From positions 24,353,175-24,417,174 of the forward strand of contig NC_092677.1 of NCBI RefSeq assembly GCF_964355755.1: a stretch of 64,000 nucleotides of DNA. The letters run 5' to 3'. Below, piece by piece: positions 1 to 64,000 of this stretch. How positions within the stretch are numbered: position 1 is the first letter of the stretch; every line of letters begins with the position of its first letter. A program made the position numbers and the translations under genes. This DNA comes from Antedon mediterranea (taxonomy: Eukaryota; Animalia; Echinodermata). The notes beneath the pieces are model-generated. The model was not told the origin of the DNA. It saw nothing but the letters and a program-made list of their open reading frames with translations, and did no database searches.

Positions 1-1409
1 GAATTTCTGATTAACTAGCTGTTTGTGGTGTGCGCGTCGTGAGAGCAGGGAGATGTAACTCTCTCCTGATGAGAGTAATTGATTGTAATCTATAAGTATT
101 GGTACTTAAAATAACTATTTAACCATTGATAATTCATTGTATATTATGAAGTTTGCAGTATTTATACAATGGAAAGAAGGCCAACACACACTGTATTCGG
201 GAAAAACCTGTCATAGGCGTCGTCAATTTGAATAATTATTGAGTGTTTTCCGTAATTTTCCCCACAAACCATAATTTTGTGTATAGTTTTGTATTTTGGT
301 GTAGTAGTACCCTATTTATCTTCATTTCCGTATACGTCCGTAATATTACGCCGGCAGCAGAGCAAATTTTGCTTCTTTCTGCAAATTTGCTATCATTATT
401 TTCTTTGTTTTATATTTATTATTTATTGTACAGTTTATAGTGGATAAATGAAAATGAATTTTGGAAATTGTGGTTTTAATTAACTGCTGACTTGTTTAGC
501 ATTTATTTCAAAATACAATTTAACGTTTTCGTCAATATTTATAGCAGCAGCTTCATATTATCATTATTTGATGATAATTAATTTACAATAATTAATAGTT
601 ATTAGAATTTATTACCGTACCAGAAGTACCTTCATCATTCGCATTAAATGCAAAAAATGTTATCGTATTTTTAGTCGCGTGTATTTAAAAATTTAGTGAG
701 GGGGGTCCGGACCCGGATCTTGATAGGCTTAGTCATAAAGTAGTTACAGAGTTGCAGGGCATTTTATCATTGTTAAATATTTTGTTGCTAGCTTTGTTAA
801 AATTAGTAAAAGAGGTAATGCTGGCGCCAATGAATTTAACGACCTTCACAACCAAAATATTTCTTTGTAAAAAAAATAATTTTAAATGGAACGCTACAAA
901 AATAATCCCCCGCTTCATCACTGCATGGATACCTAATAATCAGACTACAACATATGTTAAGTTACTATCAATACATTTTCATGCATTTTTCATTATAGTA
1001 TAATAATATAATTGTAATTGAATAGTGAGGGATTAGTTACAGTGTTGAATCCGAATAAACCATTGGTAAGCCTAACTTTTTTCAATTTAATAAAAATCCA
1101 AAATGAACTTGCTGTTATAATACAAACAAAATAATTCAAAGAAACGCTCTACTACACATTAGAAATAGATGTCTGTCAATAAACTTCTGACTACGACTAA
1201 AACAACGACAATCAGCTATACTAAATGTATTCATGATTTTATTTCATCTCTGACTTGATACACACTTCCTATCTGGGGTCGTGTATGTAGCCTACTACAT
1301 CAAATTACCCACTCCTAGCAGTGTTCATACTAGCGCTATCACAGATTACCTCTAATAGATCTAACATCCATTCACACATGAAATAAAAATTCATCGACAA
1401 ACGAAATAT

Positions 1410-1680
1410 AATAGCCTAGGCCTATTCATTCCTTTTATTAGGCATATTGCCGAAGTTGAGTGAGGCTGTGTGTGTTGTAGTAGTAGGCCTAGGCCTAGTA
1501 TCTATGTATTAATTAGACCTAGCCTATATTACTATAGTATTAGGGCAGGCTGGCCTAGGCTAGGCCTAGACTAGACAAGCTAGAGAGTAAGCCAGGCAGG
1601 CCTAGCTAGGCCTACCTAGGCCTAGCCTAAACTAGTTTAGGGCCTCTTGGTTGGCTAGTGATTCCCCTAGGGCTAGGCCC
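1410..1680. repeat. Low-complexity (TAGGCC/CTAG)-rich tract
   Basis: Dense TAGGCCTAG-type words; a similar tract lies at ~18215-18365 and ~18535-18550. Confidence 0.6.
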
Positions 1681-2488
1681 AGAATACATCACTTATAAAA
1701 ACAACATACCTACCTATATGTAGGCGTAACTATTTTCATTCTATAATTAATATTACAAAATACATTTTATTATCTCTCCGCGCGGCGGCCATCCCACTAC
1801 TATACTACGTGTACTCAAACGGAACCGCCCAGGAAAAACCCTAATTGTTGACAACAACAGATCGAGAGAGGGGGAGGGGGAGGGGGAGAGCAGCCACAAA
1901 TAAATTGAATGTCTAGGGCGCCACCATGCGGGTACGATGGATGAGTTTAAAAAAATGAAGACGCAACGTGTACGTCACGGCCAAGCCCACCACACGCCCA
2001 CAAAAAACAAAAGCGCGAAATATTTAGCGCCCTCTATTAATATGTTTATTATTAGAATACACATGAATGAGTAGGCATGTTTGATGTGATAAAAACTGAT
2101 GTTGAGGTTGTACGTTGCGTATTATTTAACAATCACAAGGAAGTAAAAACAATAAAATAAGGTAACCAAAACAGTACTGAAAAATTGGACAGTAAGTTAA
2201 CTAATAATAGAGCCTAGCAAGGCCTAATAATAATAGGCTGGTAGGTATAGATAGTAGCTTTGGCCAGGCCTGGTGTGTACAGTGTTACTGTTATAGGCAG
2301 TGTACTGTTAGTAAAACTAAAAGTGGTTCAGAAATTGTTAAAATTGGCCTACGCCTAGCTCTAACTCAAGAGGCCAAAACAATGTACAGGAAGTAAGTAT
2401 TCTCCACCCACACCAATCAATTTAAACATAACATATACAGTAAATATATCATGCTTTTTTCAGGTTTAATATTGTATAAACAAATTTA

Positions 2489-5400
2489 ATGGCAACAGCA
2501 CCTGTATTGATACTTGGTAAACACGAAAACACCACAACAAATGTGTTTACCTTAGCAGAAGTTGCTAACCACAGTGACTCCACATCCTGTTGGTTGGTTA
2601 TTGATAATTATGTCCTTGATGTAACACAATTTTTGTCAGAAGTAAGTATAATATTTATTTGTTGAGACTTTTTCTGATAAATGTTTGTTGCTACGGTCTA
2701 TGGAATTCAATTTGGCAATGGGTATGGAAGGCAATCACTGCCAAAAATACAATGAAAAACCTACAAACAATACAATGTATTTGCGAAAATATACAATTTA
2801 CTTTTTCTGCACATTCGTTTTTGCGACTACGCTGTCCATTTTTGTGTTTCTTTCGGAATACTGTATGTTGTACGTTTTTGTGCATGTCGTTTTGTTTTCC
2901 TTTTCTGCGAATACATTGTATGGGTCTGCGAGACGTACGTTGTACTGTACAACGCACATCTTGCAGAAACATACAACTTGTACATTTCTGCAAATACATT
3001 GTACGTTTCTGCAAGTATATTTTTCCGCGAATACGTTGTATATTTGCATAAATACATTGTATGTTTGTAATTGTATTTTTGGCAGTGATTGCTTTCCATA
3101 GATAAATAAATCACTTTTTTAAGTTTTACAGCTTAAATTTCATTTATTTTTTGACAGCATCCGGGTGGGAAGGAGATTATATTGGAACATGCTGGTAAGT
3201 TATTTGCAGTCTAGCTTTTAATTTTTATTGAACAGATATTATAATAATTTATATAAAAAAGTACTTGTACAATAAATGAACTTTGACCTTTGGAAAAAGC
3301 AAGAATCATGTATATTATATATAATATAAATAATTTTTGTGAATTTTAAATCTGTAATCTAAAACTCTATTTTGTGTAATACAGTAGTATGGTTTTTATA
3401 TTGTTTGAAGGTTTGCATGGCGAAATAAATTTTGCGGTACACCACATATACTGTATTTGTGTCCTAAAAAGAACTGTTGAGTTTCTTGACGTTTCGATCA
3501 AGATGCTTTGATCGTCCTCAGGAGTTGATTTGATTCTCACTCCTGAGGACGATCAAAGCATATTGATCGAAACGTCAAAAAACTCAACAGTTCTTTTCAA
3601 AACTAATATTTGTGGTGTACCGCAACCTTTATATCAACGTGTATGGTTTTTATTTGCAAGGTCTGGACGCAACAGGACCCTTCAAAACAAAAGGACATTC
3701 CTTAGAAGCAACCAAACTACTCGGAAAATATATAATTGGACAAGTAGTACCAGTAGGTATTTCAGAGCCTTCTTCCATGTAAATGACCACAAACATGATG
3801 GATAAAAATTTTTACAATTGTAGGTGTGCTACAGACTGCACTCCTCAATACATAGGTGTGCCATTTGTATTTTGGTGTGTAGAGGTTTACCAAATATAAG
3901 TGTGTTGTAAATCACAATAATCAAGGGCTGTTTAGGAGTGTGTTAGGTGAGTGATCGCATTCACTCACCATGAAGGAATTTTTTACCAAAAAGGTTTTTC
4001 TAATAAAATTTTAATTAATTCAATATTTTTTTAAATCACTGTCCAAAAATGAAATGTAGGTATAATGAAAATAAATATTTTTTTTTTTTTTTATTATTGG
4101 AAATAAAGATATTCTTTTAAAGGGCAAGTTTGGTATGTAACAAATTTATATAATATTGAATAAACATACAGATTTGTTTTAAAAGGAAAAACAAAAAAAA
4201 TTGATGTATATTGTGACAAGATAGAACACCTTGAAGAAAAAAACCAATTAAATATTTTTAACTTGGAAATAAAAAAGGCCGAGAAGCTAGGCCATTCAAA
4301 AAGGCAGTGCTCCAACTTTGGATGTGGAGTAGAACATTTAGAGACTTCAGGCACAGCAATTTCCAAATGCGTCGCATGGCAAAAATTATCAACAGATAAT
4401 TTAATGGAATGGTCCTTGACCACATATCTATCTGTACATTTTGGTAAAGATCTTGTAATTACTTTTTGAGTAATCCTGCTAACTAACAAACAGACAAATA
4501 AACGCGCGATCGATTACATATACCTCCTTGGCGGAGGTAAGACACAGAATCAAATGGCAGGGACACATAAAGGTGTATTACAAACAATAATGTTGTATGC
4601 TATACAAATAAAAAGCATTCCTGTATTATTATACTTTTATTACACTTGATATTGAGACTTATAAAGCCGTAGCTTGTGTATCCCTCGACATGTTTCTATA
4701 TATTATCTTGTCTTGTATATTTTAAATCCCATTCCCTACGTTTTTTAGATCTAATTTAAGTTCACATGTAAAAGTAAACACTATACCATAACTTTTTTTG
4801 TTTTTAAATGGTTAAAATGTGAAAAATTAGTAGATACTAATAATTTAAAGCGGCCCGCTATAAATCCCAACATGCATTGCATGTGGAATGATATCTTAAT
4901 TTTTCTTCTGTATTTTAACTACTTTCGATCGATCGTAAGGCCAAAACAAATAGAAGAATCGTAAGTTTTCCCCAATTTATATTACTGGAGTTTGGCAAAA
5001 ACAGAAAAGAAAATGAATGCAGAGACTAGTCAACTAGGCCTATAGCTAGCGTACAATGTTCGTATGTTACTGCTGTTTACCAGCTACAATGGGACTTTAA
5101 CTGCAATAAAAAAAAGCTGGATTTTCTTACCTTCATATCATTGTAATTAACTTATTATTATATAATAATGAAAACTACTGGTTGGGATTTTTATTATGAA
5201 TGCACTCTGTAGAAAGGCTGTACCAGATGGTAATCACATTTAATATTCAGCTTCTAGAGTGGTAAAACTGGTTTAAAGAACCAGCAAAAAATGGAGAAAA
5301 TAAATATTTCATTGAAAACATGATTTAAAGGGTAGAATTGGTTGATAATAAACCCAACCATCTTTTTTTATTTATTTACTTTTATTTTAAAAGCATCCAA

Positions 5401-5871
5401 CAGCGAGTAACTCACCAATTACAGGATGTATAAACTATTTTATCATTTATCGTGCTTATAAACCAAGTCTCATTTGAGGCTTAGGGAGTGGAATTGAAAG
5501 CATTGTGAGTTACAACCCTGGCACATAGATCAGGACTGGAATTGGGATTGGAAGGCAAACACGTTGACCACCAAGCTACAGCTCCCTCCACTACATTTTT
5601 AACATCAGTGAAGCACAATGGCCGTCATGCAATATATATTTATATTTTATATATTTATTTAATAAAAGCAAATGTATGAACTTATGACGAATTACATTTT
5701 ACTAAATGACAATTGTATCATCTTAAAAATTGAGAGCATTAATTGTACGCCAATGTTCGGTTGTGTAAATAGTTATATGTCACTGAAATGTGAGAAACTG
5801 TTTTTAATTTTCTTTTCAGTAACGTTGTGATTTGCTTTAATTTTTAGGAAGAACGAATTTACATTCCGTAA
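2489..5871 (+). CDS. Cytochrome b5 heme-binding domain protein, ~101 aa, no C-terminal membrane anchor. Coding exons 2489-2641, 3158-3194, 3661-3752, 5848-5871
   Basis: Manual splicing at GT-AG sites with consistent phases gives MATAPVLILGKHENTTTNVFTLAEVANHSDSTSCWLVIDNYVLDVTQFLSE|HPGGKEIILEHAG|LDATGPFKTKGHSLEATKLLGKYIIGQVVP|EERIYIP*. It has the cytochrome b5 motifs WLVI..V.DVT.FL..HPGG and the second heme His (GHS). The last exon is the least certain. Confidence 0.9.
2723..3100. mobile_element. MITE-like element in a cytochrome b5 intron
   Basis: ~30-bp terminal inverted repeats: TATGGAAGGCAATCACTGCCAAAAATACAAT at 2723 and ATTGTATTTTTGGCAGTGATTGCTTTCCATA ending at 3100. Internal short repeats (TACAATGTATTTGC and complement) explain the overlapping spurious ORFs. 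Confidence 0.75.
3432..3625. mobile_element. Fold-back (inverted) Penelope-like LTR fragment with a hammerhead-like motif in each arm
   Basis: Arms 3432-3525 and 3539-3625 are imperfect reverse complements. Each contains CTGAGGA-C-GATCAA-(6 nt)-TTGATC-GAAA-CGTC. Confidence 0.65.
3543..3576 (+). ncRNA. Minimal type I hammerhead ribozyme-like motif (mirror copy on - strand at 3488-3521)
   Basis: Core CUGAGGA, stem II GAUCAA/UUGAUC, GAAA, then CGUC, the layout known from Penelope-like element hammerheads. Stem I pairing is poor. Confidence 0.55.
4385..4540 (+). mobile_element. Non-autonomous Helentron/HINE-like element 3' fragment
   Basis: ACAAACAGACAAA microsatellite followed by the terminal hairpin ACCTCCTTGGCGGAGGTAA, typical of this element class. 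Assignment is from recall. Confidence 0.5.
5440..5592 (-). mobile_element. Degenerate tRNA-derived SINE fragment
   Basis: Minus strand begins GAGGGAGCTGTAGCTTGGTGGTCAACGTGTTTGCCTTCCAATCC (A-box-like, tRNA-like head). Confidence 0.4.
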
Positions 5872-6139
5872 ACAAACAAACCTCCAGCCATTGAGAAGAA
5901 GTTTGTAAAGATATATAAGTTGTAAAATAATAGGGACTGTGCATTATTTAATATTTTTTAGTGTATTACTATTAGAATAATGTGGATTCACCTTACTATA
6001 CTGTATAAACTTTGTAGGAAAATTATTTTTAGCATCATAGTGTAATGTTTCTAAACAATTTTTTGCCCAAAAGGCTTTCATACTGTATTGAAATTGATAC
6101 AAATTAGTGTCAATTTTGTTTGCAGTTCCCAATTGTACT

Positions 6140-6490
6140 AATCATGGCATGCGGTGTGATCATTGACACTATCATTACTTGCGATGTGATCATTGACAAT
6201 CATCGCATGCGATGTGATAATTGATACTCTATCATTGCTTGCGATGTGATCATTGACATTCATCGTATTCGGGTGATCATTTACTATTATCACATTTAGG
6301 TGGTCATTTACAATCGTCGCGAACGGTGTGATCATTAACATTATCGTTGCATGTGGTGTGATCAATGGACACTCTATCATCGCTTGCGATGTGGTCATTG
6401 ACAATCATTGCATGTTGTGTGAACATTTACAATCATTGCATGTTGTGTGATCATTGTAAATTGTTGCATGTGGCATGATCATTGACTAAT
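6140..6490. repeat. Degenerate minisatellite, ~28-32 bp unit
   Basis: About 12 copies of TGTGATCATTGACA(ATC/CTCT)ATCGCATGCGA-like units; explains ORF 6138..6404. Confidence 0.85.
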
Positions 6491-8033
6491 CACTATCATC
6501 AGATACGGGATAGGGACAAACATAATGAAATTTATAAACAAAAATTATATTCCAATCAAATTTAATTCCAGGGTGTATATATAATGCAATTAGTGTTTTA
6601 CATTGAAAATGTATTTATTTTGTTTTGTTTGCAAATGCAATGCAAAAAAAATAATGGTTTAAAAAAACCAAAGCCATTTCTAAAATATAATGGGTTTATT
6701 GTTGTACATGTATACAGTATAGGAGTTTAGTTTTAAAGTATTGTTTATATGTTGTGATAAATCATTTTTATTATTTCTGACATAAAATATGTTTATATTA
6801 ATTTTTATATTAAGAAATAACTATTTATTTTTAGATGACATGTGTTAATGTATAACAAAATAATTGTATAATAAAATAATTGTATAATAAATACCACAAT
6901 AAAAGAATTAAAATCAGTTAATATGACATGAATACTAAATAAATTTTGATATGATAAAATAATGTATTAAATATTCAATAATATAATGTTTTTTCAGAAC
7001 ACTGATATAATCAGGTAATTTTTTGTTGTAAATTTATAAAATATAAATAATATAATTTTTTCTAGTGCAGTATCAAAACTACAAGATATTGTTTTAAAAA
7101 GGCGCATTTGCACTGGATTTGTTTTTTTTACCAATCTGACCTGCTGCTCGGAAAAAGTTCAGTGCAACTGCTTTAATGGGTCTTTCACACCTGTGCCGGC
7201 ATGGTTCTGGTTTGGTTCGCTCCACACAGCCATGCGCTAATTGATATGCAAATAGCCGTGTGGAAACCATACATTGGAATAAAATTCAAGAGTTAATGTT
7301 TTTTTTTTAACAAACTGTTTTTTGAATGTTACAGTACTAAATGTGGTACTAAATGATATGCCAATGATTGCCTTAATATTCACTTACCATATTTAATGAA
7401 AAATCAAAATGTAAATTGTAGATATTTAGGGGGCTTTATTTAAATAAATACGGCATATCAATGTAAATGTAATATAATTATAATATCCTGGATTTATATG
7501 GCGCCTTATGTTGTGAAACCTCTAAGTGCTGAACATTATTACCCCAGTCAAACACGTATGGAAATATACTCCCATAATGCAGCTAGTAATCAGCGCAAAG
7601 CCTTGATCTAAACATGGTTCCCATTTATAACATAATACAGACATTGTAACCGTTGGAATTAGTTTTAATAAAGTATTTATACGTTTGTATTGAATTTGTT
7701 TGTATGTACTGTATTATGTATTTTATACTTTACCTGTAAATGTTACTGTTAATGAAAATAATTAAACTTAATTTAAACTTACATATATTGTTAATTGAAT
7801 ATCTTATAAAATAACTAGTAAACTGTTAATGCGGGATGTACAGTACATTTTGGAAAGACACTGTTATAAGAACTATAGTGTATTCAACATTAAAAGTGGA
7901 TGTTATAAAAACTGGTAAACTTGGGGGGGAAGTACATTAGTTTCATTCATGTTTCATTATATTATGTACTACACGCTGTACTATTTTTATTTATTACCTT
8001 AAAAAAAATTTAATTTAACAGACTGAAACCTAA

Positions 8034-8177
8034 AGCTTTGTCCACACTATCAAACTTTATGTGACAAAAAAATATATGGACATGATGTCATATCACTACT
8101 ATATTTGGGTATATCACTACCATATTTGGGCACATTACACTTTTTTTCCAAACTAGATTGATAGTGTAGACAGAGCT
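8034..8177. mobile_element. Short MITE, PIF/Harbinger-like
   Basis: TIRs AGCTTTGTCCACACTATCAA / TTGATAGTGTAGACAGAGCT flanked by TAA, with internal ATATCACTACCATATTTGGG repeats. Same family at 14174-14685; internal fragment at ~13718-13782. Confidence 0.7.
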
Positions 8178-8659
8178 TAAGATAAAATAGTTTTATTTAT
8201 ACTGGAAAATATTTGTTTTACTATTTATGGCACTTCAATTCAAAAAGTAATTAATAGTAATACGGATTGCATACAGTAATACACTATTTAATAGTGTATT
8301 ACTGTATGCAATCCGAGTTCATTATGCAGTAATTTATTTTCAGATTACCAATGTGATTGACTTAATAATAGTGAAAATTAGTGCAACGCAAATAAATTTC
8401 GCTGGTTTTTATTTACGTCATAGCGTAAATGCGAACATTTCCGAGTTTCTTCGCAAGTTGACAATAGCTATCTTTCATTTTCATGACGCTTCATTAAACT
8501 ACCTAACGAGTCAAAAACCAGAATGGCTCGAAAACTGTGTATTGTGAAAACTAAAGATAAAAAGTGTAATGTAATTAATTGAATCACAAACTCAAAAACG
8601 AAAAAATAAATAAAATATGTTTATTATCATATTTACAAGATTTATAACTGAAAATACTA

Positions 8660-9193
8660 CAGTCAACTCTCCTAATACCAGACACCCTTGGGCTGGTCGC
8701 ATTATTTTTTTTCCTATCCAATTAAGGCAGAAATCATGAATAATTCATTACGATAATTATGACATAATGTGGTACATTATAGAGGGCGCTATATAAGTAT
8801 GCAGAGAGATTAAATAATTTGTGTAAACAGCGTTTGCCAACCGAAATGTTTGGCTTTACCCTATTACACTGGAGCCCTCGGTTCGAGGTCTTTCAAGAAC
8901 ATGTTTTTTTTTAATAGCTGAGAGAGATTATTTAGAGGGTTTGTATAGTATAATTATTTAGGAAGTAGATCAGCTATCTTGCAATTCTTTATAATAGAAA
9001 ATAATGAAGGTAATGAATTATTCATGATATCTGCCTTAATTGGATAGGAAAAATAATAATACGGGTTGGTCTAATATATCTCATTTTCCTGGAAAGTCTG
9101 GTATTCAGAATGTGTTACTAATGTTTAGAATTTGGAACATTTTGAGAGAAAAATTTTTTTTTTTTTTTTTTCTGGTATTGGGAGAGTTGACTG
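8660..9193. mobile_element. Tc1/mariner-pogo (Tigger-like) MITE with a nested inverted-repeat element (~8702-9060), immediately 3' of the MPPE1 stop codon
   Basis: TA|CAGTCAACTCTCCTAATACCAGA ... TCTGGTATTGGGAGAGTTGACTG|TA. Inner ~45-bp inverted repeats TTTTCCTATCCAATTAAGGCAGAAATCATGAATAATTCATTAC / GTAATGAATTATTCATGATATCTGCCTTAATTGGATAGGAAAA. Confidence 0.75.
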
Positions 9194-9199
9194 TAGTTA

Positions 9200-12100
9200 T
9201 CATTTTTTATATTTTCTGAAACTTCTTGTAAAAAAATTATTTCTAGTATAAGCTATCCACAAAATAATACAAATACCACCAATGAAATACATTTGAATAA
9301 CACTCGACTCCTCTGGTAAAAAACACTTGGAGAATACATACTCGGAGCTGGTTATTGTCATCTGTTGGCAAAAAGAAAATTATCCAATCATAAAATGCAC
9401 AATTCTGAAAGATTTCTGTCCAAAAGGTCTTGCTATCCTACAATGGATTTGATAACCGATTGGTAAGTTAACACAATTGCTTTGATTTTTTTTTTTAAAT
9501 AAAAATTTACAAATTATGTCTCTATTACACTATAGTCTTAGTTAGATGCGACGGCTTTTCTCATTCTCCCAGATTTCCTCATCTCAATTCTCTATAAATT
9601 AAGTATTTTCCAGTATAATTCCAAAAAAATCTATAAATAACACCAGTGAAACTACAAGTTATCCACAATAACTGATTATGATTACCGTATATCCTCTGGT
9701 ATAATCCCACATCTCTAGAACACGAAGTTGGGCCAACTTTAAGGGGTGGGACTATACCCGGGGAATTCCTGGTTCAGGGAAAAAAACTATTTAAGTAGCA
9801 TTTCTTGTAACAAGGCCATATACTGTACATGGCTGCAGTCGTGTTTACCAACCGACTAAACACTCATATGAATTGGCTAGAGAGAGGCCACATCCAGGTC
9901 AATACTGGGACTACACCCGGGGATGTGCCTGTTTTCATGAAGTAGGAGGTGGGATTAGACCTGAAGTGGGATATACGTTTATTAACAAATCATCATTTTT
10001 GTACTGCCACCTACAAAATACACAAAAACAATCCCAAGTTACCTTACCATAATAAAGCTTGGGTTGTTACGATTGCGCCAAGAGAACGATGGAATGGAAA
10101 TTTCTGCCGTTTTTTCATTGTGCACCACATAGCAGCCATGATGGATGTGACCACTGAGAACAAGGCGAGGTTGAATATATGATAAAAGCTATCAAGTTAA
10201 AAAAAGCTATAATTGAGAAACATGAAATAGAAAAACTAAATCGGAGAAGAGAAATCCCCAGCTTTTCTCAACATCCTGTATCTGCACTTACACAGTGCAA
10301 TTGAAATTAAAGAATCGATCGATAGCAACTGTTGTTGAATATGGCATTAGTACTGAAAAGCCCAAAATGTTTGCACATCTTTTATTTTTGCGACTTTCAC
10401 GATGGAAGAATGATCGCGAAAATAAAGGGCCAACGATGTTGTTTACAGTCGATCAGAAAGTAAAAATTTATGCCCGCAAACATTTTGGGCTTTACACTTA
10501 GTATTTAATAAATTACCATATAGTTGGTTATAGTTATACTGTAGTGCATTCAAATCACAAGCACCAACTATAATTCTTTTAAAAATAGTACTGTATCTAA
10601 AAATCTTTTTTTTTCTAGGTCAAAAATTATGCGCCAACAGCACGCAACAAAAACTGACGAAACATACGCAATTTCTCTAAACAAATTACAGGTAATAATG
10701 TTGGAACATATGGGTTTTCTCAAGCAGGTTGTATAGCATACGCGGCATCCTATAACTCTAGTTTGTACGTACACCATATACTATAAGGAGCGTTTTGTAG
10801 GTATCCATTTTGCAATTGTGATGTATCGCGAAGTATGCCTACCCGTAGCGAGTCTCTTGAGTAGGCCTAGTATTTTTTTTCGAGGTTCGCATAACTTTTT
10901 ATGCCACAGAGTTGAGAGTGAGGAAAATTTAAAAAAAAGAGGAAAATACCAACCACATCACATAGGCTGGGGAAGGGGTCCCCATCGGTGCTATTGTAGT
11001 AGATTGCGATTTGAATTTTTAAATATAAGTGAGAATTTTTTTTATAGCAAACTATTGCCTTTGTTGGTGGCGCTATTTACTGTCTGTTTAATACACCCAC
11101 CCCCCTCCCTTTTGAAATAATACCAAGAGATTAAACATGTTTAAAACGCGGAGATTTCTCATCCTTGATGTTAGATCAAAATACTAGTGGCTGAATTATT
11201 TTTAATACTATGTTTACCTTATTTGAAGATTCCTTCGAAACTGTATCCCAATTCGGTTTGAATTCTTTGTATTTTTCTTCTGGTGGAGCAGAGTCTACTC
11301 CAGTACAATCTGCATCATTTTTACGAAACAATGGATAATGCTGCAAGAACAATTTTTTTATTTCGTTATAATTTTTTATATCAACAGAATCAACAGCAAG
11401 CATATGTCTTATCAATTACTGGATGGAACTAAGCACGTGCTTTCTAAACTAAATCTTGGAATCTAAGGAGTTCTGGTTATATTTACAGTGCAAAAACATT
11501 GTCTTGTTCAGTGGTTAGCAGCTATGAATGCTAACTGGCAAAACCAAGAGCATGCACAGGGCCCCTTAGGAGTGATAAACCAGGGCCCTTACAAATAATG
11601 AATGTTTATTAATTGAATGGGTAAAATATTTGCATGGACTGTTAACTCGTACAAGTTTTTTAAATAATATGAAAATCCCATTCAAACGCATGCTTGTTTA
11701 TAATGTGGCTCCCGTTAGTTTAAAGATGTATTGTCCCTTTGACTAATTAAAATTTTGAAAAAATATTTTATAAAAAAAGTGGGTCATTTTGAAGTATCCT
11801 AATAGTTATTAACTTTCACCAAAAATTTGTCGGAAAAAAAATCATTTAACTGAAATACAGACGTTTTTTTGTTCAAAAAATAACTTTGACTTCCAGTCAA
11901 AGTTTTCGATCAAAACATATCTCATAATGCAACGCGCTTGTTTGGCTACTCTGTATGCATAATCATAAAACTTCCTTGCGATCTGTGCGAGAAGACCTTC
12001 TCAACCGTGTTGAATTGTAAACAATCCTAATTAGCATCATGCATAATGCATACTCGTGGTTTGAAATCTTTCGCTCAACGATTTTCCAGACGAAATGTAA

Positions 12101-15100
12101 TCAAAATAATTTACCTGTTAATTACATAAACTTGTTGTTTTTGGCTCAAATGTCAACTTAAAGTGAATAACTTTAATATTACAGTTTAAATTTAGAATAT
12201 TTTGACCTTCAATTTTTGTGTTTCAAGGGAAACACAACAAACAAATCCATCAATCATTGTAATTAACATACGTGATATCATGTAAGTATTACAATTTTAC
12301 ATTCCTTTGCGTGGGATTTTTAGACATGTTGTTTAAAAACTTGTATGAGAAACATTTCCAGTTTATACATAAAAGCATTGAATAGAACAGTCCATGAAAA
12401 TGAAAATGAAAATTTGTTAATTCAACAAATCCATCAATCATTAAATTTATTAATTTAATAACAAGAAATGAAATCAATTTATGTAAAAATTCTCACTTGC
12501 AAAAGTATAGGTTGCACATTTGGTAACTTTTCATAATTGTTGCATAGTTTTTCTCCGCCTTTCTTTCCAGTAGCTGTTCCGAATCGGGTACAGTTAAGTT
12601 GCTTGGACACTTCAGTGAGTCTATATGCCGCTTCCGAGCATACAGGGCAATGATCATTCTCCATTGCAACACTGTTTACTGTAACAAATCTGTTGAAAGT
12701 TTAAAGAGCAAAAGCCTGCAATAATTGATTTACTCTGCAGAGAGCGATAACCATAAACTTAGCCTAGGTCGTCTTAGGCCAATGTGTTGTAGACAAACAA
12801 TGAACTTTCAGATCCGACAAGCAGTGAAGCGGGACAGGAGGGGAAATTGCTGTACAGAATATGAATAGCTGCGACGCAGCAACAAACAAGACTTAGCTAG
12901 TACTAGTAGTACAGTACTGTAGGCTAGGTCTAGCTAATACAAACATTACACAATGACCAATAGGAGATTTTTTATTTTGTACCATTATATTTGACAGTTT
13001 TTGTATTACAATACGTAACTCTACAGTCACTTAGGATTTGGTAAAATATTTCGCTTTATTGTCCGGAATTGATTTCGAAATAGAGAGAATATTCCATATT
13101 GTATATTATAAATTATTCATAATTGTTTTAATAATTGAGTTATCTTGTATAAAAAGCTACGATCGCTCACTGGCTAAACCCAGGGGCTCCAGAGCGTGAG
13201 CAGGAGCTGCCCAGCATGTTGGAGGGCCCTTTGCTCTCTGCGTTACACCACTGTTGCCAAACAGTAGATATGAAGTGTATAGTTGATGTTGTACAATACA
13301 AACTGATACAGTTTACAAATAAAGATAGTTAATTGAATGGTTAGAATATTTTCATGGACTGTTCTATTCAATGCTTTTATGTATAAACTGGAAATGTTTC
13401 TCATACAAGTTTTTAAACAACATGTCTAAAAATCCCACGCAAAGGAATGTAAAATTGTAATACTTACATGATATCACGTATGTTAATTACATTGACGGCT
13501 GAAACATCAAAATTTCTCTCAAAGCGATCAATTAAATGCTGATTGGTCCTACAACATAACAAAATAAGAGATTGAATGTAAGAAATTAAATTTCGCTGCA
13601 CTGCCATTATGTAGAAACAACATTTTCAATACTACTATTAATTTACTTTGAAGATCTGTAGCTTGGTGGAGATGAGCATACAGTACATTAAATAATGTGT
13701 ACTACTGGGCTTGTAAATGTCATATCACTACCATATATGGGCATATCACTGCCATATTTGGCCACATCACTACCATATTTGGTACAGTTGCCCTTAATCT
13801 TGGGGCAACCCAAAAAAATACTTAGGGCAACTAGAAAATAAAAGGGTTGGTCCTGAAAGCCAAGTGAAATCATGAATACAACAGTACAGATGATCATTTT
13901 TGACATCATTGAGAGGGCAACCAAGTCTCGGACACTGATTGCCTCAGAGTAACAACAAAAAAAACCCTTCATGTTTTTTTAGGCTTAGTCTCTTAACAAA
14001 ACATGTACAGTACCGGTAGGCTGAATATAAAAAATGCTAGAAACTTAATATAGATCTGGTTTATAATTTTCTGGTTCAGAAAATGTGTAACAAGTCAAAG
14101 GTCAGTTTAAAATACTGTATATTAAAAAAACATACCAGGAAGTTATACTTTCTCTGCAGAGTGACATGCCTTAAGCTCTGTCTACACTTATCAAACTGGT
14201 TTGACAAAAAAGTGTGATGTGCCCAAATATGGTATTGATATGACATCATCATGTCCATATATGGGCACATCATGCAATGCGACATTTATATAGCGCTATT
14301 TCATAAAGATCAGAGTGCTGTGGACTTAGATGTTACACCTTTTCAACAACATTCTTCTCCCCTAAGAGTCACATCGTGTCATCGGCAGTCAACTACGGCG
14401 CCATTACGTCTGTCCATGACAGTGTGTGTGTGAACTAGTACATAGAAGTAACCTCCTACTCGTCTCAAAAGATGTACTAGGTTCTTTAAAGTGCACACGA
14501 GCAATGTGCATACACTGGACCTACGGTTTATAGTCCTTATCCGAGAAGATTAACACCAGAATCATGGAGCGAGTGAGCCTCGAACCCTTGCTGATGTTAT
14601 AGCTATGGATTACGGTTCCACTGTCTTAACCGGTCGGCCACTTACTCACTTCACATTGATAAAGTTTGATAGTGTAGACAGAGCTTAAGAATTTGCTAAT
14701 GAACAAAACAAATCTTATACCTGCACACCCACTTCTAAAGCCTTGATCACATTGTACTTAATTTGGTCAAAACCAAACCACATAAATTGACCAAGAAAAG
14801 TCCAATCCGAATACTGGCTACAATTCCCTTAGGGTTAAATTAACCAACTCCAATGGTTACTTTTACTGACCACTGCCTGCCCAGTAGAACTTACCATGGC
14901 CTTTGTAAACCTAATCATCAAATTTTGGTAAAAACATGTTAAAACTGAGTGAAATTATCCAAGTGCGAACAAATATCAAATTTCTGATGACATTGGGTAA
15001 AGTTTCCTTGGTTAATTTTACTATTTTTCAAGTCCAGTGCGAACAAGGTCTAAGTAGTTTTAAATTATAAACATTATCATACCTGTAGTGAAAGCCAATG

Positions 15101-17692
15101 TCATGATTTCCCATGATAACATGTGTCTGTCCGGTTCTGCCTTGGTGAAAGATTTTTTGAAAGCGAGAAACAGTTGCAGAGAACTCCTACAATGTATACA
15201 TATTTATACATTTTTAATAATATCTATGAGAATGTAGTTATGACTGTGGATGCAAAAACTACATATCAAGAAATTCAACGTCCTTCAGATAATCCCACAT
15301 ATATCATGTCCGGATAAACTACTTCAATCTTATAGCGCTAATTGCACAATGCTTCTAAGCGCATAAAATTATTAACCCGGTTATTTTTTTGGATCACACA
15401 CACATATGGAAACATACTCCCATGTAATGCATCTAGTAATCTACGCAAAGTTGTGTCTAACCGGTACCCATTTATATGCATTTGGGTGGAGAGAGGCAAA
15501 CGTAAGTAAAGTATCTTGCCTAAAGATACAAGCAATGTGGTGAGAGTTGGATTAGGACTCGCATCAGTAATCCAACGTCCAACACACTGTCCCACACTCC
15601 CTAACGTGGGTACGACACGAGTTGCTTGTAAATAGCAGCATAGGTTAACTCAAATGCTGCCCTCACACCTACTATAACTTGTTTTAATGACAATAAAAAA
15701 TCTTTATGGGCCCGATCGTCTTAATTGTTGATCGTACGCGAGATCCAGTGACTGTGCATCCTGTGTAGCTTGCAACAGTTGTGGTTGATATGCTTTTGTT
15801 TTATTTTTGTGCTCTTTTTTGCTACCAAAAATATACAGTTTAGCAGAAACAGTTTTATCCGCTCAACAACGTGCACGTACGTTAGAAAATACGCACAGAA
15901 AAGGATTAATCATTTTAATGTTGATAACACTATTAAAATATTTTATAATTCTTTTACATAGTTCACTACATTTGTATCACAAACTCGTGGAAAGACACAT
16001 TGAATTTATTTTATGGTGGACAATTATAAATCCAATTCATTTTCGTGGACCGATCATTTAATCCAGAAAAAATTACATACAGTACAAACAATATATATAT
16101 ATATATATATATATAAATCGTGGTAAATTTAACGCAGATCATGAAAGCGAAAGTGCTCGATACAAAATGTAGAGCCAAATATAAATAAATGAAAGACGCC
16201 TGTAGTGCCTGTAGTACAATAAAATGCAATAAAATGTGAGTGAGTGGCCGAGCGGTTAAGACAGTGGAACCGTAATTACGTAGCCATAACAACGGCAGGG
16301 GTTCGAGGCTCACTCATTCCATGGTTCTGGTGGTAGAACGAGTCTTCTCGGATAAGGACTATAAACCGTAGGTTCAGTGTACACATCTAGCTCGTGTGAA
16401 CTTTAAAGAACCTAGTACATCTTTCGAGACGAGTAGGGGGTTACCCCGGTGTATTAGTACATCACAGCCACTGATCACCAACTGGGCCCTCTGGGAGACC
16501 AGTCATTGACTGAAGAGGTTACCCAGTATAAATATATATATTTCAATTTCAATGTTCAGTTGGTAATTTACTAGCGTCTTTCATTTATTTATATATTATA
16601 TATATACACCTTTACTTCTGCTGCCTCTCGCTTATGGAATGACCTACCCGCCTCTATTAGATCATGTTCTTTTTCTTAAATCTGCTCTCTCATACACCGC
16701 GCCTTTGATCACTTACTGCTGGAATTGGCGCATTACAAATTCGTATTACTATTATTATTAGCATCACTTATTCAAATGTTTATTTTTACGTGTACCTCGT
16801 CAGAAGACCATTTTCCTTCATCCATTAAATCACCTAAAACAAAAACAGCTTCTGGGGCAAACAGGGTCACAGCACTCTGGAAGCTCCGCTCCATCTGCCA
16901 CTCCCTACAAAAACACAAACAAATTTAATTAAAAAAATATATAGCAAAAGAGATTATGAAATGTTATTCTACCAATTTTGAGAAATAACCAGTGTTTCAG
17001 GATAATTAATGAGATAAACATATATTTAAACAATATTAATATAGAGAAAATTATTAATTAAGAGAGAAAAGCTGATGTAACATCTAAAAATGATCATGCT
17101 AGAGTTCAGATATATCATCGACAGCAACAAGGTAATAATTGGCTTGTTTTTTTTTCCTTCAAATCATGGGTATATCCAGGTGTGTGGGAGTATTGTGGCT
17201 TACTCCTTTTTTTCCATCTTTCAAAAATGGGGAATATGGGAGGGTGGAGTTGGACCTCTAATATCCGTATTTCACCTATTTAAATTTAATACTCAATTAG
17301 AGTTTATTAATATTAGATACTTCAACAATATTAAAATCCGAGTACAAGTTCAAAGAAACTTTTGACAAAATATTAGGCCCTCCTATTTATAGCCCATGGG
17401 ATGAGTACATCTGTGGATTTAAATGCTGTACTGTAGTGTAGAAGTATAGATTTAGTTACCTCCTAAGCTTATCAAACCAGTGACCATTTCGTGACCCCAA
17501 CAAATGCGGATCAGCCAGAAATATGGCGTGCAGTGGTGTTTCATCCAATACCGCATCCCTCGTTAACTTAGGCCATGAACAATGTGTAATGACAACATAG
17601 TAGATTATGTACTCGCACGTCACAAACAGTAAAAGTATCAGGCCTGAAAGTGTCAAAAAGTGTTTCCAGTTTGGCGTCATGCCAACATACAT
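9200..17692 (-). CDS. MPPE1: Metallophosphoesterase 1 (MPPE1/PGAP5, GPI-anchor remodelling), ~381 aa. Coding exons 17692-17460, 16904-16796, 15186-15083, 13548-13468, 12689-12497, 11340-11218, 10188-10048, 9361-9200
   Basis: All junctions are GT-AG and in phase (1146 nt). Motifs: N-terminal TM then CEYIIYY; [25 protein letters not shown]; [10 protein letters not shown]; GNHDIGFHY; [12 protein letters not shown]; [11 protein letters not shown]; [13 protein letters not shown]; [13 protein letters not shown]; KCFLPEE, C-terminal TM, basic tail RKYKK. Start may instead be 17680. Confidence 0.93.
9685..9978. mobile_element. Degenerate Tc2/pogo-like MITE in the last MPPE1 intron
   Basis: Left end TA|CCGTATATCCTCTGGTATAATCCCAC; right end GTGGGATTAGACCTGAAGTGGGATATACG; internal GGGACTA(T/C)ACCCGGGGA repeats. 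Confidence 0.5.
12259..12401 (+). repeat. 143-bp inverted copy of 13348-13490 (3' end of an MPPE1 exon, its donor site and intron)
   Basis: Reads as the reverse complement of 13348-13490; bracketed by the 19-bp direct repeat AACAAATCCATCAATCATT (12240-12258, 12424-12442). Confidence 0.9.
14174..14685. mobile_element. Harbinger-like MITE (same family as 8034-8177) interrupted by a SINE
   Basis: AGCTCTGTCTACACTTATCAAACT ... AGTTTGATAGTGTAGACAGAGCT termini. Confidence 0.7.
14435..14650 (-). mobile_element. tRNA-derived SINE (Deu/Nin-domain-like), second copy
   Basis: Reverse complement aligns by eye with 16238-16460 (TGGCCGACCGGTTAAGACAGTGGAACCGTAAT...GGTTCGAGGCTCACTC...CGGATAAGGACTATAAACCGTAGGTCC). 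Confidence 0.75.
14739..15051. mobile_element. Degenerate MITE
   Basis: Imperfect TIRs AGCCTTGATCACATTGTACTT / AAGTCCAGTGCGAACAAGGTCT. Confidence 0.45.
15328..15600 (-). mobile_element. Degenerate CORE-SINE-like element
   Basis: GGGTGGAGAGAGGCAA...AAGTATCTTGCCTAA core-like segment; a related partial copy lies at ~7490-7630 (TAATGCAGCTAGTAATCAGCGCAAAG...CCCATTTATA). Confidence 0.5.
16238..16550 (+). mobile_element. tRNA-derived SINE with Deu/Nin-domain-like core
   Basis: A box TGGCCGAGCGG, B box GGTTCGAGGC, then GTCTTCTCGGATAAGGACTATAAACCGTAGG...TAAAGAACC...GAGTAGGGGGTTACCCCGGTGT, resembling the Deu/Nin SINE core. Confidence 0.75.
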
Positions 17693-18878
17693 TAATTCAA
17701 GTACATCATCTCTATGCTTCTGTAAATAAAACATAATTATTTAAGTTATTGTTAATATATTACTTATTTACATTATATTACCTAGCAGTAACCCGTGCAC
17801 GGTTTTATCGGCTTTAATATTATACTATAATAATAATACTGTAACAATAAATACTTTATTTTAACAGGAAAAGCTCGTGTCAATATAAGGACTTAAGGTG
17901 TTCTTCTACAAGGCCGTGATCAACTAACACTAACAGTAATACATTACAAATTTAAAAATAACAAATTTAAAAATAACAATAACAAATTAGAGAACAAAAA
18001 TATATAAACTGAAACCTTAATTACATTTATGCTAAGAGTACAAAATAAATAAATTACACAATTAAAGTATTTAAATTTGTGGCATTTTGCATTGGTTTTA
18101 TACTATAATTCGCATGGGATGAGTGTATAAAAGCGCACTTTCCCCTGACAAAAGTAATCTGACAACAAAAAAAACACTCTGGATATGGGACCCTGCTAGT
18201 GAGCAATATGCCAATATAGGTCTAGCCTCTAGGTAGGCCTACTAGTAGCCTGCTAGCTAGCTAGATAGGCTAGTATACTACTCTAGTAGTAGGCTAGGCC
18301 TGGCCTATAGGCCTAGGCCTAGTTATTATAGGCTAGGGCCAGGCCTAAGGCTAGGCTAGAGGCTAGTTGTATTTTAGTAAATATTATTGTAACGTTTTGT
18401 TACGTAACCGTAGTTGGCGCGCTAATGCAGTTTCGTACCTAGCCCCGTAGTTTACATGCATTTGTAGGGATTGCATATATTAAAAATAAACATTATTTAA
18501 AGTCGTATTAATGATTGTAAAAACTTCTCTTGTAGCCTAGCTAGGCCTAACAGCATCACATTTGTGTTACCACACGTGAAACTCCGAGTGTGACGGACTG
18601 CGCTGCGGCGGAAGAAGGAAACTGGCATTGTCTGCTGCCCCCTATTTTCAAATTCAGATGAAAGTTGGCATTTTGTATTTAGCTAGTACAAAAAATGTCG
18701 TGCGCCGCTCATTAGGCAGATTATTAATATTATTGTTTATTAAGCCAGACTACTTAATTGATGTTAATGATCTAAGACTAAACCTGTAGTTCTTACATTT
18801 AAGAGAATAGTATGCATCCTCACTTGTTTGCACCCTGTGTAAGATTTTGAATTATTATTTAATTCCAGACGACGGTTA

Positions 18879-20678
18879 CCGTATATCTTGGGTTATTATT
18901 CTTTGATTGTTTTTTTAGGGGTGGGGGGGGGGGGGGGGGGGGTGTGGAGCCGTGAAATGTGCAAAAAGTCACATTTGTGCAAACAACCACATTTGTGCAA
19001 ACATTTTATCTTCAAATGTGCAAATCTGTAAAAATTCATAACCCACAAATGTGCAAACATCTCGCCGTTAAATGTAAAAACGATCAGTTTTGACGTTAGA
19101 TGTGCAAAAGGTATTCTACAAATTAATGTGCAAATCATTTCTTCAGTCAAACTTCTATTCCATTTTATATTTAGAGTATAATAAATTTAAAATTTTCAAT
19201 ATTATAATTATTCTTACAATAATGTTGATTATGATATAAGTCAAGAATGTTTGGTTTTTAATAATGAATTTTTAGTCTCTATCCCACCAAAGTACCGGGA
19301 CACTATTTTAGACACTGAAGAATGACCACTATGTCGTTGAAACGTTCCTTATAAAAGTCCTCTTATTGGAATGAACTGTGTCCATTAGATTTTCTACATT
19401 TCATGTAACATTTGTTTGTGTTATGCGAGGTTTGAACAATTTATGCAATTGAAAATTGGGTGGAATTCGTTGCAAAAATTGAAGCCAAATACTCGATTAA
19501 AATTTATCAGATTAAAAAATAGTGCAATGTATTTTAGTATTTAATAAAACCAAAGTTAAGATAAACCTTTTAGTGTTAAATATAAAAATAATGCAAGTAA
19601 CGCATTAAAAGAATAAAATGTTATTAAAATTGCGCAATTTAAAAATAAACAAGTTTGTTCAGATTCAAATTGCGAAATCTTTGCGCTATTTTGAATCGTG
19701 CATATATAACATTCACATTCATACTAATATTCATCCCTATAACATGCGTACTTCGTTTTTATTATTTTTCTTCTGTTCATTAGACTGATTTTGTACCATT
19801 CATTTGCACTTTTTGCGTTTCATACTGTTAACGTGGCCTAGTTGGCATGAGGCCGAGTTGACTTTTGGCCGAATTGATGTGAGGACGAGTTGACTTGGGG
19901 TCGACTTGAATTTGGCTGAGACGGATTAAAAGCCTTTAATCATAATAAAATACAACAGTATAATTAGTTATTATGATATTGAACATATTAGATTTATTAG
20001 AATCTTTTTCCTATTGTTATTTCTATTCTGAAATACCACGAACCAAAAATATAAAATGTAATAGGAATTTGACTGAAGATATGATTTGCACATTTGTAGA
20101 ATACCTTTTGCACATTTAACGTCAAAACTGATCGTTTTTACATTTAACGGCGAGATGTTTGCACATTTGTGGGTTATGAATTTTTACAGATTTGCACATT
20201 TTAAGGTAAAATGTTTGCACAAATGTGACTTGTTGCACATTTCACGTCTCCACAGGAGGTTACTATTAGAAGGGGGGGGGGGGGGGTTACTATTAGAGTA
20301 GGGGGTTACTATTAGAGTATAGTTGGTTACTATTGCTAATCGTAAATTATGCACCTGAAAATAGTAACCGATCCCCAACTTTTCCGGTCAGCAACTCATA
20401 GCAAAATAATAAAACAGTACGAATAGGCCTAAACTAAATTTGGTTGAACTCTAACTTTATTTTATAAACTCATAAACACTCAATCCTCCCCCACTCCCGA
20501 GATGAACATGCATTATCTCCTTATTTTCAAAATACGGCTGCATCATAACTCTAATAGTAACCCTCATGAGTTACTATTAGAGTAGTAGGTTATTATTAAT
20601 TATAGATTGACTTATAAGGTGGGTTACTATTAGAAGGGGTTACTATTAGAGCCTGGGTTACTATTAGAAGATTTACGG
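18879..20678. mobile_element. Tc2/pogo-like non-autonomous DNA transposon (outer element of a nest)
   Basis: TA|CCGTATATCTT ... AAGATTTACGG|TA termini; many GGGTTACTATTAGA subterminal repeats at 20255-20670. Confidence 0.6.
18943..20254. mobile_element. Non-autonomous DNA element with ~200-bp TIRs (TGT...ACA ends), nested in the Tc2-like element
   Basis: 18943-~19160 and ~20060-20254 are near-perfect reverse complements, producing the mirror ORFs 18896..19150 and 20086..20301. Confidence 0.8.
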
Positions 20679-20750
20679 TAATTGTATTATTAGAAAGATT
20701 GTATCTCATATCTTATAAAACAAGTTTCATTGTATCTGTGTTTAAAATGT

Positions 20751-20812
20751 TGCCATTAGTGGAAATGCGTTACCATTAGTGCAAATGCGTTACCATTAGT
20801 GGAAATGCGTTA
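20751..20812. repeat. 3 x 20-bp tandem repeat
   Basis: (T)TACCATTAGTGGAAATGCG repeated three times. Confidence 0.85.
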
Positions 20813-21108
20813 TTAATATTAAATCATAAAACACGTTTTTGACGTCAATAACCTTTACATGAGCTGCAAACACCAAATCAATGTGTGTAACTTTGAAAGC
20901 AATACATCGTAAATTAAACATAAGCTTTTGTCGGATACCAATCTTTCATGGAGTTTAAATAAATTAATAATAATATTATCTGACTAGGCCTACATGTGTT
21001 TTTGTAATTTTGCAATTAGTGATAGTTAATCTAATGGATAATTAAAATCTTAAAAGCCACCAACGCGACCAATTTCCTATGAAATTAGAAATGTATTTAT
21101 TATTATTA

Positions 21109-21540
21109 CACTGTAAAATATTTTGTACCCACTTTTTCATGTTTAGCGTGTTTAAAACCTAAACGTGTTTAGGCCTATAGCTACATGCTGTTTTCCTCCA
21201 CTCGTTTAGCAGTCAACATGTCACTATTATGTTCAGTCAACATGTTTAGGTACGTTTTTAGCGTTGCGTGATGCGCATATCTATTTACTGTGGCGGAAAA
21301 AAGCTCCACATGAGCTCCATACATGAGCTCCACACATGGCAAATTAAACACGTTTAAAACCTAAACGTGTCTTTATATTGATCCACATGTTTAACAACAA
21401 ACACCTCACTGATGTGTTGAGTTGGATAAAGACTACATGTTTCGAATGTGTTTAGAACTATCTAAGCATGTTTAAGGCTAAATGTGTGGAAAAAGTTGGT
21501 ACAAAATAGATGTTTAAGATCTAAATACTATTCTACAGTG
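21109..21540. mobile_element. MITE with CACTGTAAAA...TACAGTG termini (also ~33934-34505 and ~47762-48333)
   Basis: Terminal inverted repeats and internal AAACATGTTT palindromes; copies 2 and 3 carry an extra ~150-bp T-rich insertion. Confidence 0.55.
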
Positions 21541-22860
21541 ATAATATGATTTTTGTTTGCTCGTCGTCTGCCAGGGATGAATATTTCTATTTGTACAAAT
21601 AAGACAAAATATTTCGTTGAAACAAGAACTAACCGATTATGTTGTATTCAGTGATATTTGAGAAAGTGTTGCCTAACTCAATGGTAATCCTTAACGAATG
21701 GGTCCATCATAGAACAAGGACAGTCGCGTGTTCAGGTTAGTGTTTACCGATGAACCGACATAGTGAACTGTAGAGTCGCGTTGCACGTGACTAAAAACCA
21801 AAGCGAAAACAATTTTGACCGTATAAATGGTTTTTTTAACCTAAAATTATATTTTAATTTATGGGTGTCCTCTTGTGCTTTTAAAACTAAATTTCTTTCC
21901 ATTCATATCCAAAATTTCAACATACTCAAATGGTATTATCTAATTTATATTTAAATTGCACGTGCCATAATTAACTCACTCCTTTGTAGATTCATCCTCA
22001 CCCTAAGAGTTTTGTATTTTCAAATAACAGTGCAAAATCCACTCGCCTACAGATTCATTATATTCCCAACAGTGTCTATTCTCAATTTAATTCCTAGAAC
22101 TTACATTGCCTGATGCTCAACACTGCTTTGCTTTAAGTATAAATACTGATTTTGAATTCAGTATAACAACTAGATTCATTTCAGTCACAACAAGCGGTTT
22201 TGTTCATATTTAATTCTGAGTAACAGACGGAGCTGATGCTTCAACCTCTTTGCGTAAAAAAAAAATTTCTGCAACCAGATACAAGAAACTTTATTTGTCT
22301 TCGTAAAAACAAAGAAATGTCGGTTGTCAGCAAATCCCATTAAAAGGATACATATACATAAACGGACTAAAGAATGACAATTAGTTACTTAGACTAATAC
22401 TTTTTTTGTATAGACAAATACTTTCTTTTTTATATATTAAATAACAAATATTATTTGTATTTAAAAAACGACTTTTTTTAGATCTAATTTTTTGAAAAAC
22501 TATTATGTGACATTAAAATGGCATATTAAAAAAAATATTTAAAACATTATTTTTTCAGGGGGACAATAATCTTTATATTAAAAAATTTAGTTACAGCAGT
22601 AAAATACACTCTATACATGATGACGTGTGAAGCTCCACAAATCGAAATAATGGATTATCAAAAGAAAAACAATGTTCAATAATTAAATCATATTACACCC
22701 ACAAACAATAATTGAATGCGTCCGGTAATGTGATTTAAGTGAATGTCATCTTAAAAATGAATGAAGAAAATCATAAAATAATAAGACCTATGCATTATAT
22801 TAGTGAGCTTTTCACAAACTAACGGTTCATTTCTATTACCGATTTGATACGTATAAGAAG

Positions 22861-25800
22861 ATGTTCATCTTTAAAGACGTAAGAATACTAGTACTAGGCC
22901 TAGTAATAGTACTATTGCCATTCTGTCTCACAAATAAAGTCAAACCTGGTATGTATTAAATGCATTTAAAATTTAGAACTAAAGTGACTGCTTAAACATG
23001 AACTATCATCACTATCTAAGTAGGCCTGTGTCTGAATAATCATGGGCAATGTCAGATATTTTAGATACTATTATCTGTGGGACCGTCTTCTCACAGTAGG
23101 TTGGTGATCATGGACATTCATCTATTTCTGCATTCTTATAATAACTATATCTTTTGTTCATACTTTATGTTGGGTCATTTTTTTTTACTAATTAATACTG
23201 TACTGTGTAAAACATAGATGTTTCGGTTTTTGCCGATTGTTCTCAGGTTTTGTGAAATTGTCAAAACTTTATACGGATAAACCGCATCTCAAGGTATTCA
23301 ATCTTGTTTCAAAGTGTTTTTCTGTTAGTGTTCAAATGTCCACGATACAACAGTATTGACAACACGTAACATTTTTTTTTAGTGTTTGGTTCTGTTAGTG
23401 TTAAAGTTTCCATCATACAACAGTGTTGAAAGCGCGTAGCATTTTGTTAGTGTTTGAATACACGATCAGGTTTTTGCATCGTGTTTGATTCTGTCAGTGT
23501 CCATGTTTCCACCATACAACAGTGTTGAATACATGATCAGGTTTTTGCATCGTTATTGGTTCTGTCAGTGTCCATGTTTCCACCATACAGCAGTGTAACA
23601 TTAATCTGTATCCTGTGGTATGCAGCTGCAATAACGTATCACTGTGTGCGTGTATGGCGAAGTCTATACGTTACCGGAAACAGTCGAATTCCTTTGTTTT
23701 AAAGAAAATCTTATTTTGGAACTTATTAAATTATTATTAACAAGGCCATAATATGCATGGATGCAGTCGCGTGCTCAAGTTAGTGTTTACCAACCAACCG
23801 ACATAGCGAGTGACTCAAAAGCTAAGCATTAAACTATTGGGAACTCATGATACAATACATTCCAATTAATTGTTTATGATGCTTTCTGTTTTCTTTATTT
23901 TTAATTTTAAGGTTTTAACCATATTTTATGTTGAATATAAAATTTTAAGAGGATAATTATTAATAACAGTTTTGCAAATTTGCCATCTATGATTTATTCT
24001 AAAAGTTGTATTCATGTAAATATAATGTTTGATTTACATACCTACTGTACAAAATAATTTTGGACTGATGTTTTTTTTTTATTGGTGAACATCGACGAAT
24101 AGTTCTGTATATAGACTTCACAAACAACATTTTCAGTTTATCCACAGGGTTGCTATGACCACATATATAGGCCTACTGGTGTAGTTTGTTCGCCATGGAA
24201 CATGAATACAGTTGCAGAACTCATTAAGTATAATAAACAAAGCACCATATTAATATTGTAAGTATTGCAGTGTACGTACGGTTGCTTTTAAGTAAATACA
24301 GAATATACTTTGTTTATTTCTCAATGTAAAGGGTATTGCTAAACCGAAAACCTTCAAAAACATAGCAAACCCCATCGAACCAACATAAACAAGTAGAATT
24401 AATTTCGTCACTTTGACGAATTGTAGGTGATCATTGTGATAACAAAATATATTAAAATATGAGCGCAAAGCGTTGTAGTGCTGCTGAGTTGTGTATTGTG
24501 TAGTCTAGTCATAGAATATATAAAGTATATAATATACACGGGTCCCATAGTATGTTCTAATGGCATGATGACGTTATCCAAATCAAAGAAAAAAAATTAC
24601 AGAATTGTAAATCGTCCAAAATAGACCATGATTTATTACTGAGATTTTTTCAAAAACACGGGTGAAATGGACTGATACTGCTAAGGGAGAGAAATGCCTA
24701 ATAAAGTCTACTTTAGTTATAAAATAAGAAAAAAAAGCATTGTATTTTGTAATTATCACACTCTAGGCCCTTAACGTTTATTTTCTCTTCGTTTAGCAAT
24801 TATTTACCGAGAAGCACAAAATGATGTATACAAGTGTTATTTTCAGAAATCTTAATAAATGTGATAATTTATTGTAAAGCGTTTACAACCAGCCTATATT
24901 TAAATTAAATTTCAATAATCTAAAAACGGTTCATTGTTATATTTAGCAGCATAGTAGGCCTGTGGTGTAATGAATAAAACAAGAATACACACAATATGTA
25001 TACATAGATATGTGTGCTTTTTTAATGAAATCAAATCGTTCAATCAAATAACAGGAAATATTCAGGTGTTATATAGTATGGTATAATTAATACTATACCT
25101 ATACCTATGAAGTTAATCATAATGTTATTTACTGCACAATATACACATATTTAAAAAAAAATATGTTAAAACTAGCACATAAATATAGGTCATGCTTATT
25201 GTGTCATATTCTAAATTAAATTCGTCAATATTAAACTGTATGAAAGCAAACTTGTGCCTGAAACTGAAAAGGCTTTCCGTTGCAAAATGTAAATTAAATG
25301 GTAAGTTTAGCAATTATTTGCTAAGCACAAAATGATGTATAAAAGTGTTATTGTCAGAAATATTAATAAAGATGATAATTCATTGCAAAGCATCCACATC
25401 AGTCTATATTTTATCATTTGAATAATTAATAAAATGTTGATTGTCTTTAAATTGTTTAATGAATTATTTAGCAGCACAATATGGTATAATTAATAAAACT
25501 TTCATATTTCACAACTTTTAAGGGAATTGCAAAACAATCAAATTATTGCATTGACAGAGAATGCATTCGCTGGTTTGAAATCATTGGAATGGCTGTAAGT
25601 GACATTGTTTATGTTTACATATCTATGACGTTAATCATAATGTTATTTACTGCACAATATACAAATATTTACAAAACAATATGTTAAAGTAAACTTGAGC
25701 CTGAAACTGTAAAGGCTTTCCGTTGCAAAATGTAAATTAACTAGTAAGTTTAGCAATTATTTGCTGATATGCTCACAATGATGTATAAAAATGTTATTGT

Positions 25801-28800
25801 CAGAAATCTTAATAAAGGTGATATATTCATTGCAAAGCATCGACATCAACCTATATTTATTAATTTGAATTAAAAATAAATGTTGATTGTCTTGTAATTG
25901 TTTAATGAATAATTTAGCAGCATAATATGGTATAATTAATAAAACGATATCTTTTACATTTTACAACTTTGAAGGAGGTTGGAGAACAATCAAATTAGTA
26001 CATTGACAGAGAATGCATTCGCTGGTTTGGAATCATTGGAATGGCTGTAAGTGACGTTGTTTATGTTTACATACCTATGACGTTAATCCTAATGTTATTT
26101 ACTGCACAATATACACATATTTAAAAACAATATTTTAAAACTAGTACATATACATATAGGTCAATGCTTATTGTGTCATATTCAAAATGAAATTCCTCAA
26201 TACTGTATGAAAGAAAACTTGAGCCTGAAACTGTAAAGGCTTTACGTTGCCAAAATGGTGAGTTTAACAATTATTTGCTGATAAGCACACAATGATGTAT
26301 AAAAAGTGTTATTGTCAGAAATATTAATAAATGTGATAATTCATTGCTAAAAATCCAAATCAGTCTATATTTATTCATTTGAATAATTAAAAAAGAATGT
26401 TGATTGTCTTTTAATTGTTTAATGAATTATTTAGCAGTATAGTATGTAGTATCATGAATACAACTTTGTTTTATATTTCACAACTTTGAAGGTACTTGAA
26501 AAACAATCAAATTAGTACATTGACAGCCAATGCATTCGCCGGTTTGAAATCATTGGAAAGCCTGTAGGTGACGTTGTTTATGTTTACCTATGACGTTAAT
26601 AAAAATGTTATTTACTCCACAATATACACATATTTTATACACAATGGAGAGTTTAGCAATTATTTTCTGTTGTGTTATTGTCAGAAATCTTAATAAAGGT
26701 GATAATTCATTGCAAAAAATCCATATCAGTCTATATTTAATTTATATTTCAATAATCTAAAAATGGTTCATTGTTATATTTAATAAGTATTTAGCAGCAT
26801 AGTAGGCCTGTGGTGTAATGAATAAAACAACAATACATACAATATGTATACATAAATATATGATGTGTGCTTTTTTAATGAAATCAAATCATTCAATCAA
26901 ATAACAGGAAATATTCAGGTGTTATTGGTATAATTAATAAAAACTATCTTTTACATTTCATAATTTTGAAGGTGGTTGTTCAACAATCAAATTAGTACAT
27001 TGGCAGAGAATGCATTTGCTGGTTTGGAATCATTGGAAAGGCTGTAAGTGTTATTCTTCATCATATCCACATACGTACTTTCATATATATCATGTTTTAT
27101 ACACATTCAAGCTAGGGGGCATATACACATTCAAGCTAGGGGGCCTACACACATTGTACACACATCGTAACCTTATTAGGTGAAATACTTTTGTCGAAAT
27201 GGATTATTTTCATAGTAATTCATTGTTAGAAAGAGTAAATCAAACTTAGTATTTTATTAGTTTGTTACCAAACTAGTTAACAAATGTAACATTAGAGGAA
27301 TATTTAGCAGTGTATAGCATATGAATCAAATTTAAGTAAGTAAGCTATAAGATTTAATAAGAAATTGTTAATTTTATTCGTATTTATTCATTCATTTCGA
27401 CACACACTAGCCCTGGTATTTATTCTTACAAAGTTATTACAATTTAATCTCACTCTTATTTGCTGTGACGAAATAACTCTCCTCATATACACACCTATTT
27501 AAAAACAATATTTTAAAACTAGTACATAAATATAGGCCAATTAAATTGTGTCATATTCAAAATAAAATTCCTCAACTGTATAGCAAATTTGAGCCTGAAA
27601 CTGTAAAGGCTTTATGAAAATAAGTAAATAGCCTTTACATACCCTATTTTAAATTCTAAAAAGTCTGAAAAAATCTTCAAGTGCAGTCGTGATCGATTAG
27701 TGTATTTGGTAAACTGTATCAAGTGAATTTGTGCCTGAAACTGACAAGGCTTTCCGTTGTAAAATGTAAATTAAATTGTGAGTTTAGCAATTATTTGCTG
27801 GTATTCACACAATGTATTATTGCTATATTGTCAGAAATATTATTAGGTAAAGTTAATTTATGGCCTATATTATTTTAATTAATCCAATAATCTAAAAATC
27901 AGTCATTGTCTTCAATTGAATATTTGGCTAAAACTATATCTTTTACATTTAACAACTTTTAAGGGGTTTGCACTACAATCAAATTAGTACATTGACAGCC
28001 AATACATTCGCTGGTTTGGAATCGTTGAAAGAACTGTAAGTGACATTGATTATGTTTACATACCTATGACGTTAATCCTAATGTTATTTACTCCACAATA
28101 TACACATATTTAAAAAACAATATTTTTAAACTAGTACATAAATATATAGGCCAATGCTTATTGTGTCATATTCAAAATGAAATTCGTCAATATTAAACTG
28201 TATGAAAGCAAACTTGAGCCTGAAACTGTAAAGGCTTTCCGTTGCAAAATGTAAATTAAATGGCGAGTTTAGCAATTATTTTCTGTTAATCACACAATGA
28301 TGTATAAATGTGTTATTTTCAGAAATCTTAATAAATGTGATAATTCATTGCAAAGCATCCACATCAGTCTATATTTATTTATTTTAATAACTAAAAAAAT
28401 GTTGATTGTCTTTTAATTGTTTAATGAATTATTTAGCAGCACAATATGGTATAATTAATAAAACTGTCATATTTCACAACTTTTAAGGTGGTTACAAAGC
28501 AATCAAATTAGAACATTGACAGAGAATACATTCGCTGGTTTGGAATCATTGGAAGGACTGTAAGTGACATTGATTATGTTTACATACCTATGACGTTAAT
28601 CCTAATGTTATTTACTCCACAATATACACATATTTAAAAAACAATATTTTTAAACTAGTACATAAATATATAGGCCAATTCTTATTGTGTCCTATTCAAA
28701 ATGAAATTCCTCAATATTAAACTGTATGAAAGCAAACTTGAGCCTGAAACTGTAAAGGCTTTCCGTTGCAAAATGTAAAATAAATGGCGAGTTTAGCAAT

Positions 28801-31800
28801 TATTTTCTGTTAATCACACAATGATGTATACATGTGTTATTGTCAGAAATCTTAATAAATGTGATAATTCATTGCAAAAAATCCACATCAGTCTATATTT
28901 AATTTATATTTCAATAATCTAAAAATGGTTCATTGTTATATTTAATAAGTATTTAGCAGCATAGTAGGCCTGTGGTGTAATGAATAAAACAACAATACAT
29001 ACAATATGTGATGTAAGATATATGATGTGTGCTTTTTTAATGAAATCAAATCGTTCAATCAAATAACAGGAAATATTCAGGTGTTATATAGTATGGTATA
29101 ATTAATAAAACTATCTTTTACATTTCATAATTATGAAGGTGGTTGTACAGCAATCAAATTAGTACATTGACAGCCAATGCATTCGCTGGTTTGGAATCAT
29201 TGAAATACCTGTAAGTGACGTTGTTTATGTTTACCTATGACGTTAATTATAATGTTATTTACTGCACAATATATACATATTTAAAAACAATAGTTTAAAA
29301 CTAGTACATACAAATAGGCCAATGCTTATTGTGTCATATTCAAAATGAAATTCTCCTATATTAAACTGTATGAAAGCAAACTTGAGCATGAAACTGAAAA
29401 GGCTTTCCGTTACAAAATGTAAATTAAATTGTGAGTTTAGCAATTATTTGCTGATATGCTCACAATGATTGTATAAATGTGTTATTGTCAGAAATATTAA
29501 TAAAGGTGATAATTGATTGCAAAGCATTAACATCATCCTATATTTATTTATTTGAATAATTAAAAAAAATGTTGATTGTCTTTTAATTGTTTAATGAATT
29601 ATTTAGCAGTATAATATGGTATAATTAATAAAACTTTCATATTTCACAACTTTGAAGGAGGTTGCAGTACAATCAAATTAGAACATTGACAGAGAATGCA
29701 TTCGCTGGTTTGAAATCATTGGATAGTCTGTAAGTGACGTTGTTTATGTTTACATACGTATGACATTAATCCTAATGTTATTTACATATAAAAAATCCAC
29801 ATCAGTCTATATTTAATTTATATTTCAATAATCTAAAAATGGTTCATTGTTATATTTAATAAGTATTTAGCAGCATAGTAGGCCTGTGGTGTAATGAATA
29901 AAACAACAATACACACAATATGTATACATAGATATATGGTGTGTGCTTTTTTAATGAAGTAAAATCATTCAATCAAATAACATGAAATATTCAGGTGTTA
30001 TATAGTATGGTATAATTAATAAAAACTATCTTTTACATTTCATAATTTTGAAGGTGGTTGCAAAACAATCAAATTAGTACATTGACAGAGAATGCATTTG
30101 CTGGTTTGGAATCATTGAAAGACCTGTAAGTGTTATTCTTCATCATATCCACATACGTACCTCCATACTGTATATCATGTTATATACACATTACACACAT
30201 TGTACATATACATCGTAACCTTGGTTACTTTTGTCAACATGGATTATTTTCATAATAATTCATTATTGAGTAAATCAAAATTATAGTATTTATTAGTTTG
30301 TTACCAATATTAGGAATATTTAGCATTGTTATAGCCTGTGAATCAAATTTAAGTTAGTTAGCTATAAGATTTAAAAAGACATTTTTAATTTTATTCGTAT
30401 TTATTCATTCATTTTGACACACCAGCCCTGGTTTTTATACTTACAAAGTTATTACAATTTAATCTCACTCTTATTTGTTGTGACGAAATACCTCTCCTCA
30501 AAGAATTGACCAATACATTAACTATTAGCTTAATTAAACAGGTATTTACAGGACAACAATATAACTACTATTGATCAAGGCGCCTTCTCTGTTTTTGCCT
30601 CATCACTTGGAAAACTGTAAGTAATTTATTCTGAAATTCATATGCAGTTTCTCGAAATAATTAATCACTTCAATTAGGTACTTTTCTTATGCTATAAACA
30701 TGTTATCCAAGAAAAAACGGTATCAACAGGATAGGTTTACATACATTTTTTAAACATGGGTAAATTTTTTCATTCATTATTGTATCTGGCTCATTCCATG
30801 GAGTTGAACATGAGAAAGCATTTTAAAAGTTAATCTAACAAGTAGAACAAACAACTTTTTATATAATTAAACATATAAGTAGAAGGATTATCTTAAGTGC
30901 CGACGGTGATAAAAATATTATTTTGAGACTACATTGCATCAGTTAGACACTAAATTGATTGTGGTATACCTTCATTAATACGATATCACTAAAACGACAT
31001 CGGTGCTATCCAAATGAGACATACTCGTAGATATTTAGTTACATGTGAGCTACACTCATTGGCACTGATTTGATATTTGTTTCCATATTTATTTTTTTTT
31101 ACAGAGACATCAGACGCAACAATTTACAAGTTTACAGAGAAAGTACTTTTGAAGAATTGAAATATATAACAGAATTGTAAGTATTATGTCGGATTTAGAA
31201 ATTCTTTATATTCATTAAATGATATTTTTATTTTGTTTTAACACAGTTACCAATTCCACATGCATGCCGACAGTGGCCCAACAAAATTGTTTATGTAGGC
31301 CTACAGCTTTTAGGTTATTTTAAATTTCTCCTTCACTTCTATCTTTTAAATTGGTCGTACACGTCATACTTTTACTATACGAGTAGATTTGATTGGCTGT
31401 AAAGCAGTCGTTATTCCACCTGTTATAGAACTAAAACCATTATAAACATTGTTATAGTAGGCTACTACTGTATTTAACAACTTCCATTAAATTCAATTGT
31501 TTTTTTAACATAGATATTCAGATTTGTTTCGTCTCTGTTGTGTTGTTGGAGAAATTGAAGTATGTGAGCCTACTGATGCTTTTGCGTCCTGCGCTGACTT
31601 ACTAAAGAGAGAAGTTCTTAGGATATTGATGATAGTTATTGGACTGTCATCTTTTATCGGTAACTTGATTGTCATCATATCGCGAAGGATAAACAAAGAA
31701 AATAGGTCTACAGTTGATTCTATTCTACTCACTAATCTTGCCGCGGCTGACTTGCTGATGGCAATTTATTTGCTGATCATCGCAGGTGCAGATATACACT

Positions 31801-32498
31801 ACAGAGGAAGGTACGCGAAGGTTGCCAGCGAATGGAAAAACAGCTTTCTCTGCTCTTTTTCCGGTGCTATTTCAACACTGTCTGGGCAGTGTTCCGTGTC
31901 AACCTTGATGGTTATGAGTATTAACCGTGCTATAAACATCGTCTATCCATTCAGCACCAAACGGCTCAAACGTACGAAATGCAAAATTATCATCGGTATT
32001 GCTTGGCTGGTATGGCTTTTTGTTAGTTTCCTTCCACTGGTAGCTAACAAGTCACATGTCGGCATACCATATTTTGGCGAGAACTACTACGGAAAACAAA
32101 GTGTGTGTCTCGCGTTGCCACTAACACGACATCGATTACCAGGCTGGGAGTACGCCACGGCCATATTCATCGCATTCAATGGCTTGGGTTTTTTTGTTAT
32201 CACAGCAAGTTATTTGACGATTTTCCTCTCCGTTAAGAGATCTGCAATCACGGCTAACAGAATGCAGAGACGAGAAGAGGAAATCAAAATGGCCGTGAAA
32301 CTAGGGTTTATTGTTTTCACCGATTTCTGTTGCTGGTTTCCCATCATAGTAATGGGAATTTGTTCAGAGATGGAGTGGTGGAGAATTCCTGATGATATAT
32401 ACGTTTGGGCAGCAACATTTATAATTCCCATTAACTCATCAGTAAACCCATATCTTTACACAATTATTTATATGTGTAAAAGCGAGCGTAGGCCATAA
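22861..32498 (+). CDS. LRR-containing GPCR copy 1 (RXFP/GRL101-like 7TM), apparently intact, ~674 aa. Exons 22861-22948, 23247-23293, 24148-24257; variable LRR exons 25523-25594, 25975-26046, 26492-26563, 26972-27043, 27964-28035, 28488-28559, 29139-29210, 29658-29729, 30054-30125; fixed LRR exons 30542-30616, 31105-31176; hinge+7TM 31514-32498
   Basis: Signal peptide MFIFKDVRILVLGLVIVLLPFCLT; Cys cap GCYDHIYRPTGVVCSPW; LRRs xLxxNQISTLTENAFAGLESLxxL; hinge CC...CEPTDAFASCADLL; TM motifs GNLIVI, NLAAADLLMAIYL, CLALP, IVFTDFCCWFPI, PINSSVNPYLY. All GT-AG and in phase (2025 nt). Exons 1-2 are less certain than the rest. Confidence 0.88.
23310..23597. repeat. Intronic minisatellite, ~60-70 bp unit (also ~36300-36580 and ~50130-50415)
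   Basis: Repeated TTCTGT(T/C)AGTGT...TCCA(C/T)CATACAACAGTGTTGAA units. Confidence 0.75.
24790..30130 (+). repeat. Array of exon+intron LRR cassettes, copy 1 (9 exons)
   Basis: ~400-1000 bp units sharing intron blocks (GAGCCTGAAACTGTAAAGGCTTTCCGTTGCAAAATG; TTTAGCAATTATTT; GGTATAATTAATAAAAC), each ending in a 72-nt exon. Confidence 0.95.
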
Positions 32499-35400
32499 AG
32501 CTGACATTCCTCGTGCATTCTCAGTTTATTTATTTACTACATTTATTTATTCAATTTTGATTCACAAGGGTAGCTCTAACAGGTGTACGAGTACAGCTGT
32601 CTTGAATAGGCCCTTTTAAAAACATTATACAATTATACAAAAAGACATTCAAACATCAAATTACAAGTAGATCCATAAAGCCTGTTCCTGTCGATCGTTA
32701 AGTTGCGTTGAGTTGCGCTAAGTTGCGTTGACATATTCAACGATTTGACAGGAAAAGGGGGTAAAAAATCAACGTTACAAATCGTTAAAGTCTGAAATCA
32801 TAAAATTACAAGTAGATTCATAAAGTTAAAATTCAGGTTTTTAAGAAGTTAAAACATTACAAGTTAAAATATTAAAATTTACGGAGTAATTTATTTTTGC
32901 AAACTACTCCATCAAGAAACTAAAAGAAAATTAATACATTTGAGTTTTGAACTCTGCACTTTTATTTTTTACTTGTTATTCTTGATTCTAGTGTTTTTAT
33001 CAGATATTATTTGGAGTTTGTATTGGGTACACTGTGACGGGTACAAGTAGTACCATTAGGGTGTGTTCCATGTATATATAGGAATTATAGGTGTAAAGGA
33101 ATTATAGATATATTTATTTCAATAAACACCATTGCAACAACAAAAAAACAAAAACAAAAAACATTATGTTTAAATTTTGTTTTTTGAGCTACATTGTTTG
33201 TCTGTTGATAAGTGTGTAGTTTAGAAAGATTAGGTTGGTTGATTGTAAAGTATAGTAAATTATCAAATTGATTTATTACAAAATAAATATTATATTTGTT
33301 ATCTTTGTGAATATTTTGTATATAAAGATACATTTGAATAATTAGTTTCATTATTTATTTAATTTGTTAAGATATTGAGTGTATCTGACAAAGGACAAAC
33401 AAAAAGATTTAGTATAGATTGAGATGTGCACAAACTCGGCTAGTAAGATTTACTATCAGTCTTGTGTTTTGTCTTTTAACTTTGTAACTGTGTGTTTGTC
33501 TGTATTCAATTCATCCTATGTACGTTTAATTATTCACGTTTTTATTCAAACTTTGCATTTAGATCAACAAAATACTTTCTTTATTATCTGTAATAAACAG
33601 CTATATACTCAGTCGGAATACTAATAAATATTAGATGGAAAAGAATTATTGTATCTTTATAATTATTTGGTTCCTACATTGGTTTAAACTTAATGAGATA
33701 CAACTGAATATTGGAAGCAATATATCGTCAATTAATAGATGATCCTATAACATATGTTTTTTGTAATTTGTCGGATACCACTTTTTCATGGAGTTTACAT
33801 AAATAATAATATTATCTGACTACATGTGTTTTTGTAATTTTGCAATTAGTGATAGTTAAATCCAATGAATAATTAAAATCACCAACGCGACCAATTTCCT
33901 AAGAAATTAGAAATGTATTTATTATTCTTATTACACTGAAAAATATTGTTTAGATCTTAAACATCTATTTTGTACCAACTTTTTCATCTTTATTTTATTA
34001 TTTATTTTATTTATTTTTATTTTATTCAGTTCACAACCAACAGCGATGAAACCGCCACTAACAGGTTGGATATAAACATAATAAACTATAATAATAAATT
34101 CAAAGAAGCAACAAAAACATAAACAAAGATTGGAACATTATAGCGTGTTTAAAACCTAAACGTGTTTATAGCTACATTTTGTTTTCCTCCACTCGTTTAG
34201 CAGTCAACATGTAACTATTATGTTCAGTCAACATGTTTAGGTACGTGTTTAGCGTTGCGTGCAGCGCATATGATTTTACTGTGGCGGAAAAAAAGCTCCA
34301 CACATGAGCTCCACACGTGGCAAATTAATATTGCTTTATATTGCTCCACATGTTTAACAATAAGCACGTCACTGATGTGTTGAGTTGGATACAGACTGCA
34401 TGTTTAGAACCTAAACATGTTCATATCTAAACATGTTTAAGGCTAAATGTGTGGAAAACGTTGGTACAAATAGATGTTTAAGATCTAAACACTATTTTTA
34501 CAGTGATAATATGATTTTTGTTTGCTCGTCTGATTTCGCTGATGTCATCATCTGCCAGGGAGGAATATTTCTATTTGTACAAATAAAACAAGAACAAGAG
34601 ACAAGAACTAACTGATTATGTTGTATTCAGTGATATTTGAGAAAGTGTTGCCTAACTCAATGGTAATCCTAAACGAATGTGTCCATCATAGAAGGACATA
34701 CACATGGCTGCGTACAGTCGCGTGCTCAAGTTAGTGTTTACCGACCAACCGACATAGTGAGCTGTAGAGTCGCGTTGCACGTGATTAAAAACCGAAGCGA
34801 AATTTTAATTTATGGGTGTCCTCGTGTTTTAAAAACTAATTTCTTTCCATTCATATCCAAACTTTCAACATACTAAAATGGTATTATCTAATTTATATTT
34901 AAATTGCACGTGGCCATAATTAACTCACTCCTTTGTAGATTCATCCTCACACTAAGAGTTTTGTATTTTCAAATAACAGTGCAAAATCCACTCACCTAGG
35001 CCTACAGATTCATTATATTCCCAAAAGTTTCTATTCTCAATTTAATTCCTAGAACTTACATTGCCTGATGCTCAACACTGCTTTGCTTTAAGTATAAATA
35101 CTGATTTTGAATTCAGTATAAGAACTAGATTCATTTCAGCCACAACAAGCGGTTTTGTTCATATTTAATTCTGAGTAACAGACGGAGCTGATGCTTCAAC
35201 CTCTTTGCGTAAAAAAAAAAAATTTCTGCAACCAGATACAAGAAACTTTATTTGTCTTCGTAAAAACAAAGGAATATCGGTTGTCAGGAAATCCCATTAA
35301 AAAGATACATATATATAAACGGACTAAAGAATCATAATTAGTTACTTAGACTAATACTTTTTTTGTATAGACAAATACTTTCTTTTTTATATATTAAATA

Positions 35401-37779
35401 ACAAATATTATTTGTATTTAAAAAACATGAAAAATGAATAATAATTAAAAAAAAATACTTTTTTTAGATCTAATTTTTTGAAAAATTATTATGTGACATT
35501 AAAATGGCATATTAAAAAAAAATATTTAAAACATTATTTTTTCAGGGGGACAATAATCTTTATATTAAAAAAATTAGTTACAGCAGTAAAATACACTCTA
35601 TACATGATGACGTGTGAAGCTCCACAAATCGAAATAATGGATTATCAAAAGAAAAACAATGTTCAATAATTAAATCATATTACACCCACAAACAATAATT
35701 GAATGCATCTGGTAATGTGATTTAAGTGATTGTCATCTTAAAAATGAATGAAGAAATCATAAAATAATAAGACCTATGCATTATACTAGAGAGCTTTTCA
35801 CAAACTAACGGTTCATTTCTATTACCGATTTAATACGTATGTAAGAAGATGTTCATCTTTAAAGACGCAAGAATACTAGTACTAGGCCTAGTACTAGAAC
35901 TATTGCCATTCTGTCTCACAAATAAAGCCAGACCTGGTATGTATTAAATGCATTTAAAATTTAGAACTAAAGTGACTGCTTAAACATGAACTATCATCAC
36001 TATCTAAGTAGGCCTGTGTCTGAATAATCATGGGCAATGTCAGATATTTTAGATACTATTATCTGTTCTGGGACCGTCTTCTCACATCTATTTCTGCATT
36101 CTTATAATGTATATAATAATATTATATAATATATATATAATGTTCATACTTTATGTTGGGTCATTTTTTTTACCAATTAATACTGTAACTGTGTAAAACA
36201 TAGATGTTTCGGTTTTTGCCGATTGTTCTCAGGTTTTGTGAAATGTCAAAACTTTATACGGATAAACCGCATCTCAAGGGATTCAATCTTGTTTCAAAGT
36301 GTTTTTCTGTTAGTGTTCAAATGTCCACGATACAACAGTATTGACAACACGTAACATTTTTTTTAGTGTTTGGTTCTGTTAGTGTTAAAGTTTCCATCAT
36401 ACAACAGTGTTGAAAGCGCGTAGCATTTTGTTAGTGTTTGAATACACGATCAGGTTTTTGCATCGTGTTTGATTCTGTCAGTGTCCATGTTTCCACCATA
36501 CAACAGTGTTGAATACACGATCAGGTTTTTGCATCGTGTTTGGTTCTGTCAGTGTCCATGTTTCCACCATACAGCAGTGTAACATTAATCTGTATCCTGT
36601 GGTATACAGCCGCAATAACGTATCACTGTGTGCGTGTATGGCGAAGTCTATACGTTACCGGACACAGTCGAATTCCTTTGTTTTAAAGAAAATCTTATTT
36701 TGGAACTTATTAAATTATTATTAACAAGGCCATGTGCATGGCTGCTGTCGCTTGCTCAAGTTAGTGTTTACCAACCAACCGACCGACATAGTGAGCGCGT
36801 TGCACGCGACTCAAAAGCTAAGCATTAAACTATGGGGAACTCATGATACAATACATTCCAATTAATTGTTTATGATGCTTTCTGTTTTCTTTATTTTTAA
36901 TTTTAAGGTTTTAACCATATTTTATGTTGAATATAAAATTTTAAGAGGATAATTATTAATAACAGTTTTGCAAATTTGCCATCTATGATTTATTCTAAAA
37001 GTTGTATTCATGTAAATATAATGTTTGATTTATACATACCTACTGTACAAAATAATTTTGGACTAATGTTTTTTTTTATTGGTGAACATCGACGAATAGT
37101 TCTGTATATAGACTTCACAAACAACATTTTCAGTTTATCCACAGGGTTGCTTTGAACACATATATCCTGGTTTAGTTTGTTCGACATGGAACATGAATAC
37201 AGTTGCAGAACTCATTAAGTATAATAAACAAAGCACCATATTATCATTGTAAGTATTGCAGTGTACGTACGGTTGCTTTTAAGTAAATACAGAACATACT
37301 TTGTTTATTTCTCAATGTAGAGGGTATTGCTAAACCGAAAACCTTCACAAACATAGCAAACCCCATCGAACCAACATAAACAAGTAGAATTAATTTCGTC
37401 ACTTTGACGAATTGTAGGTGATCATTGTGATAACAAAATATATTAAAATATGAGCGCAAAGCGTTGTAGTGCTGCTGAGTTGTGCCTATTGTGTAGTCTA
37501 GTCATAGAATATATAACGTATATAATATACACGGGTCCCATATATGTTCTAATGGCATGATGACGTTATCCAAATCAAAGAAAAAAAATTACAGAATTGT
37601 AAATCGTCCAAAATAGACCGTGATTTATTACTGAGATTTTTTCAAAAACACGGGTGAAATGGACTGATACTGCTAAGGGAGAGAAATGCCTAATAAAGTC
37701 TACTTTAGTTATAAAATAAGAAAAAAAGCATTGTATTTTGTAATTCTCACACTCTAGGCCCTTAACGTTTATTTTCTCT

Positions 37780-40700
37780 TCGTTTAGCAATTATTTACCG
37801 AGAAGCACAAAATGATGTATACAAGTGTTATTTTCAGAAATCTTAATAAATGTGATAATTTATTGTAAAGCGTTTACAACCAGCCTATATTTAAATTAAA
37901 TTTCAAAAATCTAAAAACGGTTCATTGTTATATTTAGCAGCATAGTAGGCCTGTGGTGTAATGAATAAAACAACAATACACACAATATGTATACATAGAT
38001 ATGTGTGCTTTTTTAATGAAATCAAATCGTTCAATCAAATAACAGGAAATATTCAGGTGTTATATAGTATGGTATAATTAATAAAACTATCTTTTACATT
38101 TCATAATTATGAAGGTGGTTGTACAGCAATCAAATTAGTACATTGACAGCCAATGCATTCGCTGGTTTGGAATCATTGAAATACCTGTAAGTGACGTTGT
38201 TTATGTTTACCTATGACGTTAATTATAATGTTATTTACTGCACAATATATACATATTTAAAAACAATAGTTTAAAACTAGTACATACAAATAGGCCAATG
38301 CTTATTGTGTCATATTCAAAATGAAATTGTCCTATATTAAACTGTATGAAAGCAAACTTGAGCCTGAAACTGTAAAGGCTTTCCGTTGCAAAATGTAAAT
38401 TAAATGGCGAGTTTAGCAATTATTTTCTGTTAATCACACAATGATGTATAAATGTGTTATTTTCAGAAATCTTAATAAAGGTGATAATTCATTGCAAAAA
38501 ATCCACATCAGTCTATATTTATTCATTTTAATAATTAAAAAAATGTTGAATGTATTTTAATTGTTTAATGAATTATTTAGCAGTATAATATGGTATAATT
38601 AATAAAACTGTCATATTTCACAACTTTTAAGGTGGTTGCAAGGCAATCAAATTAGTACATTGACAGCCAATACATTCGCTGGTTTGGAATCATTGGAAGA
38701 ACTGTAAGTGACATTGATTATGTTTACATACCTATGACGTTAACCGTAATGTTATTTACTGCACAATATACACACATTTAAAAACATTATTTTAAAACTA
38801 GTACATAAATATAGGCCAATGCTTATTGTGTCATTATTCAAAATGAAATTCGTCAATATTAAACTGTATAAAAGCAAACTTGAGCCTGAAACTGTAAAGG
38901 CTTTCCGTTTCAAAATGTAAATTAAATGGTGAGTTTAGCAATTATTTTCTGTTAATCACACAATGATGTATAAATGTGTTATTGTCAGAAATCTCAATAA
39001 ATTAATTCATTGCAAAAAATCCACATCAGTCTATATTTATTCATTTTAATAATTAAAAAAATGTTGAATGTATTTTAATTGTTTAATGAATTATTTAGCA
39101 GTATAATATGGTATAATTAATAAAACTGTCATATTTCACAACTTTTAAGGTGGTTGCAAGGCAATCAAATTAGTACATTGACAGCCAATACATTCGCTGG
39201 TTTGGAATCATTGGAAGAACTGTAAGTGACATTGATTATGTTTACATACCTATGACGTTAACCGTAATGTTATTTACTGCACAATATACACACATTTAAA
39301 AACATTATTTTAAAACTAGTACATAAATATAGGCCAATGCTTATTGTGTCATTATTCAAAATGAAATTCGTCAATATTAAACTGTATAAAAGCAAACTTG
39401 AGCCTGAAACTGTAAAGGCTTTCCGTTTCAAAATGTAAATTAAATGGTGAGTTTAGCAATTATTTTCTGTTAATCACACAATGATGTATAAATGTGTTAT
39501 TGTCAGAAATCTCAATAAATTAATTCATTGCAAAAAATCCACATCAGTCTATATTTAATTTATATTTCAATATTCTAAAAATGGTTCATTGTTATATTTA
39601 ATAAGTATTTAGCAGCATAGTAGGCCTGTGGTGTAATGAATAAAACAACAATACATACAATATGTGATGTAAGATATATGATGTGTGCTTTTTTAATGAA
39701 ATCAAATCGTTCAATCAAATAACATGAACTTTTCAGGTGTTATATAGTATGGTATAATTAATAAAAACTATCTTTTACATTTCATAATTTTGAAGGCAGT
39801 TGTACAACAATCAAATTAGTACATTGACAGCCAATGCATTTGCTGGTTTGGAATCATTGAAAGAACTGTAAGTGTTATTCTTCATCACATCCACATACGT
39901 ATTTCCATATATATCATGTTTTATACACATTACACATATTTAAAACTAGTACATAAATATAGGACAATGCTTATTGTGTCATATTCTAAATTAAATTCCT
40001 CAATATTAAATTGTATGAAAGCAAACTTGAGCCTGAAACTGTAAAGGCATTCCGTTGCAAAATGTAAATTAAATGGCGAGTTTAGCAATTATTTGCTGAT
40101 ATGCTCATAATGATTGTATAAATGTGTTATTGTCAGAAATCTTAATAAATGTGATAATTCATTGCAAAAAATCCACATCAGTCTATATTTAATTTATATT
40201 TCAATAATCTAAAAATGGTTTATTGTTATATTAAATAAGTATTTAGCAGCATAGTAGGCCTGTGGTGTAATGAATAAAACAACAATACACACAATATGTA
40301 TACATAGATATATGGTGTGTGCTTTTTTAATGAAATCAAATCGTTCAATCAAATAACATGAAATATTCAGGTGTTATATAGTATGGTATAATTAATAAAA
40401 ACTATCTTTTACATTTCATAATTATGAAGGTGGTTGGAAAACAATCAAATTAGTACATTGACAGCCAATGCATTCGCTGGTTTGGAATCATTGAAATACC
40501 TGTAAGTGACGTTGTTTATGTTTACCTATGACGTTAATTATAATGTTATTTACTGCACAATATATACATATTTAAAAACAATAGTTTAAAACTAGTACAT
40601 ACAAATAGGCCAATGCTTATTGTGTCATATTCAAAATGAAATTGTCCTATATTAAACTGTATGAAAGCAAACTTGAGCCTGAAACTGTAAAGGCTTTCCG

Positions 40701-43700
40701 TTGCAAAATGTAAATTAAATGGCGAGTTTAGCAATTATTTTCTGTTAATCACACAATGATGTATAAATGTGTTATTTTCAGAAATCTTAATAAAGGTGAT
40801 AATTCATTGCAAAAAATCCACATCAGTCTATATTTATTCATTTTAATAATTAAAAAAATGTTGAATGTATTTTAATTGTTTAATGAATTATTTAGCAGTA
40901 TAATATGGTATAATTAATAAAACTGTCATATTTCACAACTTTTAAGGTGGTTGCAAGGCAATCAAATTAGTACATTGACAGCCAATACATTCGCTGGTTT
41001 GGAATCATTGGAAGAACTGTAAGTGACATTGATTATGTTTACATACCTATGACGTTAACCGTAATGTTATTTACTGCACAATATACACACATTTAAAAAC
41101 ATTATTTTAAAACTAGTACATAAATATAGGCCAATGCTTATTGTGTCATTATTCAAAATGAAATTCGTCAATATTAAACTGTATAAAAGCAAACTTGAGC
41201 CTGAAACTGTAAAGGCTTTCCGTTTCAAAATGTAAATTAAATGGTGAGTTTAGCAATTATTTTCTGTTAATCACACAATGATGTATAAATGTGTTATTGT
41301 CAGAAATCTCAATAAATTAATTCATTGCAAAAAATCCACATCAGTCTATATTTATTCATTTTAATAATTAAAAAAATGTTGAATGTATTTTAATTGTTTA
41401 ATGAATTATTTAGCAGTATAATATGGTATAATTAATAAAACTGTCATATTTCACAACTTTTAAGGTGGTTGCAAGGCAATCAAATTAGTACATTGACAGC
41501 CAATACATTCGCTGGTTTGGAATCATTGGAAGAACTGTAAGTGACATTGATTATGTTTACATACCTATGACGTTAACCGTAATGTTATTTACTGCACAAT
41601 ATACACACATTTAAAAACATTATTTTAAAACTAGTACATAAATATAGGCCAATGCTTATTGTGTCATTATTCAAAATGAAATTCGTCAATATTAAACTGT
41701 ATAAAAGCAAACTTGAGCCTGAAACTGTAAAGGCTTTCCGTTTCAAAATGTAAATTAAATGGTGAGTTTAGCAATTATTTTCTGTTAATCACACAATGAT
41801 GTATAAATGTGTTATTGTCAGAAATCTCAATAAATTAATTCATTGCAAAAAATCCACATCAGTCTATATTTAATTTATATTTCAATATTCTAAAAATGGT
41901 TCATTGTTATATTTAATAAGTATTTAGCAGCATAGTAGGCCTGTGGTGTAATGAATAAAACAACAATACATACAATATGTGATGTAAGATATATGATGTG
42001 TGCTTTTTTAATGAAATCAAATCGTTCAATCAAATAACATGAACTTTTCAGGTGTTATATAGTATGGTATAATTAATAAAAACTATCTTTTACATTTCAT
42101 AATTTTGAAGGCAGTTGTACAACAATCAAATTAGTACATTGACAGCCAATGCATTTGCTGGTTTGGAATCATTGAAAGAACTGTAAGTGTTATTCTTCAT
42201 CACATCCACATACGTATTTCCATATATATCATGTTTTATACACATTACACATATTTAAAACTAGTACATAAATATAGGACAATGCTTATTGTGTCATATT
42301 CTAAATTAAATTCCTCAATATTAAATTGTATGAAAGCAAACTTGAGCCTGAAACTGTAAAGGCATTCCGTTGCAAAATGTAAATTAAATGGCGAGTTTAG
42401 CAATTATTTGCTGATATGCTCATAATGATTGTATAAATGTGTTATTGTCAGAAATCTTAATAAATGTGATAATTCATTGCAAAAAATCCACATCAGTCTA
42501 TATTTAATTTATATTTCAATAATCTAAAAATGGTTTATTGTTATATTAAATAAGTATTTAGCAGCATAGTAGGCCTGTGGTGTAATGAATAAAACAACAA
42601 TACACACAATATGTATACATAGATATATGGTGTGTGCTTTTTTAATGAAATCAAATCGTTCAATCAAATAACATGAAATATTCAGGTGTTATATAGTATG
42701 GTATAATTAATAAAAACTATCTTTTACATTTCATAATTATGAAGGTGGTTGGAAAACAATCAAATTAGTACATTGACAGCCAATGCATTCGCTGGTTTGG
42801 AATCATTGAAATACCTGTAAGTGACGTTGTTTATGTTTACCTATGACGTTAATTATAATGTTATTTACTGCACAATATATACATATTTAAAAACAATAGT
42901 TTAAAACTAGTACATACAAATAGGCCAATGCTTATTGTGTCATATTCAAAATGAAATTCTCCTATATTAAACTGTATGAAAGCAAACTTGAGCATGAAAG
43001 TGAAAAGGCTTTCCGTTACAAAATGTAAATTAAATTGTGAGTTTAGCAATTATTTGCTGATATGCTCACAATGATTGTATAAATGTGTTATTGTCAGAAA
43101 TCTTAATAAATGTGATAATTCATTGCAAAGCATCCACATCAGCCTATATTTATTCATTTTAATAATTAAAAAAATGTTGATTGTCTTTTAATTGTTTAAT
43201 GAATTATTTAGCAGTATAATATGGTATAATTAATCAAACTTTCATATTTCACAACTTTGAAGGGGGTTGTTCAACAATCAAATTAGAACATTGACAGAGA
43301 ATGCATTCGCTGGTTTGGAATCATTGGAAATTCTGTAAGTGACGTTGATTATGTTTACAAACCTATAAAGTTAATCATAATGTTATTTACTCCACAATAT
43401 ACACAGATTAAAAAACAATATTTTTAAACTAGTACATAAATATATAGGCCAATGCTTATTGTGTCATATTCTAAATGAAATTCCTCAACATTAAACTGTA
43501 TGAAAGCAAACTTGAGCCTGAAACTGTAAAGGCTTTCCGTTTCAAAATGTAAAATAAATTGTGAGTTTAGCAATTATTTTCTGTTAATCACACAATGATG
43601 TATAAATGTGTTATTTTCAGAAATCTTAATAAATGTGATAATTCATTGCAAAAAATCCACATCAGTCTATATTTAATTTATATTTCAATAATCTAAAAAT

Positions 43701-43990
43701 GGTTCATTGTTATATTTAATAAGTATTTAGCAGCATAGTAGGCCTGTGGTGTAATGAATAAAACAACAATACACACAAAATGTATACATAGATATATGGT
43801 GTGTGCTTTTTTAATGAAGTCAAATCATTCAATCAAATAACATGAAATATTCAGGTGTTATATAGTATGGTATAATTATTAAAAACTATCTTTTACATTT
43901 CATAATTTTGAAGGTTGTTGCAAAACAATCAAATTAGTACATTGACAGAGAATGCATTTGCTGGTTTGGAATCATTGAAAGACCTGTAAG
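37780..43990 (+). repeat. Array of exon+intron LRR cassettes, copy 2 (11 exons), with a 2315-bp four-cassette duplication and a 518-bp single-cassette duplication
   Basis: Exon starts 38632/40947, 39150/41465, 39796/42111 and 40430/42745 differ by 2315 and encode identical peptides; 38632/39150 differ by 518. Confidence 0.95.
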
Positions 43991-45350
43991 TGTTATTCTT
44001 CATCATATCCACATACGTACCTCCATACTGTATATCATGTTATATACACATTACACACATTGTACATATACATCGTAACCTTATTTTGTTACTTTTGTCA
44101 ACATGGATTATTTTCATAATAATTCATTATTGAGTAAATCAAAATTATAGTATTTATTAGTTTGTTACCAATATTAGGAATATTTAGCCTGTGAATCAAA
44201 TTTAAGTTAGTAAGCTATAAGATTTAAAAAGAAATTTTTAATTTTATTCGTATTTATTCATTCATTTTGACACACCAGCCCTGGTTTTTATTCTTACAAA
44301 GTTATTACAATTTAATCTCACTCTTATTTGTTGTGACGAAATACCTCTCCTCATAGAATTGACCAATATACATTAACTATTAGCTTAATTAAACAGGTAT
44401 TTACAGGACAACAATATAACTACTATTGATCAAGGCGCCTTCTCTGTTTTTGCCTCATCACTTGGAAAACTGTAAGTAATTTATTCTGAAATTCATATGC
44501 AGTTTCTCGAAATAATTAATCACTTCAATTAGGTACTTTTCTTATGCTATAAACATGTTATCCAAGAAAAAGCGGTATCAACAGGATAGGTTTACATACA
44601 TTTTTTAAACATGGGTAAATTTTTACATTCATTATTGTATCTGGCTCATTCCATGGAGTTGAACATGAGAAAACATTTTAAAAGTTAACAACTTTTTATA
44701 TAATTAAACATATAAGTAGAAGGATTATCTTAAGTGCCGACGGTGATAAAAATATTATTTTGAGACTACATTGAATCAGTTAGACACTAAATTGATTGTG
44801 GTATACCTTCATTAATACGATATCACTAAAACGACATCGGTGCTATCCAAATGAGACATATTCGTAGATATTTAGTTACATGTGAGCTACACTCATTGAC
44901 ACTGATTTGATATTTGTTTCCATATTTTTTTTTTTTTTACAGAGACATCAGACGCAACAATTTACAAGTTTACAGAGAAAGTACTTTTGAAGAATTGAAA
45001 TATATAACAGAATTGTAAGTATTATGTCGGATTTAGAAATTCTTTATATTCATTAAATGATATCTTTATTTTGTTTTAACACAGTTACCAATTCCACATG
45101 CATGCCGACAGTGGCCTAACAAATTGTTTATGTAGGCCTACAGCTTTTAGGTTATTTTAAATTTCTCCTTCACTTCTATCTTTTAAATTGGTCGTACACG
45201 TCATACTTTTACTATACGAGTAGATTTGATTGGCTGTAAAGCAGTTGTTATTCCACCTGTTATAGAACTAAAACCATTATAAACATTGTTATAGTAGGCT
45301 ACTACTGTATTTAACAACTTCCATTAAATTCAATTGTTTTTTTAACATAG

Positions 45351-46335
45351 ATATTCAGATTTGTTTCGTCTCTGTTGTGTTGTTGGAGAAATTGAAGTAT
45401 GTGAGCCTACTGATGCTTTTGCGTCCTGCGCTGACTTACTAAAGAGAGAAGTTCTTAGGATATTGATGATAGTTATTGGACTGTCATCTTTTATCGGTAA
45501 CTTGATTGTCATCATATCGCGAAGGATAAACAAAGAAAATAGGTCTACAGTTGATTCTATTCTACTCACTAATCTTGCCGCGGCTGACTTGCTGATGGCA
45601 ATTTATTTGCTGATCATCGCAGGTGCAGATATACACTACAGAGGAAGGTACGCGAAGGTTGCCAGCGAATGGAAAAACAGCTTTCTCTGCTCTTTTTCCG
45701 GTGCTATTTCAACACTGTCTGGGCAGTGTTCCGTGTCAACCTTGATGGTTATGAGTATTAACCGTGCTATAAACATCGTCTATCCATTCAGCACCAAACG
45801 GCTCAAAGGTACGAAATGCAAAATTATCATCGGTATTGCTTGGCTGGTATGGCTTTTTATTAGTTTCCTTCCACTGGTAGCTAACAAGTCACAGGTCGGC
45901 ATACCATATTTTGGCGAGAACTACTACGGAAAACAAAGTGTGTGTCTCGCGTTGCCACTAACACGACATCGATTACCAGGCTGGGAGTACGCCACGGCCA
46001 TATTCATCGCATTCAATGGCTTGGGTTTTTTTGTTATCGCAGCAAGTTATTTGACGATTTTCCTCTCCGTTAAGAGATCTGCAATCACGGCTAACAGAAT
46101 GCAGAGACGAGAAGAGGAAATCAAAATGGCCGTGAAACTAGGGTTTATTGTTTTCACCGATTTCTGTTGCTGGTTTCCCATCATAGTAATGGGAATTTGT
46201 TCAGAGATGGAGTGGTGGAGAATTCCTGATGATATATACGTTTGGGCAGCAACATTTATAATTCCCATTAACTCATCAGTAAACCCATATCTTTACACAA
46301 TTATCTATATGTGTAAAAGCGAGCGTAGGCCATAA
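45351..46335 (+). CDS. Hinge + 7TM terminal exon of LRR-GPCR copy 2 (open)
   Basis: ORF 45361..46335 differs from copy 1 at only 4 of 324 aa (R>G, V>I, H>Q, T>A). Confidence 0.9.
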
Positions 46336-49300
46336 AGCTGACATTCCTCGTGCATTCTCAGTTTATTTATTTACTACATTTATTTATTCAATTTTGATTC
46401 ACAAGGGTAGCTCTAACAGGTGAACGAGTACAGCTGTCTTGAAGAGGCCCTTTTAAAAACATTATACAATTATACAAAAAGACATTCAAACATCACATTA
46501 CAAGTAGATCCATAAAGCCTGTTCCTGTCGATCGTTAAGTTGCGTTGAGTTGCGCTAAGTTGCGTTGACATATTCAACGATTTGACAGGAAAAGGGGGTA
46601 AAAAATCAACGTTACAAATCGTTAAAGTCTGAAATCATAAAATTACAAGTAGATTCATAAAGTTAAAATTCAGGTTTTTAAGAAGTTAAAACATTACAAG
46701 TTAAAATATTAAAATTTACGGAGTAATTTATTTTTGCAAACTACTCCATCAAGAAACTAAAAGAAAATTAATACATTTGAGTTTTGAACTCTGCACTTTT
46801 ATTTTTTACTTGTTATTCTTGATTCTAGTGTTTTTATCAGATATTATTCGGAGTTTGTATTGGGTACACTGTGACGGGTACAAGTAGTACCATTAGGGTG
46901 TGTTCCATGTATATATAGGAATTATAGGTGTATAGGAATTATAGATATATTTATTTCAATAAAAACCATTGCAACATATGACGAAAGAATTTAGCAGATA
47001 TCAACATTATGTTTAAATTTTGTTTTTTGAGCTACATTGTTTGTCTGTTGATAAGTGTGTAGTTTAGAAAGATTAGGTTGGTTGATTGTAAAGTATAGTA
47101 AATTATCAAATTGATTTATTACAAATTAAATATTATATTTGTTATCTTTGTGAATATTTTGTATATAAAGATACATTTGAATAATTAGTTTCATTATTTA
47201 TTCAATTTGTTAAGATATTGAGTGTATCTCACAAAGGACAAACAAAAAGATTTAGTATAGATTGGCTAGTAAGATTTACTATCAGTCTGTGTTTTATCTT
47301 TTAACTTTGTAACTGTGTGTTTGTCTGTATTCAATTCATCCTATGTACGTTTAATTATTCACGTTTTTATTCAAACTTTGCATTTAGATCAACAAAATAC
47401 TTTCTTTATTATCTGTAATAAACAGCTATATACTCTGTCGGAATACTAATAAATATTAGATGGAAAAGAATTATTGTATCTTTATAATTATTTGGTTCCT
47501 ACATTGGTTTAAACTTAATGAGATACAACTGAATTGAATTGGAAGCAATATATCGTCAATTAATAGATGATCCTATAACATAGGTTTTTTGTAATTTGTC
47601 GGATACCACTTTTTCATGGAGTTTACATAAATAATAATATTATCTGACTACATGTGTTTTTGTAATTTTGCAATTAGTGATAGTTAAATCCAATGAATAA
47701 TTAAAATCACCAACGCGACCAATTTCCTAAGAAATTAGAAATGTATTTATTATTCTTATTACACTGTAAAATATTGTTTAGATCTTAAACATCTATTTTG
47801 TACCCACTTTTTCATCTTTATTTTATTATTTATTTTATTTATTTTTATTTTATTCAGTTCACAACCAACAGCGATGAAACCGCCACTAACAGGTTGGATA
47901 TAAACATAATAAACTATAATAATAAGTTCAAAGAAGCAACAAAAACATAAACAAAGATTGGAACATTATAGCGTGTTTAAAACCTAAACGTGTTTATAGC
48001 TACATTTTGTTTTCCTCCACTCGTTTAGCAGTCAACATGTAACTATTATGTTCAGTCAACATGTTTAGGTACGTGTTTAGCGTTGCGTGCAGCGCATATG
48101 ATTTTACTGTGGCGGAAAAAAAGTTCCACACATGAGCTCCACACGTGGCAAATTAATATTGCTTTATATTGCTCCACATGTTTAACAATAAGCACGTCAC
48201 TGATGTGTTGAGTTGGATACAGACTGCATGTTTAGAACCTAAACATGTTCATATCTAAACATGTTTAAGGCTAAATGTGTGGAAAACGTTGGTACAAATA
48301 GATGTTTAAGATCTAAACACTATTTTTACAGTGATAATATGATTTTTGTTTGCTCGTCTGATTTCGCTGATGTCATCATCTGCCAGGGATGAATATTTCT
48401 ATTTGTACAAATAAAACAAAATATTTCGTTGAGACAAGAACTAACTGATTATGTTGTATTCAGTGATATTTGAGAAAGTGTTGCCTAACTCAATGGTAAT
48501 CCTAAACGAATGTGTCCATCATAGAAGGACATACACATGGCTGCGTACAGTCGCGTGCTCAAGTTAGTGTTTACCGACCAGTGAGCTGTAGAGTCGCGTT
48601 GCACGTGATTAAAAACCGAAGCGAAATTTTAATTTATGGGTGTCCTCGTGTTTTAAAAACTAATTTCTTTCCATTCATATCCAAAATTTCAACATACTAA
48701 AATGGTATTATCTAATTTATATTTAAATTGCACGTGGCCATAATTAACTCACTCCTTTGTAGATTCATCCTCACACTAAGAGTTTTGTATTTTCAAATAA
48801 CAGTGCAAAATCCACTCACCTACAGATTCATTATATTCCTAAAAGTTTCTATTCTCAATTTAATTCCTAGAACTTACATTGCCTGATGCTCAACACTGCT
48901 TTGCTTTAAGTATGAATACTGATTTTGAATTCAGTATAACAACTAGATTCATTTCAGCCACAACAAGCGGTTTTGTTCATATTTAATTCTGAGTAACAGA
49001 CGGAGCTGATGCTTCAACCTTTTTGCGTAAAAAAACATTTTCTGCAACAAGATACAAGAAACTTTATTTGTCTTCGTAAAAACAAAGGAATATCGGTTGT
49101 CAGCAAATCCCATTAAAAGGATACATATACATAAACGGACTAAAGAATGACAATTAGTTATTTAGACTAATACTTTTTTTGTATAGACAAATACTTTCTT
49201 TTTTATATATTAAATAACAAATATTATTTGTATTTAAAAAACATGAAAAATGAATAATAATTAAAAAAAACTTTTTTTAGATCCAATTTTTTGAAAAACT

Positions 49301-49657
49301 ATTATGTAAAATTAAAATGGCATATTAAAAAAACCATTTAAAACATTATTTTTTCAGGGGGACAATAATCTTTATATTAAAAAATTTAGTTACAGCAGTA
49401 AAATACACTCTATACATGATGACGTGTGAAGCTCCACAAATCGAAATAATGGATTATCAAAAGAAAAACAATCAATAATTAAATCATATTACACCCACAA
49501 ACAATAATTGAATGCGTCTGGTAATGTGATTTAAGTGATTGTCATCTTAAAAATGAATGAAGAAATCATAAAATAATAAGACCTATGCATTATACTAGAG
49601 AGCTTTTCACAAACTAACGGTTCATTTCTATTACCGATTTAATACGTATGTAAGAAG

Positions 49658-52600
49658 ATGTTCATCTTTAAAGACGTAAGAATACTAGTACCAGGCCTAG
49701 TAATAGTACTATCGCCATTCTGTCTCACAAATAAAGTCAAACCTGGTATGTATTAAATGCATTCAAAATTTAGAACTTAAGTGACTGCTTAAACATGAAC
49801 TATCATCACTATCTAAGTAGGCCTGTGTCTGAATAATCATGGGCAATGTCAGATATTTTAGATACTATTATCTGTTCTGGGACCGTCTTACCCAGTACCG
49901 TTTTGATCGTACGATTAATCGGGAAACCACCTCACGACATCTATTTCTGCATTCTTATAATAACTATATCTTTTGTTCATACTTTATGTTGGGTCATTCT
50001 TTTTTTACTAATTAATACTGTACTGTGTAAAACAGATGTTTCTGTTTTTGCCGATTGTTCTCAGGTTTTGTGAAATTGTCAAAACTTTATACGGATAAAC
50101 CGCATCTCAAGGTATTCAATCTTGTTTCAAAGTGTTTTTCTGTTAGTGTTCAAATGTCCACGATACAACAGTATTGACACAAGACGTAACATTTTTTTTT
50201 TAGTGTTTGGTTCTGTTAGTGTTAAAGTTTCCATCATACAACAGTGTTGAAAGCGCGTAGCATTTTGTTAGTGTTTGAATACACGATCAGGTTTTTGCAT
50301 CGTGTTTGATTCTGTCAGTGTCCATGTTTCCACCATACAACAGTGTTGAATACACGATCAGGTTTTTGCATCGTGTTTGGTTCTGTCAGTGTCCATGTTT
50401 CCACCATACAGCAGTGTAACATTAATCTGTATCCTGTGGTATACAGCCGCAATAACGTATCACTGTGTGCGTGTATGGCGAAGTCTATACGGTACCGGAC
50501 ACAGTCGAATACCTTTGTTTTAAAGAAAATCTTATTTTGGAACTTATTAAATTATTATTAACAAGGCCATATGCATGGATGCAGTCGCGTGCTCAAGTTA
50601 GTGTTTACCAACCAACCGACACAGTGTTGCACGCGACTCAAAAGCTAAGCATTAAACTATGGGGAACTCATGATACAATACATTCCAATTAATTGTTTAT
50701 GATGCTTTCTGTTTTCTTTATTTTTAATTTTAAGGTTTCAACCATATTTTATGTTGAATGTAAAATTTTAAGAGGATAATCATTAATAACAGTTTTGCAA
50801 ATTTGCCATCTATGATTTATTCTAAAAGTTGTATTCATGTAAATATAATGTTTGATTTATACATACCTACCGTACAAAATAATTTTGGACTAATGTTTTT
50901 TTTATTGGTGAACATCGACGAATAGTTCTGTATATAGACTTCACAAACACAATTTTCAGTTTATCCACAGGGTTGCTCAGGCCAAAATTTATTTCCTGGT
51001 GTAGTTTGTTCACCATGGAACATGAAAACAGTTGCAGAACTCATTAAGTATAATAAACAAAGCACCATATTAACATTGTAAGTATTGCAGTGTACGTACG
51101 GTTGCTTTTAAGTAAATACAGAACATACTTTGTTTATTTCTCAATGTAGAGGGTATTGCTAAACCGAAAACCTTCACAAACATAGCAAACCCCATCGAAC
51201 CAACATAAACAAGTAGAATTAATTTCGTCACTTTGACGAATTGTAGGTGATCATTGTGATAACAAAATATATTAAAATATGAGCGCAAAGCGTTGTAGTG
51301 CTGCTGAGTTGTGCCTATTGTGTAGTCTAGTCATAGAATATATAACGTATATAATATACACGGGTCCCATATATGTTCTAATGGCATGATGTAGTTATCC
51401 AAATCAAAGAAAAAAAATTACAGAATTGTAAATCGTCCAAAATAGACCATGATTTATTACTGAGATTTTTTCAAAAACACGGGTGAAATGGACTGATACT
51501 GCTAAGGGAGAGAAATGCCTAATAAAGTCTACTTTAGTTATAAAATAAGAAAAAAAGCATTGTATTTTGTAATTCTCACACTCTAGGCCCTTAACGTTTA
51601 TTTTCTCTTCGTTTAGCAATTATTTACCGAGAAGCACAAAATGATGTATACAAGTGTTATTTTCAGAAATCTTAATAAATGTGATAATTTATTGTAAAGC
51701 GTTTACAACCAGCCTATATTTAAATTAAATTTCAAAAATCTAAAAACGGTTCATTGTTATATTTAGCAGCATAGTAGGCCTGTGGTGTAATGAATAAAAC
51801 AACAATACACACAATATGTATACATAGATATGTGTGCTTTTTTAATGAAATCAAATCGTTCAATCAAATAACAGGAAATATTCAGGTGTTATATAGTATG
51901 GTATAATTAATACTATACCTATACCTATGAAGTTAATCATAATGTTATTTACTGCACAATATACACATATTTTTAAAAAAATATGTTAAAACTAGCACAT
52001 AAATATAGGCCATGCTTATTGTGTCATATTCTAAATTAAATTCGTCAATATTAAACTGTATGAAAGCAAACTTGTGCCTGAAACTGAAAAGGCTTTCCGT
52101 TGCAAAATGTAAATTAAATGGTAAGTTTAGCAATTATTTGCTAAGCACAAAATGATGTATAAAAGTGTTATTGTCAGAAATCTTAATAAATGTGATAATT
52201 CATTGCAAAGCATCCACATCAGTCTATATTTTATCATTTGAATAATTAATAAAATGTTGATTGTCTTTAAATTGTTTATTGAATTATTTAGCAGCACAAT
52301 ATGGTATAATTAATAAAACTTTCATATTTCACAACTTTTAAGGGAATTGCAAAACAATCAAATTATTGCATTGACAGAGAATGCATTCGCTGGTTTGAAA
52401 TCATTGGAATGGCTGTAAGTGACATTGTTTATGTTTACATATCTATGACGTTAATCATAATGTTATTTACTGCACAATATACAAATATTTACAAAACAAT
52501 ATGTTAAAGTAAACTTGAGCCTGAAACTGTAAAGGCTTTCCGTTGCAAAATGTAATTAACTAGTGAGTTTAGCAATTATTTGCTGATATGCTCACAATGA

Positions 52601-55600
52601 TGTATAAATGTGTTATTGTCAGAAATCTTAATAAAGGTGATAATTCATTGCAAAAAATCCACATCGGTCTATATTTAATTTATATTTCAATAATCTAAAA
52701 ATGGTTCATTGTTATATTTAATAAGTATTTAGCAGCATAGTAGGCCTGTGGTGTAATGAATAAAACAACAATACATACAATATGTGATGTAAGATATATG
52801 ATGTGTGCTTTTTTAATGAAATCAAATCGTTCAATCAAATAACAGGAAATATTCAGGTGTTATATAGTATGGTATAATTAATAAAACTATCTTTTACATT
52901 TCATAATTATGAAGGTGGTTGTACAGCAATCAAATTAGTACATTGACAGCCAATGCATTCGCTGGTTTGGAATCATTGAAATACCTGTAAGTGACGTTGT
53001 TTATGTTTACCTATGACGTTAATTATAATGTTATTTACTGCACAATATATACATATTTAAAAACAATAGTTTAAAACTAGTACATACAAATAGGCCAATG
53101 CTTATTGTGTCATATTCAAAATGAAATTGTCCTATATTAAACTGTATGAAAGCAAACTTGAGCCTGAAACTGTAAAGGCTTTCCGTTGCAAAATGTAAAT
53201 TAAATGGCGAGTTTAGCAATTATTTTCTGTTAATCACACAATGATGTATAAATGTGTTATTTTCAGAAATCTTAATAAAGGTGATAATTCATTGCAAAAA
53301 ATCCACATCAGTCTATATTTATCATTTTAATAATTAAAAAAATGTTGAATGTCTTTTAATTGTTTAATGAATTATTTAGCAGTATAATATGGTATAATTA
53401 ATAAAACTGTCATATTTCACAACTTTTAAGGTGGTTGCAAAGCAATCAAATTAGTACATTGACAGCCAATACATTCGCTGGTTTGGAATCATTGGAAGAA
53501 CTGTAAGTGACATTGATTATGTTTACATACCTATGACGTTAACCGTAATGTTATTTACTGCACAATATACACACATTTAAAAACATTATTTTAAAACTAG
53601 TACATAAATATAGGCCAATGCTTATTGTGTCATTATTCAAAATGAAATTCGTCAATATTAAACTGTATAAAAGCAAACTTGAGCCTGAAACTGTAAAGGC
53701 TTTCCGTTTCAAAATGTAAATTAAATGGTGAGTTTAGCAATTATTTTCTGTTAATCACACAATGATGTATAAATGTGTTATTGTCAGAAATCTCAATAAA
53801 TTAATTCATTGCAAAAAATCCACATCAGTCTATATTTAATTTATATTTCAATATTCTAAAAATGGTTCATTGTTATATTTAATAAGTATTTAGCAGCATA
53901 GTAGGCCTGTGGTGTAATGAATAAAACAACAATACATACAATATGTGATGTAAGATATATGATGTGTGCTTTTTTAATGAAATCAAATCGTTCAATCAAA
54001 TAACATGAACTTTTCAGGTGTTATATAGTATACAAATAATGAATGTTTATGAGTGCAATGGTACAAATAATGGCACGAGGTGAATGATGAAAGGTTATAT
54101 CAACGAGGCAAAGCCGAGTTGATATAACCTTTCATCATTCACCAAGTGCCATTATTTGTACCATTACACGAATACAAAACATTCATTATTTGTTTTATAT
54201 AACATCTAGACGTTTTTTTTTTCGTACACAAAAATGTTTCAAAAAGTACTATTTAACGATCGTTGAATAGTGCGTACTATTGCACGCCATGTGACCCACA
54301 TTCGTCCAATCAAATGACAGGAATTTATATAGGTGTTATATAGTATGGTATAATTAATAAAAACTATCTTTTACATTTCATAATTTTGAAGGCAGTTGTA
54401 CAACAATCAAATTAGTACATTGACAGCCAATGCATTTGCTGGTTTGGAATCATTGAAAGAACTGTAAGTGTTATTCTTCATCACATCCACATACGTATTT
54501 CCATATATATCATGTTTTATACACATTACACATATTTAAAACTAGTACATAAATATAGGACAATGCTTATTGTGTCATATTCTAAATTAAATTCCTCAAT
54601 ATTAAATTGTATGAAAGCAAACTTGAGCCTGAAACTGTAAAGGCTTTCCGTTGCAAAATGTAAATTAAATGGCGAGTTTAGCAATTATTTGCTGATATGC
54701 TCATAATGATTGTATAAATGTGTTATTGTCAGAAATCTTAATAAATGTGATAATTCATTGCAAAAAATCCACATCAGTCTATATTTAATTTATATTTCAA
54801 TAATCTAAAAATGGTTTATTGTTATATTAAATAAGTATTTAGCAGCATAGTAGGCCTGTGGTGTAATGAATAAAACAACAATACACACAATATGTATACA
54901 TAGATATATGGTGTGTGCTTTTTTAATGAAATCAAATCGTTCAATCAAATAACATGAAATATTCAGGTGTTATATAGTATGGTATAATTAATAAAAACTA
55001 TCTTTTACATTTCATAATTATGAAGGTGGTTGGAAAACAATCAAATTAGTACATTGACAGCCAATGCATTCGCTGGTTTGGAATCATTGAAATACCTGTA
55101 AGTGACGTTGTTTATGTTTACCTATGACGTTAATTATAATGTTATTTACTGCACAATATATACATATTTAAAAACAATAGTTTAAAACTAGTACATACAA
55201 ATAGGCCAATGCTTATTGTGTCATATTCAAAATGAAATTCTCCTATATTAAACTGTATGAAAGCAAACTTGAGCATGAAAGTGAAAAGGCTTTCCGTTAC
55301 AAAATGTAAATTAAATTGTGAGTTTAGCAATTATTTGCTGATATGCTCACAATGATTGTATAAATGTGTTATTGTCAGAAATCTTAATAAATGTGATAAT
55401 TCATTGCAAAGCATCCACATCAGCCTATATTTATTCATTTTAATAATTAAAAAAATGTTGATTGTCTTTTAATTGTTTAATGAATTATTTAGCAGTATAA
55501 TATGGTATAATTAATCAAACTTTCATATTTCACAACTTTGAAGGGGGTTGTTCAACAATCAAATTAGAACATTGACAGAGAATGCATTCGCTGGTTTGGA

Positions 55601-58600
55601 ATCATTGGAAATTCTGTAAGTGACGTTGATTATGTTTACAAACCTATAAAGTTAATCATAATGTTATTTACTCCACAATATACACAGATTAAAAAACAAT
55701 ATTTTTAAACTAGTACATAAATATATAGGCCAATGCTTATTGTGTCATATTCTAAATGAAATTCCTCAACATTAAACTGTATGAAAGCAAACTTGAGCCT
55801 GAAACTGTAAAGGCTTTCCGTTTCAAAATGTAAAATAAATTGTGAGTTTAGCAATTATTTTCTGTTAATCACACAATGATGTATAAATGTGTTATTTTCA
55901 GAAATCTTAATAAATGTGATAATTCATTGCAAAAAATCCACATCAGTCTATATTTAATTTATATTTCAATAATCTAAAAATGGTTCATTGTTATATTTAA
56001 TAAGTATTTAGCAGCATAGTAGGCCTGTGGTGTAATGAATAAAACAACAATACACACAAAATGTATACATAGATATATGGTGTGTGCTTTTTTAATGAAG
56101 TCAAATCATTCAATCAAATAACATGAAATATTCAGGTGTTATATAGTATGGTATAATTATTAAAAACTATCTTTTACATTTCATAATTTTGAAGGTTGTT
56201 GCAAAACAATCAAATTAGTACATTGACAGAGAATGCATTTGCTGGTTTGGAATCATTGAAAGACCTGTAAGTGTTATTCTTCATCATATCCACATACGTA
56301 CCTCCATACTGTATATCATGTTATATACACATTACACACATTGTACATATACATCGTAACCTTATTTTGTTACTTTTGTCAACATGGATTATTTTCATAA
56401 TAATTCATTATTGAGTAAATCAAAATTATAGTATTTATTAGTTTGTTACCAATATTAGGAATATTTAGCCTGTGAATCAAATTTAAGTTAGTAAGCTATA
56501 AGATTTAAAAAGAAATTTTTAATTTTATTCGTATTTATTCATTCATTTTGACACACCAGCCCTGGTTTTTATTCTTACAAAGTTATTACAATTTAATCTC
56601 ACTCTTATTTGTTGTGACGAAATACCTCTCCTCATAGAATTGACCAATATACATTAACTATTAGCTTAATTAAACAGGTATTTACAGGACAACAATATAA
56701 CTACTATTGATCAAGGCGCCTTCTCTGTTTTTGCCTCATCACTTGGAAAACTGTAAGTAATTTATTCTGAAATTCATATGCAGTTTCTCGAAATAATTAA
56801 TCACTTCAATTAGGTACTTTTCTTATGCTATAAACATGTTATCCAAGAAAAAGCGGTATCAACAGGATAGGTTTACATACATTTTTTAAACATGGGTAAA
56901 TTTTTACATTCATTATTGTATCTGGCTCATTCCATGGAGTTGAACATGAGAAAACATTTTAAAAGTTAACAACTTTTTATATAATTAAACATATAAGTAG
57001 AAGGATTATCTTAAGTGCCGACGGTGATAAAAATATTATTTTGAGACTACATTGAATCAGTTAGACACTAAATTGATTGTGGTATACCTTCATTAATACG
57101 ATATCACTAAAACGACATCGGTGCTATCCAAATGAGACATATTCGTAGATATTTAGTTACATGTGAGCTACACTCATTGACACTGATTTGATATTTGTTT
57201 CCATATTTTTTTTTTTTTTACAGAGACATCAGACGCAACAATTTACAAGTTTACAGAGAAAGTACTTTTGAAGAATTGAAATATATAACAGAATTGTAAG
57301 TATTATGTCGGATTTAGAAATTCTTTATATTCATTAAATGATATCTTTATTTTGTTTTAACACAGTTACCAATTCCACATGCATGCCGACAGTGGCCTAA
57401 CAAATTGTTTATGTAGGCCTACAGCTTTTAGGTTATTTTAAATTTCTCCTTCACTTCTATCTTTTAAATTGGTCGTACACGTCATACTTTTACTATACGA
57501 GTAGATTTGATTGGCTGTAAAGCAGTTGTTATTCCACCTGTTATAGAACTAAAACCATTATAAACATTGTTATAGTAGGCTACTACTGTATTTAACAACT
57601 TCCATTAAATTCAATTGTTTTTTTAACATAGATATTCAGATTTGTTTCGTCTCTGTTGTGTTGTTGGAGAAATTGAAGTATGTGAGCCTACTGATGCTTT
57701 TGCGTCCTGCGCTGACTTACTAAAGAGAGAAGTTCTTAGGATATTGATGATAGTTATTGGACTGTCATCTTTTATCGGTAACTTGATTGTCATCATATCG
57801 CGAAGGATAAACAAAGAAAATAGGTCTACAGTTGATTCTATTCTACTCACTAATCTTGCCGCGGCTGACTTGCTGATGGCAATTTATTTGCTGATCATCG
57901 CAGGTGCAGATATACACTACAGAGGAAGGTACGCGAAGGTTGCCAGCGAATGGAAAAACAGCTTTCTCTGCTCTTTTTCCGGTGCTATTTCAACACTGTC
58001 TGGGCAGTGTTCCGTGTCAACCTTGATGGTTATGAGTATTAACCGTGCTATAAACATCGTCTATCCATTCAGCACCAAACGGCTCAAAGGTACGAAATGC
58101 AAAATTATCATCGGTATTGCTTGGCTGGTATGACTTTTTATTAGTTTCCTTCCACTGGTAGCTAACAAGTCACAGGTCGGCATACCATATTTTGGCGAGA
58201 ACTACTACGGAAAACAAAGTGTGTGTCTCGCGTTGCCACTAACACGACATCGATTACCAGGCTGGGAGTACGCCACGGCCATATTCATCGCATTCAATGG
58301 CTTGGGTTTTTTTGTTATCGCAGCAAGTTATTTGACGATTTTCCTCTCCGTTAAGAGATCTGCAATCACGGCTAACAGAATGCAGAGACGAGAAGAGGAA
58401 ATCAAAATGGCCGTGAAACTAGGGTTTATTGTTTTCACCGATTTCTGTTGCTGGTTTCCCATCATAGTAATGGGAATTTGTTCAGAGATGGAGTGGTGGA
58501 GAATTCCTGATGATATATACGTTTGGGCAGCAACATTTATAATTCCCATTAACTCATCAGTAAACCCATATCTTTACACAATTATCTATATGTGTAAAAG

Positions 58601-58616
58601 CGAGCGTAGGCCATAA
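49658..58616 (+). pseudogene. LRR-GPCR copy 3 with premature stop. Exons 49658-49745, 50065-50111, 50971-51077; 7 variable LRR exons (starts 52343, 52915, 53431, 54392, 55026, 55544, 56195); 56678-56752, 57224-57295, 57632-58616
   Basis: TGG>TGA at 58131-58133 in TM4 splits the 7TM ORF into 57642..58133 and 58221..58616. The signal peptide also has L>P and L>S changes. Confidence 0.8.
54032..54346. mobile_element. 315-bp palindromic insertion unique to copy 3
   Basis: Absent from the matching introns of copy 2. Long hairpin (ACAAATAATGAATGTTT...AAAGGTTATATCAAC / GTTGATATAACCTTT...AAACATTCATTATTTGT); AGGTGTTATATAGTAT repeated at 54016 and 54331. Confidence 0.85.
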
Positions 58617-59183
58617 AGCTGACATTCCTCGTGCATTCTCAGTTTATTTATTTACTACATTTATTTATTCAATTTTGATTCACAAGGGTAGCTCTAACAG
58701 GTGAACGAGTACAGCTGTCTTGAAGAGGCCCTTTTAAAAACATTATACAATTATACAAAAAGACATTCAAACATCACATTACAAGTAGATCCATAAAGCC
58801 TGTTCCTGTCGATCGTTAAGTTGCGTTGAGTTGCGCTAAGTTGCGTTGACATATTCAACGATTTGACAGGAAAAGGGGGTAAAAAATCAACGTTACAAAT
58901 CGTTAAAGTCTGAAATCATAAAATTACAAGTAGATTCATAAAGTTAAAATTCAGGTTTTTAAAAAGTTAAAACATTACAAGTTAAAATATTAAAATTTAC
59001 GGAGTAATTTATTTTTGCAAACTACTCCATCAAGAAACTAAAAGAAAATTAATACATTTGAGTTTTGAACTCTGCACTTTTATTTTTTACTTGTTATTCT
59101 TGATTCTAGTGTTTTTATCAGGTATTATTCGGAGTTTGTATTGGGTACGCTGTGACGGGTATGTATATATAGGAATTATAGGT

Positions 59184-62100
59184 GTCATGAGGTAATTTCC
59201 CGATTGATCGTAATCAAAACGGTACTGGGTTTGGTCTACTAGCGTTCCTGCTCCCAACCAGTACATCCATTCATAGAAGCCTTAATGAAGTAAGCCTACC
59301 TGGTGGTGGCCATAGAACGGTCCCGAGATAACGACTATACTTCGGCTTTAGTCGATAGAAGATTGAATAAATTGTTAGAGATAGAGTATACGATGTTATG
59401 ATTATGTGTAGATATGTGATTTGTTCTTTTTATTCCAATGATGTTATGTATTTAATAAATTTGTTATATCAAATAATTAAATTATCGTAGATTGCATATT
59501 ATGCGATGAATATTATCTAATAAATTTTTGATATATTATTATTATTATATTAATAAAAAAGATATTTGTTAGTATAAATTAAAAAATATAGATATAAGGA
59601 AGAAAAGCAAAGAGATTATGGAGCGGCTGTACCAGAATATACAACACTAAGTATTGTAAAGTTAATATATTAAAAATTTAGGCGATCTTGTCAAAGGTCA
59701 AGCGCCTTCAGCCTGCCACGTTTCGATATTCAATATTGAACTTGACCTGACGTGGTTCCACAATATCTTTATATGAAAATGGTAGAGTGGATAGAAACAT
59801 AAATTAATTTAAATTTAAAATGTTTACCTTAAACTGGTTTTGAACTGAATCGGTTGATGTCTTATCGTTGTATGTATGATTTGGTTTGGTTTAAATTATG
59901 TTCGATAAAAGTGCGTACGTATGCGTATAGAATGAAATGCTCGCGTTACGATGTACGCGTGTAATGCTGTTTATATCGTATAATAGATAAAGGATGAAAA
60001 TATAGAAGGTATGATGGTAGAAAAATAAAAAAGCAGTTTAGGATGTAGAAATAGGAAAAGTTTGTTAGTGCAAAAGTGTAGATTTTGAATGTGAGAAATG
60101 ACTAGAAAGTACATTCCTGCTAGAGTCCTATGTCGGCACCTAGGCCTATATAACGTCATGAGGTAATTTCCCGATTGATCGTAATCAAAACGGTACTGGG
60201 TTTGGTCTACTAGCGTTCCTGCTCCCAACCAGTACATCCATTCATAGAAGCCTTAATGAAGTAAGCCTACCTGGTGGTGGCCATAGAACGGTCCCGAGAT
60301 AACGACTATACTTCGGCTTTAGTCGATAGAAGATTGAATAAATTGTTAGAGATAGAGTATACGATGTTATGATTATGTGTAGATATGTGATTTGTTCTTT
60401 TTATTCCAATGATGTTATGTATTTAATAAATTTGTTATATCAAATAATTAAATTATCGTAGATTGCATATTATGCGATGAATATTATTTAATAAATTTTT
60501 GATATATTATTATTATTATATTAATAAAAAAGATATTTGTTAGTATAAATTAAAAAATATAGATATAAGGAAGAAAAGCAAAGAGATTATGGAGCGGCTG
60601 TACCAGAATATACAACACTAAGTATTGTAAAGTTAATATATTAAAAATTTAGGCGATCTTGTCAAAGGTCAAGCGCCTTCAGCCTGCCACGTTTCGATAT
60701 TCAATATTGAACTTGACCTGACGTGGTTCCACAATATCTTTATATGAAAATGGTAGAGTGGATAGAAACATAAATTAATTTAAATTTAAAATGTTTACCT
60801 TACCTTGAACTGAATCGGTTGATGTCTTATCGTTGTATGTATGATTTGGTTTGGTTTAAATTATGTTCGATAAAAGTGCGTACGTATGCGTATAGAATGA
60901 AATGCTCGCGTTACGATGTACGCGTGTAATGCTGTTTATATCGTATAATAGATAAAGGATGATGATGAATCTCTTTGCTTTTCTTCCTTATATCTATATT
61001 TTTTAATTTATACTAACAAATATCTTTTTTATTAATATAATAATAATAATATATCAAAAATTTATTAAATAATATTCATCGCATAATATGCAATCTACGA
61101 TAATTTAATTAATTGATATAACAAATTTATTAAATACATAACATCATTGGAATAAAAAGAACAAATCACATATCTACACATAATCATAACATCGTATACT
61201 CTATCTCTAACAATTTATTCAATCTTCTATCGACTAAAGCCGAAGTATAGTCGTTATCTCGGGACCGTTCTATGGCCACCACCAGGTAGGCTTACTTCAT
61301 TAAGGCTTCTATGAATGGATGTACTGGTTGGGAGCAGGAACGCTAGTAGACCAAACCCAGTACCGCTTTGATTACGATCAATCGGGAAATTACCTCATGA
61401 CGATATATAGGCCTAGGTGCCGACATAGGACTCTAGCAGGAATGTACTTTCTAGTCATTTCTCACATTCAAAATCTACACTTTTGCACTAACAAACTTTT
61501 CCTATTTCTACATCCTAAACTGCTTTTTTATTTTTCTACCATCATACCTTCTATATTTTCATCCTTTATCTATTATACGATATAAACAGCATTACACGCA
61601 TACATCGTAACGCGAGCATTTCATTCTATACGCATACGCACTTTTATCGAACATAATTTAAACCAAACCAAATCATACATACAACGATAAGACATCAACC
61701 GATTCAGTTCAAAACCAGTTTAAGGTAAACATTTTAAATTAAAATTAATTTATGTTTCTATCCACTCTACCATTTTCATATAAAGATATTGTGGAACCAC
61801 GTCAGGTCAAGTTCAATATTGAATATCGAAACGTGGCAGGCTGAAGGCGCTTGACCTTTGACAAGATCGCCTAAATTTTTAATATATTAACTTTACAATA
61901 CTTAGTGTTGTATATTCTGGTACAGCCGCTCCATAATCTCTTTGCTTTTCTTCCTTATATCTATATTTTTTAATTTATACTAACAAATATCTTTTTTATT
62001 AATATAATAATAATAATATATCAAAAATTTATTAAATAATATTCATCGCATAATATGCAATCTACGATAATTTAATTAATTGATATAACAAATTTATTAA

Positions 62101-64000
62101 ATACATAACATCATTGGAATAAAAAGAACAAATCACATATCTACACATAATCATAACATCGTATACTCTATCTCTAACAATTTATTCAATCTTCTATCGA
62201 CTAAAGCCGAAGTATAGTCGTTATCTCGGGACCGTTCTATGGCCACCACCAGGTAGGCTTACTTCATTAAGGCTTCTATGAATGGATGTACTGGTTGGGA
62301 GCAGGAACGCTAGTAGACCAAACCCAGTACCGCTTTGATTACGATCAATCGGGAAATTACCTCATGACGATATATAGGCCTAGGTGCCGACATAGGACTC
62401 TAGCAGGAATGTACTTTCTAGTCATTTCTCACATTCAAAATCTACACTTTTGCACTAACAAACTTTTCCTATTTCTACATCCTAAACTGCTTTTTTATTT
62501 TTCTACCATCATACCTTCTATATTTTCATCCTTTATCTATTATACGATATAAACAGCATTACACGCATACATCGTAACGCGAGCATTTCATTCTATACGC
62601 ATACGCACTTTTATCGAACATAATTTAAACCAAACCAAATCATACATACAACGATAAGACATCAACCGATTCAGTTCAAAACCAGTTTAAGGTAAACATT
62701 TTAAATTAAAATTAATTTATGTTTCTATCCACTCTACCATTTTCATATAAAGATATTGTGGAACCACGTCAGGTCAAGTTCAATATTGAATATCGAAACG
62801 TGGCAGGCTGAAGGCGCTTGACCTTTGACAAGATCGCCTAAATTTTTAATATATTAACTTTACAATACTTAGTGTTGTATATTCTGGTACAGCCGCTCCA
62901 TAATCTCTTTGCTTTTCTTCCTTATATCTATATTTTTTAATTTATACTAACAAATATCTTTTTTATTAATATAATAATAATAATATATCAAAAATTTATT
63001 AAATAATATTCATCGCATAATATGCAATCTACGATAATTTAATTAATTGATATAACAAATTTATTAAATACATAACATCATTGGAATAAAAAGAACAAAT
63101 CACATATCTACACATAATCATAACATCGTATACTCTATCTCTAACAATTTATTCAATCTTCTATCGACTAAAGCCGAAGTATAGTCGTTATCTCGGGACC
63201 GTTCTATGGCCACCACCAGGTAGGCTTACTTCATTAAGGCTTCTATGAATGGATGTACTGGTTGGGAGCAGGAACGCTAGTAGACCAAACCCAGTACCGC
63301 TTTGATTACGATCAATCGGGAAATTACCTCATGACGAAGTATAGTCGTTATCTCGGGACCGTTCTATGGCCACCACCAGGTAGGCTTACTTCATTAAGGC
63401 TTCTATGAATGGATGTACTGGTTGGGAGCAGGAACGCTAGTAGACCAAACCCAGTACCGCTTTGATTACGATCAATCGGGAAATTACCTCATGACTTTCT
63501 AGTCATTTCTCACATTCAAAATCTACACTTTTGCACTAACAAACTTTTCCTATTTCTACATCCTAAACTGCTTTTTTATTTTTCTACCATCATACCTTCT
63601 ATATTTTCTTTCTTTATCTATTATACGATATAAACAGCATTACACGCGTACATCGTAACGCGAGCATTTCATTCTATACGCATACGCACTTTTATCGAAC
63701 ATAATTTAAACCAAACCAAATCATACATACAACGATAAGACATCAACCGATTCAGTTCAAAACCAGTTTAAGGTAAACATTTTAAATTTAAATTAATTTA
63801 TGTTTCTATCCACTCTACCATTTTCATATAAAGATATTGTGGAACCACGTCAGGTCAAGTTCAATATTGAATATCGAAACGTGGCAGGCTGAAGGCGCTT
63901 GACCTTTGACAAGATCGCCTAAATTTTTATATATTAACTTTACAATACTTAGTGTTGTATATTCTGGTACAGCCGCTCCATAATCTCTTGGCTTTTCTTC
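59184..64000. repeat. Tandem array of ~967-971 bp units: ~1.8 units in one orientation (59184-60962), then >=3 units inverted (60968-64000)
   Basis: The same 88-aa ORF occurs at 59971..60237(-), 61319..61585(+) and 62286..62552(+); periods are 971 and 967; inversion junction GGATGATGATG|AATCTC. Confidence 0.95.

Follow-up and report, generated by a model that had tools for sequence, protein, structure and literature searches.

Three tandem LRR-GPCR genes lie on the + strand of a 64-kb Antedon mediterranea window (the whole stretch of DNA that was analysed). They are probably, though by no means certainly, three young copies of a GRL101-like receptor without LDLa, with germline-shuffled one-repeat exons and diversifying selection on a concave face that would suit variable foreign ligands. 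The initial annotation had proposed three tandem genes with 9, 11 and 7 one-LRR exons; all 27 exons were found, with the cassette ends as quoted. The features are listed below.

21144..34140, no strand: first duplicated gene unit, approximate extent
22861..22948, + strand: copy 1 exon 1, 88 nt, ending in phase 1, with the start codon and a signal peptide predicted by hydropathy
24137..24257, + strand: copy 1 exon 2, N-cap with two cysteines and a highly variable stretch between them
25060..25110, + strand: empty cassette unit of copy 1 (alignment), flanks present, LRR exon missing
25523..30125, + strand: copy 1 cassette array, nine 72-nt LRR exons, none repeated, starting at 25523, 25975, 26492, 26972, 27964, 28488, 29139, 29658 and 30054
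30542-30616 (75 nt) and 31105-31176 (72 nt), + strand: copy 1 fixed LRR exons
31514..32498, + strand: copy 1 single exon with short hinge, seven-helix domain and 12-residue tail
35849-35936 and 37134-37248, + strand: copy 2 exon 1 and N-cap exon 2
38115..43985, + strand: copy 2 cassette array, eleven 72-nt LRR exons, 6 distinct
44397-44471 and 44943-45014, then 45351-46335, + strand: copy 2 fixed LRR exons, then 7TM exon
49658-49745 and 50960-51077, + strand: copy 3 exon 1 and N-cap exon 2
52343..56266, + strand: copy 3 cassette array, seven 72-nt LRR exons
54016..54346, no strand: copy 3-private intronic insertion, 315 bp, with a 16-bp direct repeat at its flanks
56678-56752 and 57224-57295, then 57632-58616, + strand: copy 3 fixed LRR exons, then 7TM exon

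Homology between the gene units begins at about 21144, 34141 and 47969. When spliced by coordinates, the 14 exons of copy 1 and the 16 exons of copy 2 gave open frames of 662 and 708 residues, respectively. The N-cap exon was 121, 115 and 118 nt long in copies 1, 2 and 3, and the fixed LRR exon pair had the same sequence in all three. By hydropathy, the signal-peptide core of copy 2 contains a charged residue. The 7TM exon of copy 3 carries an in-frame stop (TGG>TGA at 58131-58133), and this copy is likely a pseudogene or a truncated form. A second empty cassette unit was located at about 51912 in copy 3; its copy 2 counterpart holds exon 38115-38186. Outside the genes, none of the 62 stop-free frames of at least 62 residues had a Pfam match above the curated cut-off. 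The 75-nt segment at 23952 was considered, together with its copies, as a further ‘LRR exon’ and rejected, having no proper core and lying within a shared intron stretch.

Ten public runs were examined, none of which is recorded as RNA, and no exon-exon joint was found among 15 of the 26 joints. Run X9 (unlabelled, not recorded as RNA) had depth in 6 of 9 cassette bins, while 7 of the 8 intron bins between them were empty or nearly so; such gaps are no proof of splicing. Introns were covered in run X8, which was guessed to be RNA. In one public run, the start of a contig coincides with the predicted 7TM acceptor at 31514; a further 53 letters were left unplaced.

All cassette exons are exactly 72 nt, in-frame, bounded by AG and GT, of phase 2-2 and on the + strand; frame, splice sites and the leucine/asparagine core are retained in all 27. 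A fuzzy search of both strands of the 64 kb for further cassettes recovered these 27 exons and no others, with none lying outside the genes or on the minus strand. Each exon sits in a repeated unit of 400-650 bp. Comparison of the units among the three copies bore out the earlier claim that cassette number and order differ per copy. Since a symmetric phase-2 exon lies within each repeated unit, gain or loss of a unit preserves the reading frame, and since the coding sequence of every beta-strand spans the junction of two exons, reshuffling also creates new strand combinations. Fifteen of the 27 cassettes are distinct. Copy 2 has just 6 distinct cassettes because 38126-40644 (2518 bp, four cassettes) occurs twice, repeated at +2315 bp with zero mismatches. 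These two observations and the copy 3 stop were additions to the initial annotation, as were the signal-peptide exon, the variable N-cap exon and the two fixed LRR exons of each gene.

Such a mismatch-free repeat could also be produced by assembly, and the copy number or the four-cassette duplication would then be an artefact of haplotypes placed in tandem or of a slipped repeat. Further signs of this kind are the 99.75% identity over 4.86 kb between copies 2 and 3 at their 3' ends and a fold-back repeat downstream of copy 3. We consider this fairly unlikely, as the 5' regions of the copies are 2-4% divergent, contain indels and share sites in a patchwork pattern, and copy 3 has a private stop and a private insertion, whose 16-bp direct repeat is likely a target-site duplication. 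Many paralogues are moreover present in an independent assembly, and the 15 distinct cassettes stand at any copy count. In the copy 3 array, unit 1 matches copy 1 and the final four exons match copy 2. A simple chimera of 5' copy 1 and 3' copy 2 was considered for copy 3 and was weakened, its 5' region being a patchwork of all three copies.

On the sequence evidence, the cassettes are recombinant mosaics: the four-gamete test inside the cassette exon was failed by 19 of 36 site pairs, giving at least three recombination events. In the favoured reading, gain, loss and recombination of cassette exons would be germline events. The cassettes would be shuffled by unequal crossing-over and gene conversion, which would also keep the LRR scaffold uniform, selection would keep the receptor binding face diverse, and birth and death would turn over the receptor genes. 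Somatic recombination of cassettes, or regulated alternative splicing, could in principle give each cell its own receptor, since neither would meet a mechanical obstacle where symmetric exons lie in repeated units. This is very unlikely, given that the genes are complete in the assembled DNA, that the 64 kb hold no orphan or inverted cassettes, and that the substitution spectrum among cassettes has no excess of C>T/G>A (10/38). Jawless-fish VLRs have an LRRCT, a stalk and a GPI or single membrane anchor, and their somatic assembly takes place in lymphocyte-like cells with a deaminase involved. Unlike these, the window genes end in an LGR hinge and 7TM. VLRs are assembled from an incomplete germline gene and a reservoir of non-exonic cassettes, whereas the window cassettes are exons of complete GPCR genes. 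The two share 24-residue LRR modules that vary on the concave face, as VLRs are described in the available text of Zambounis et al. (PMC3341825). Thus, of the earlier description of the cassettes as VLR-like and hypervariable, the concave-face variation held, but there was no sign of somatic assembly in the 64 kb and the cassettes are ordinary spliceable exons of genes.

Cassette variation clusters at repeat positions x2, x3, x5, x7 and x8. Divergence at concave codon positions 1+2 was 0.39, against 0.086 in alignable introns (about fourfold), which supports the earlier proposal that the LRR surface diversifies rapidly while the GPCR part is conserved. Concave divergence exceeded that of the intron in 77 of 77 unit pairs, which are not independent of each other, and a permutation test gave p of about 0.005 (11 units with homologous flanks). 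The first intron comparison, in which two non-homologous downstream intron classes were mixed, had given p=0.06-0.08 only; the repeat comparisons used 11 of the 15 units, all from a single downstream intron class, and pairwise alignable intron. Concave positions also differed from other free positions (p=0.006). The paralogue P0133 was used as a stand-in for the spliced protein of the window in structure prediction, and strands were placed at x3-L-x5 (pLDDT 89). These results suggest that the concave-face residues are likely under diversifying selection.

The same variation could arise in a mostly neutral, unstable array, in which conversion homogenises the exon core while exposed residues are left to drift, in genes that are redundant, in decay or unable to signal. 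One of the three copies has a stop, the variable codons are located at the cassette exon edges, and pS was near pN within concave codons (0.32 vs 0.365, Nei-Gojobori; whole-exon pN/pS about 1.1). In addition, of the five nucleotide changes that separate copies 1 and 2 in the 7TM, four are nonsynonymous. We nevertheless regard neutrality as unlikely. At those exon edges, eight sites that lie among the variable codons and could change silently are nearly invariant (diversity 0.033 vs 0.455, p=0.0008; the set excludes x10, which is invariant). The fourfold excess over intron, the intact frame, splice sites and core of every cassette, and the repetition of the pattern in the paralogous Antedon lineage of P0133, which has its own uniform LRR scaffold with the same variable positions, also argue against it, as does the 7TM being more conserved than introns when compared with another organism (below).

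The 7TM had been called almost invariant. Four amino-acid differences between copies 1 and 2 were confirmed (in 328 codons; 5/985 nt), but divergence was not significantly below that of adjacent introns (5/985 vs 15/1211, Fisher p=0.11). Near-identity of the 7TM between copies thus seems to reflect mostly recent duplication or conversion. Relative to the contig of another organism the 7TM does look constrained (5/394 vs 43/1025 in introns, p=0.005). In a contig of another organism, the N-cap exon had 7 listed differences, with 5 residues changed. Within the window, N-cap divergence was greater than that of both flanking introns in two of three copy pairs; for copies 1 and 2, the comparison with intron 1 was not significant (p=0.33).

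Known LGRs are conserved receptors for hormones, and earlier descriptions of GRL101-like expansions deal, to our knowledge, with the number of genes and the tissues involved. New here would be a ligand-binding face that is modular and fast-evolving, like that of candidate immune receptors of brown algae. The order of LRR ectodomain, cysteine hinge and 7TM comes from the open models spliced by coordinates and from hinge motifs (predicted splicing), and the same order is found in database homologues. The 7TM is of the rhodopsin family (Pfam 7tm_1, E=1.2e-30). Fold matches for P0133 were LGR4, TSHR and FSHR, its best solved match was RXFP1 (E=6e-86), and VLRA was among the sequence matches of the LRR part. 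The hinge is about 30 residues long, and the nearest named matches are GRL101-like. No LDLa was found by pattern in six frames, nor near the genes by tblastn with an LDLa-rich relative; only 3 cysteines precede the hinge.

The proposed 7TM phylogeny was computed as a quick tree with SH-aLRT supports (99 rows). Rows of fewer than 250 aligned residues and unnamed rows lacking LDLa were excluded, and the row set contained neither Lymnaea GRL101 nor type A or type B receptors. In this tree the window genes fell within a 26-row Antedon clade (support 100), nested in a 36-row crinoid-only clade (99). P0014, which is likely the true GRL101 of Antedon, was placed with annelid, nemertean, snail and urchin rows in a separate clade (99). 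On this tree, the window genes thus fall among GRL101-like (type C-related) receptors that lack LDLa, in a clade that is expanded in crinoids and specific to them, and do not appear to group with the conserved multi-LDLa GRL101 (type C2) common to several phyla.

GRL101-like/type C LGRs (Lymnaea GRL101, RXFP1/2, and RefSeq models of Antedon mediterranea and Anneissia japonica) likewise have a rhodopsin-family 7TM, a short cysteine hinge and an LRR ectodomain. The window genes differ from them in having no LDLa, a variable number of LRRs (9-13 including the fixed ones), multiple copies, and a uniform LRR scaffold with a variable concave face. In the available text of Veenstra (PMC8286064), each type C receptor has one orthologue per ambulacrarian, and one repeat per exon is usual in LGRs. 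The nearest analogues of the window genes are the LRR exon shuffling of Ectocarpus ROCO proteins and the GRL101-like clusters of snails. Ectocarpus ROCO LRR-GTPases share one 72-nt exon per 24-residue LRR, shuffling of exons among near-identical paralogues, concave-face selection and pseudogenes, as far as the text of Zambounis et al. (PMC3341825) describes them. They differ as cytoplasmic GTPases of a brown alga, with a ROC-COR domain and with inverted or inactivated LRR exons in introns (same text); the window genes would encode an animal cell-surface GPCR, and every cassette is in sense orientation. The SudRes2 cluster of Biomphalaria sudanica (PMC12297450) and apple-snail GRL101 (PMC6573481) are also tandem, lineage-specific GRL101-like expansions, with presence/absence variation and a proposed role in defence or sensing, according to the available portions of these papers. 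The same portions make no mention of shuffled LRR exons or of selection on the concave face, and SudRes2 proteins retain LDLa and add a C-type lectin (PMC12297450, available text). Lineage-specific expansions of GPCRs with LRRs were also described for Trichoplax LGRs (41 genes; PMC9545775) and for group 3 of the octopus adhesion GPCRs, where 5 of 22 sequences contain LRRs (PMC6408891). These are other receptor lineages, and cassette-level hypervariability is not reported in the available parts of either paper.

As the exon sets differ and vary mostly at the binding face, the genes likely form a fast-evolving family recognising changing foreign molecules. Recognition of non-self (pathogen or parasite) was ranked first as the receptor job, tentatively and just short of an even chance. 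If the receptors do detect microbes or parasites, the recognition toolkit of echinoderms would gain a class of GPCRs, and would do so in the class of echinoderms that has been studied least. Ranked second, as possible but doubtful, was a chemosensory or conspecific-cue role for the same genes under the same germline shuffling (pheromone, gamete, settlement or feeding cues) in place of defence. Sensory-organ expression of expanded GRL101-like genes in snails and starfish favours this role: apple snails have 29-132 such genes, many in tandem, expressed in tentacles and palps (PMC6573481, available text), and in starfish and triton, GRL101-like transcripts show enrichment in the sensory tentacles. 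Against it, the combination of repeat shuffling, concave selection and pseudogenes is reported for candidate defence receptors (PMC3341825), and a snail GRL101-like cluster is located in a parasite-resistance region (PMC12297450), both as given in the available text. A wider proposal, which we regard as conceivable but doubtful, is that the crinoid LDLa-less GRL101/relaxin-receptor offshoot might form a genome-wide combinatorial non-self repertoire. It would comprise dozens of GPCR genes, spread over several sub-lineages that each have an LRR scaffold of their own, with exons shuffled between individuals and perhaps alternatively spliced, so that antibody-like binding diversity would be wired directly to G-protein signalling. 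RXFP1/2 do not signal without LDLa in the available text of PMC4561518, so signalling by the LDLa-less, short-tailed window receptors cannot be assumed, and the question is raised of how a type C-related receptor is activated without this module.

A literature search returned no paper on this crinoid LRR-GPCR family. The constant part of the window genes had 14 differences in 376 residues (96% identity) from Antedon mediterranea XP_071959546.1, and the A. mediterranea orthologue model contains two cassettes absent from the window. The database model of the closest orthologue begins with translated intron and retains just two cassettes, so the family is easily overlooked. The representative search was dominated by giant LRR proteins.

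A gene unit of 12-14 kb is present in the window as three direct copies on the forward strand. Each contains, in order, a signal-peptide exon, a two-cysteine N-cap exon, an array of 72-nt LRR exons (cassettes), two fixed LRR exons and a single 985-nt exon that encodes the hinge and seven helices. The arrays hold 9 (copy 1), 11 (copy 2) and 7 (copy 3) cassettes, 15 of the 27 being distinct. Exon junctions in the gene models are AG..GT throughout. With every LRR exon in phase 2-2, gain or loss of a unit (cassette plus repeated intron flanks) preserves the frame. Exons joined by coordinates gave open frames of 662 residues for copy 1 and 708 residues for copy 2; copy 3 carries an in-frame stop within the 7TM exon (58131-58133). 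The three tandem genes described in the initial annotation are a real feature. Codon differences between copies in exon 1 (5, 2 and 7 codons) all replace the residue, and exon 1 of copy 2 (35849-35936) has gained a glutamate in the hydrophobic core.

No residue change was found at structural positions across the 15 distinct cassettes. At the non-core positions, eight residues were counted at x3, seven at x5, six at x7, four at x8 and three at x2. In the predicted model of P0133 (pLDDT 89), an Antedon paralogue of another sub-lineage, every beta-strand is placed at x3-L-x5, on the concave face, which the accessible text of PMC4561518 gives as a common ligand-binding side of LRR domains. Divergence at concave codon positions 1 and 2 was 0.39, compared with 0.086 in alignable introns of the compared units. 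It exceeded intron divergence in 77/77 unit pairs, which are not independent, and a permutation on 11 of the 15 units gave p ~0.005; an earlier comparison with mixed flank classes had given p=0.06-0.08. An edge-effect test was run because the variable codons sit at exon edges. Diversity at eight silent-capable sites among the variable codons was 0.033 versus 0.455 (p=0.0008; x10 excluded). Path-counted pS in concave codons was 0.32 and pN 0.365, which counts against selection on the concave face. The N-cap exon was a further hot spot: it carries in-frame indels, and the copies diverge there by 6-11% (intron 2, 0.4-1.1%; intron 1, 3.2-4.4%).

Within the cassette exon, 19 of 36 informative site pairs failed the four-gamete test. 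The copies have units in common, up to 100% identical, but arranged in differing orders. The exon of one unit, present in copy 2, has been lost from copies 1 and 3, and the 5' regions of the three copies are a patchwork. In copy 2, 2518 bp are duplicated with zero mismatches at a period of 2315 bp. The shuffle traces would match unequal crossing-over and gene conversion. No orphan or inverted cassettes were found in the 64-kb window and no deaminase-type substitution bias was seen among cassette changes, so a somatic process is not called for. The proposed likeness to VLRs (variable lymphocyte receptors of jawless fish) holds for variation on the concave face and is not supported by the window for somatic assembly.

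Database homologues were compared with the window genes. P0083, from Antedon mediterranea, has two cassettes, each a new combination of window variants; its N-terminal 18 residues are translated intron repeat, and the database model is therefore likely truncated. P0133 also has a uniform scaffold, distinct from that of the window genes, with eleven repeats that vary at the same positions as the window cassettes, and P0129, P0005 and P0003 contain older arrays with block duplications. Among 34 proteins with at least five distinct repeats, off-concave diversity was lowest in P0133 and the three window copies (0.08-0.24, with concave diversity of 0.62-0.69) and at least 0.37 in the others. A further 149 representatives included 30 that matched the 7TM and had sufficient repeats, all at least 0.49, and 117 without a 7TM match, some of them equally uniform (0.01-0.25; unnamed records). 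A uniform scaffold with a variable concave face is thus unusual among the sampled LRR-GPCRs, not among LRR proteins. Extremely uniform scaffolds with variable concave faces also occur in P0272, P0176 and P0238, which are large, unnamed LRR proteins that do not match the window 7TM.

Between copies, the 7TM differs at 5/985 nt and adjacent introns at 15/1211 (p=0.11). The near-invariance of the 7TM noted initially is thus mostly a matter of recency. Against contigs of X5, a sequencing run from another organism, a 7TM piece differed at 5/394 and four intronic pieces at 43/1025 (p=0.005; five of eight listed pieces used, three mixed pieces excluded), which suggests constraint on the 7TM. Signalling through the 7TM is at most putative: the tail has 12 residues, and helix 3 ends in INRA in the window genes versus [VIF]DRA in most clade members. 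The predicted acceptor at 31514 coincides exactly with the start of a contig from another run, X9, of which 53 letters were unplaced; with no run on record as RNA, this is only a hint of expression.

The 7TM matches Pfam 7tm_1. Closest to it are crinoid proteins that bear the name GRL101-like, first P0083 (Antedon mediterranea, 96%) and then paralogues at 60-81%, so that the window probably comes from an Antedon-type feather star. A quick tree with 99 rows placed the window genes in a 26-row clade (24 A. mediterranea rows and two window copies; SH-aLRT 100) nested in a 36-row crinoid clade (SH-aLRT 99). The closest outside rows were LDLa-bearing crinoid receptors, and the P0014 group, a multi-LDLa receptor common to several phyla, lay apart. 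The window genes showed no LDLa, and neither did a pattern search of 34 clade proteins, many of which are truncated models. Signalling by RXFP1/2 requires LDLa, according to the accessible text of PMC4561518. The best solved sequence match of P0133 was RXFP1. From the 7TM relatives, tree position, lack of LDLa and RXFP1 match, the window genes are type C-related LGRs (LRR-containing class A GPCRs) that lack the LDLa expected of type C, and are not GRL101 orthologues. The C-terminal tail is long in LDLa-bearing or coral relatives (P0002, P0006, P0007, P0008, P0023-P0025), several of which show a kinase-like Pfam match (PF07714), unlike the window genes, which stop 12 residues past helix 7. Scallop GRL101-like proteins (P0036-P0038, P0042, P0050, P0028) formed a separate clade without LDLa matches, with 3-18 partly homogenised LRRs, possibly a parallel expansion.

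Known systems were compared using the accessible parts of PMC6267866, PMC4079206, PMC3341825, PMC11521371, PMC13403566, PMC8286064, PMC12297450, PMC6573481, PMC6408891, PMC4561518, PMC9545775 and PMC11863921. In these parts, Ectocarpus ROCO genes (LRR-GTPases), like the window genes, have shuffled 72-nt exons, with selection on the concave face (PMC3341825); an LRR repeat of LGRs is usually a single exon (PMC8286064); and GRL101-like expansions are described in sensory organs of apple snails (PMC6573481) and in a snail parasite-resistance region (PMC12297450). By analogy, the window system would resemble ROCO in its working, not VLR assembly. The open literature yielded no paper on the crinoid LRR-GPCR family, members of which may be listed in subscription papers (e.g. 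Van Hiel 2012) or the supplements of PMC8286064 and PMC11863921, and no report of cassette-level diversification in any LGR. Exon-shuffled LRR recognition proteins and expanded GRL101-like receptors are each known; no report of their union in this receptor class was found.

Repeats and insertions in the window were as follows.

6140-6492: degenerate tandem array, period 28-30
12254-13495, 14420-16473 and 18976-20239: three inverted-repeat pairs of 148-238 bp (84-99%), probable non-autonomous DNA transposons
23750-23810, 24356-24435 and 24640-24700: short stretches of intron where depth was very high and loose ends were numerous in each of the four runs examined, likely genome-wide interspersed repeats
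54016-54346: 315-bp insertion found only in copy 3, flanked by a 16-bp direct repeat and containing a long hairpin
59184-64000: inverted and direct repeats nested in one another, 98-99.9% identical and with arms as long as 1785 bp, beginning just 3' of copy 3
63175-63495: 160-bp tandem within the nested repeat region

The nested repeats at 59184-64000 resemble either a fold-back element or the end of an assembly, and a 50-bp segment from their end also occurs in intron 1 of copy 3 (49890-49944).

Follow-up and report, generated by a model that had tools for sequence, protein, structure and literature searches.

LGRs are known as conserved receptors of hormones; GRL101 is an orphan receptor. 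RXFP1/2 and LGR3/4 (type C1) and GRL101 (type C2) combine an LRR solenoid, a short Cys hinge and a rhodopsin-type 7TM domain. In the part of PMC11863921 cited here, the definition of a type C LGR includes at least one LDLa module, and in the cited part of the survey by Veenstra (10.1101/2021.04.15.440029) ambulacrarians have a single gene for each of the types LGR3, LGR4 and GRL101. The ROCO LRR-GTPases of Ectocarpus show selection at exon sites 15, 17, 19 and weakly 20 (PMC3341825, sections cited), which, counted on the published consensus, are x3, x5, x7 and x8 of LxxLxLxxN; these GTPases act inside brown-algal cells and have no relationship to the Antedon receptors described below. The VLRs of lampreys and hagfish, as far as the cited sections of PMC3900441 describe them, consist of an N-cap and 24-residue LRR modules with variable concave residues and a variable cap loop, and are assembled somatically from donor cassettes.

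The 64-kb window, i.e., the whole stretch of Antedon mediterranea DNA that was analyzed, contains three tandem LRR-GPCR genes (copies 1, 2 and 3) with 9, 11 and 7 cassette exons, respectively. These genes share the architecture of the type C LGRs, but differ from them in having an N-cap in place of LDLa, a variable number of repeats and a concave face that is probably under selection, and they belong to a multi-gene crinoid clade in contrast to the single genes of the Veenstra survey. With the cited account of the ROCO genes they have in common that each repeat is encoded by a single 72-nt exon, that exons are shuffled both inside a gene and from gene to gene, and that paralogues are near-identical beyond the LRR domain, whereas a strand lies within one exon in Ectocarpus and is split by an intron in Antedon. 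The module plan of the VLRs is likewise shared, but the Antedon cassettes are exons of a complete germline gene with a 7TM domain. Our literature search found no report of the 72-nt exon and three-site pattern in a GPCR.

Organization of the locus

The features of the locus are as follows.

22861..22948, + strand: copy 1 putative signal-peptide exon with an ATG, a hydrophobic stretch and a GT donor (reading frame open through the model)
24137..24257, + strand: copy 1 N-cap exon with two Cys and a variable loop (AG/GT; its final codon supplies x3 for the first strand)
25080..25140, + strand: cassette intron pieces fused without an intervening exon (second instance at 51900)
25523..30125, + strand: copy 1, nine 72-nt LRR exons (AG/GT), starting at 25523, 25975, 26492, 26972, 27964, 28488, 29139, 29658 and 30054
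30542..30616, + strand: copy 1 75-nt constant LRR exon, identical across the three copies
31105..31176, + strand: copy 1 72-nt constant LRR exon (AG/GT), identical across the three copies
31514..32498, + strand: copy 1 hinge and 7TM exon (PF00001, E 1e-30)
35849..46335, + strand: copy 2, 708-aa model with an open frame and 11 cassette exons at 38115-43985
49658..58616, + strand: copy 3, with seven cassette exons at 52343-56266

The 27 cassette exons are 72 nt long, symmetric and near-identical, each encoding one LRR; all have AG/GT bounds and lie in frame within their gene models, including the nine that the original prediction had placed in copy 1. Pfam LRR_8 matched one copy 1 cassette exon at E 0.0018, below the cut-off because the exon is short. 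The predicted models of copies 1 and 2 have open frames of 662 aa and 708 aa that join the LRR ectodomain in frame to the 7TM domain. The hinge and 7TM exon is 99.4-99.5% identical among the three copies, and in this assembly that of copy 3 carries a premature stop at about 58131-58133. Reads of run X1 (presumed RNA) also fall on introns. A hidden coding exon inside the cassette intron was rejected, as indels break it in several copies, and Rfam and tRNA scans of the window gave no matches. The exonless intron fusion at 25080..25140 is likely a deleted cassette. No spare cassette exon, inverted or non-coding, was found outside the 27 on either strand of the window, unlike in Ectocarpus, where both kinds occur according to the cited sections of PMC3341825. 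Somatic assembly of the VLR type was rejected, since 27/27 cassettes are in-frame exons of complete models and no spare exon was present.

Relationship to type C receptors

The 7TM domain is of the rhodopsin class (PF00001, E 1.2e-30), and the best solved relative of the hinge and 7TM region is RXFP1 (E 6e-49), with a score of 170 bits vs 110 for LHCGR/FSHR and 93 for TSHR. The nearest database relatives bear the name GRL101-like, and we predict from the sequence that the genes encode type C/GRL101-like LRR-GPCRs, albeit ones that have neither the one or more LDLa modules of a type C LGR nor the multiple LDLa modules of GRL101 (type C2). An LDLa HMM built from 37 segments found no LDLa in the window (best match E 0.89) and recovered the positive controls P0008 and P0176 at 1e-26 and 1e-48. 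A quick tree (52 rows, with no C1 or type A rows) placed the genes inside a crinoid clade of 17 rows, the basal members of which have LDLa. The 7TM domain of P0155 from A. mediterranea is 95% identical, and its cassette framework and cassette-intron sequence are held in common with the window genes. P0155, P0003 and P0006 (A. mediterranea) and P0001 (Anneissia japonica) are automatic annotations; the database models of such relatives hold few cassettes, and P0155 begins in sequence that is intron in the window. No published description of their cassette arrays was found.

A conventional insulin/relaxin-type hormone receptor, amplified and now decaying, would be in line with RXFP1 as nearest solved structure, with the stop in copy 3, and with the signal peptides of copies 2 and 3, where charged or proline changes occur. 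We regard this as very improbable: LDLa is missing, a fixed hormone would conserve the concave face rather than diversify it, none of the 27 cassette exons has a stop or frameshift, and the amino acid is unchanged at 12/23 codons across all 15 distinct exons.

Variation among the cassette exons

The original prediction held that variation in copy 1 is concentrated in five codons, and its residue lists match letter for letter: E,R,Y,W,G,W,W,R,W at codon 1; Q,E,K,F,H,Q,Y,Q,Q at codon 3; N,N,N,N,Y,S,S,Y,N at codon 4; E,E,E,E,K,E,K,D,K at codon 22; and W,W,S,R,E,G,Y,S,D at codon 23. The invariance of AATCAAATT and GGTTTG extends to 27/27 exons. Mean pairwise p is 0.456 at the five codons vs 0.074 at the other 18, far above the rest as claimed; however, codons 8, 9, 11, 12, 14 and 19 also change amino acid, and codon 12 (pN 0.31) is as variable as codons 4 (0.29) and 22 (0.27). 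Copy 1 contains six synonymous variants rather than about four, the two overlooked ones being in codons 3 and 23. Four true synonymous variants are located within the five variable codons, where a Nei-Gojobori pS of 0.54 derives from just 1.7 sites and path averaging. The aromatic richness noted earlier was confirmed as W/Y/F at 10/27 vs 8.1% in generic LRR proteins (the sole yield of a search with the LRR region of P0006); the exons, however, are not independent of one another.

The introns had been described as homogeneous, which was overstated: they are homologous mosaics of 324-920 nt, more variable than the framework codons (pairwise mean p 0.124, range 0.032-0.253 in 28 pairs, 4-48 gaps per pair). 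Multiple alignment gave a diversity of 0.17-0.24, inflated by forcing unrelated blocks together, and the pairwise values are the better ones. Compared with intron triplets, codons 1, 3 and 23 stand out (top 0-4%), whereas 27-47% of triplets are as variable as codons 4 and 22; the test is not significant if the five codons count as chosen post hoc (P 0.06-0.55).

Codons 23, 1 and 3 correspond to x3, x5 and x7 of LxxLxLxxN, and an intron interrupts every strand: x2-x3 come from one exon, and x5, x7 and x8 from the next. In a structure model of the relative P0003, of low confidence (mean pLDDT 40.1) and without side-chain exposure, strands start at x3 in 6/7, and a fold search with it returned generic LRR and LGR folds. 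The x3, x5 and x7 residues are predicted to face outward on the concave beta-sheet, and we infer that this surface binds a ligand. The relative P0006 has only two residue types at x5 in six repeats.

Probable selection at codons 23, 1 and 3

Positive selection had been proposed for all five codons; the proposal stood for codons 23, 1 and 3, only weakly for codon 4, and not for codon 22, which looks neutral. Codons 23, 1 and 3 have omega of about 8-12 with a posterior of 1.0, a value reached by no other codon. M1a/M2a comparison gave 2dL of 19.3 for the nine copy 1 exons and 37.0 for the 15 distinct exons, and fixed-site omega was 6.7-18.3 (2dL 19-58) in 12/12 settings; once double and triple changes were permitted, fixed-site 2dL was 14-34.

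The variation might have arisen with no positive selection, the x codons being free, subject to codon-scale mutation or conversion hot spots, or carrying old variants from distant paralogues, with the framework held by purifying selection and conversion. Several observations lean this way. When the five codons received a separate synonymous rate, omega>1 was not significant in copy 1 (2dL 0.13-2.37), where omega = 1 fits equally well, and borderline in the 15 exons (2dL 2.84-6.44). Synonymous variants occur at codons 1, 3 and 23; runs X2-X4 contain alleles that the window lacks, indicating that outside donors exist; and the ratio of x5 to fixed codons was attained in up to 5/60 simulations under one setting. 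A regional mutation hot spot was nevertheless rejected: it fitted 3.1 and 8.4 lnL poorer than selection, the hot-spot rate in the joint model dropped to 0.97 (15 exons), and codons 2, 5, 6, 20 and 21, interleaved with the variable ones, do not have the high rate. We know of no process that would strike alternating codons matching outward strand positions, and old variants retained at x codons alone would themselves require selection. The 21 residue types observed at the top three codons were attained in 0/1,530 simulations of neutral gene conversion. In a subset of 98 of these the top omega was 4.9 and the top 2dL 13.9, vs 8.1 and 33.1 observed; the fixed-site test gave 10/98 false positives at the nominal threshold. 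An origin with no positive selection is unlikely. The signal survives the multi-nucleotide-change, hot-spot and neutral conversion tests, and codons 23, 1 and 3 are probably under diversifying selection.

Shuffling of cassette exons and divergence of the caps

Judged from the sequence, shuffling has affected the cassette exons both inside single genes and across genes. Four gametes were present at 51/171 site pairs (Rm 5), the 24 exon junctions yield 14 different x3/x5/x7 triples, and identical cassette exons are common to different genes. Exons 2-5 and 6-9 of copy 2 lie in a repeated block identical at 1870/1870 bases, and copy 3 is chimeric, its 5' part resembling copy 1 and its 3' part matching copy 2 at 4223/4225 bases.

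The N-cap exon resembles the P0006 cap (E 2e-4). Among the copies it varies by 6-10% and has in-frame 6- and 3-nt indels, whereas its flanking introns differ by 1.4-2.1%. Divergence is thus higher in this single-copy exon than in the introns beside it (P 0.003 to 6e-6), nearly all of the differences being amino-acid changes. The signal-peptide exon also exceeds the introns in 2/3 pairs (P 0.013, 0.0006), a divergence that is not explained by ligand selection.

Discussion

We propose, at roughly even odds, that these are shuffled-exon LRR-GPCRs with three codons under diversifying selection that likely track a changing non-self ligand, e.g., a microbial or parasite surface molecule; given selection, a ligand of this kind is slightly favored. 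The amino-acid divergence of the N-cap exon and the matching selected sites in Ectocarpus speak for the proposal, the stop in copy 3 and the two x5 residue types of P0006 against it. Unequal crossing-over and conversion would bring about gains, losses and exchanges of cassettes and hold their framework uniform, while selection would retain new residues at contact positions. Since each strand draws on two exons, an altered exon order would re-pair half-strands and create a new surface, and the near-constant hinge and 7TM region would deliver one fixed signal.

The same selection and shuffling could instead track an own-kind signal, such as a peptide pheromone, a protein for gamete or self-recognition, or a cue for chemosensation, which we consider possible though doubtful. 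Reproductive recognition proteins too evolve under positive selection, and the output here is a rhodopsin-class 7TM domain. The expression data found for GRL101-like receptors point to sensory organs, against a non-self reading, with transcripts enriched in the sensory tentacles of Acanthaster (PMC6267866) and of Charonia (PMC13403566); however, those receptors carry LDLa (Acanthaster) or have no reported diversification. Rapid repeat turnover, chimeric genes and a pseudogene copy fit the birth-and-death of candidate pathogen receptors described in the cited part of PMC3341825, and favor the non-self ligand.

Tentatively, crinoids may have remodeled a GPCR of the relaxin/GRL101 type as an immune-style receptor repertoire, with a constant 7TM domain and a VLR-like ectodomain whose strands are recombined in the germline across exon junctions and whose contact residues are selected, possibly multiplied by skipping of symmetric exons. 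The surprise is limited in that the site pattern itself is common among LRR receptors. If the proposal is true, a clade that has shed LDLa and evolves like a pathogen receptor would mean that a GPCR was put to use in variable recognition, in a convergence with VLRs and the ROCO proteins of algae that extends to the same three strand positions. The analysis also points to particular residues and to a compact family of genes that are testable in an understudied class of echinoderms.

Organization of the receptor genes and their cassette exons

The window contains three tandem copies of a predicted LRR-GPCR gene and, upstream of them, a small gene of another kind:

About 21,100–59,200: three tandem gene copies
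2486–3752, + strand: small spliced cytochrome b5-like gene (exon 2486–2638 matches PF00173, E 1.3e-6; further exons assigned by eye)

In every copy, an N-cap exon follows a predicted signal exon, and an array of LRR exons (cassettes) is succeeded by two constant LRR exons and a single hinge-plus-7TM exon. The reading frames are open in copy 1 (662 aa) and copy 2 (708 aa), and that of copy 3 is interrupted by a stop at residue 453. There are 32 + strand matches to AATCAAATT, 27 of them within 72-nt exons bounded by AG/GT, and the arrays of copies 1, 2 and 3 hold 9, 11 and 7 such exons. These 27 exons comprise 15 distinct sequences; one amino acid is kept at 12 of the 23 whole codons, and 11 codons are variable.

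The original prediction listed the copy 1 residues at codons 1, 3, 4, 22 and 23, and all five lists were exact. Differences in copy 1 reach p = 0.456 at these codons vs 0.074 at the other 18. Its description of neighboring codons and introns as homogeneous did not hold: codons 8, 9, 11, 12, 14 and 19 also change amino acid, and the eight copy 1 introns (324–920 nt), built as mosaics from a small number of block types, differ by a mean p of 0.124 with 4–48 gaps per pair (28 pairs). The synonymous variants in copy 1 number six rather than about four, and codons 3 and 23 account for two.

An 889-nt intron of copy 3 (53503–54391) has an upstream portion that could not be aligned to other cassette introns, and likely contains an insertion. 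When contigs from sequencing runs were matched against a cassette exon (30054–30125), runs X2–X4 yielded alleles missing from the 27 window exons, including changes at codons 8, 12, 16 and 17; therefore the other haplotype or loci elsewhere probably carry additional cassettes. Record 1 of run X1, matched to 30058–30127, is a 167-nt contig with 13 differences, LRR-like coding on both sides and no introns, which points to a spliced or intronless paralogue from this one contig.

Evidence for codon selection and placement in the predicted structure

Published work describes the five x positions of LxxLxLxxN as variable, exposed and on the concave face (PMC3138743). Using our own MG94-type codon models on NJ trees, a fixed-site test with these positions specified in advance gave omega values of 6.7–18.3 and 2dL of 19–58 in 12 of 12 settings, and 2dL of 14–34 once double and triple changes were allowed. 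An M1a/M2a mixture, blind to sites, gave 2dL of 19.3 (9 exons) and 37.0 (15 exons), with a posterior of 1.0 only at codons 1, 3 and 23; codon 4 scored 0.34 and 0.09, and codon 22 below 0.05. Codons 1, 3 and 23 correspond to x5, x7 and x3, which alternate with leucines. Drawn at random from the 11 variable codons, three would all fall on x positions with P = 0.06, and would be exactly these three with P = 0.006. Compared with intron triplets, codons 1, 3 and 23 fall in the top 0–4% and codons 4 and 22 within the bulk; the five codons jointly gave P of 2e-5 to 0.003 if specified beforehand, and 0.06–0.55 if regarded as the best 5 out of all 23. Positive selection, proposed for five codons, is supported for 1, 3 and 23, weakly for 4 and not for 22. 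The cassette feature is real and was partly overstated, since it involves three codons rather than five and its introns are heterogeneous.

In a single-sequence structure model of the related protein P0003 (mean pLDDT 40.1, about 50–83 in the repeats), the strand starts at x3 in six of seven strands and at position 4 in the seventh, which places x2 (codon 22) outside the strand. The side-chain direction of the x residues follows established LRR geometry. W, Y or F occupies 10 of 27 copy 1 x3/x5/x7 positions vs 8.1% in 1,218 generic LRR-protein strands; counted as distinct site-residue types the share is 6/21 (P 0.005 vs 8.1%, 0.08 vs 3 in 20).

Recombination and mutation controls

Recombination among the cassettes is present: of the 171 pairings of biallelic sites outside the x positions, 51 have all four gametes, with Rm = 5. 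We simulated 1,530 arrays with conversion under 12 settings, with all 11 variable codons neutral. None of the 1,530 reached the 21 residue types of the top three codons. At realistic divergence, 0/510 neutral runs attained the nucleotide diversity of these codons. Doubling the divergence raised the share to at most 2% and quadrupling it to at most 26%, where the simulated fixed codons showed three to four times too much variation. The x5/fixed ratio was attained at best by 5/60 neutral runs of one setting. The fixed-site test proved too liberal, 10 of 98 neutral runs passing the nominal cut; the neutral maxima in those 98 runs were omega 4.9 and 2dL 13.9, and the observed 8.1 and 33.1 lie well above them.

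A mutational hot spot in the strand region fitted more poorly than selection, with a joint-model rate of 1.9 (9 exons) or 0.97 (15 exons). Giving the five codons their own rate abolished significance in copy 1 (2dL 0.13–2.37) and left 2dL of 2.84–6.44 in the 15 exons; this own-rate model is the remaining weakness of the case for selection. The same outcome would also be expected if selected codons had deep ancestry under conversion.

Divergence outside the cassettes

The N-cap exon is unrepeated, and differs between copies at 7/115, 10/117 and 11/115 bases vs 1.4–2.1% in flanking introns. Its loop between two cysteines has in-frame indels between copies, and its last codon, x3 of the first strand, encodes three different residues across the copies. 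This divergence lends independent support to selection. The constant LRR exons are identical across copies, and the 7TM exon is 99.4–99.5% identical to that of copy 1. As a counterpoint, the signal exon too shows elevated divergence in two of the three copy pairs, which ligand selection leaves unexplained. The hydrophobic core encoded by the signal exons of copy 2 (35849–35936) and copy 3 (49658–49745) includes either a glutamate or a proline plus a serine, changes that may impair secretion.

Directly behind copy 3, at 59184–64000, units of roughly 0.4–1.8 kb are repeated in both orientations at 92–99.9% identity, a block that is either satellite-like or an assembly artefact. A short dispersed repeat (16230–16520 and about 14420–14640) looks tRNA-derived by eye; neither ARAGORN nor Rfam gave a match to it.

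Family relationships

The 7TM region matches PF00001, and its nearest solved structure is RXFP1. The top database relatives are crinoid proteins labelled GRL101-like; P0155 of A. mediterranea is 95% identical, and cassette-intron sequence is also common to both, which makes an Antedon-like crinoid the likely source of the window. Residues 1–25 of annotated P0155 are 100% identical to a translated cassette intron (28701–28775); this probably reflects an error in the gene model and suggests that annotation overlooks cassette arrays.

In a quick tree of copies 1 and 2 with 50 of 262 relatives, picked among named matches, the window genes belong to a group of 13 rows that lacks LDLa (support 98) and is nested among 17 crinoid rows, of which the four basal ones have LDLa. 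An LDLa HMM matched both positive controls and nothing in the window, nor any of the 11 relatives in the 13-row group, several of which are N-terminally cut models where absence is less sure. Because LDLa defines type C LGRs in the accounts consulted (PMC11863921, PMC4079206), the window genes are not members in the strict sense, though descended from them by their 7TM. Single genes of these LGR types in crinoids are described by Veenstra (10.1101/2021.04.15.440029). A search of main texts, largely outside the subscription journals, gave no report of the crinoid clade holding the window genes, nor of a GPCR whose LRR exons are shuffled and under selection; receptor lists in the supplements of the cited papers may bear on this.

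Exon shuffling and a proposed mechanism

Six exon types are letter-identical between genes, and one is present fourfold within copy 2, which also contains an exact 1,870-base duplication. Copy 3 is a copy-1-like 5′ part fused to a copy-2-like 3′ part, and an exon has been lost from one cassette. The 24 junctions produce 14 x3/x5/x7 triples. Comparable shuffling of 72-nt LRR exons is described for the Ectocarpus ROCO genes, with selection at x3, x5, x7 and weakly x8, the first three being the same motif positions as in the window genes (PMC3341825). VLRs likewise vary on the concave sheet, yet are somatically assembled (PMC3900441).

We propose that unequal crossing-over and conversion alter repeat number and order, and that new exon neighbors would create new strands, because the intron sits inside the strand. 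Judging from their symmetric phase, cassette exons could also be skipped in frame. Selection would then retain new contact residues, while the constant 7TM would do the signaling. As the putative ligand of such a receptor we favor a non-self molecule, roughly twice as probable as a pheromone, gamete or sensory cue.

Follow-up and report, generated by a model that had tools for sequence, protein, structure and literature searches.

How does a receptor gene diversify its predicted binding face when the strands that form this face are each cut in two by an intron, and are the half-strands recombined by RNA splicing or in the DNA itself? The question is raised by a 64-kb window (the whole stretch of 64,000 nucleotides of Antedon mediterranea DNA analyzed here), which contains three tandem copies of a crinoid GRL101-like LRR-GPCR gene (Table 1). 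Evidence from gene structure, intron comparisons and codon diversity makes it probable, in our assessment, that the LRR arrays of these genes are built by exon exchange between homologous introns combined with selection on binding-face residues.

The genes encode an LRR ectodomain followed by a Cys-rich hinge and a rhodopsin-class 7TM region (PF00001, E 1.2e-30) that is Antedon-like (96%), and the reading frame of copy 1 is open over 629 codons. The probable leader exon, whose donor in copy 1 lies at 23645 or 23651 (phase 0 either way), is kept in all three copies (at 36558 in copy 2 and 50395 in copy 3). Exon 2 includes a variable loop with in-frame indels among the copies (lengths 110, 104 and 107 nt), and its assignment as the N-cap rests on position and on by-eye likeness to P0006 because a BLASTP comparison of P0038 with the leader and exon 2 gave nothing significant. 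As assembled, the copies contain 9, 11 and 7 variable 72-nt phase-2 exons, respectively (27 in total, 15 of them distinct), which encode repeats that are about 82% identical. The interval 25523..31176 delimited in the earlier note also covers the two fixed LRR exons, at 30542 and 31105. A 48-nt in-frame candidate exon (31247-31294) was rejected, given that in relatives the last LRR runs straight into the hinge, as was a pattern match at 23952/36948/50775, which has a poor donor and was attributed to chance.

Table 1. Features of the three gene copies (positions in the window; slashes within strands mark exon borders)
Feature	Position	Strand	Remarks
Copy 1, probable leader exon	23574..23651	+	signal-peptide-like hydrophobic stretch; predicted from sequence
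Copy 1, exon 2 (N-cap and first half-strand)	24148..24257	+	phase 0-2
Copy 1, array	25523..30125	+	nine variable 72-nt phase-2 LRR exons in homologous intron units
Copy 1, variable exon starts	25523, 25975, 26492, 26972, 27964, 28488, 29139, 29658, 30054	+	
Copy 1, fixed 75-nt LRR exon	30542..30616	+	weakest acceptor in the gene
Copy 1, fixed terminal 72-nt LRR exon	31105..31176	+	
Copy 1, hinge and intronless rhodopsin-type 7TM exon	31514..32498	+	stop 32496-32498
Gene copy 2	36558..46335	+	exon 2 37145-37248; 7TM 45351-46335
Copy 2, mosaic intron	37249..38114	+	makes strand LS/WYS
Copy 2, LRR exons	38115-43985 (eleven variable); 44397, 44943 (fixed)	+	
Exact 518-bp-period duplication, one exon and flanks	38485..39557	+	555-nt match; makes strand EE/WQG
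Gene copy 3	50395..58616	+	exon 2 50971-51077; 7TM 57632-58616
Copy 3, LRR exons	52343-56266 (seven variable); 56678, 57224 (fixed)	+	
Copy 3, mosaic intron	52415..52914	+	makes strand EW/WYS

With respect to family placement, tblastn with the N-terminal parts of five LDLa-bearing relatives gave no match under E 0.2, the LDLa motif occurs 0 times in the six frames of the window (one or two times in each of three control proteins), and no LDLa, CUB or lectin domain was found in the window. Given the lack of LDLa repeats, the genes appear to represent a GRL101-derived, LDLa-less lineage and not canonical GRL101. In a 7TM tree of 37 rows, with a single long-branch relaxin-type row and without Lymnaea GRL101, they are nested among crinoid GRL101-like proteins in a clade with support of 100/98 that includes LDLa-bearing members, and the nearest outside kin of the 7TM are LDLa-bearing crinoid receptors. 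A PDB sequence search identified RXFP1 and LGR4 as the nearest solved relatives, and a HMMER search with P0038 against 1.84 billion representatives was dominated by long LRR proteins, with no gain. GRL101-type (C2) LGRs share the rhodopsin 7TM and the LRR ectodomain with the window genes, which differ in possessing a young, homogenized LRR array of variable length.

The exon borders within this array are uniform, as the earlier note had described for copy 1. All 9 variable exons of copy 1, and all 27 across the copies, have the form AG/G plus 23 codons plus CT/GT (72 nt, phase 2-2), and the intron splits the Leu codon of L-x2-x3-L/x5-L-x7-x8-N in the middle of the β-strand. The strand is indeed predicted to straddle the junction: in an AlphaFold model of P0003, a relative from Antedon, built from the single sequence without an alignment (mean pLDDT 40; about 60-80 in the LRR part, the rest poor) and used only for strand positions, the strand runs from x3 across this residue in all 5 regular repeats that were assigned a strand there. 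Furthermore, any subset of exons stays in frame, with 512, 2048 and 128 stop-free subsets in copies 1, 2 and 3 that would encode 512, 928 and 128 distinct proteins; all 512 subsets of copy 1 are thus open and distinct, and exon joining could make 47, 28 and 33 different strands compared to the 10, 8 and 8 encoded by neighboring exons. Multi-exon LRR genes generally have the exon border at a fixed place in the β-sheet and preserve the frame (Hoss 2019, PMC6642158), and gonadotropin receptors likewise have phase 2 exons (Teng 2024, PMC11378527). The split-strand intron position is an ancestral LRR layout and, strand splitting and frame preservation being generic for multi-exon LRR genes, neither is a sign of design for splicing.

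Nevertheless, the stop-free subsets of all three arrays, with many more strands than are encoded, would be compatible with combinatorial exon skipping, whereby one gene would yield many isoforms and each skipped junction a new strand. We regard this as unlikely. LRR exon skipping is documented in NLRP3 and in brown-algal ROCOs (up to nine transcripts), and a non-consensus A at -3 (AAG) is present in 27 of 27 variable acceptors compared to 0 of the 4 fixed ones in copy 1; the 27 acceptors count as one event, however, because all descend from one duplicated unit. The weak pyrimidine tracts that the earlier note attributed to the variable acceptors did not hold up: the pyrimidine fraction at -20..-5 of the copy 1 acceptors is 0.62-0.69 for the variable exons (n=9) and 0.75, 0.56, 0.81 and 0.69 for the fixed ones (n=4), the weakest of the 13 belonging to the fixed 75-nt exon at 30542, whereas the original comparison used only the strongest (31105). 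Donors match the consensus GTAAGT in 26 of 27 variable exons, AG-free zones span 42-61 nt, and NAGNAG alternative acceptors occur at only 2 of 27 exons. Dscam-type receptors employ docking-site/selector pairing; a search for such pairing between the first intron and the 9 copy 1 acceptors revealed no shared site, with two of the nine acceptors scoring above all but 2-3 of 40 shuffles, each at its own place in that intron, and the inverted repeats are merely short and AT-rich. Contigs of run X8 (guessed to be RNA) lie within introns and across the border 31088-31288 with no joints, and are therefore uninformative on splicing. Moreover, the diversity seen is already explained by genomic shuffling. 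A per-cell receptor repertoire in which skipping of LRR exons fuses half-strands on top of germline exon shuffling is more doubtful still; if it existed, copy 1 could give rise to as many as 512 isoforms with 47 strands, amounting to a Dscam-like generator wired to G-protein signaling.

One part of the earlier proposal that stands is that the joining of non-adjacent exons creates new in-frame strands, and the evidence places this joining in DNA, in the form of mosaic joins within introns, and not in RNA. In copies 2 and 3, three mosaic strands combine halves that are paired elsewhere with other partners, the joins being inside introns. Up to +141 the mosaic intron of copy 3 is identical to the intron that follows exon 1.1 and, from +253, to the intron before exon 1.7, and that of copy 2 matches intron 1.0 over 800 nt at 96-100% and then exactly matches the intron before exon 1.7. 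The identical exons 1.7, 2.1 and 3.2 have three different upstream partners, again with joins mapped within introns, and the 30 junctions make 20 distinct strands. At a larger scale, copy 2 also contains an exact 2315-bp-period duplication, and copy 3 is a mosaic with copy-1-like 5' parts and copy-2-like 3' parts. The near identity of the 7TM exons (985 nt, with differences of only 5 and 1 nt) and of both fixed LRR exons (0 differences between copies 1 and 2), set against the differing numbers of variable exons, was counted for exon shuffling. Among related genes, P0064 and P0067 have the C-terminal part of the array in common, the difference in the models being about two additional repeats at the N-terminal end, and P0039, at 96% identity, contains two variable exons that are identical to none of the 15 found here. 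DNA joints between cassette introns were also seen in X1, X5 and X9; as these may stem from misplaced repeats or from arrays elsewhere, they were left out of the count.

Copy 2 contains an exact internal repeat of 2517 nt, and copies 2 and 3 share one of 3487 nt, which raises the concern that these two copies and their internal duplications result from the mis-joining of reads or haplotypes of one gene, all the more as a tangled 967-bp repeat, present in both orientations, lies directly after copy 3. Such an assembly artefact seems quite unlikely given that every copy has private features (differing exon-2 loops, exon 3.3, the premature stop, a 300-nt insertion), that A. mediterranea has a sister subfamily, likewise multi-copy, with differing repeat numbers, and that copy 1 alone, with its nine distinct exons, is unaffected. 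The 24-residue repeats that vary on the concave face as in VLRs, together with homologous introns that could serve as recombination substrates, also bring to mind somatic, VLR-like rearrangement of the arrays in immune cells. This we consider extremely improbable: all three genes are complete and open as assembled, the exon-core matches in the 64-kb window all fall in the three arrays (27 of 27, with 0 on the minus strand), and no orphan or inverted donor cassettes were found in it.

The five codons flanking the junction (x2, x3/x5, x7, x8), which the earlier note had rightly singled out as hypervariable and as the unusual part of the arrangement, are those at which the exons vary. Of the 3003 sets of five non-consensus positions, only 3 accumulate as many amino-acid changes, and the surface positions x10, x17, x20 and x24 show none. 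Among the 11 units with alignable donor-side introns, nucleotide diversity is 0.451 in concave codons, 0.165 in adjacent introns and 0.063 in the rest of the exon; the highest 15-nt intron window reaches 0.386, and 0 of 100000 random 15-site draws reach 0.451. This excess of diversity in concave codons over both adjacent introns and the rest of the exon points to diversifying selection. Both exon pairs that are one base apart have a replacement at x5 or x8, and a pair three bases apart has changes at x7, x7 and x8. Between copies, exon 2 (about 105 nt) shows 7-13 substitutions as well as in-frame indels, compared to 0-5 per 200 in its flanks. In 21 distinct repeats of nine A. mediterranea relatives, x2, x3, x5, x7 and x8 are again the top set (1 of 3003). 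Concave positions are the most variable in many LRR proteins anyway, and an entropy scan of 35 homologs, 15 of which had four or more regular repeats, was mixed, with concave positions exceeding others in 11 of these 15 and markedly so only in two Antedon proteins.

Concave-codon pN/pS is 0.44/0.37 for the 15 exons, and 0.46/0.44 for copy 1, so that the codon-only test does not give dN/dS well above 1; the case for selection accordingly rests on the comparison with introns and with synonymous sites outside the concave codons (0.09). Neutral tandem-repeat turnover, that is, minisatellite-like expansion and contraction of exons in which the variable codons are unconstrained surface positions, would account for this near-unity ratio, for the highly recombinogenic units and for the premature TGA in TM4 of copy 3 (58131-58133). 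However, unconstrained sites should equal introns (0.165), yet concave codons stand at 0.45, other surface positions are free of amino-acid change, and exon 2 has diverged more than its introns, all of which makes neutral turnover very unlikely. Judging from these sequence comparisons, selection likely diversifies five residues of the predicted binding face.

Under the preferred scheme of intronic exchange plus selection, one-repeat 72-nt exons have likely entered, left and changed places in the arrays through gene conversion or unequal crossing-over between homologous introns. Because the intron lies mid-strand, an intronic crossover would change repeat number and at the same time bring two residues of one exon together with three of another, such that new strands would arise in frame. 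The exchange would occur in the germline, the full-length mRNA would be the main product, selection and not mutation bias would drive the variation, and the ligands might be fast-changing foreign or allo-molecules.

Several known LRR systems resemble this scheme in part. Brown-algal LRR-ROCO genes encode one LRR per 72-nt phase-2 exon, as in 27 of 27 cases here, and their recent paralogs have 13 versus 17 exons (Zambounis 2012, PMC3341825; Teng 2024, PMC11378527); their concave sites are positively selected and an immune role has been proposed (PMC3341825; PMC11378527). In both systems young paralogs are unlike in how many exons they have and in the order of these exons (here as assembled), with recombination in introns. 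In contrast, ROCO is a cytoplasmic GTPase, whereas the C-terminus here is a 7TM and not Roc-COR, and ROCO loci contain annotated splice variants and inverted or dead intronic LRRs, none of the latter being found in the window. The published ROCO exon consensus places the β-strand within a single exon; in the window genes an intron divides it, so that shuffling makes new strands and does not merely reorder old ones. By analogy, the arrays appear to follow ROCO-like exon shuffling, here on an animal GPCR and with junction-made strands. Human NLR and other typical-class multi-exon LRR genes share the border within the β-sheet and the frame-preserving exons (Hoss 2019, PMC6642158) but have old, diverged repeats, and splicing yields few isoforms there; the repeats here are about 82% identical, with variation focused on five positions and an exon number that varies between copies. 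Lamprey and hagfish VLRs similarly have 24-residue repeats, variable concave residues and a variable repeat number and cap loop, but lack a 7TM and arise by somatic assembly, in which donor cassettes are added to an incomplete gene (PMC3900441). The window genes are complete, each module being a spliced exon.

Immune-type recognition is, by a slight preference, the role we favor, the alternatives being chemosensory or reproductive recognition; a starfish GRL101-like gene enriched in sensory tentacles fits a non-immune role. In echinoderms, immune diversity is known from SpTransformer and from large families of TLRs. A GPCR whose LRR face is hypervariable, VLR-like and shaped by exon shuffling would add another candidate recognition system, from the echinoderm class that has received the least study; the window genes also offer a testable case of junctional diversity via intronic recombination. 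Orphan GRL101-like receptors thereby gain a concrete hypothesis, which is consistent with a snail resistance locus: the available part of the account of Biomphalaria SudRes2 (PMC12297450) reports a hyperdiverse GRL101-like tandem cluster with presence/absence variation that is tied to parasite resistance, and describes no LRR exon shuffling. A literature search, the coverage of which mostly excludes subscription papers, found no description of such an array in crinoids. The gene family is also mis-annotated and hence invisible to routine surveys: RefSeq model P0039 has its start inside a cassette intron, with 19 of 19 residues matching the intron translation.

The window contains one gene in three tandem copies on the same strand, and the array singled out in the earlier note belongs to copy 1. 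Each copy opens with a probable leader exon and an N-cap exon (phase 0-2); the variable 72-nt LRR exons follow as an array, then two fixed LRR exons, of 75 nt and 72 nt, and finally a single exon shared by the hinge and the 7TM. In copy 1 the stretch between the start of exon 2 and the stop is an open frame of 629 codons. The 7TM matches PF00001, and the top matches in the homology search are crinoid 'GRL101-like' proteins; a second search, with one such protein as the query, returned nine Antedon and two Anneissia rows among 31. In a 7TM tree limited to named rows with alignments of at least 250 residues (37 rows), the window gene falls inside a 14-row crinoid clade (99/100) that adjoins LDLa-bearing crinoid receptors, and it groups (100/99) with P0039, an Antedon mediterranea protein (XP_071959546.1) with a 96% identical 7TM. 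No LDLa Pfam match was found in members of the 14-row clade among the rows of the two homology searches, nor any LDLa sequence within the 64-kb window. The array-bearing gene is an LDLa-less, probably GRL101-derived crinoid GPCR with a ROCO-like, exon-shuffled, hypervariable LRR array; our search of largely open-access literature found no description of such an array on a crinoid GPCR. The family is probably under-annotated: the RefSeq model of P0039 begins within a cassette intron and has just two variable exons, and the N-termini of several sister models are odd.

Positions of gene copies, exons and repeats in the window
Feature	Position	Remark
Repeated unit, start	~21.1 kb; ~34.1 kb; ~48.0 kb	copies 1; 2; 3
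N-cap exon	24148-24257; 37145-37248; 50971-51077	
~70-bp tandem repeats	23313-23596; 36298-36580; 50270-50417	immediately 5' of the probable start codon, extending over it
Interspersed repeats	23751-23802; 24356-24437	introns 1; 2
Insertion, ~300 nt	54032-54332	cassette intron of copy 3
Premature TGA	58131-58133	copy 3, in TM4 by position
967-bp unit	59184-64000	both orientations, 98-100% identical
Inverted repeat pairs, short	12254/13495; 14420/16473; 18976/20239	

The arrays are mosaics, although the copies are nearly identical in their fixed parts: the 7TM exons differ by 5 and 1 nt in 985 between copies, and both fixed LRR exons show no difference between copies 1 and 2. Exons 1.7, 2.1 and 3.2 (copy, then rank in the array) are identical, with a different upstream neighbour in all three copies. 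The intron upstream of exon 3.2 is exact to the intron after exon 1.1 up to +141 and to the intron before exon 1.7 from +253; that upstream of exon 2.1 matches the first intron for ~800 nt and thereafter the intron before 1.7; and an exact 518-bp duplication in copy 2 sets one exon after itself. In this comparison of the three arrays among themselves, these three joins, which could reflect loss or gain of exons, yield the strands EW|WYS, LS|WYS and EE|WQG (x2 and x3 of one exon, then x5, x7 and x8 of the next, across the splice junction), each half of which has other partners elsewhere. The earlier proposal that swapping exons creates new strands is therefore upheld at the DNA level, in copies 2 and 3. 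A 2315-bp duplication in copy 2 altered the repeat number and made no new strand. Two sister genes, P0064 and P0067, have a C-terminal array in common in their automated gene models and differ there in repeat number. In addition, 73, 68 and 50 contigs in the sequencing runs X1, X5 and X6 lie on one cassette exon, further variants among them; these are fragments and carry no array information.

Part of the three-copy structure could be an assembly error, because the gene-copy region contains two exact repeats, 2.5 and 3.5 kb long, and a tangled repeat follows copy 3; error throughout is disfavoured, since every copy has private differences. The 967-bp repeat, possibly a satellite, a foldback element or an assembly tangle, starts ~0.6 kb past copy 3 and truncates the downstream sequence common to copies 1 and 2. 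The premature TGA, the sole difference between copies 2 and 3 in the 985 nt of the 7TM exon, might mark a pseudogene, a truncated decoy or a sequencing error.

The variable exons number 9, 11 and 7 in copies 1, 2 and 3 (27 in total, 15 distinct), and all 27 consist of G, 23 codons and CT, the intron cutting a Leu codon in phase 2. This Leu is L4 in the standard numbering L1-x2-x3-L4-x5-L6-x7-x8-N9, and a rough structure model of the relative P0003 places predicted strands across it. Among the 15 distinct exons, x3 takes 8 residue types, x5 7, x7 6, x8 4 and x2 3, and x10, x17, x20 and x24 are invariant; only 3 of 3003 five-position sets match or exceed the amino-acid change at these five concave positions. 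Every exon subset keeps the frame open. The geometry first described, with junction-split strands, flanking variable codons and frame-safe subsets, is thus correct. The junction-split strand is inherited architecture: in human NLRs, according to Hoss et al. (PMC6642158), LRR exons are frame-preserving and their border always falls at one position within the β-sheet, a relation that also applies to typical-class LRR families, and gonadotropin-receptor introns are all phase 2 according to Teng et al. (PMC11378527).

The weak pyrimidine tracts attributed to the variable acceptors were not borne out: in copy 1 the pyrimidine fraction at -20..-5 is 0.62-0.69 at these, versus 0.56-0.81 at four fixed acceptors, and the fixed 75-nt exon is weakest. 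The A at -3 common to the variable acceptors is real, yet represents one inherited state. An RNA pairing site for acceptors is a feature of Dscam; no common site of this kind was found in the first intron for the copy 1 acceptors.

Across the 11 distinct units whose donor-side introns can be aligned, diversity reaches 0.451 in the five concave codons, against 0.165 for the intron and 0.063 for the remaining exon; sets of 15 intron sites drawn at random never attained 0.451 in 100000 draws. Both exon pairs one base apart carry a replacement at x5 or x8. These five positions also rank first in variability, 1 of 3003 sets, in a hand-picked and pattern-filtered sample of 21 distinct repeats from nine A. 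mediterranea relatives. Within the five codons, pN/pS is only 0.44/0.37, which counts against positive selection; pS there may be inflated by multi-base differences and linkage, and the sequence comparisons make positive selection likely. Exon 2 differs between copies by 7, 13 and 10 substitutions plus in-frame indels, versus 0-5 per 200 nt in the flanks, and an X1 contig carries one more version of its loop. The N-cap exon, which diverges far beyond its introns, has a hypervariable loop with in-frame indels and three versions in the window; it is reminiscent of the variable cap loops in VLRs.

We propose that homologous intron units most likely allow crossover or conversion between misaligned chromatids, which would homogenise the scaffold, alter repeat number and re-pair half-strands; new residues would come from point replacements, both in the N-cap loop and on the concave face, and be retained by selection. 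The resulting receptor family would vary between copies, probably also between animals, and would signal through G proteins on recognising a changing ligand. By analogy we lean slightly towards an immune-type role, because ROCO LRRs (PMC3341825) and VLR concave faces (PMC3900441) show the same pattern, and a hyperdiverse GRL101-like cluster lies within the Biomphalaria schistosome-resistance locus (PMC12297450). Against this choice speak the enrichment of a starfish GRL101-like gene in sensory tentacles (PMC6267866), the proposal that canonical GRL101, with one ortholog per ambulacrarian, is an IGF receptor (10.1101/2021.04.15.440029), and the orphan status of type C2 receptors (PMC11863921). 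Certain members of the octopus GPCR expansions are reported to bear LRRs (PMC6408891).

The insertion in copy 3, unique in the window, contains a palindromic segment (85% over ~180 nt), is flanked by a duplication of ~13 nt and resembles a small non-autonomous element. The interspersed repeats in introns 1 and 2 are short and high-copy: in each of the four sequencing runs compared, contig depth over them is very high and loose ends are numerous. Inspection of positions 1-21000 found neither a long ORF nor a clear gene; this part contains minisatellites and the inverted repeat pairs.

What the first reader, a model, noticed from the sequence alone, without database searches (positions are those of the whole stretch)
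24148..24257. Hypervariable N-terminal Cys-cap loop with frame-preserving indels in all three copies
The cap exon is 110, 104 (37145-37248) and 107 nt (50971-51077): GCYDHIYRPTGVVCSPW, GCFEHIYPGLVCSTW and GCSGQNLFPGVVCSPW. The residue before the final L is I/S/T. Lengths differ only by multiples of 3 while flanking introns are nearly identical. This supports the exon as real and marks a second diversified surface.
Basis: seen in the sequence. Interest (0 to 1): 0.7.

Follow-up and report, generated by a model that had tools for sequence, protein, structure and literature searches.

The report
Hypervariable finger on feather-star receptors
Three neighbouring receptor genes, probably from a feather star, differ far more in one short cysteine-bounded stretch than in the DNA around it, and this stretch is predicted to form a finger at the edge of the binding surface that likely helps the receptors recognise fast-changing targets.

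Summary
The variable loop is real. The window holds three tandem LRR-GPCR genes (signal peptide, cap, 11/13/9 LRR exons, 7TM); the 7TM exon is 96% identical to an Antedon mediterranea GRL101-like model. Between two fixed cysteines the copies carry 11, 9 and 10 residues and differ at 15-33% of sites, against 0-3% in 300 nt of flanking intron; contigs of a second organism give a fourth length (12). Relatives show that the cap is an LRRNT that lost cysteines 1 and 3; the loop lies between cysteines 2 and 4, where lamprey VLRC carries a (conserved) loop projecting over the concave face. In-frame indels alone are weak evidence (P about 0.09; 0.03 with the second organism), dN/dS is not testable on so few codons, copy 3 has a stop codon, and no spliced RNA was available. 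Best reading: a diversifying ligand-contact finger that complements hypervariable LRR strands in an LDLa-less, Antedon-expanded type C LGR family.

The parts
22861..22948 (+). Copy 1 exon 1: predicted signal peptide, 88 nt, phase-1 donor
   Evidence: ATG, hydrophobic stretch, GTATGT donor; conserved in 3 of 3 copies
24137..24257 (+).
   Evidence: only open acceptor among 6 AGs tested in this copy; P-x-x-C matches CPxxC of relative P0005
24154..24186 (+). Copy 1 hypervariable loop, 11 codons between the two Cys codons (24151-24153, 24187-24189)
   Evidence: 12 codons in organism B contigs
24253..24255 (+). I/S/T codon: x position of the first LxxLxLxxN strand, same position as the most variable codon of the 72-nt exons
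25523..31176 (+). Copy 1 LRR exons: nine 72-nt exons (25523-30125), one 75-nt (30542-30616), one 72-nt (31105-31176)
31514..32498 (+). Copy 1 hinge plus 7TM exon; whole gene 662 codons, open
   Evidence: Pfam 7tm_1 E 1e-30; 96% to A. mediterranea P0055
35849..35936 (+). Copy 2 signal-peptide exon (V to E in the hydrophobic core)
37134..37248 (+). Copy 2 cap exon (115 nt); loop 37151-37177, 9 codons
38115..45014 (+). Copy 2 LRR exons: eleven 72-nt, one 75-nt, one 72-nt; four of them lie in a perfect 2315-nt tandem duplication
45351..46335 (+). Copy 2 hinge plus 7TM exon; whole gene 708 codons, open
49658..49745 (+). Copy 3 signal-peptide exon (two L to P changes)
50960..51077 (+). Copy 3 cap exon (118 nt); loop 50977-51006, 10 codons
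52343..57295 (+). Copy 3 LRR exons: seven 72-nt, one 75-nt, one 72-nt
57632..58616 (+). Copy 3 hinge plus 7TM exon with an in-frame TGA at 58131-58133 (probable pseudogene)

Best explanation
The stretch is the variable-length loop between the two remaining cysteines of a reduced N-terminal LRR cap in three tandem LRR-GPCR genes, and it is predicted to form a hairpin finger at the edge of the concave binding face, where selection for new binding specificities likely drives its rapid change. Shown: gene anatomy, loss of cap cysteines 1 and 3 relative to related receptors, loop lengths of 9, 10, 11 (window), 12 (second organism) and 21 (sister paralog), substitution excess over flanking introns, and matching variability at the strand x positions of the LRR exons. 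Inferred: the two cysteines form the C2-C4 disulfide and close a beta1-beta2 hairpin, as in VLRC and GPIb-alpha; the hairpin tip joins the LRR strand residues in one ligand surface; ligand binding is passed through the type C hinge to the near-invariant 7TM domain. Unequal crossing-over and gene conversion likely keep introns and the signalling half alike, while the loop and strand codons are kept different by selection. The ligand class is a guess: variable non-self molecules (immune surveillance) about 45%, environmental or conspecific chemical cues about 30%, gamete or allorecognition and other about 25%.
For: Loop versus flank divergence 15-33% versus 1-2%. Copies 2 and 3 are identical over 301 nt just downstream and differ by 8 substitutions and a gap in the loop. 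In organism B (runs X5, X6: two samples, one study) one contig spans the whole exon and carries 7 substitutions and 3 extra nt in the loop against 11 substitutions in the other 258 nt (P 0.002, or about 0.05 after a window correction); read by hand from the tables, every altered codon changes the residue and the frame is kept. A contig of run X1 matches the 3' half of the exon (4 differences in 65 nt) with an unrelated 25-nt loose end starting at the loop. No purely silent codon difference was seen in the three window loops (codons). Relatives: 11 fetched proteins show the canonical CPxxCxC...C..W cap with 8-12 residues between C2 and C4; P0005 aligns to the window caps at P, C2, C4, S, W, N; the sister paralog P0056 (SH-aLRT 99) has the two-cysteine form with 21 residues between them. 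AlphaFold models place strands at both cysteines with the loop between (window cap pLDDT 58; P0056, loop pLDDT under 50). VLRC: disulfides C28-C39 and C37-C52, loop 41-48 between beta1 and beta2 protrudes toward the concave surface; GPIb-alpha has a similar protrusion used for ligand contact (PMC3900441, passages and section 12; PMC9084892, passages). The five strand x positions carry the most residue diversity in 15 distinct LRR exons, while the 7TM exon differs at only 5 of 981 nt between copies 1 and 2.
Against: Formal dN/dS inside the loop is not above 1 in a convincing way (NG86 pN 0.41 versus pS 0.25, and 0.31 versus 0.24; at LRR x positions 0.43 versus 0.44), because multi-base codon changes dominate and sites are few. 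Clustered non-coding patches of equal density exist (21429, 21603, 23070-23150); only one of them is partly explained by a repeat remnant. Signal-peptide and 7TM exons also show mostly replacement changes (7:0 and 4:1), copy 3 has a stop codon and copies 2 and 3 have helix-breaking or charged residues in the signal peptide, which points to relaxed constraint on at least some copies. The geometry is argued from VLRC and GPIb-alpha, not from a confident model of this protein, and the VLRC loop is conserved rather than variable. In GPIb-alpha the finger makes few specific contacts (PMC9084892, passage). No ligand is known.
Confidence: 0.6

Rival explanations
1. The loop is an unconstrained surface linker, freed by loss of the C1-C3 disulfide, and its differences come from clustered mutation or patch repair of the kind also seen in the introns; frame is kept only by purifying selection.
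For: Non-coding windows reach 13-16 substitutions in 33 columns at two to three places per pair; 13 of 43 intron indels are multiples of 3; pN is not clearly above pS; relaxed-looking changes in the signal peptides and a stop in copy 3.
Against: Relaxed constraint cannot exceed the neutral rate, and the loop exceeds nearby introns several-fold in three pairs and in organism B. Only one non-coding patch in 3.9 kb differs among all three copies to this degree, and its copy-3 version is 87% like the end of a repeat elsewhere in the window. The changes stop at the cysteine codons, and the LRR strand codons show the same pattern.
Confidence: 0.15
2. The loops are old variants moved between paralogs by short-tract gene conversion, or left behind while conversion homogenised the flanks; they act as exchangeable cassettes and little new mutation is selected in place.
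For: The copies are mosaics (copy 1 is the outlier upstream, copy 2 in part of intron 1); identical LRR exons are shared between copies (27 exons, 15 distinct); a contig of run X1 has a near-identical 3' half-exon with an unrelated loop. The copy-3 loop is hardly alignable to the others.
Against: Copy 1, copy 2 and the organism B loop remain alignable and differ by stepwise replacements and single-codon gaps; no silent changes accompany them; no donor for any loop was found elsewhere in the window. Retaining old loops against homogenisation would itself need selection, so this rival differs from the best reading in mechanism more than in function.
Confidence: 0.13
3. The loop changes to escape a pathogen or toxin that binds the receptor, not to bind new ligands; the receptor keeps one endogenous ligand, such as an insulin-like peptide proposed for GRL101.
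For: GRL101 was proposed to be an IGF receptor (PMC8286064, passages); exposed loops are common escape sites (own knowledge).
Against: The concave strand positions that would bind a fixed hormone are the most variable ones, LRR number varies from 9 to 13, the LDLa modules are absent, and that paper finds one gene each for the crinoid peptides, against at least 25 A. mediterranea proteins in this clade.
Confidence: 0.08
4. The array is mostly dead or partly an assembly artefact, and the exon is not used.
For: Stop codon in copy 3; a perfect 2315-nt duplication in copy 2; copies 2 and 3 are 99.75% identical over 4860 nt; only the copy-1 loop was laid from run X1; the closest RefSeq model starts in intron DNA and lacks signal peptide and cap.
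Against: Copies 1 and 2 are open from ATG to stop with canonical splice sites at all 14 and 16 exons; the exon is intact in a second organism; misassembly of near-identical DNA does not create three different in-frame loops.
Confidence: 0.04

Closest known systems
Type C LGRs: RXFP1/2 (C1) and GRL101 (C2)
   Same: LRR ectodomain, short cysteine hinge and rhodopsin-type 7TM; nested among LDLa-bearing crinoid GRL101-like proteins in the 7TM tree; best solved relative of P0001 by sequence is RXFP1.
   Different: No LDLa module; at least 25 A. mediterranea relatives on 8 contigs rather than one ortholog (PMC8286064 passages report a single crinoid GRL101); variable LRR number, hypervariable strands and a two-cysteine cap with a variable loop.
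Lamprey VLRC N-terminal cap protrusion
   Same: Loop at the same place in the cap, between beta1 and beta2 and inside the C2-C4 disulfide, next to a variable concave LRR face built from 24-residue modules (PMC3900441, passages and section 12).
   Different: The VLRC loop is conserved in length and sequence and its cap keeps four cysteines; VLRs are assembled somatically and have no 7TM domain. Here the loop is the variable element, each module is a germline exon with its own splice sites, and the receptor is a GPCR.
Platelet GPIb-alpha beta-finger
   Same: Flexible finger in the N-terminal LRR cap that reaches toward the concave side and touches the ligand (PMC3900441 and PMC9084892, passages). 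That it is closed by a single disulfide is recalled, not from a call.
   Different: Single-copy, single-pass receptor with one fixed ligand; the finger makes few specific contacts; no paralog-level diversification.
Lineage-specific LRR-GPCR expansions: 41 Trichoplax-specific LGRs; octopus group 3 adhesion GPCRs
   Same: Expanded GPCR families with LRR ectodomains (PMC9545775 and PMC6408891, passages); branch-level positive selection and tandem clusters reported for the octopus groups.
   Different: Other lineages and, for octopus, another GPCR class; the passages read describe no hypervariable cap loop, and the octopus site test found no selected site.

Membership tests
Type C LGR (RXFP/GRL101 group) | Rhodopsin-family 7TM domain | tested here: met
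   Pfam 7tm_1 E 1e-30 and 2e-30 for copies 1 and 2
Type C LGR (RXFP/GRL101 group) | LRR ectodomain directly before a short cysteine-containing hinge | tested here: met
   11, 13 and 9 LRR exons; the hinge of the 96%-identical P0055 aligns without long gaps to LDLa-bearing relatives
Type C LGR (RXFP/GRL101 group) | 7TM phylogeny inside the GRL101-like clade | tested here: met
   Quick IQ-TREE tree, 57 of 98 fetched proteins plus 3 window copies: window copies lie in a 36-row crinoid clade (SH-aLRT 100) whose outer rows carry LDLa. No vertebrate RXFP rows were included; the careful search did not finish.
GRL101 / type C2 LGR | Multiple N-terminal LDLa modules | tested here: not met
   No LDLa motif in six frames and no tblastn hit of LDLa-bearing relatives outside LRR and 7TM regions; signal peptide joins the cap directly
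RXFP / type C1 LGR | Single N-terminal LDLa module | tested here: not met
Type C LGR (RXFP/GRL101 group) | Activation by an insulin/relaxin-like peptide | not testable with these tools
   no ligand data
Canonical LRRNT cap | Four cysteines CPxxCxC...C | tested here: not met
   two of four kept (C2, C4) in 3 of 3 copies; all four in P0005 and 10 further relatives
Canonical LRRNT cap | Profile match to Pfam LRRNT | tested here: inconclusive
   no Pfam hit for 3 of 3 caps, but none for the four-cysteine caps of P0005 and P0001 either
Canonical LRRNT cap | beta1-beta2 hairpin that extends the concave sheet | tested here: inconclusive
   strands at both cysteines in two low-confidence models; several structural alignments of the P0056 model to TSHR, FSHR and LGR4 start at residues 94-97, within beta2; no coordinates were inspected
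Variable lymphocyte receptors (VLR) | Somatic assembly from LRR donor cassettes into an incomplete germline gene | not testable with these tools
   needs single-cell or somatic DNA; the germline genes here are complete exon arrays, which argues against it
Variable lymphocyte receptors (VLR) | LRRCT plus stalk, no 7TM domain | tested here: not met
   7TM domain present
Variable lymphocyte receptors (VLR) | Variability concentrated at concave strand positions of 24-residue modules | tested here: met
   entropy 1.3-2.8 bits at the five x positions versus 0-1.05 at the other 18

The most novel reading that the evidence does not exclude
Feather stars have turned a hormone-type GPCR into a germline-encoded, antibody-like receptor family: exchangeable LRR exons supply a variable concave face, loss of one cap disulfide freed a CDR3-like finger that varies in length (9-21 residues) and sequence, and a near-invariant 7TM half couples recognition of changing non-self ligands directly to G-protein signalling.
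Probability: 0.25. Interest if true: 0.85.

Novelty: new variant of a known kind. Interest (0 to 1): 0.55.

Why it matters
If the loop and the strand positions form one diversified binding surface, this is a recognition-receptor design (VLR-like face, variable N-cap finger, GPCR output) in the echinoderm class whose immune and chemosensory receptors are least described. It gives a testable handle: a 9-12 residue loop that can be swapped between otherwise near-identical receptors. It also shows that current annotation hides the feature: only 3 of 25 A. mediterranea models in the clade include a cap, and the literature read here counts one GRL101 in crinoids. If the loop is merely unconstrained, the finding reduces to an exon correction in a tandem array.

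Tried and rejected
No whole genome is held for the window, so paralogous cap exons could not be collected. No RNA holder was listed; run X8, a guessed RNA run, covered intron stretches thinly and showed no splice joint: no evidence either way on expression. Summed contig depth is several times higher over the 3' half of the exon than over the loop in X1, X5 and X6, which would fit further paralogs with unlike loops, but depth here is no copy number. The MAFFT count of 9 substitutions for copy1-copy2 was replaced by 4. Cap profile searches: PDB sequences gave two chance hits, Pfam none, ESM Atlas no usable hit for the window cap and generic LRR clusters for the P0005 cap region, and the 5.8-billion-protein search returned only P0056, which was in the query. 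Alignments A2, A4 and A5 misplaced the short caps and were not used further. No local template (duplication or inverted copy above 8 nt within 500 nt) explains the loops. Fold searches of the P0056 model returned LGR structures and say little about the cap. Ten literature searches found no description of a hypervariable or expanded LRR-GPCR family in crinoids; the library lacks most subscription papers and no supplements were read, so gene-family tables in crinoid genome papers may mention the expansion. Look-ups of earlier findings by place, sequence and first word set returned nothing.

Full report
Setting. The window is AT-rich animal DNA. A self-comparison shows three tandem units of about 13 kb, each ending in a long open frame with a rhodopsin-type 7TM domain. 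A scan for AG-72 nt-GT exons with an LRR motif found 9, 11 and 7 such exons per unit plus a 75-nt exon; with a further 72-nt exon and a signal-peptide exon the models read 662 and 708 codons without a stop for copies 1 and 2, and 613 codons with one TGA in the 7TM exon for copy 3. The 7TM exon is 96% identical to an Antedon mediterranea GRL101-like model and 64-81% to 13 further A. mediterranea clusters, so the source is inferred to be an Antedon feather star. In a quick maximum-likelihood tree of 7TM domains (57 of 98 fetched proteins; unnamed records and two short rows left out; SH-aLRT only) the three copies sit in a clade of 28 rows, 25 of them A. mediterranea proteins from 8 contigs, next to an Anneissia expansion, within a crinoid clade whose outer members carry LDLa modules. 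The window has no LDLa.

The observation. Lengths 110, 104 and 107, the quoted peptides and the I/S/T codon are as stated. The 300 nt of intron on each side differ at 0-2.7% between copies; the loop between the cysteine codons differs at 10/30, 8/27 and 4/27 sites plus one in-frame gap per pair (MAFFT gave 9/27 for the last pair, a codon-aware placement 4). Fisher tests against the flanks give 6e-9, 1e-8 and 5e-4. These overstate the case, because non-coding DNA in the same alignment has clustered patches of up to 13-16 substitutions in 33 columns. Only one such patch, at about 23070-23150, separates all three copies to the same degree, and its copy-3 version is 87% like the end of a repeat at 59178-59230. 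The frame argument is weak by itself: 13 of 43 non-coding indels are multiples of 3, so two in-frame events have P about 0.09 and three about 0.03; it shows coding constraint at best, not diversifying selection.

Correction of the exon. The signal-peptide exon ends in phase 1. The exon is then 24137-24257, 37134-37248 and 50960-51077 (121, 115, 118 nt) and begins VYPQGC. The added P-x-x-C matches CPxxC in the cap of the relative P0005. No spliced read was available to settle this.

Evidence from outside the window. Contigs from two samples of a second organism (one study) span the whole exon with 7 substitutions and 3 extra nucleotides in the loop, none listed between 24186 and about 24250, and 11 substitutions over the other 258 nt of the longer contig (P 0.002; about 0.05 with a window correction). 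Read by hand, the two samples give the same loop, 12 residues long and in frame, with every altered codon changing its residue. A contig from run X1 matches the 3' half of the exon at 61 of 65 nt and continues upstream into 25 unrelated letters that begin at the loop, as a further paralog with another loop would.

What the loop is. Eleven fetched relatives have a canonical LRRNT cap, CPxxCxC...C..W, with 8-12 residues between cysteines 2 and 4; the starfish forms continue with WN like the window caps. The window caps keep cysteines 2 and 4 and have lost 1 and 3. In VLRC the cap disulfides are C28-C39 and C37-C52, that is 1-3 and 2-4 (PMC3900441, passages), so one whole disulfide was lost; that pairing in the window proteins is inferred. 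The sister paralog P0056 (81% 7TM identity, SH-aLRT 99) has the same two-cysteine cap with 21 residues between them, although its model looks partly chimeric at the N-terminus. AlphaFold puts strands at both cysteines, the loop between them and a helix after WN, in the isolated window cap (pLDDT 58) and in P0056 (loop under 50): consistent but low in confidence. [quoted passage not shown]

Context of variation. Among 27 tandem 72-nt exons (15 distinct), residue diversity is highest at the five x positions of LxxLxLxxN (1.3-2.8 bits, against 0-1.05 elsewhere), and the I/S/T codon of the cap exon is the equivalent of the most variable of them. The last two LRR exons are identical in all copies and the 7TM exon differs at 5 of 981 nt or fewer. 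The copies are mosaics of one another and share identical LRR exons, which indicates unequal crossing-over and conversion. NG86 ratios do not show dN above dS convincingly, in the loop or at the x positions, because most changes replace two or three bases of a codon. Signal-peptide and 7TM differences are also mostly replacements, and copy 3 is probably a pseudogene.

How it most likely works. Shown: anatomy, cysteine loss, length series 9-10-11-12-21, excess divergence, co-variation with strand positions. Inferred: a disulfide-closed hairpin whose tip borders the concave face; selection for new specificities with conversion homogenising the rest; signalling through an unchanged hinge and 7TM half. 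I give this 0.6, an unconstrained loop with patch mutation 0.15, cassette-like conversion 0.13, escape with a fixed hormone ligand 0.08, a dead or artefactual array 0.04. The ligand class is not shown. GRL101-like receptors were reported as enriched in sensory tentacles of a starfish and a snail (PMC6267866, PMC13403566, passages), which keeps a chemosensory role open; the rate and placement of change resemble immune receptors (own knowledge).

Comparison and novelty. The genes work like type C LGRs but fail the LDLa criterion of both C1 and C2 (PMC4079206, PMC8286064, passages); they are best called LDLa-less derivatives of crinoid GRL101-like receptors. They are not VLRs. Expanded LRR-GPCR families are in print for Trichoplax (41 specific LGRs, PMC9545775, passages) and octopus adhesion GPCRs (PMC6408891, passages). 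Ten searches found no report of this family or of a hypervariable N-cap loop on a GPCR; all eight papers were read as passages or single sections, no supplements. Unchecked notes of this scan describe hypervariable LRR exons in octopus GPCRs, a possible parallel that I did not test. Verdict: a real feature and a new variant of a known kind; interest 0.55, held down by the lack of expression data, the small sample and the borrowed geometry.

Noticed in passing
window 25523-30125, 38115-43985, 52343-56266: Arrays of 72-nt LRR exons (9, 11, 7) in repeated intron units, with residue changes concentrated at the concave strand positions and identical exons shared between copies; the larger system to which the cap loop belongs.
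   Followed up: partly
window 38127-42958: Perfect 2315-nt tandem duplication holding four LRR exons in copy 2: very recent, or an assembly artefact.
   Followed up: partly
window 58131-58133: TGG to TGA in the 7TM exon of copy 3, in a region otherwise 99.8% identical to copy 2.
   Followed up: partly
window 35849-35936 and 49658-49745: Signal-peptide exons carry only replacement differences (7:0 between copies 2 and 3), including V to E and L to P in the hydrophobic core.
   Followed up: partly
window 59184-64000: A unit of about 960 nt repeated in tandem and inverted orientation at 92-99.9% identity; its end resembles the intron-1 patch of copy 3 at about 49890-49944. Probably a mobile element or satellite.
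   Followed up: partly
window 25215-25289 and 52035-52109: The first 25 residues of RefSeq model P0055 map to intron DNA, so the annotation of the closest relative misses signal peptide and cap; 22 of 25 A. mediterranea models in the clade lack a recognisable cap.
   Followed up: partly
window 23690-23887 and 24284-24481: Very high contig depth in all four runs marks short high-copy repeats in the introns on both sides of the cap exon.
   Followed up: no
protein P0005 (A. mediterranea, residues 1-340): A long N-terminal region without Pfam match precedes the four-cysteine cap in this relative's model; it may be a fused neighbour or another ectodomain.
   Followed up: no
window 2620-3110: Overlapping low-complexity open frames on both strands, palindrome-like; not examined.
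   Followed up: no
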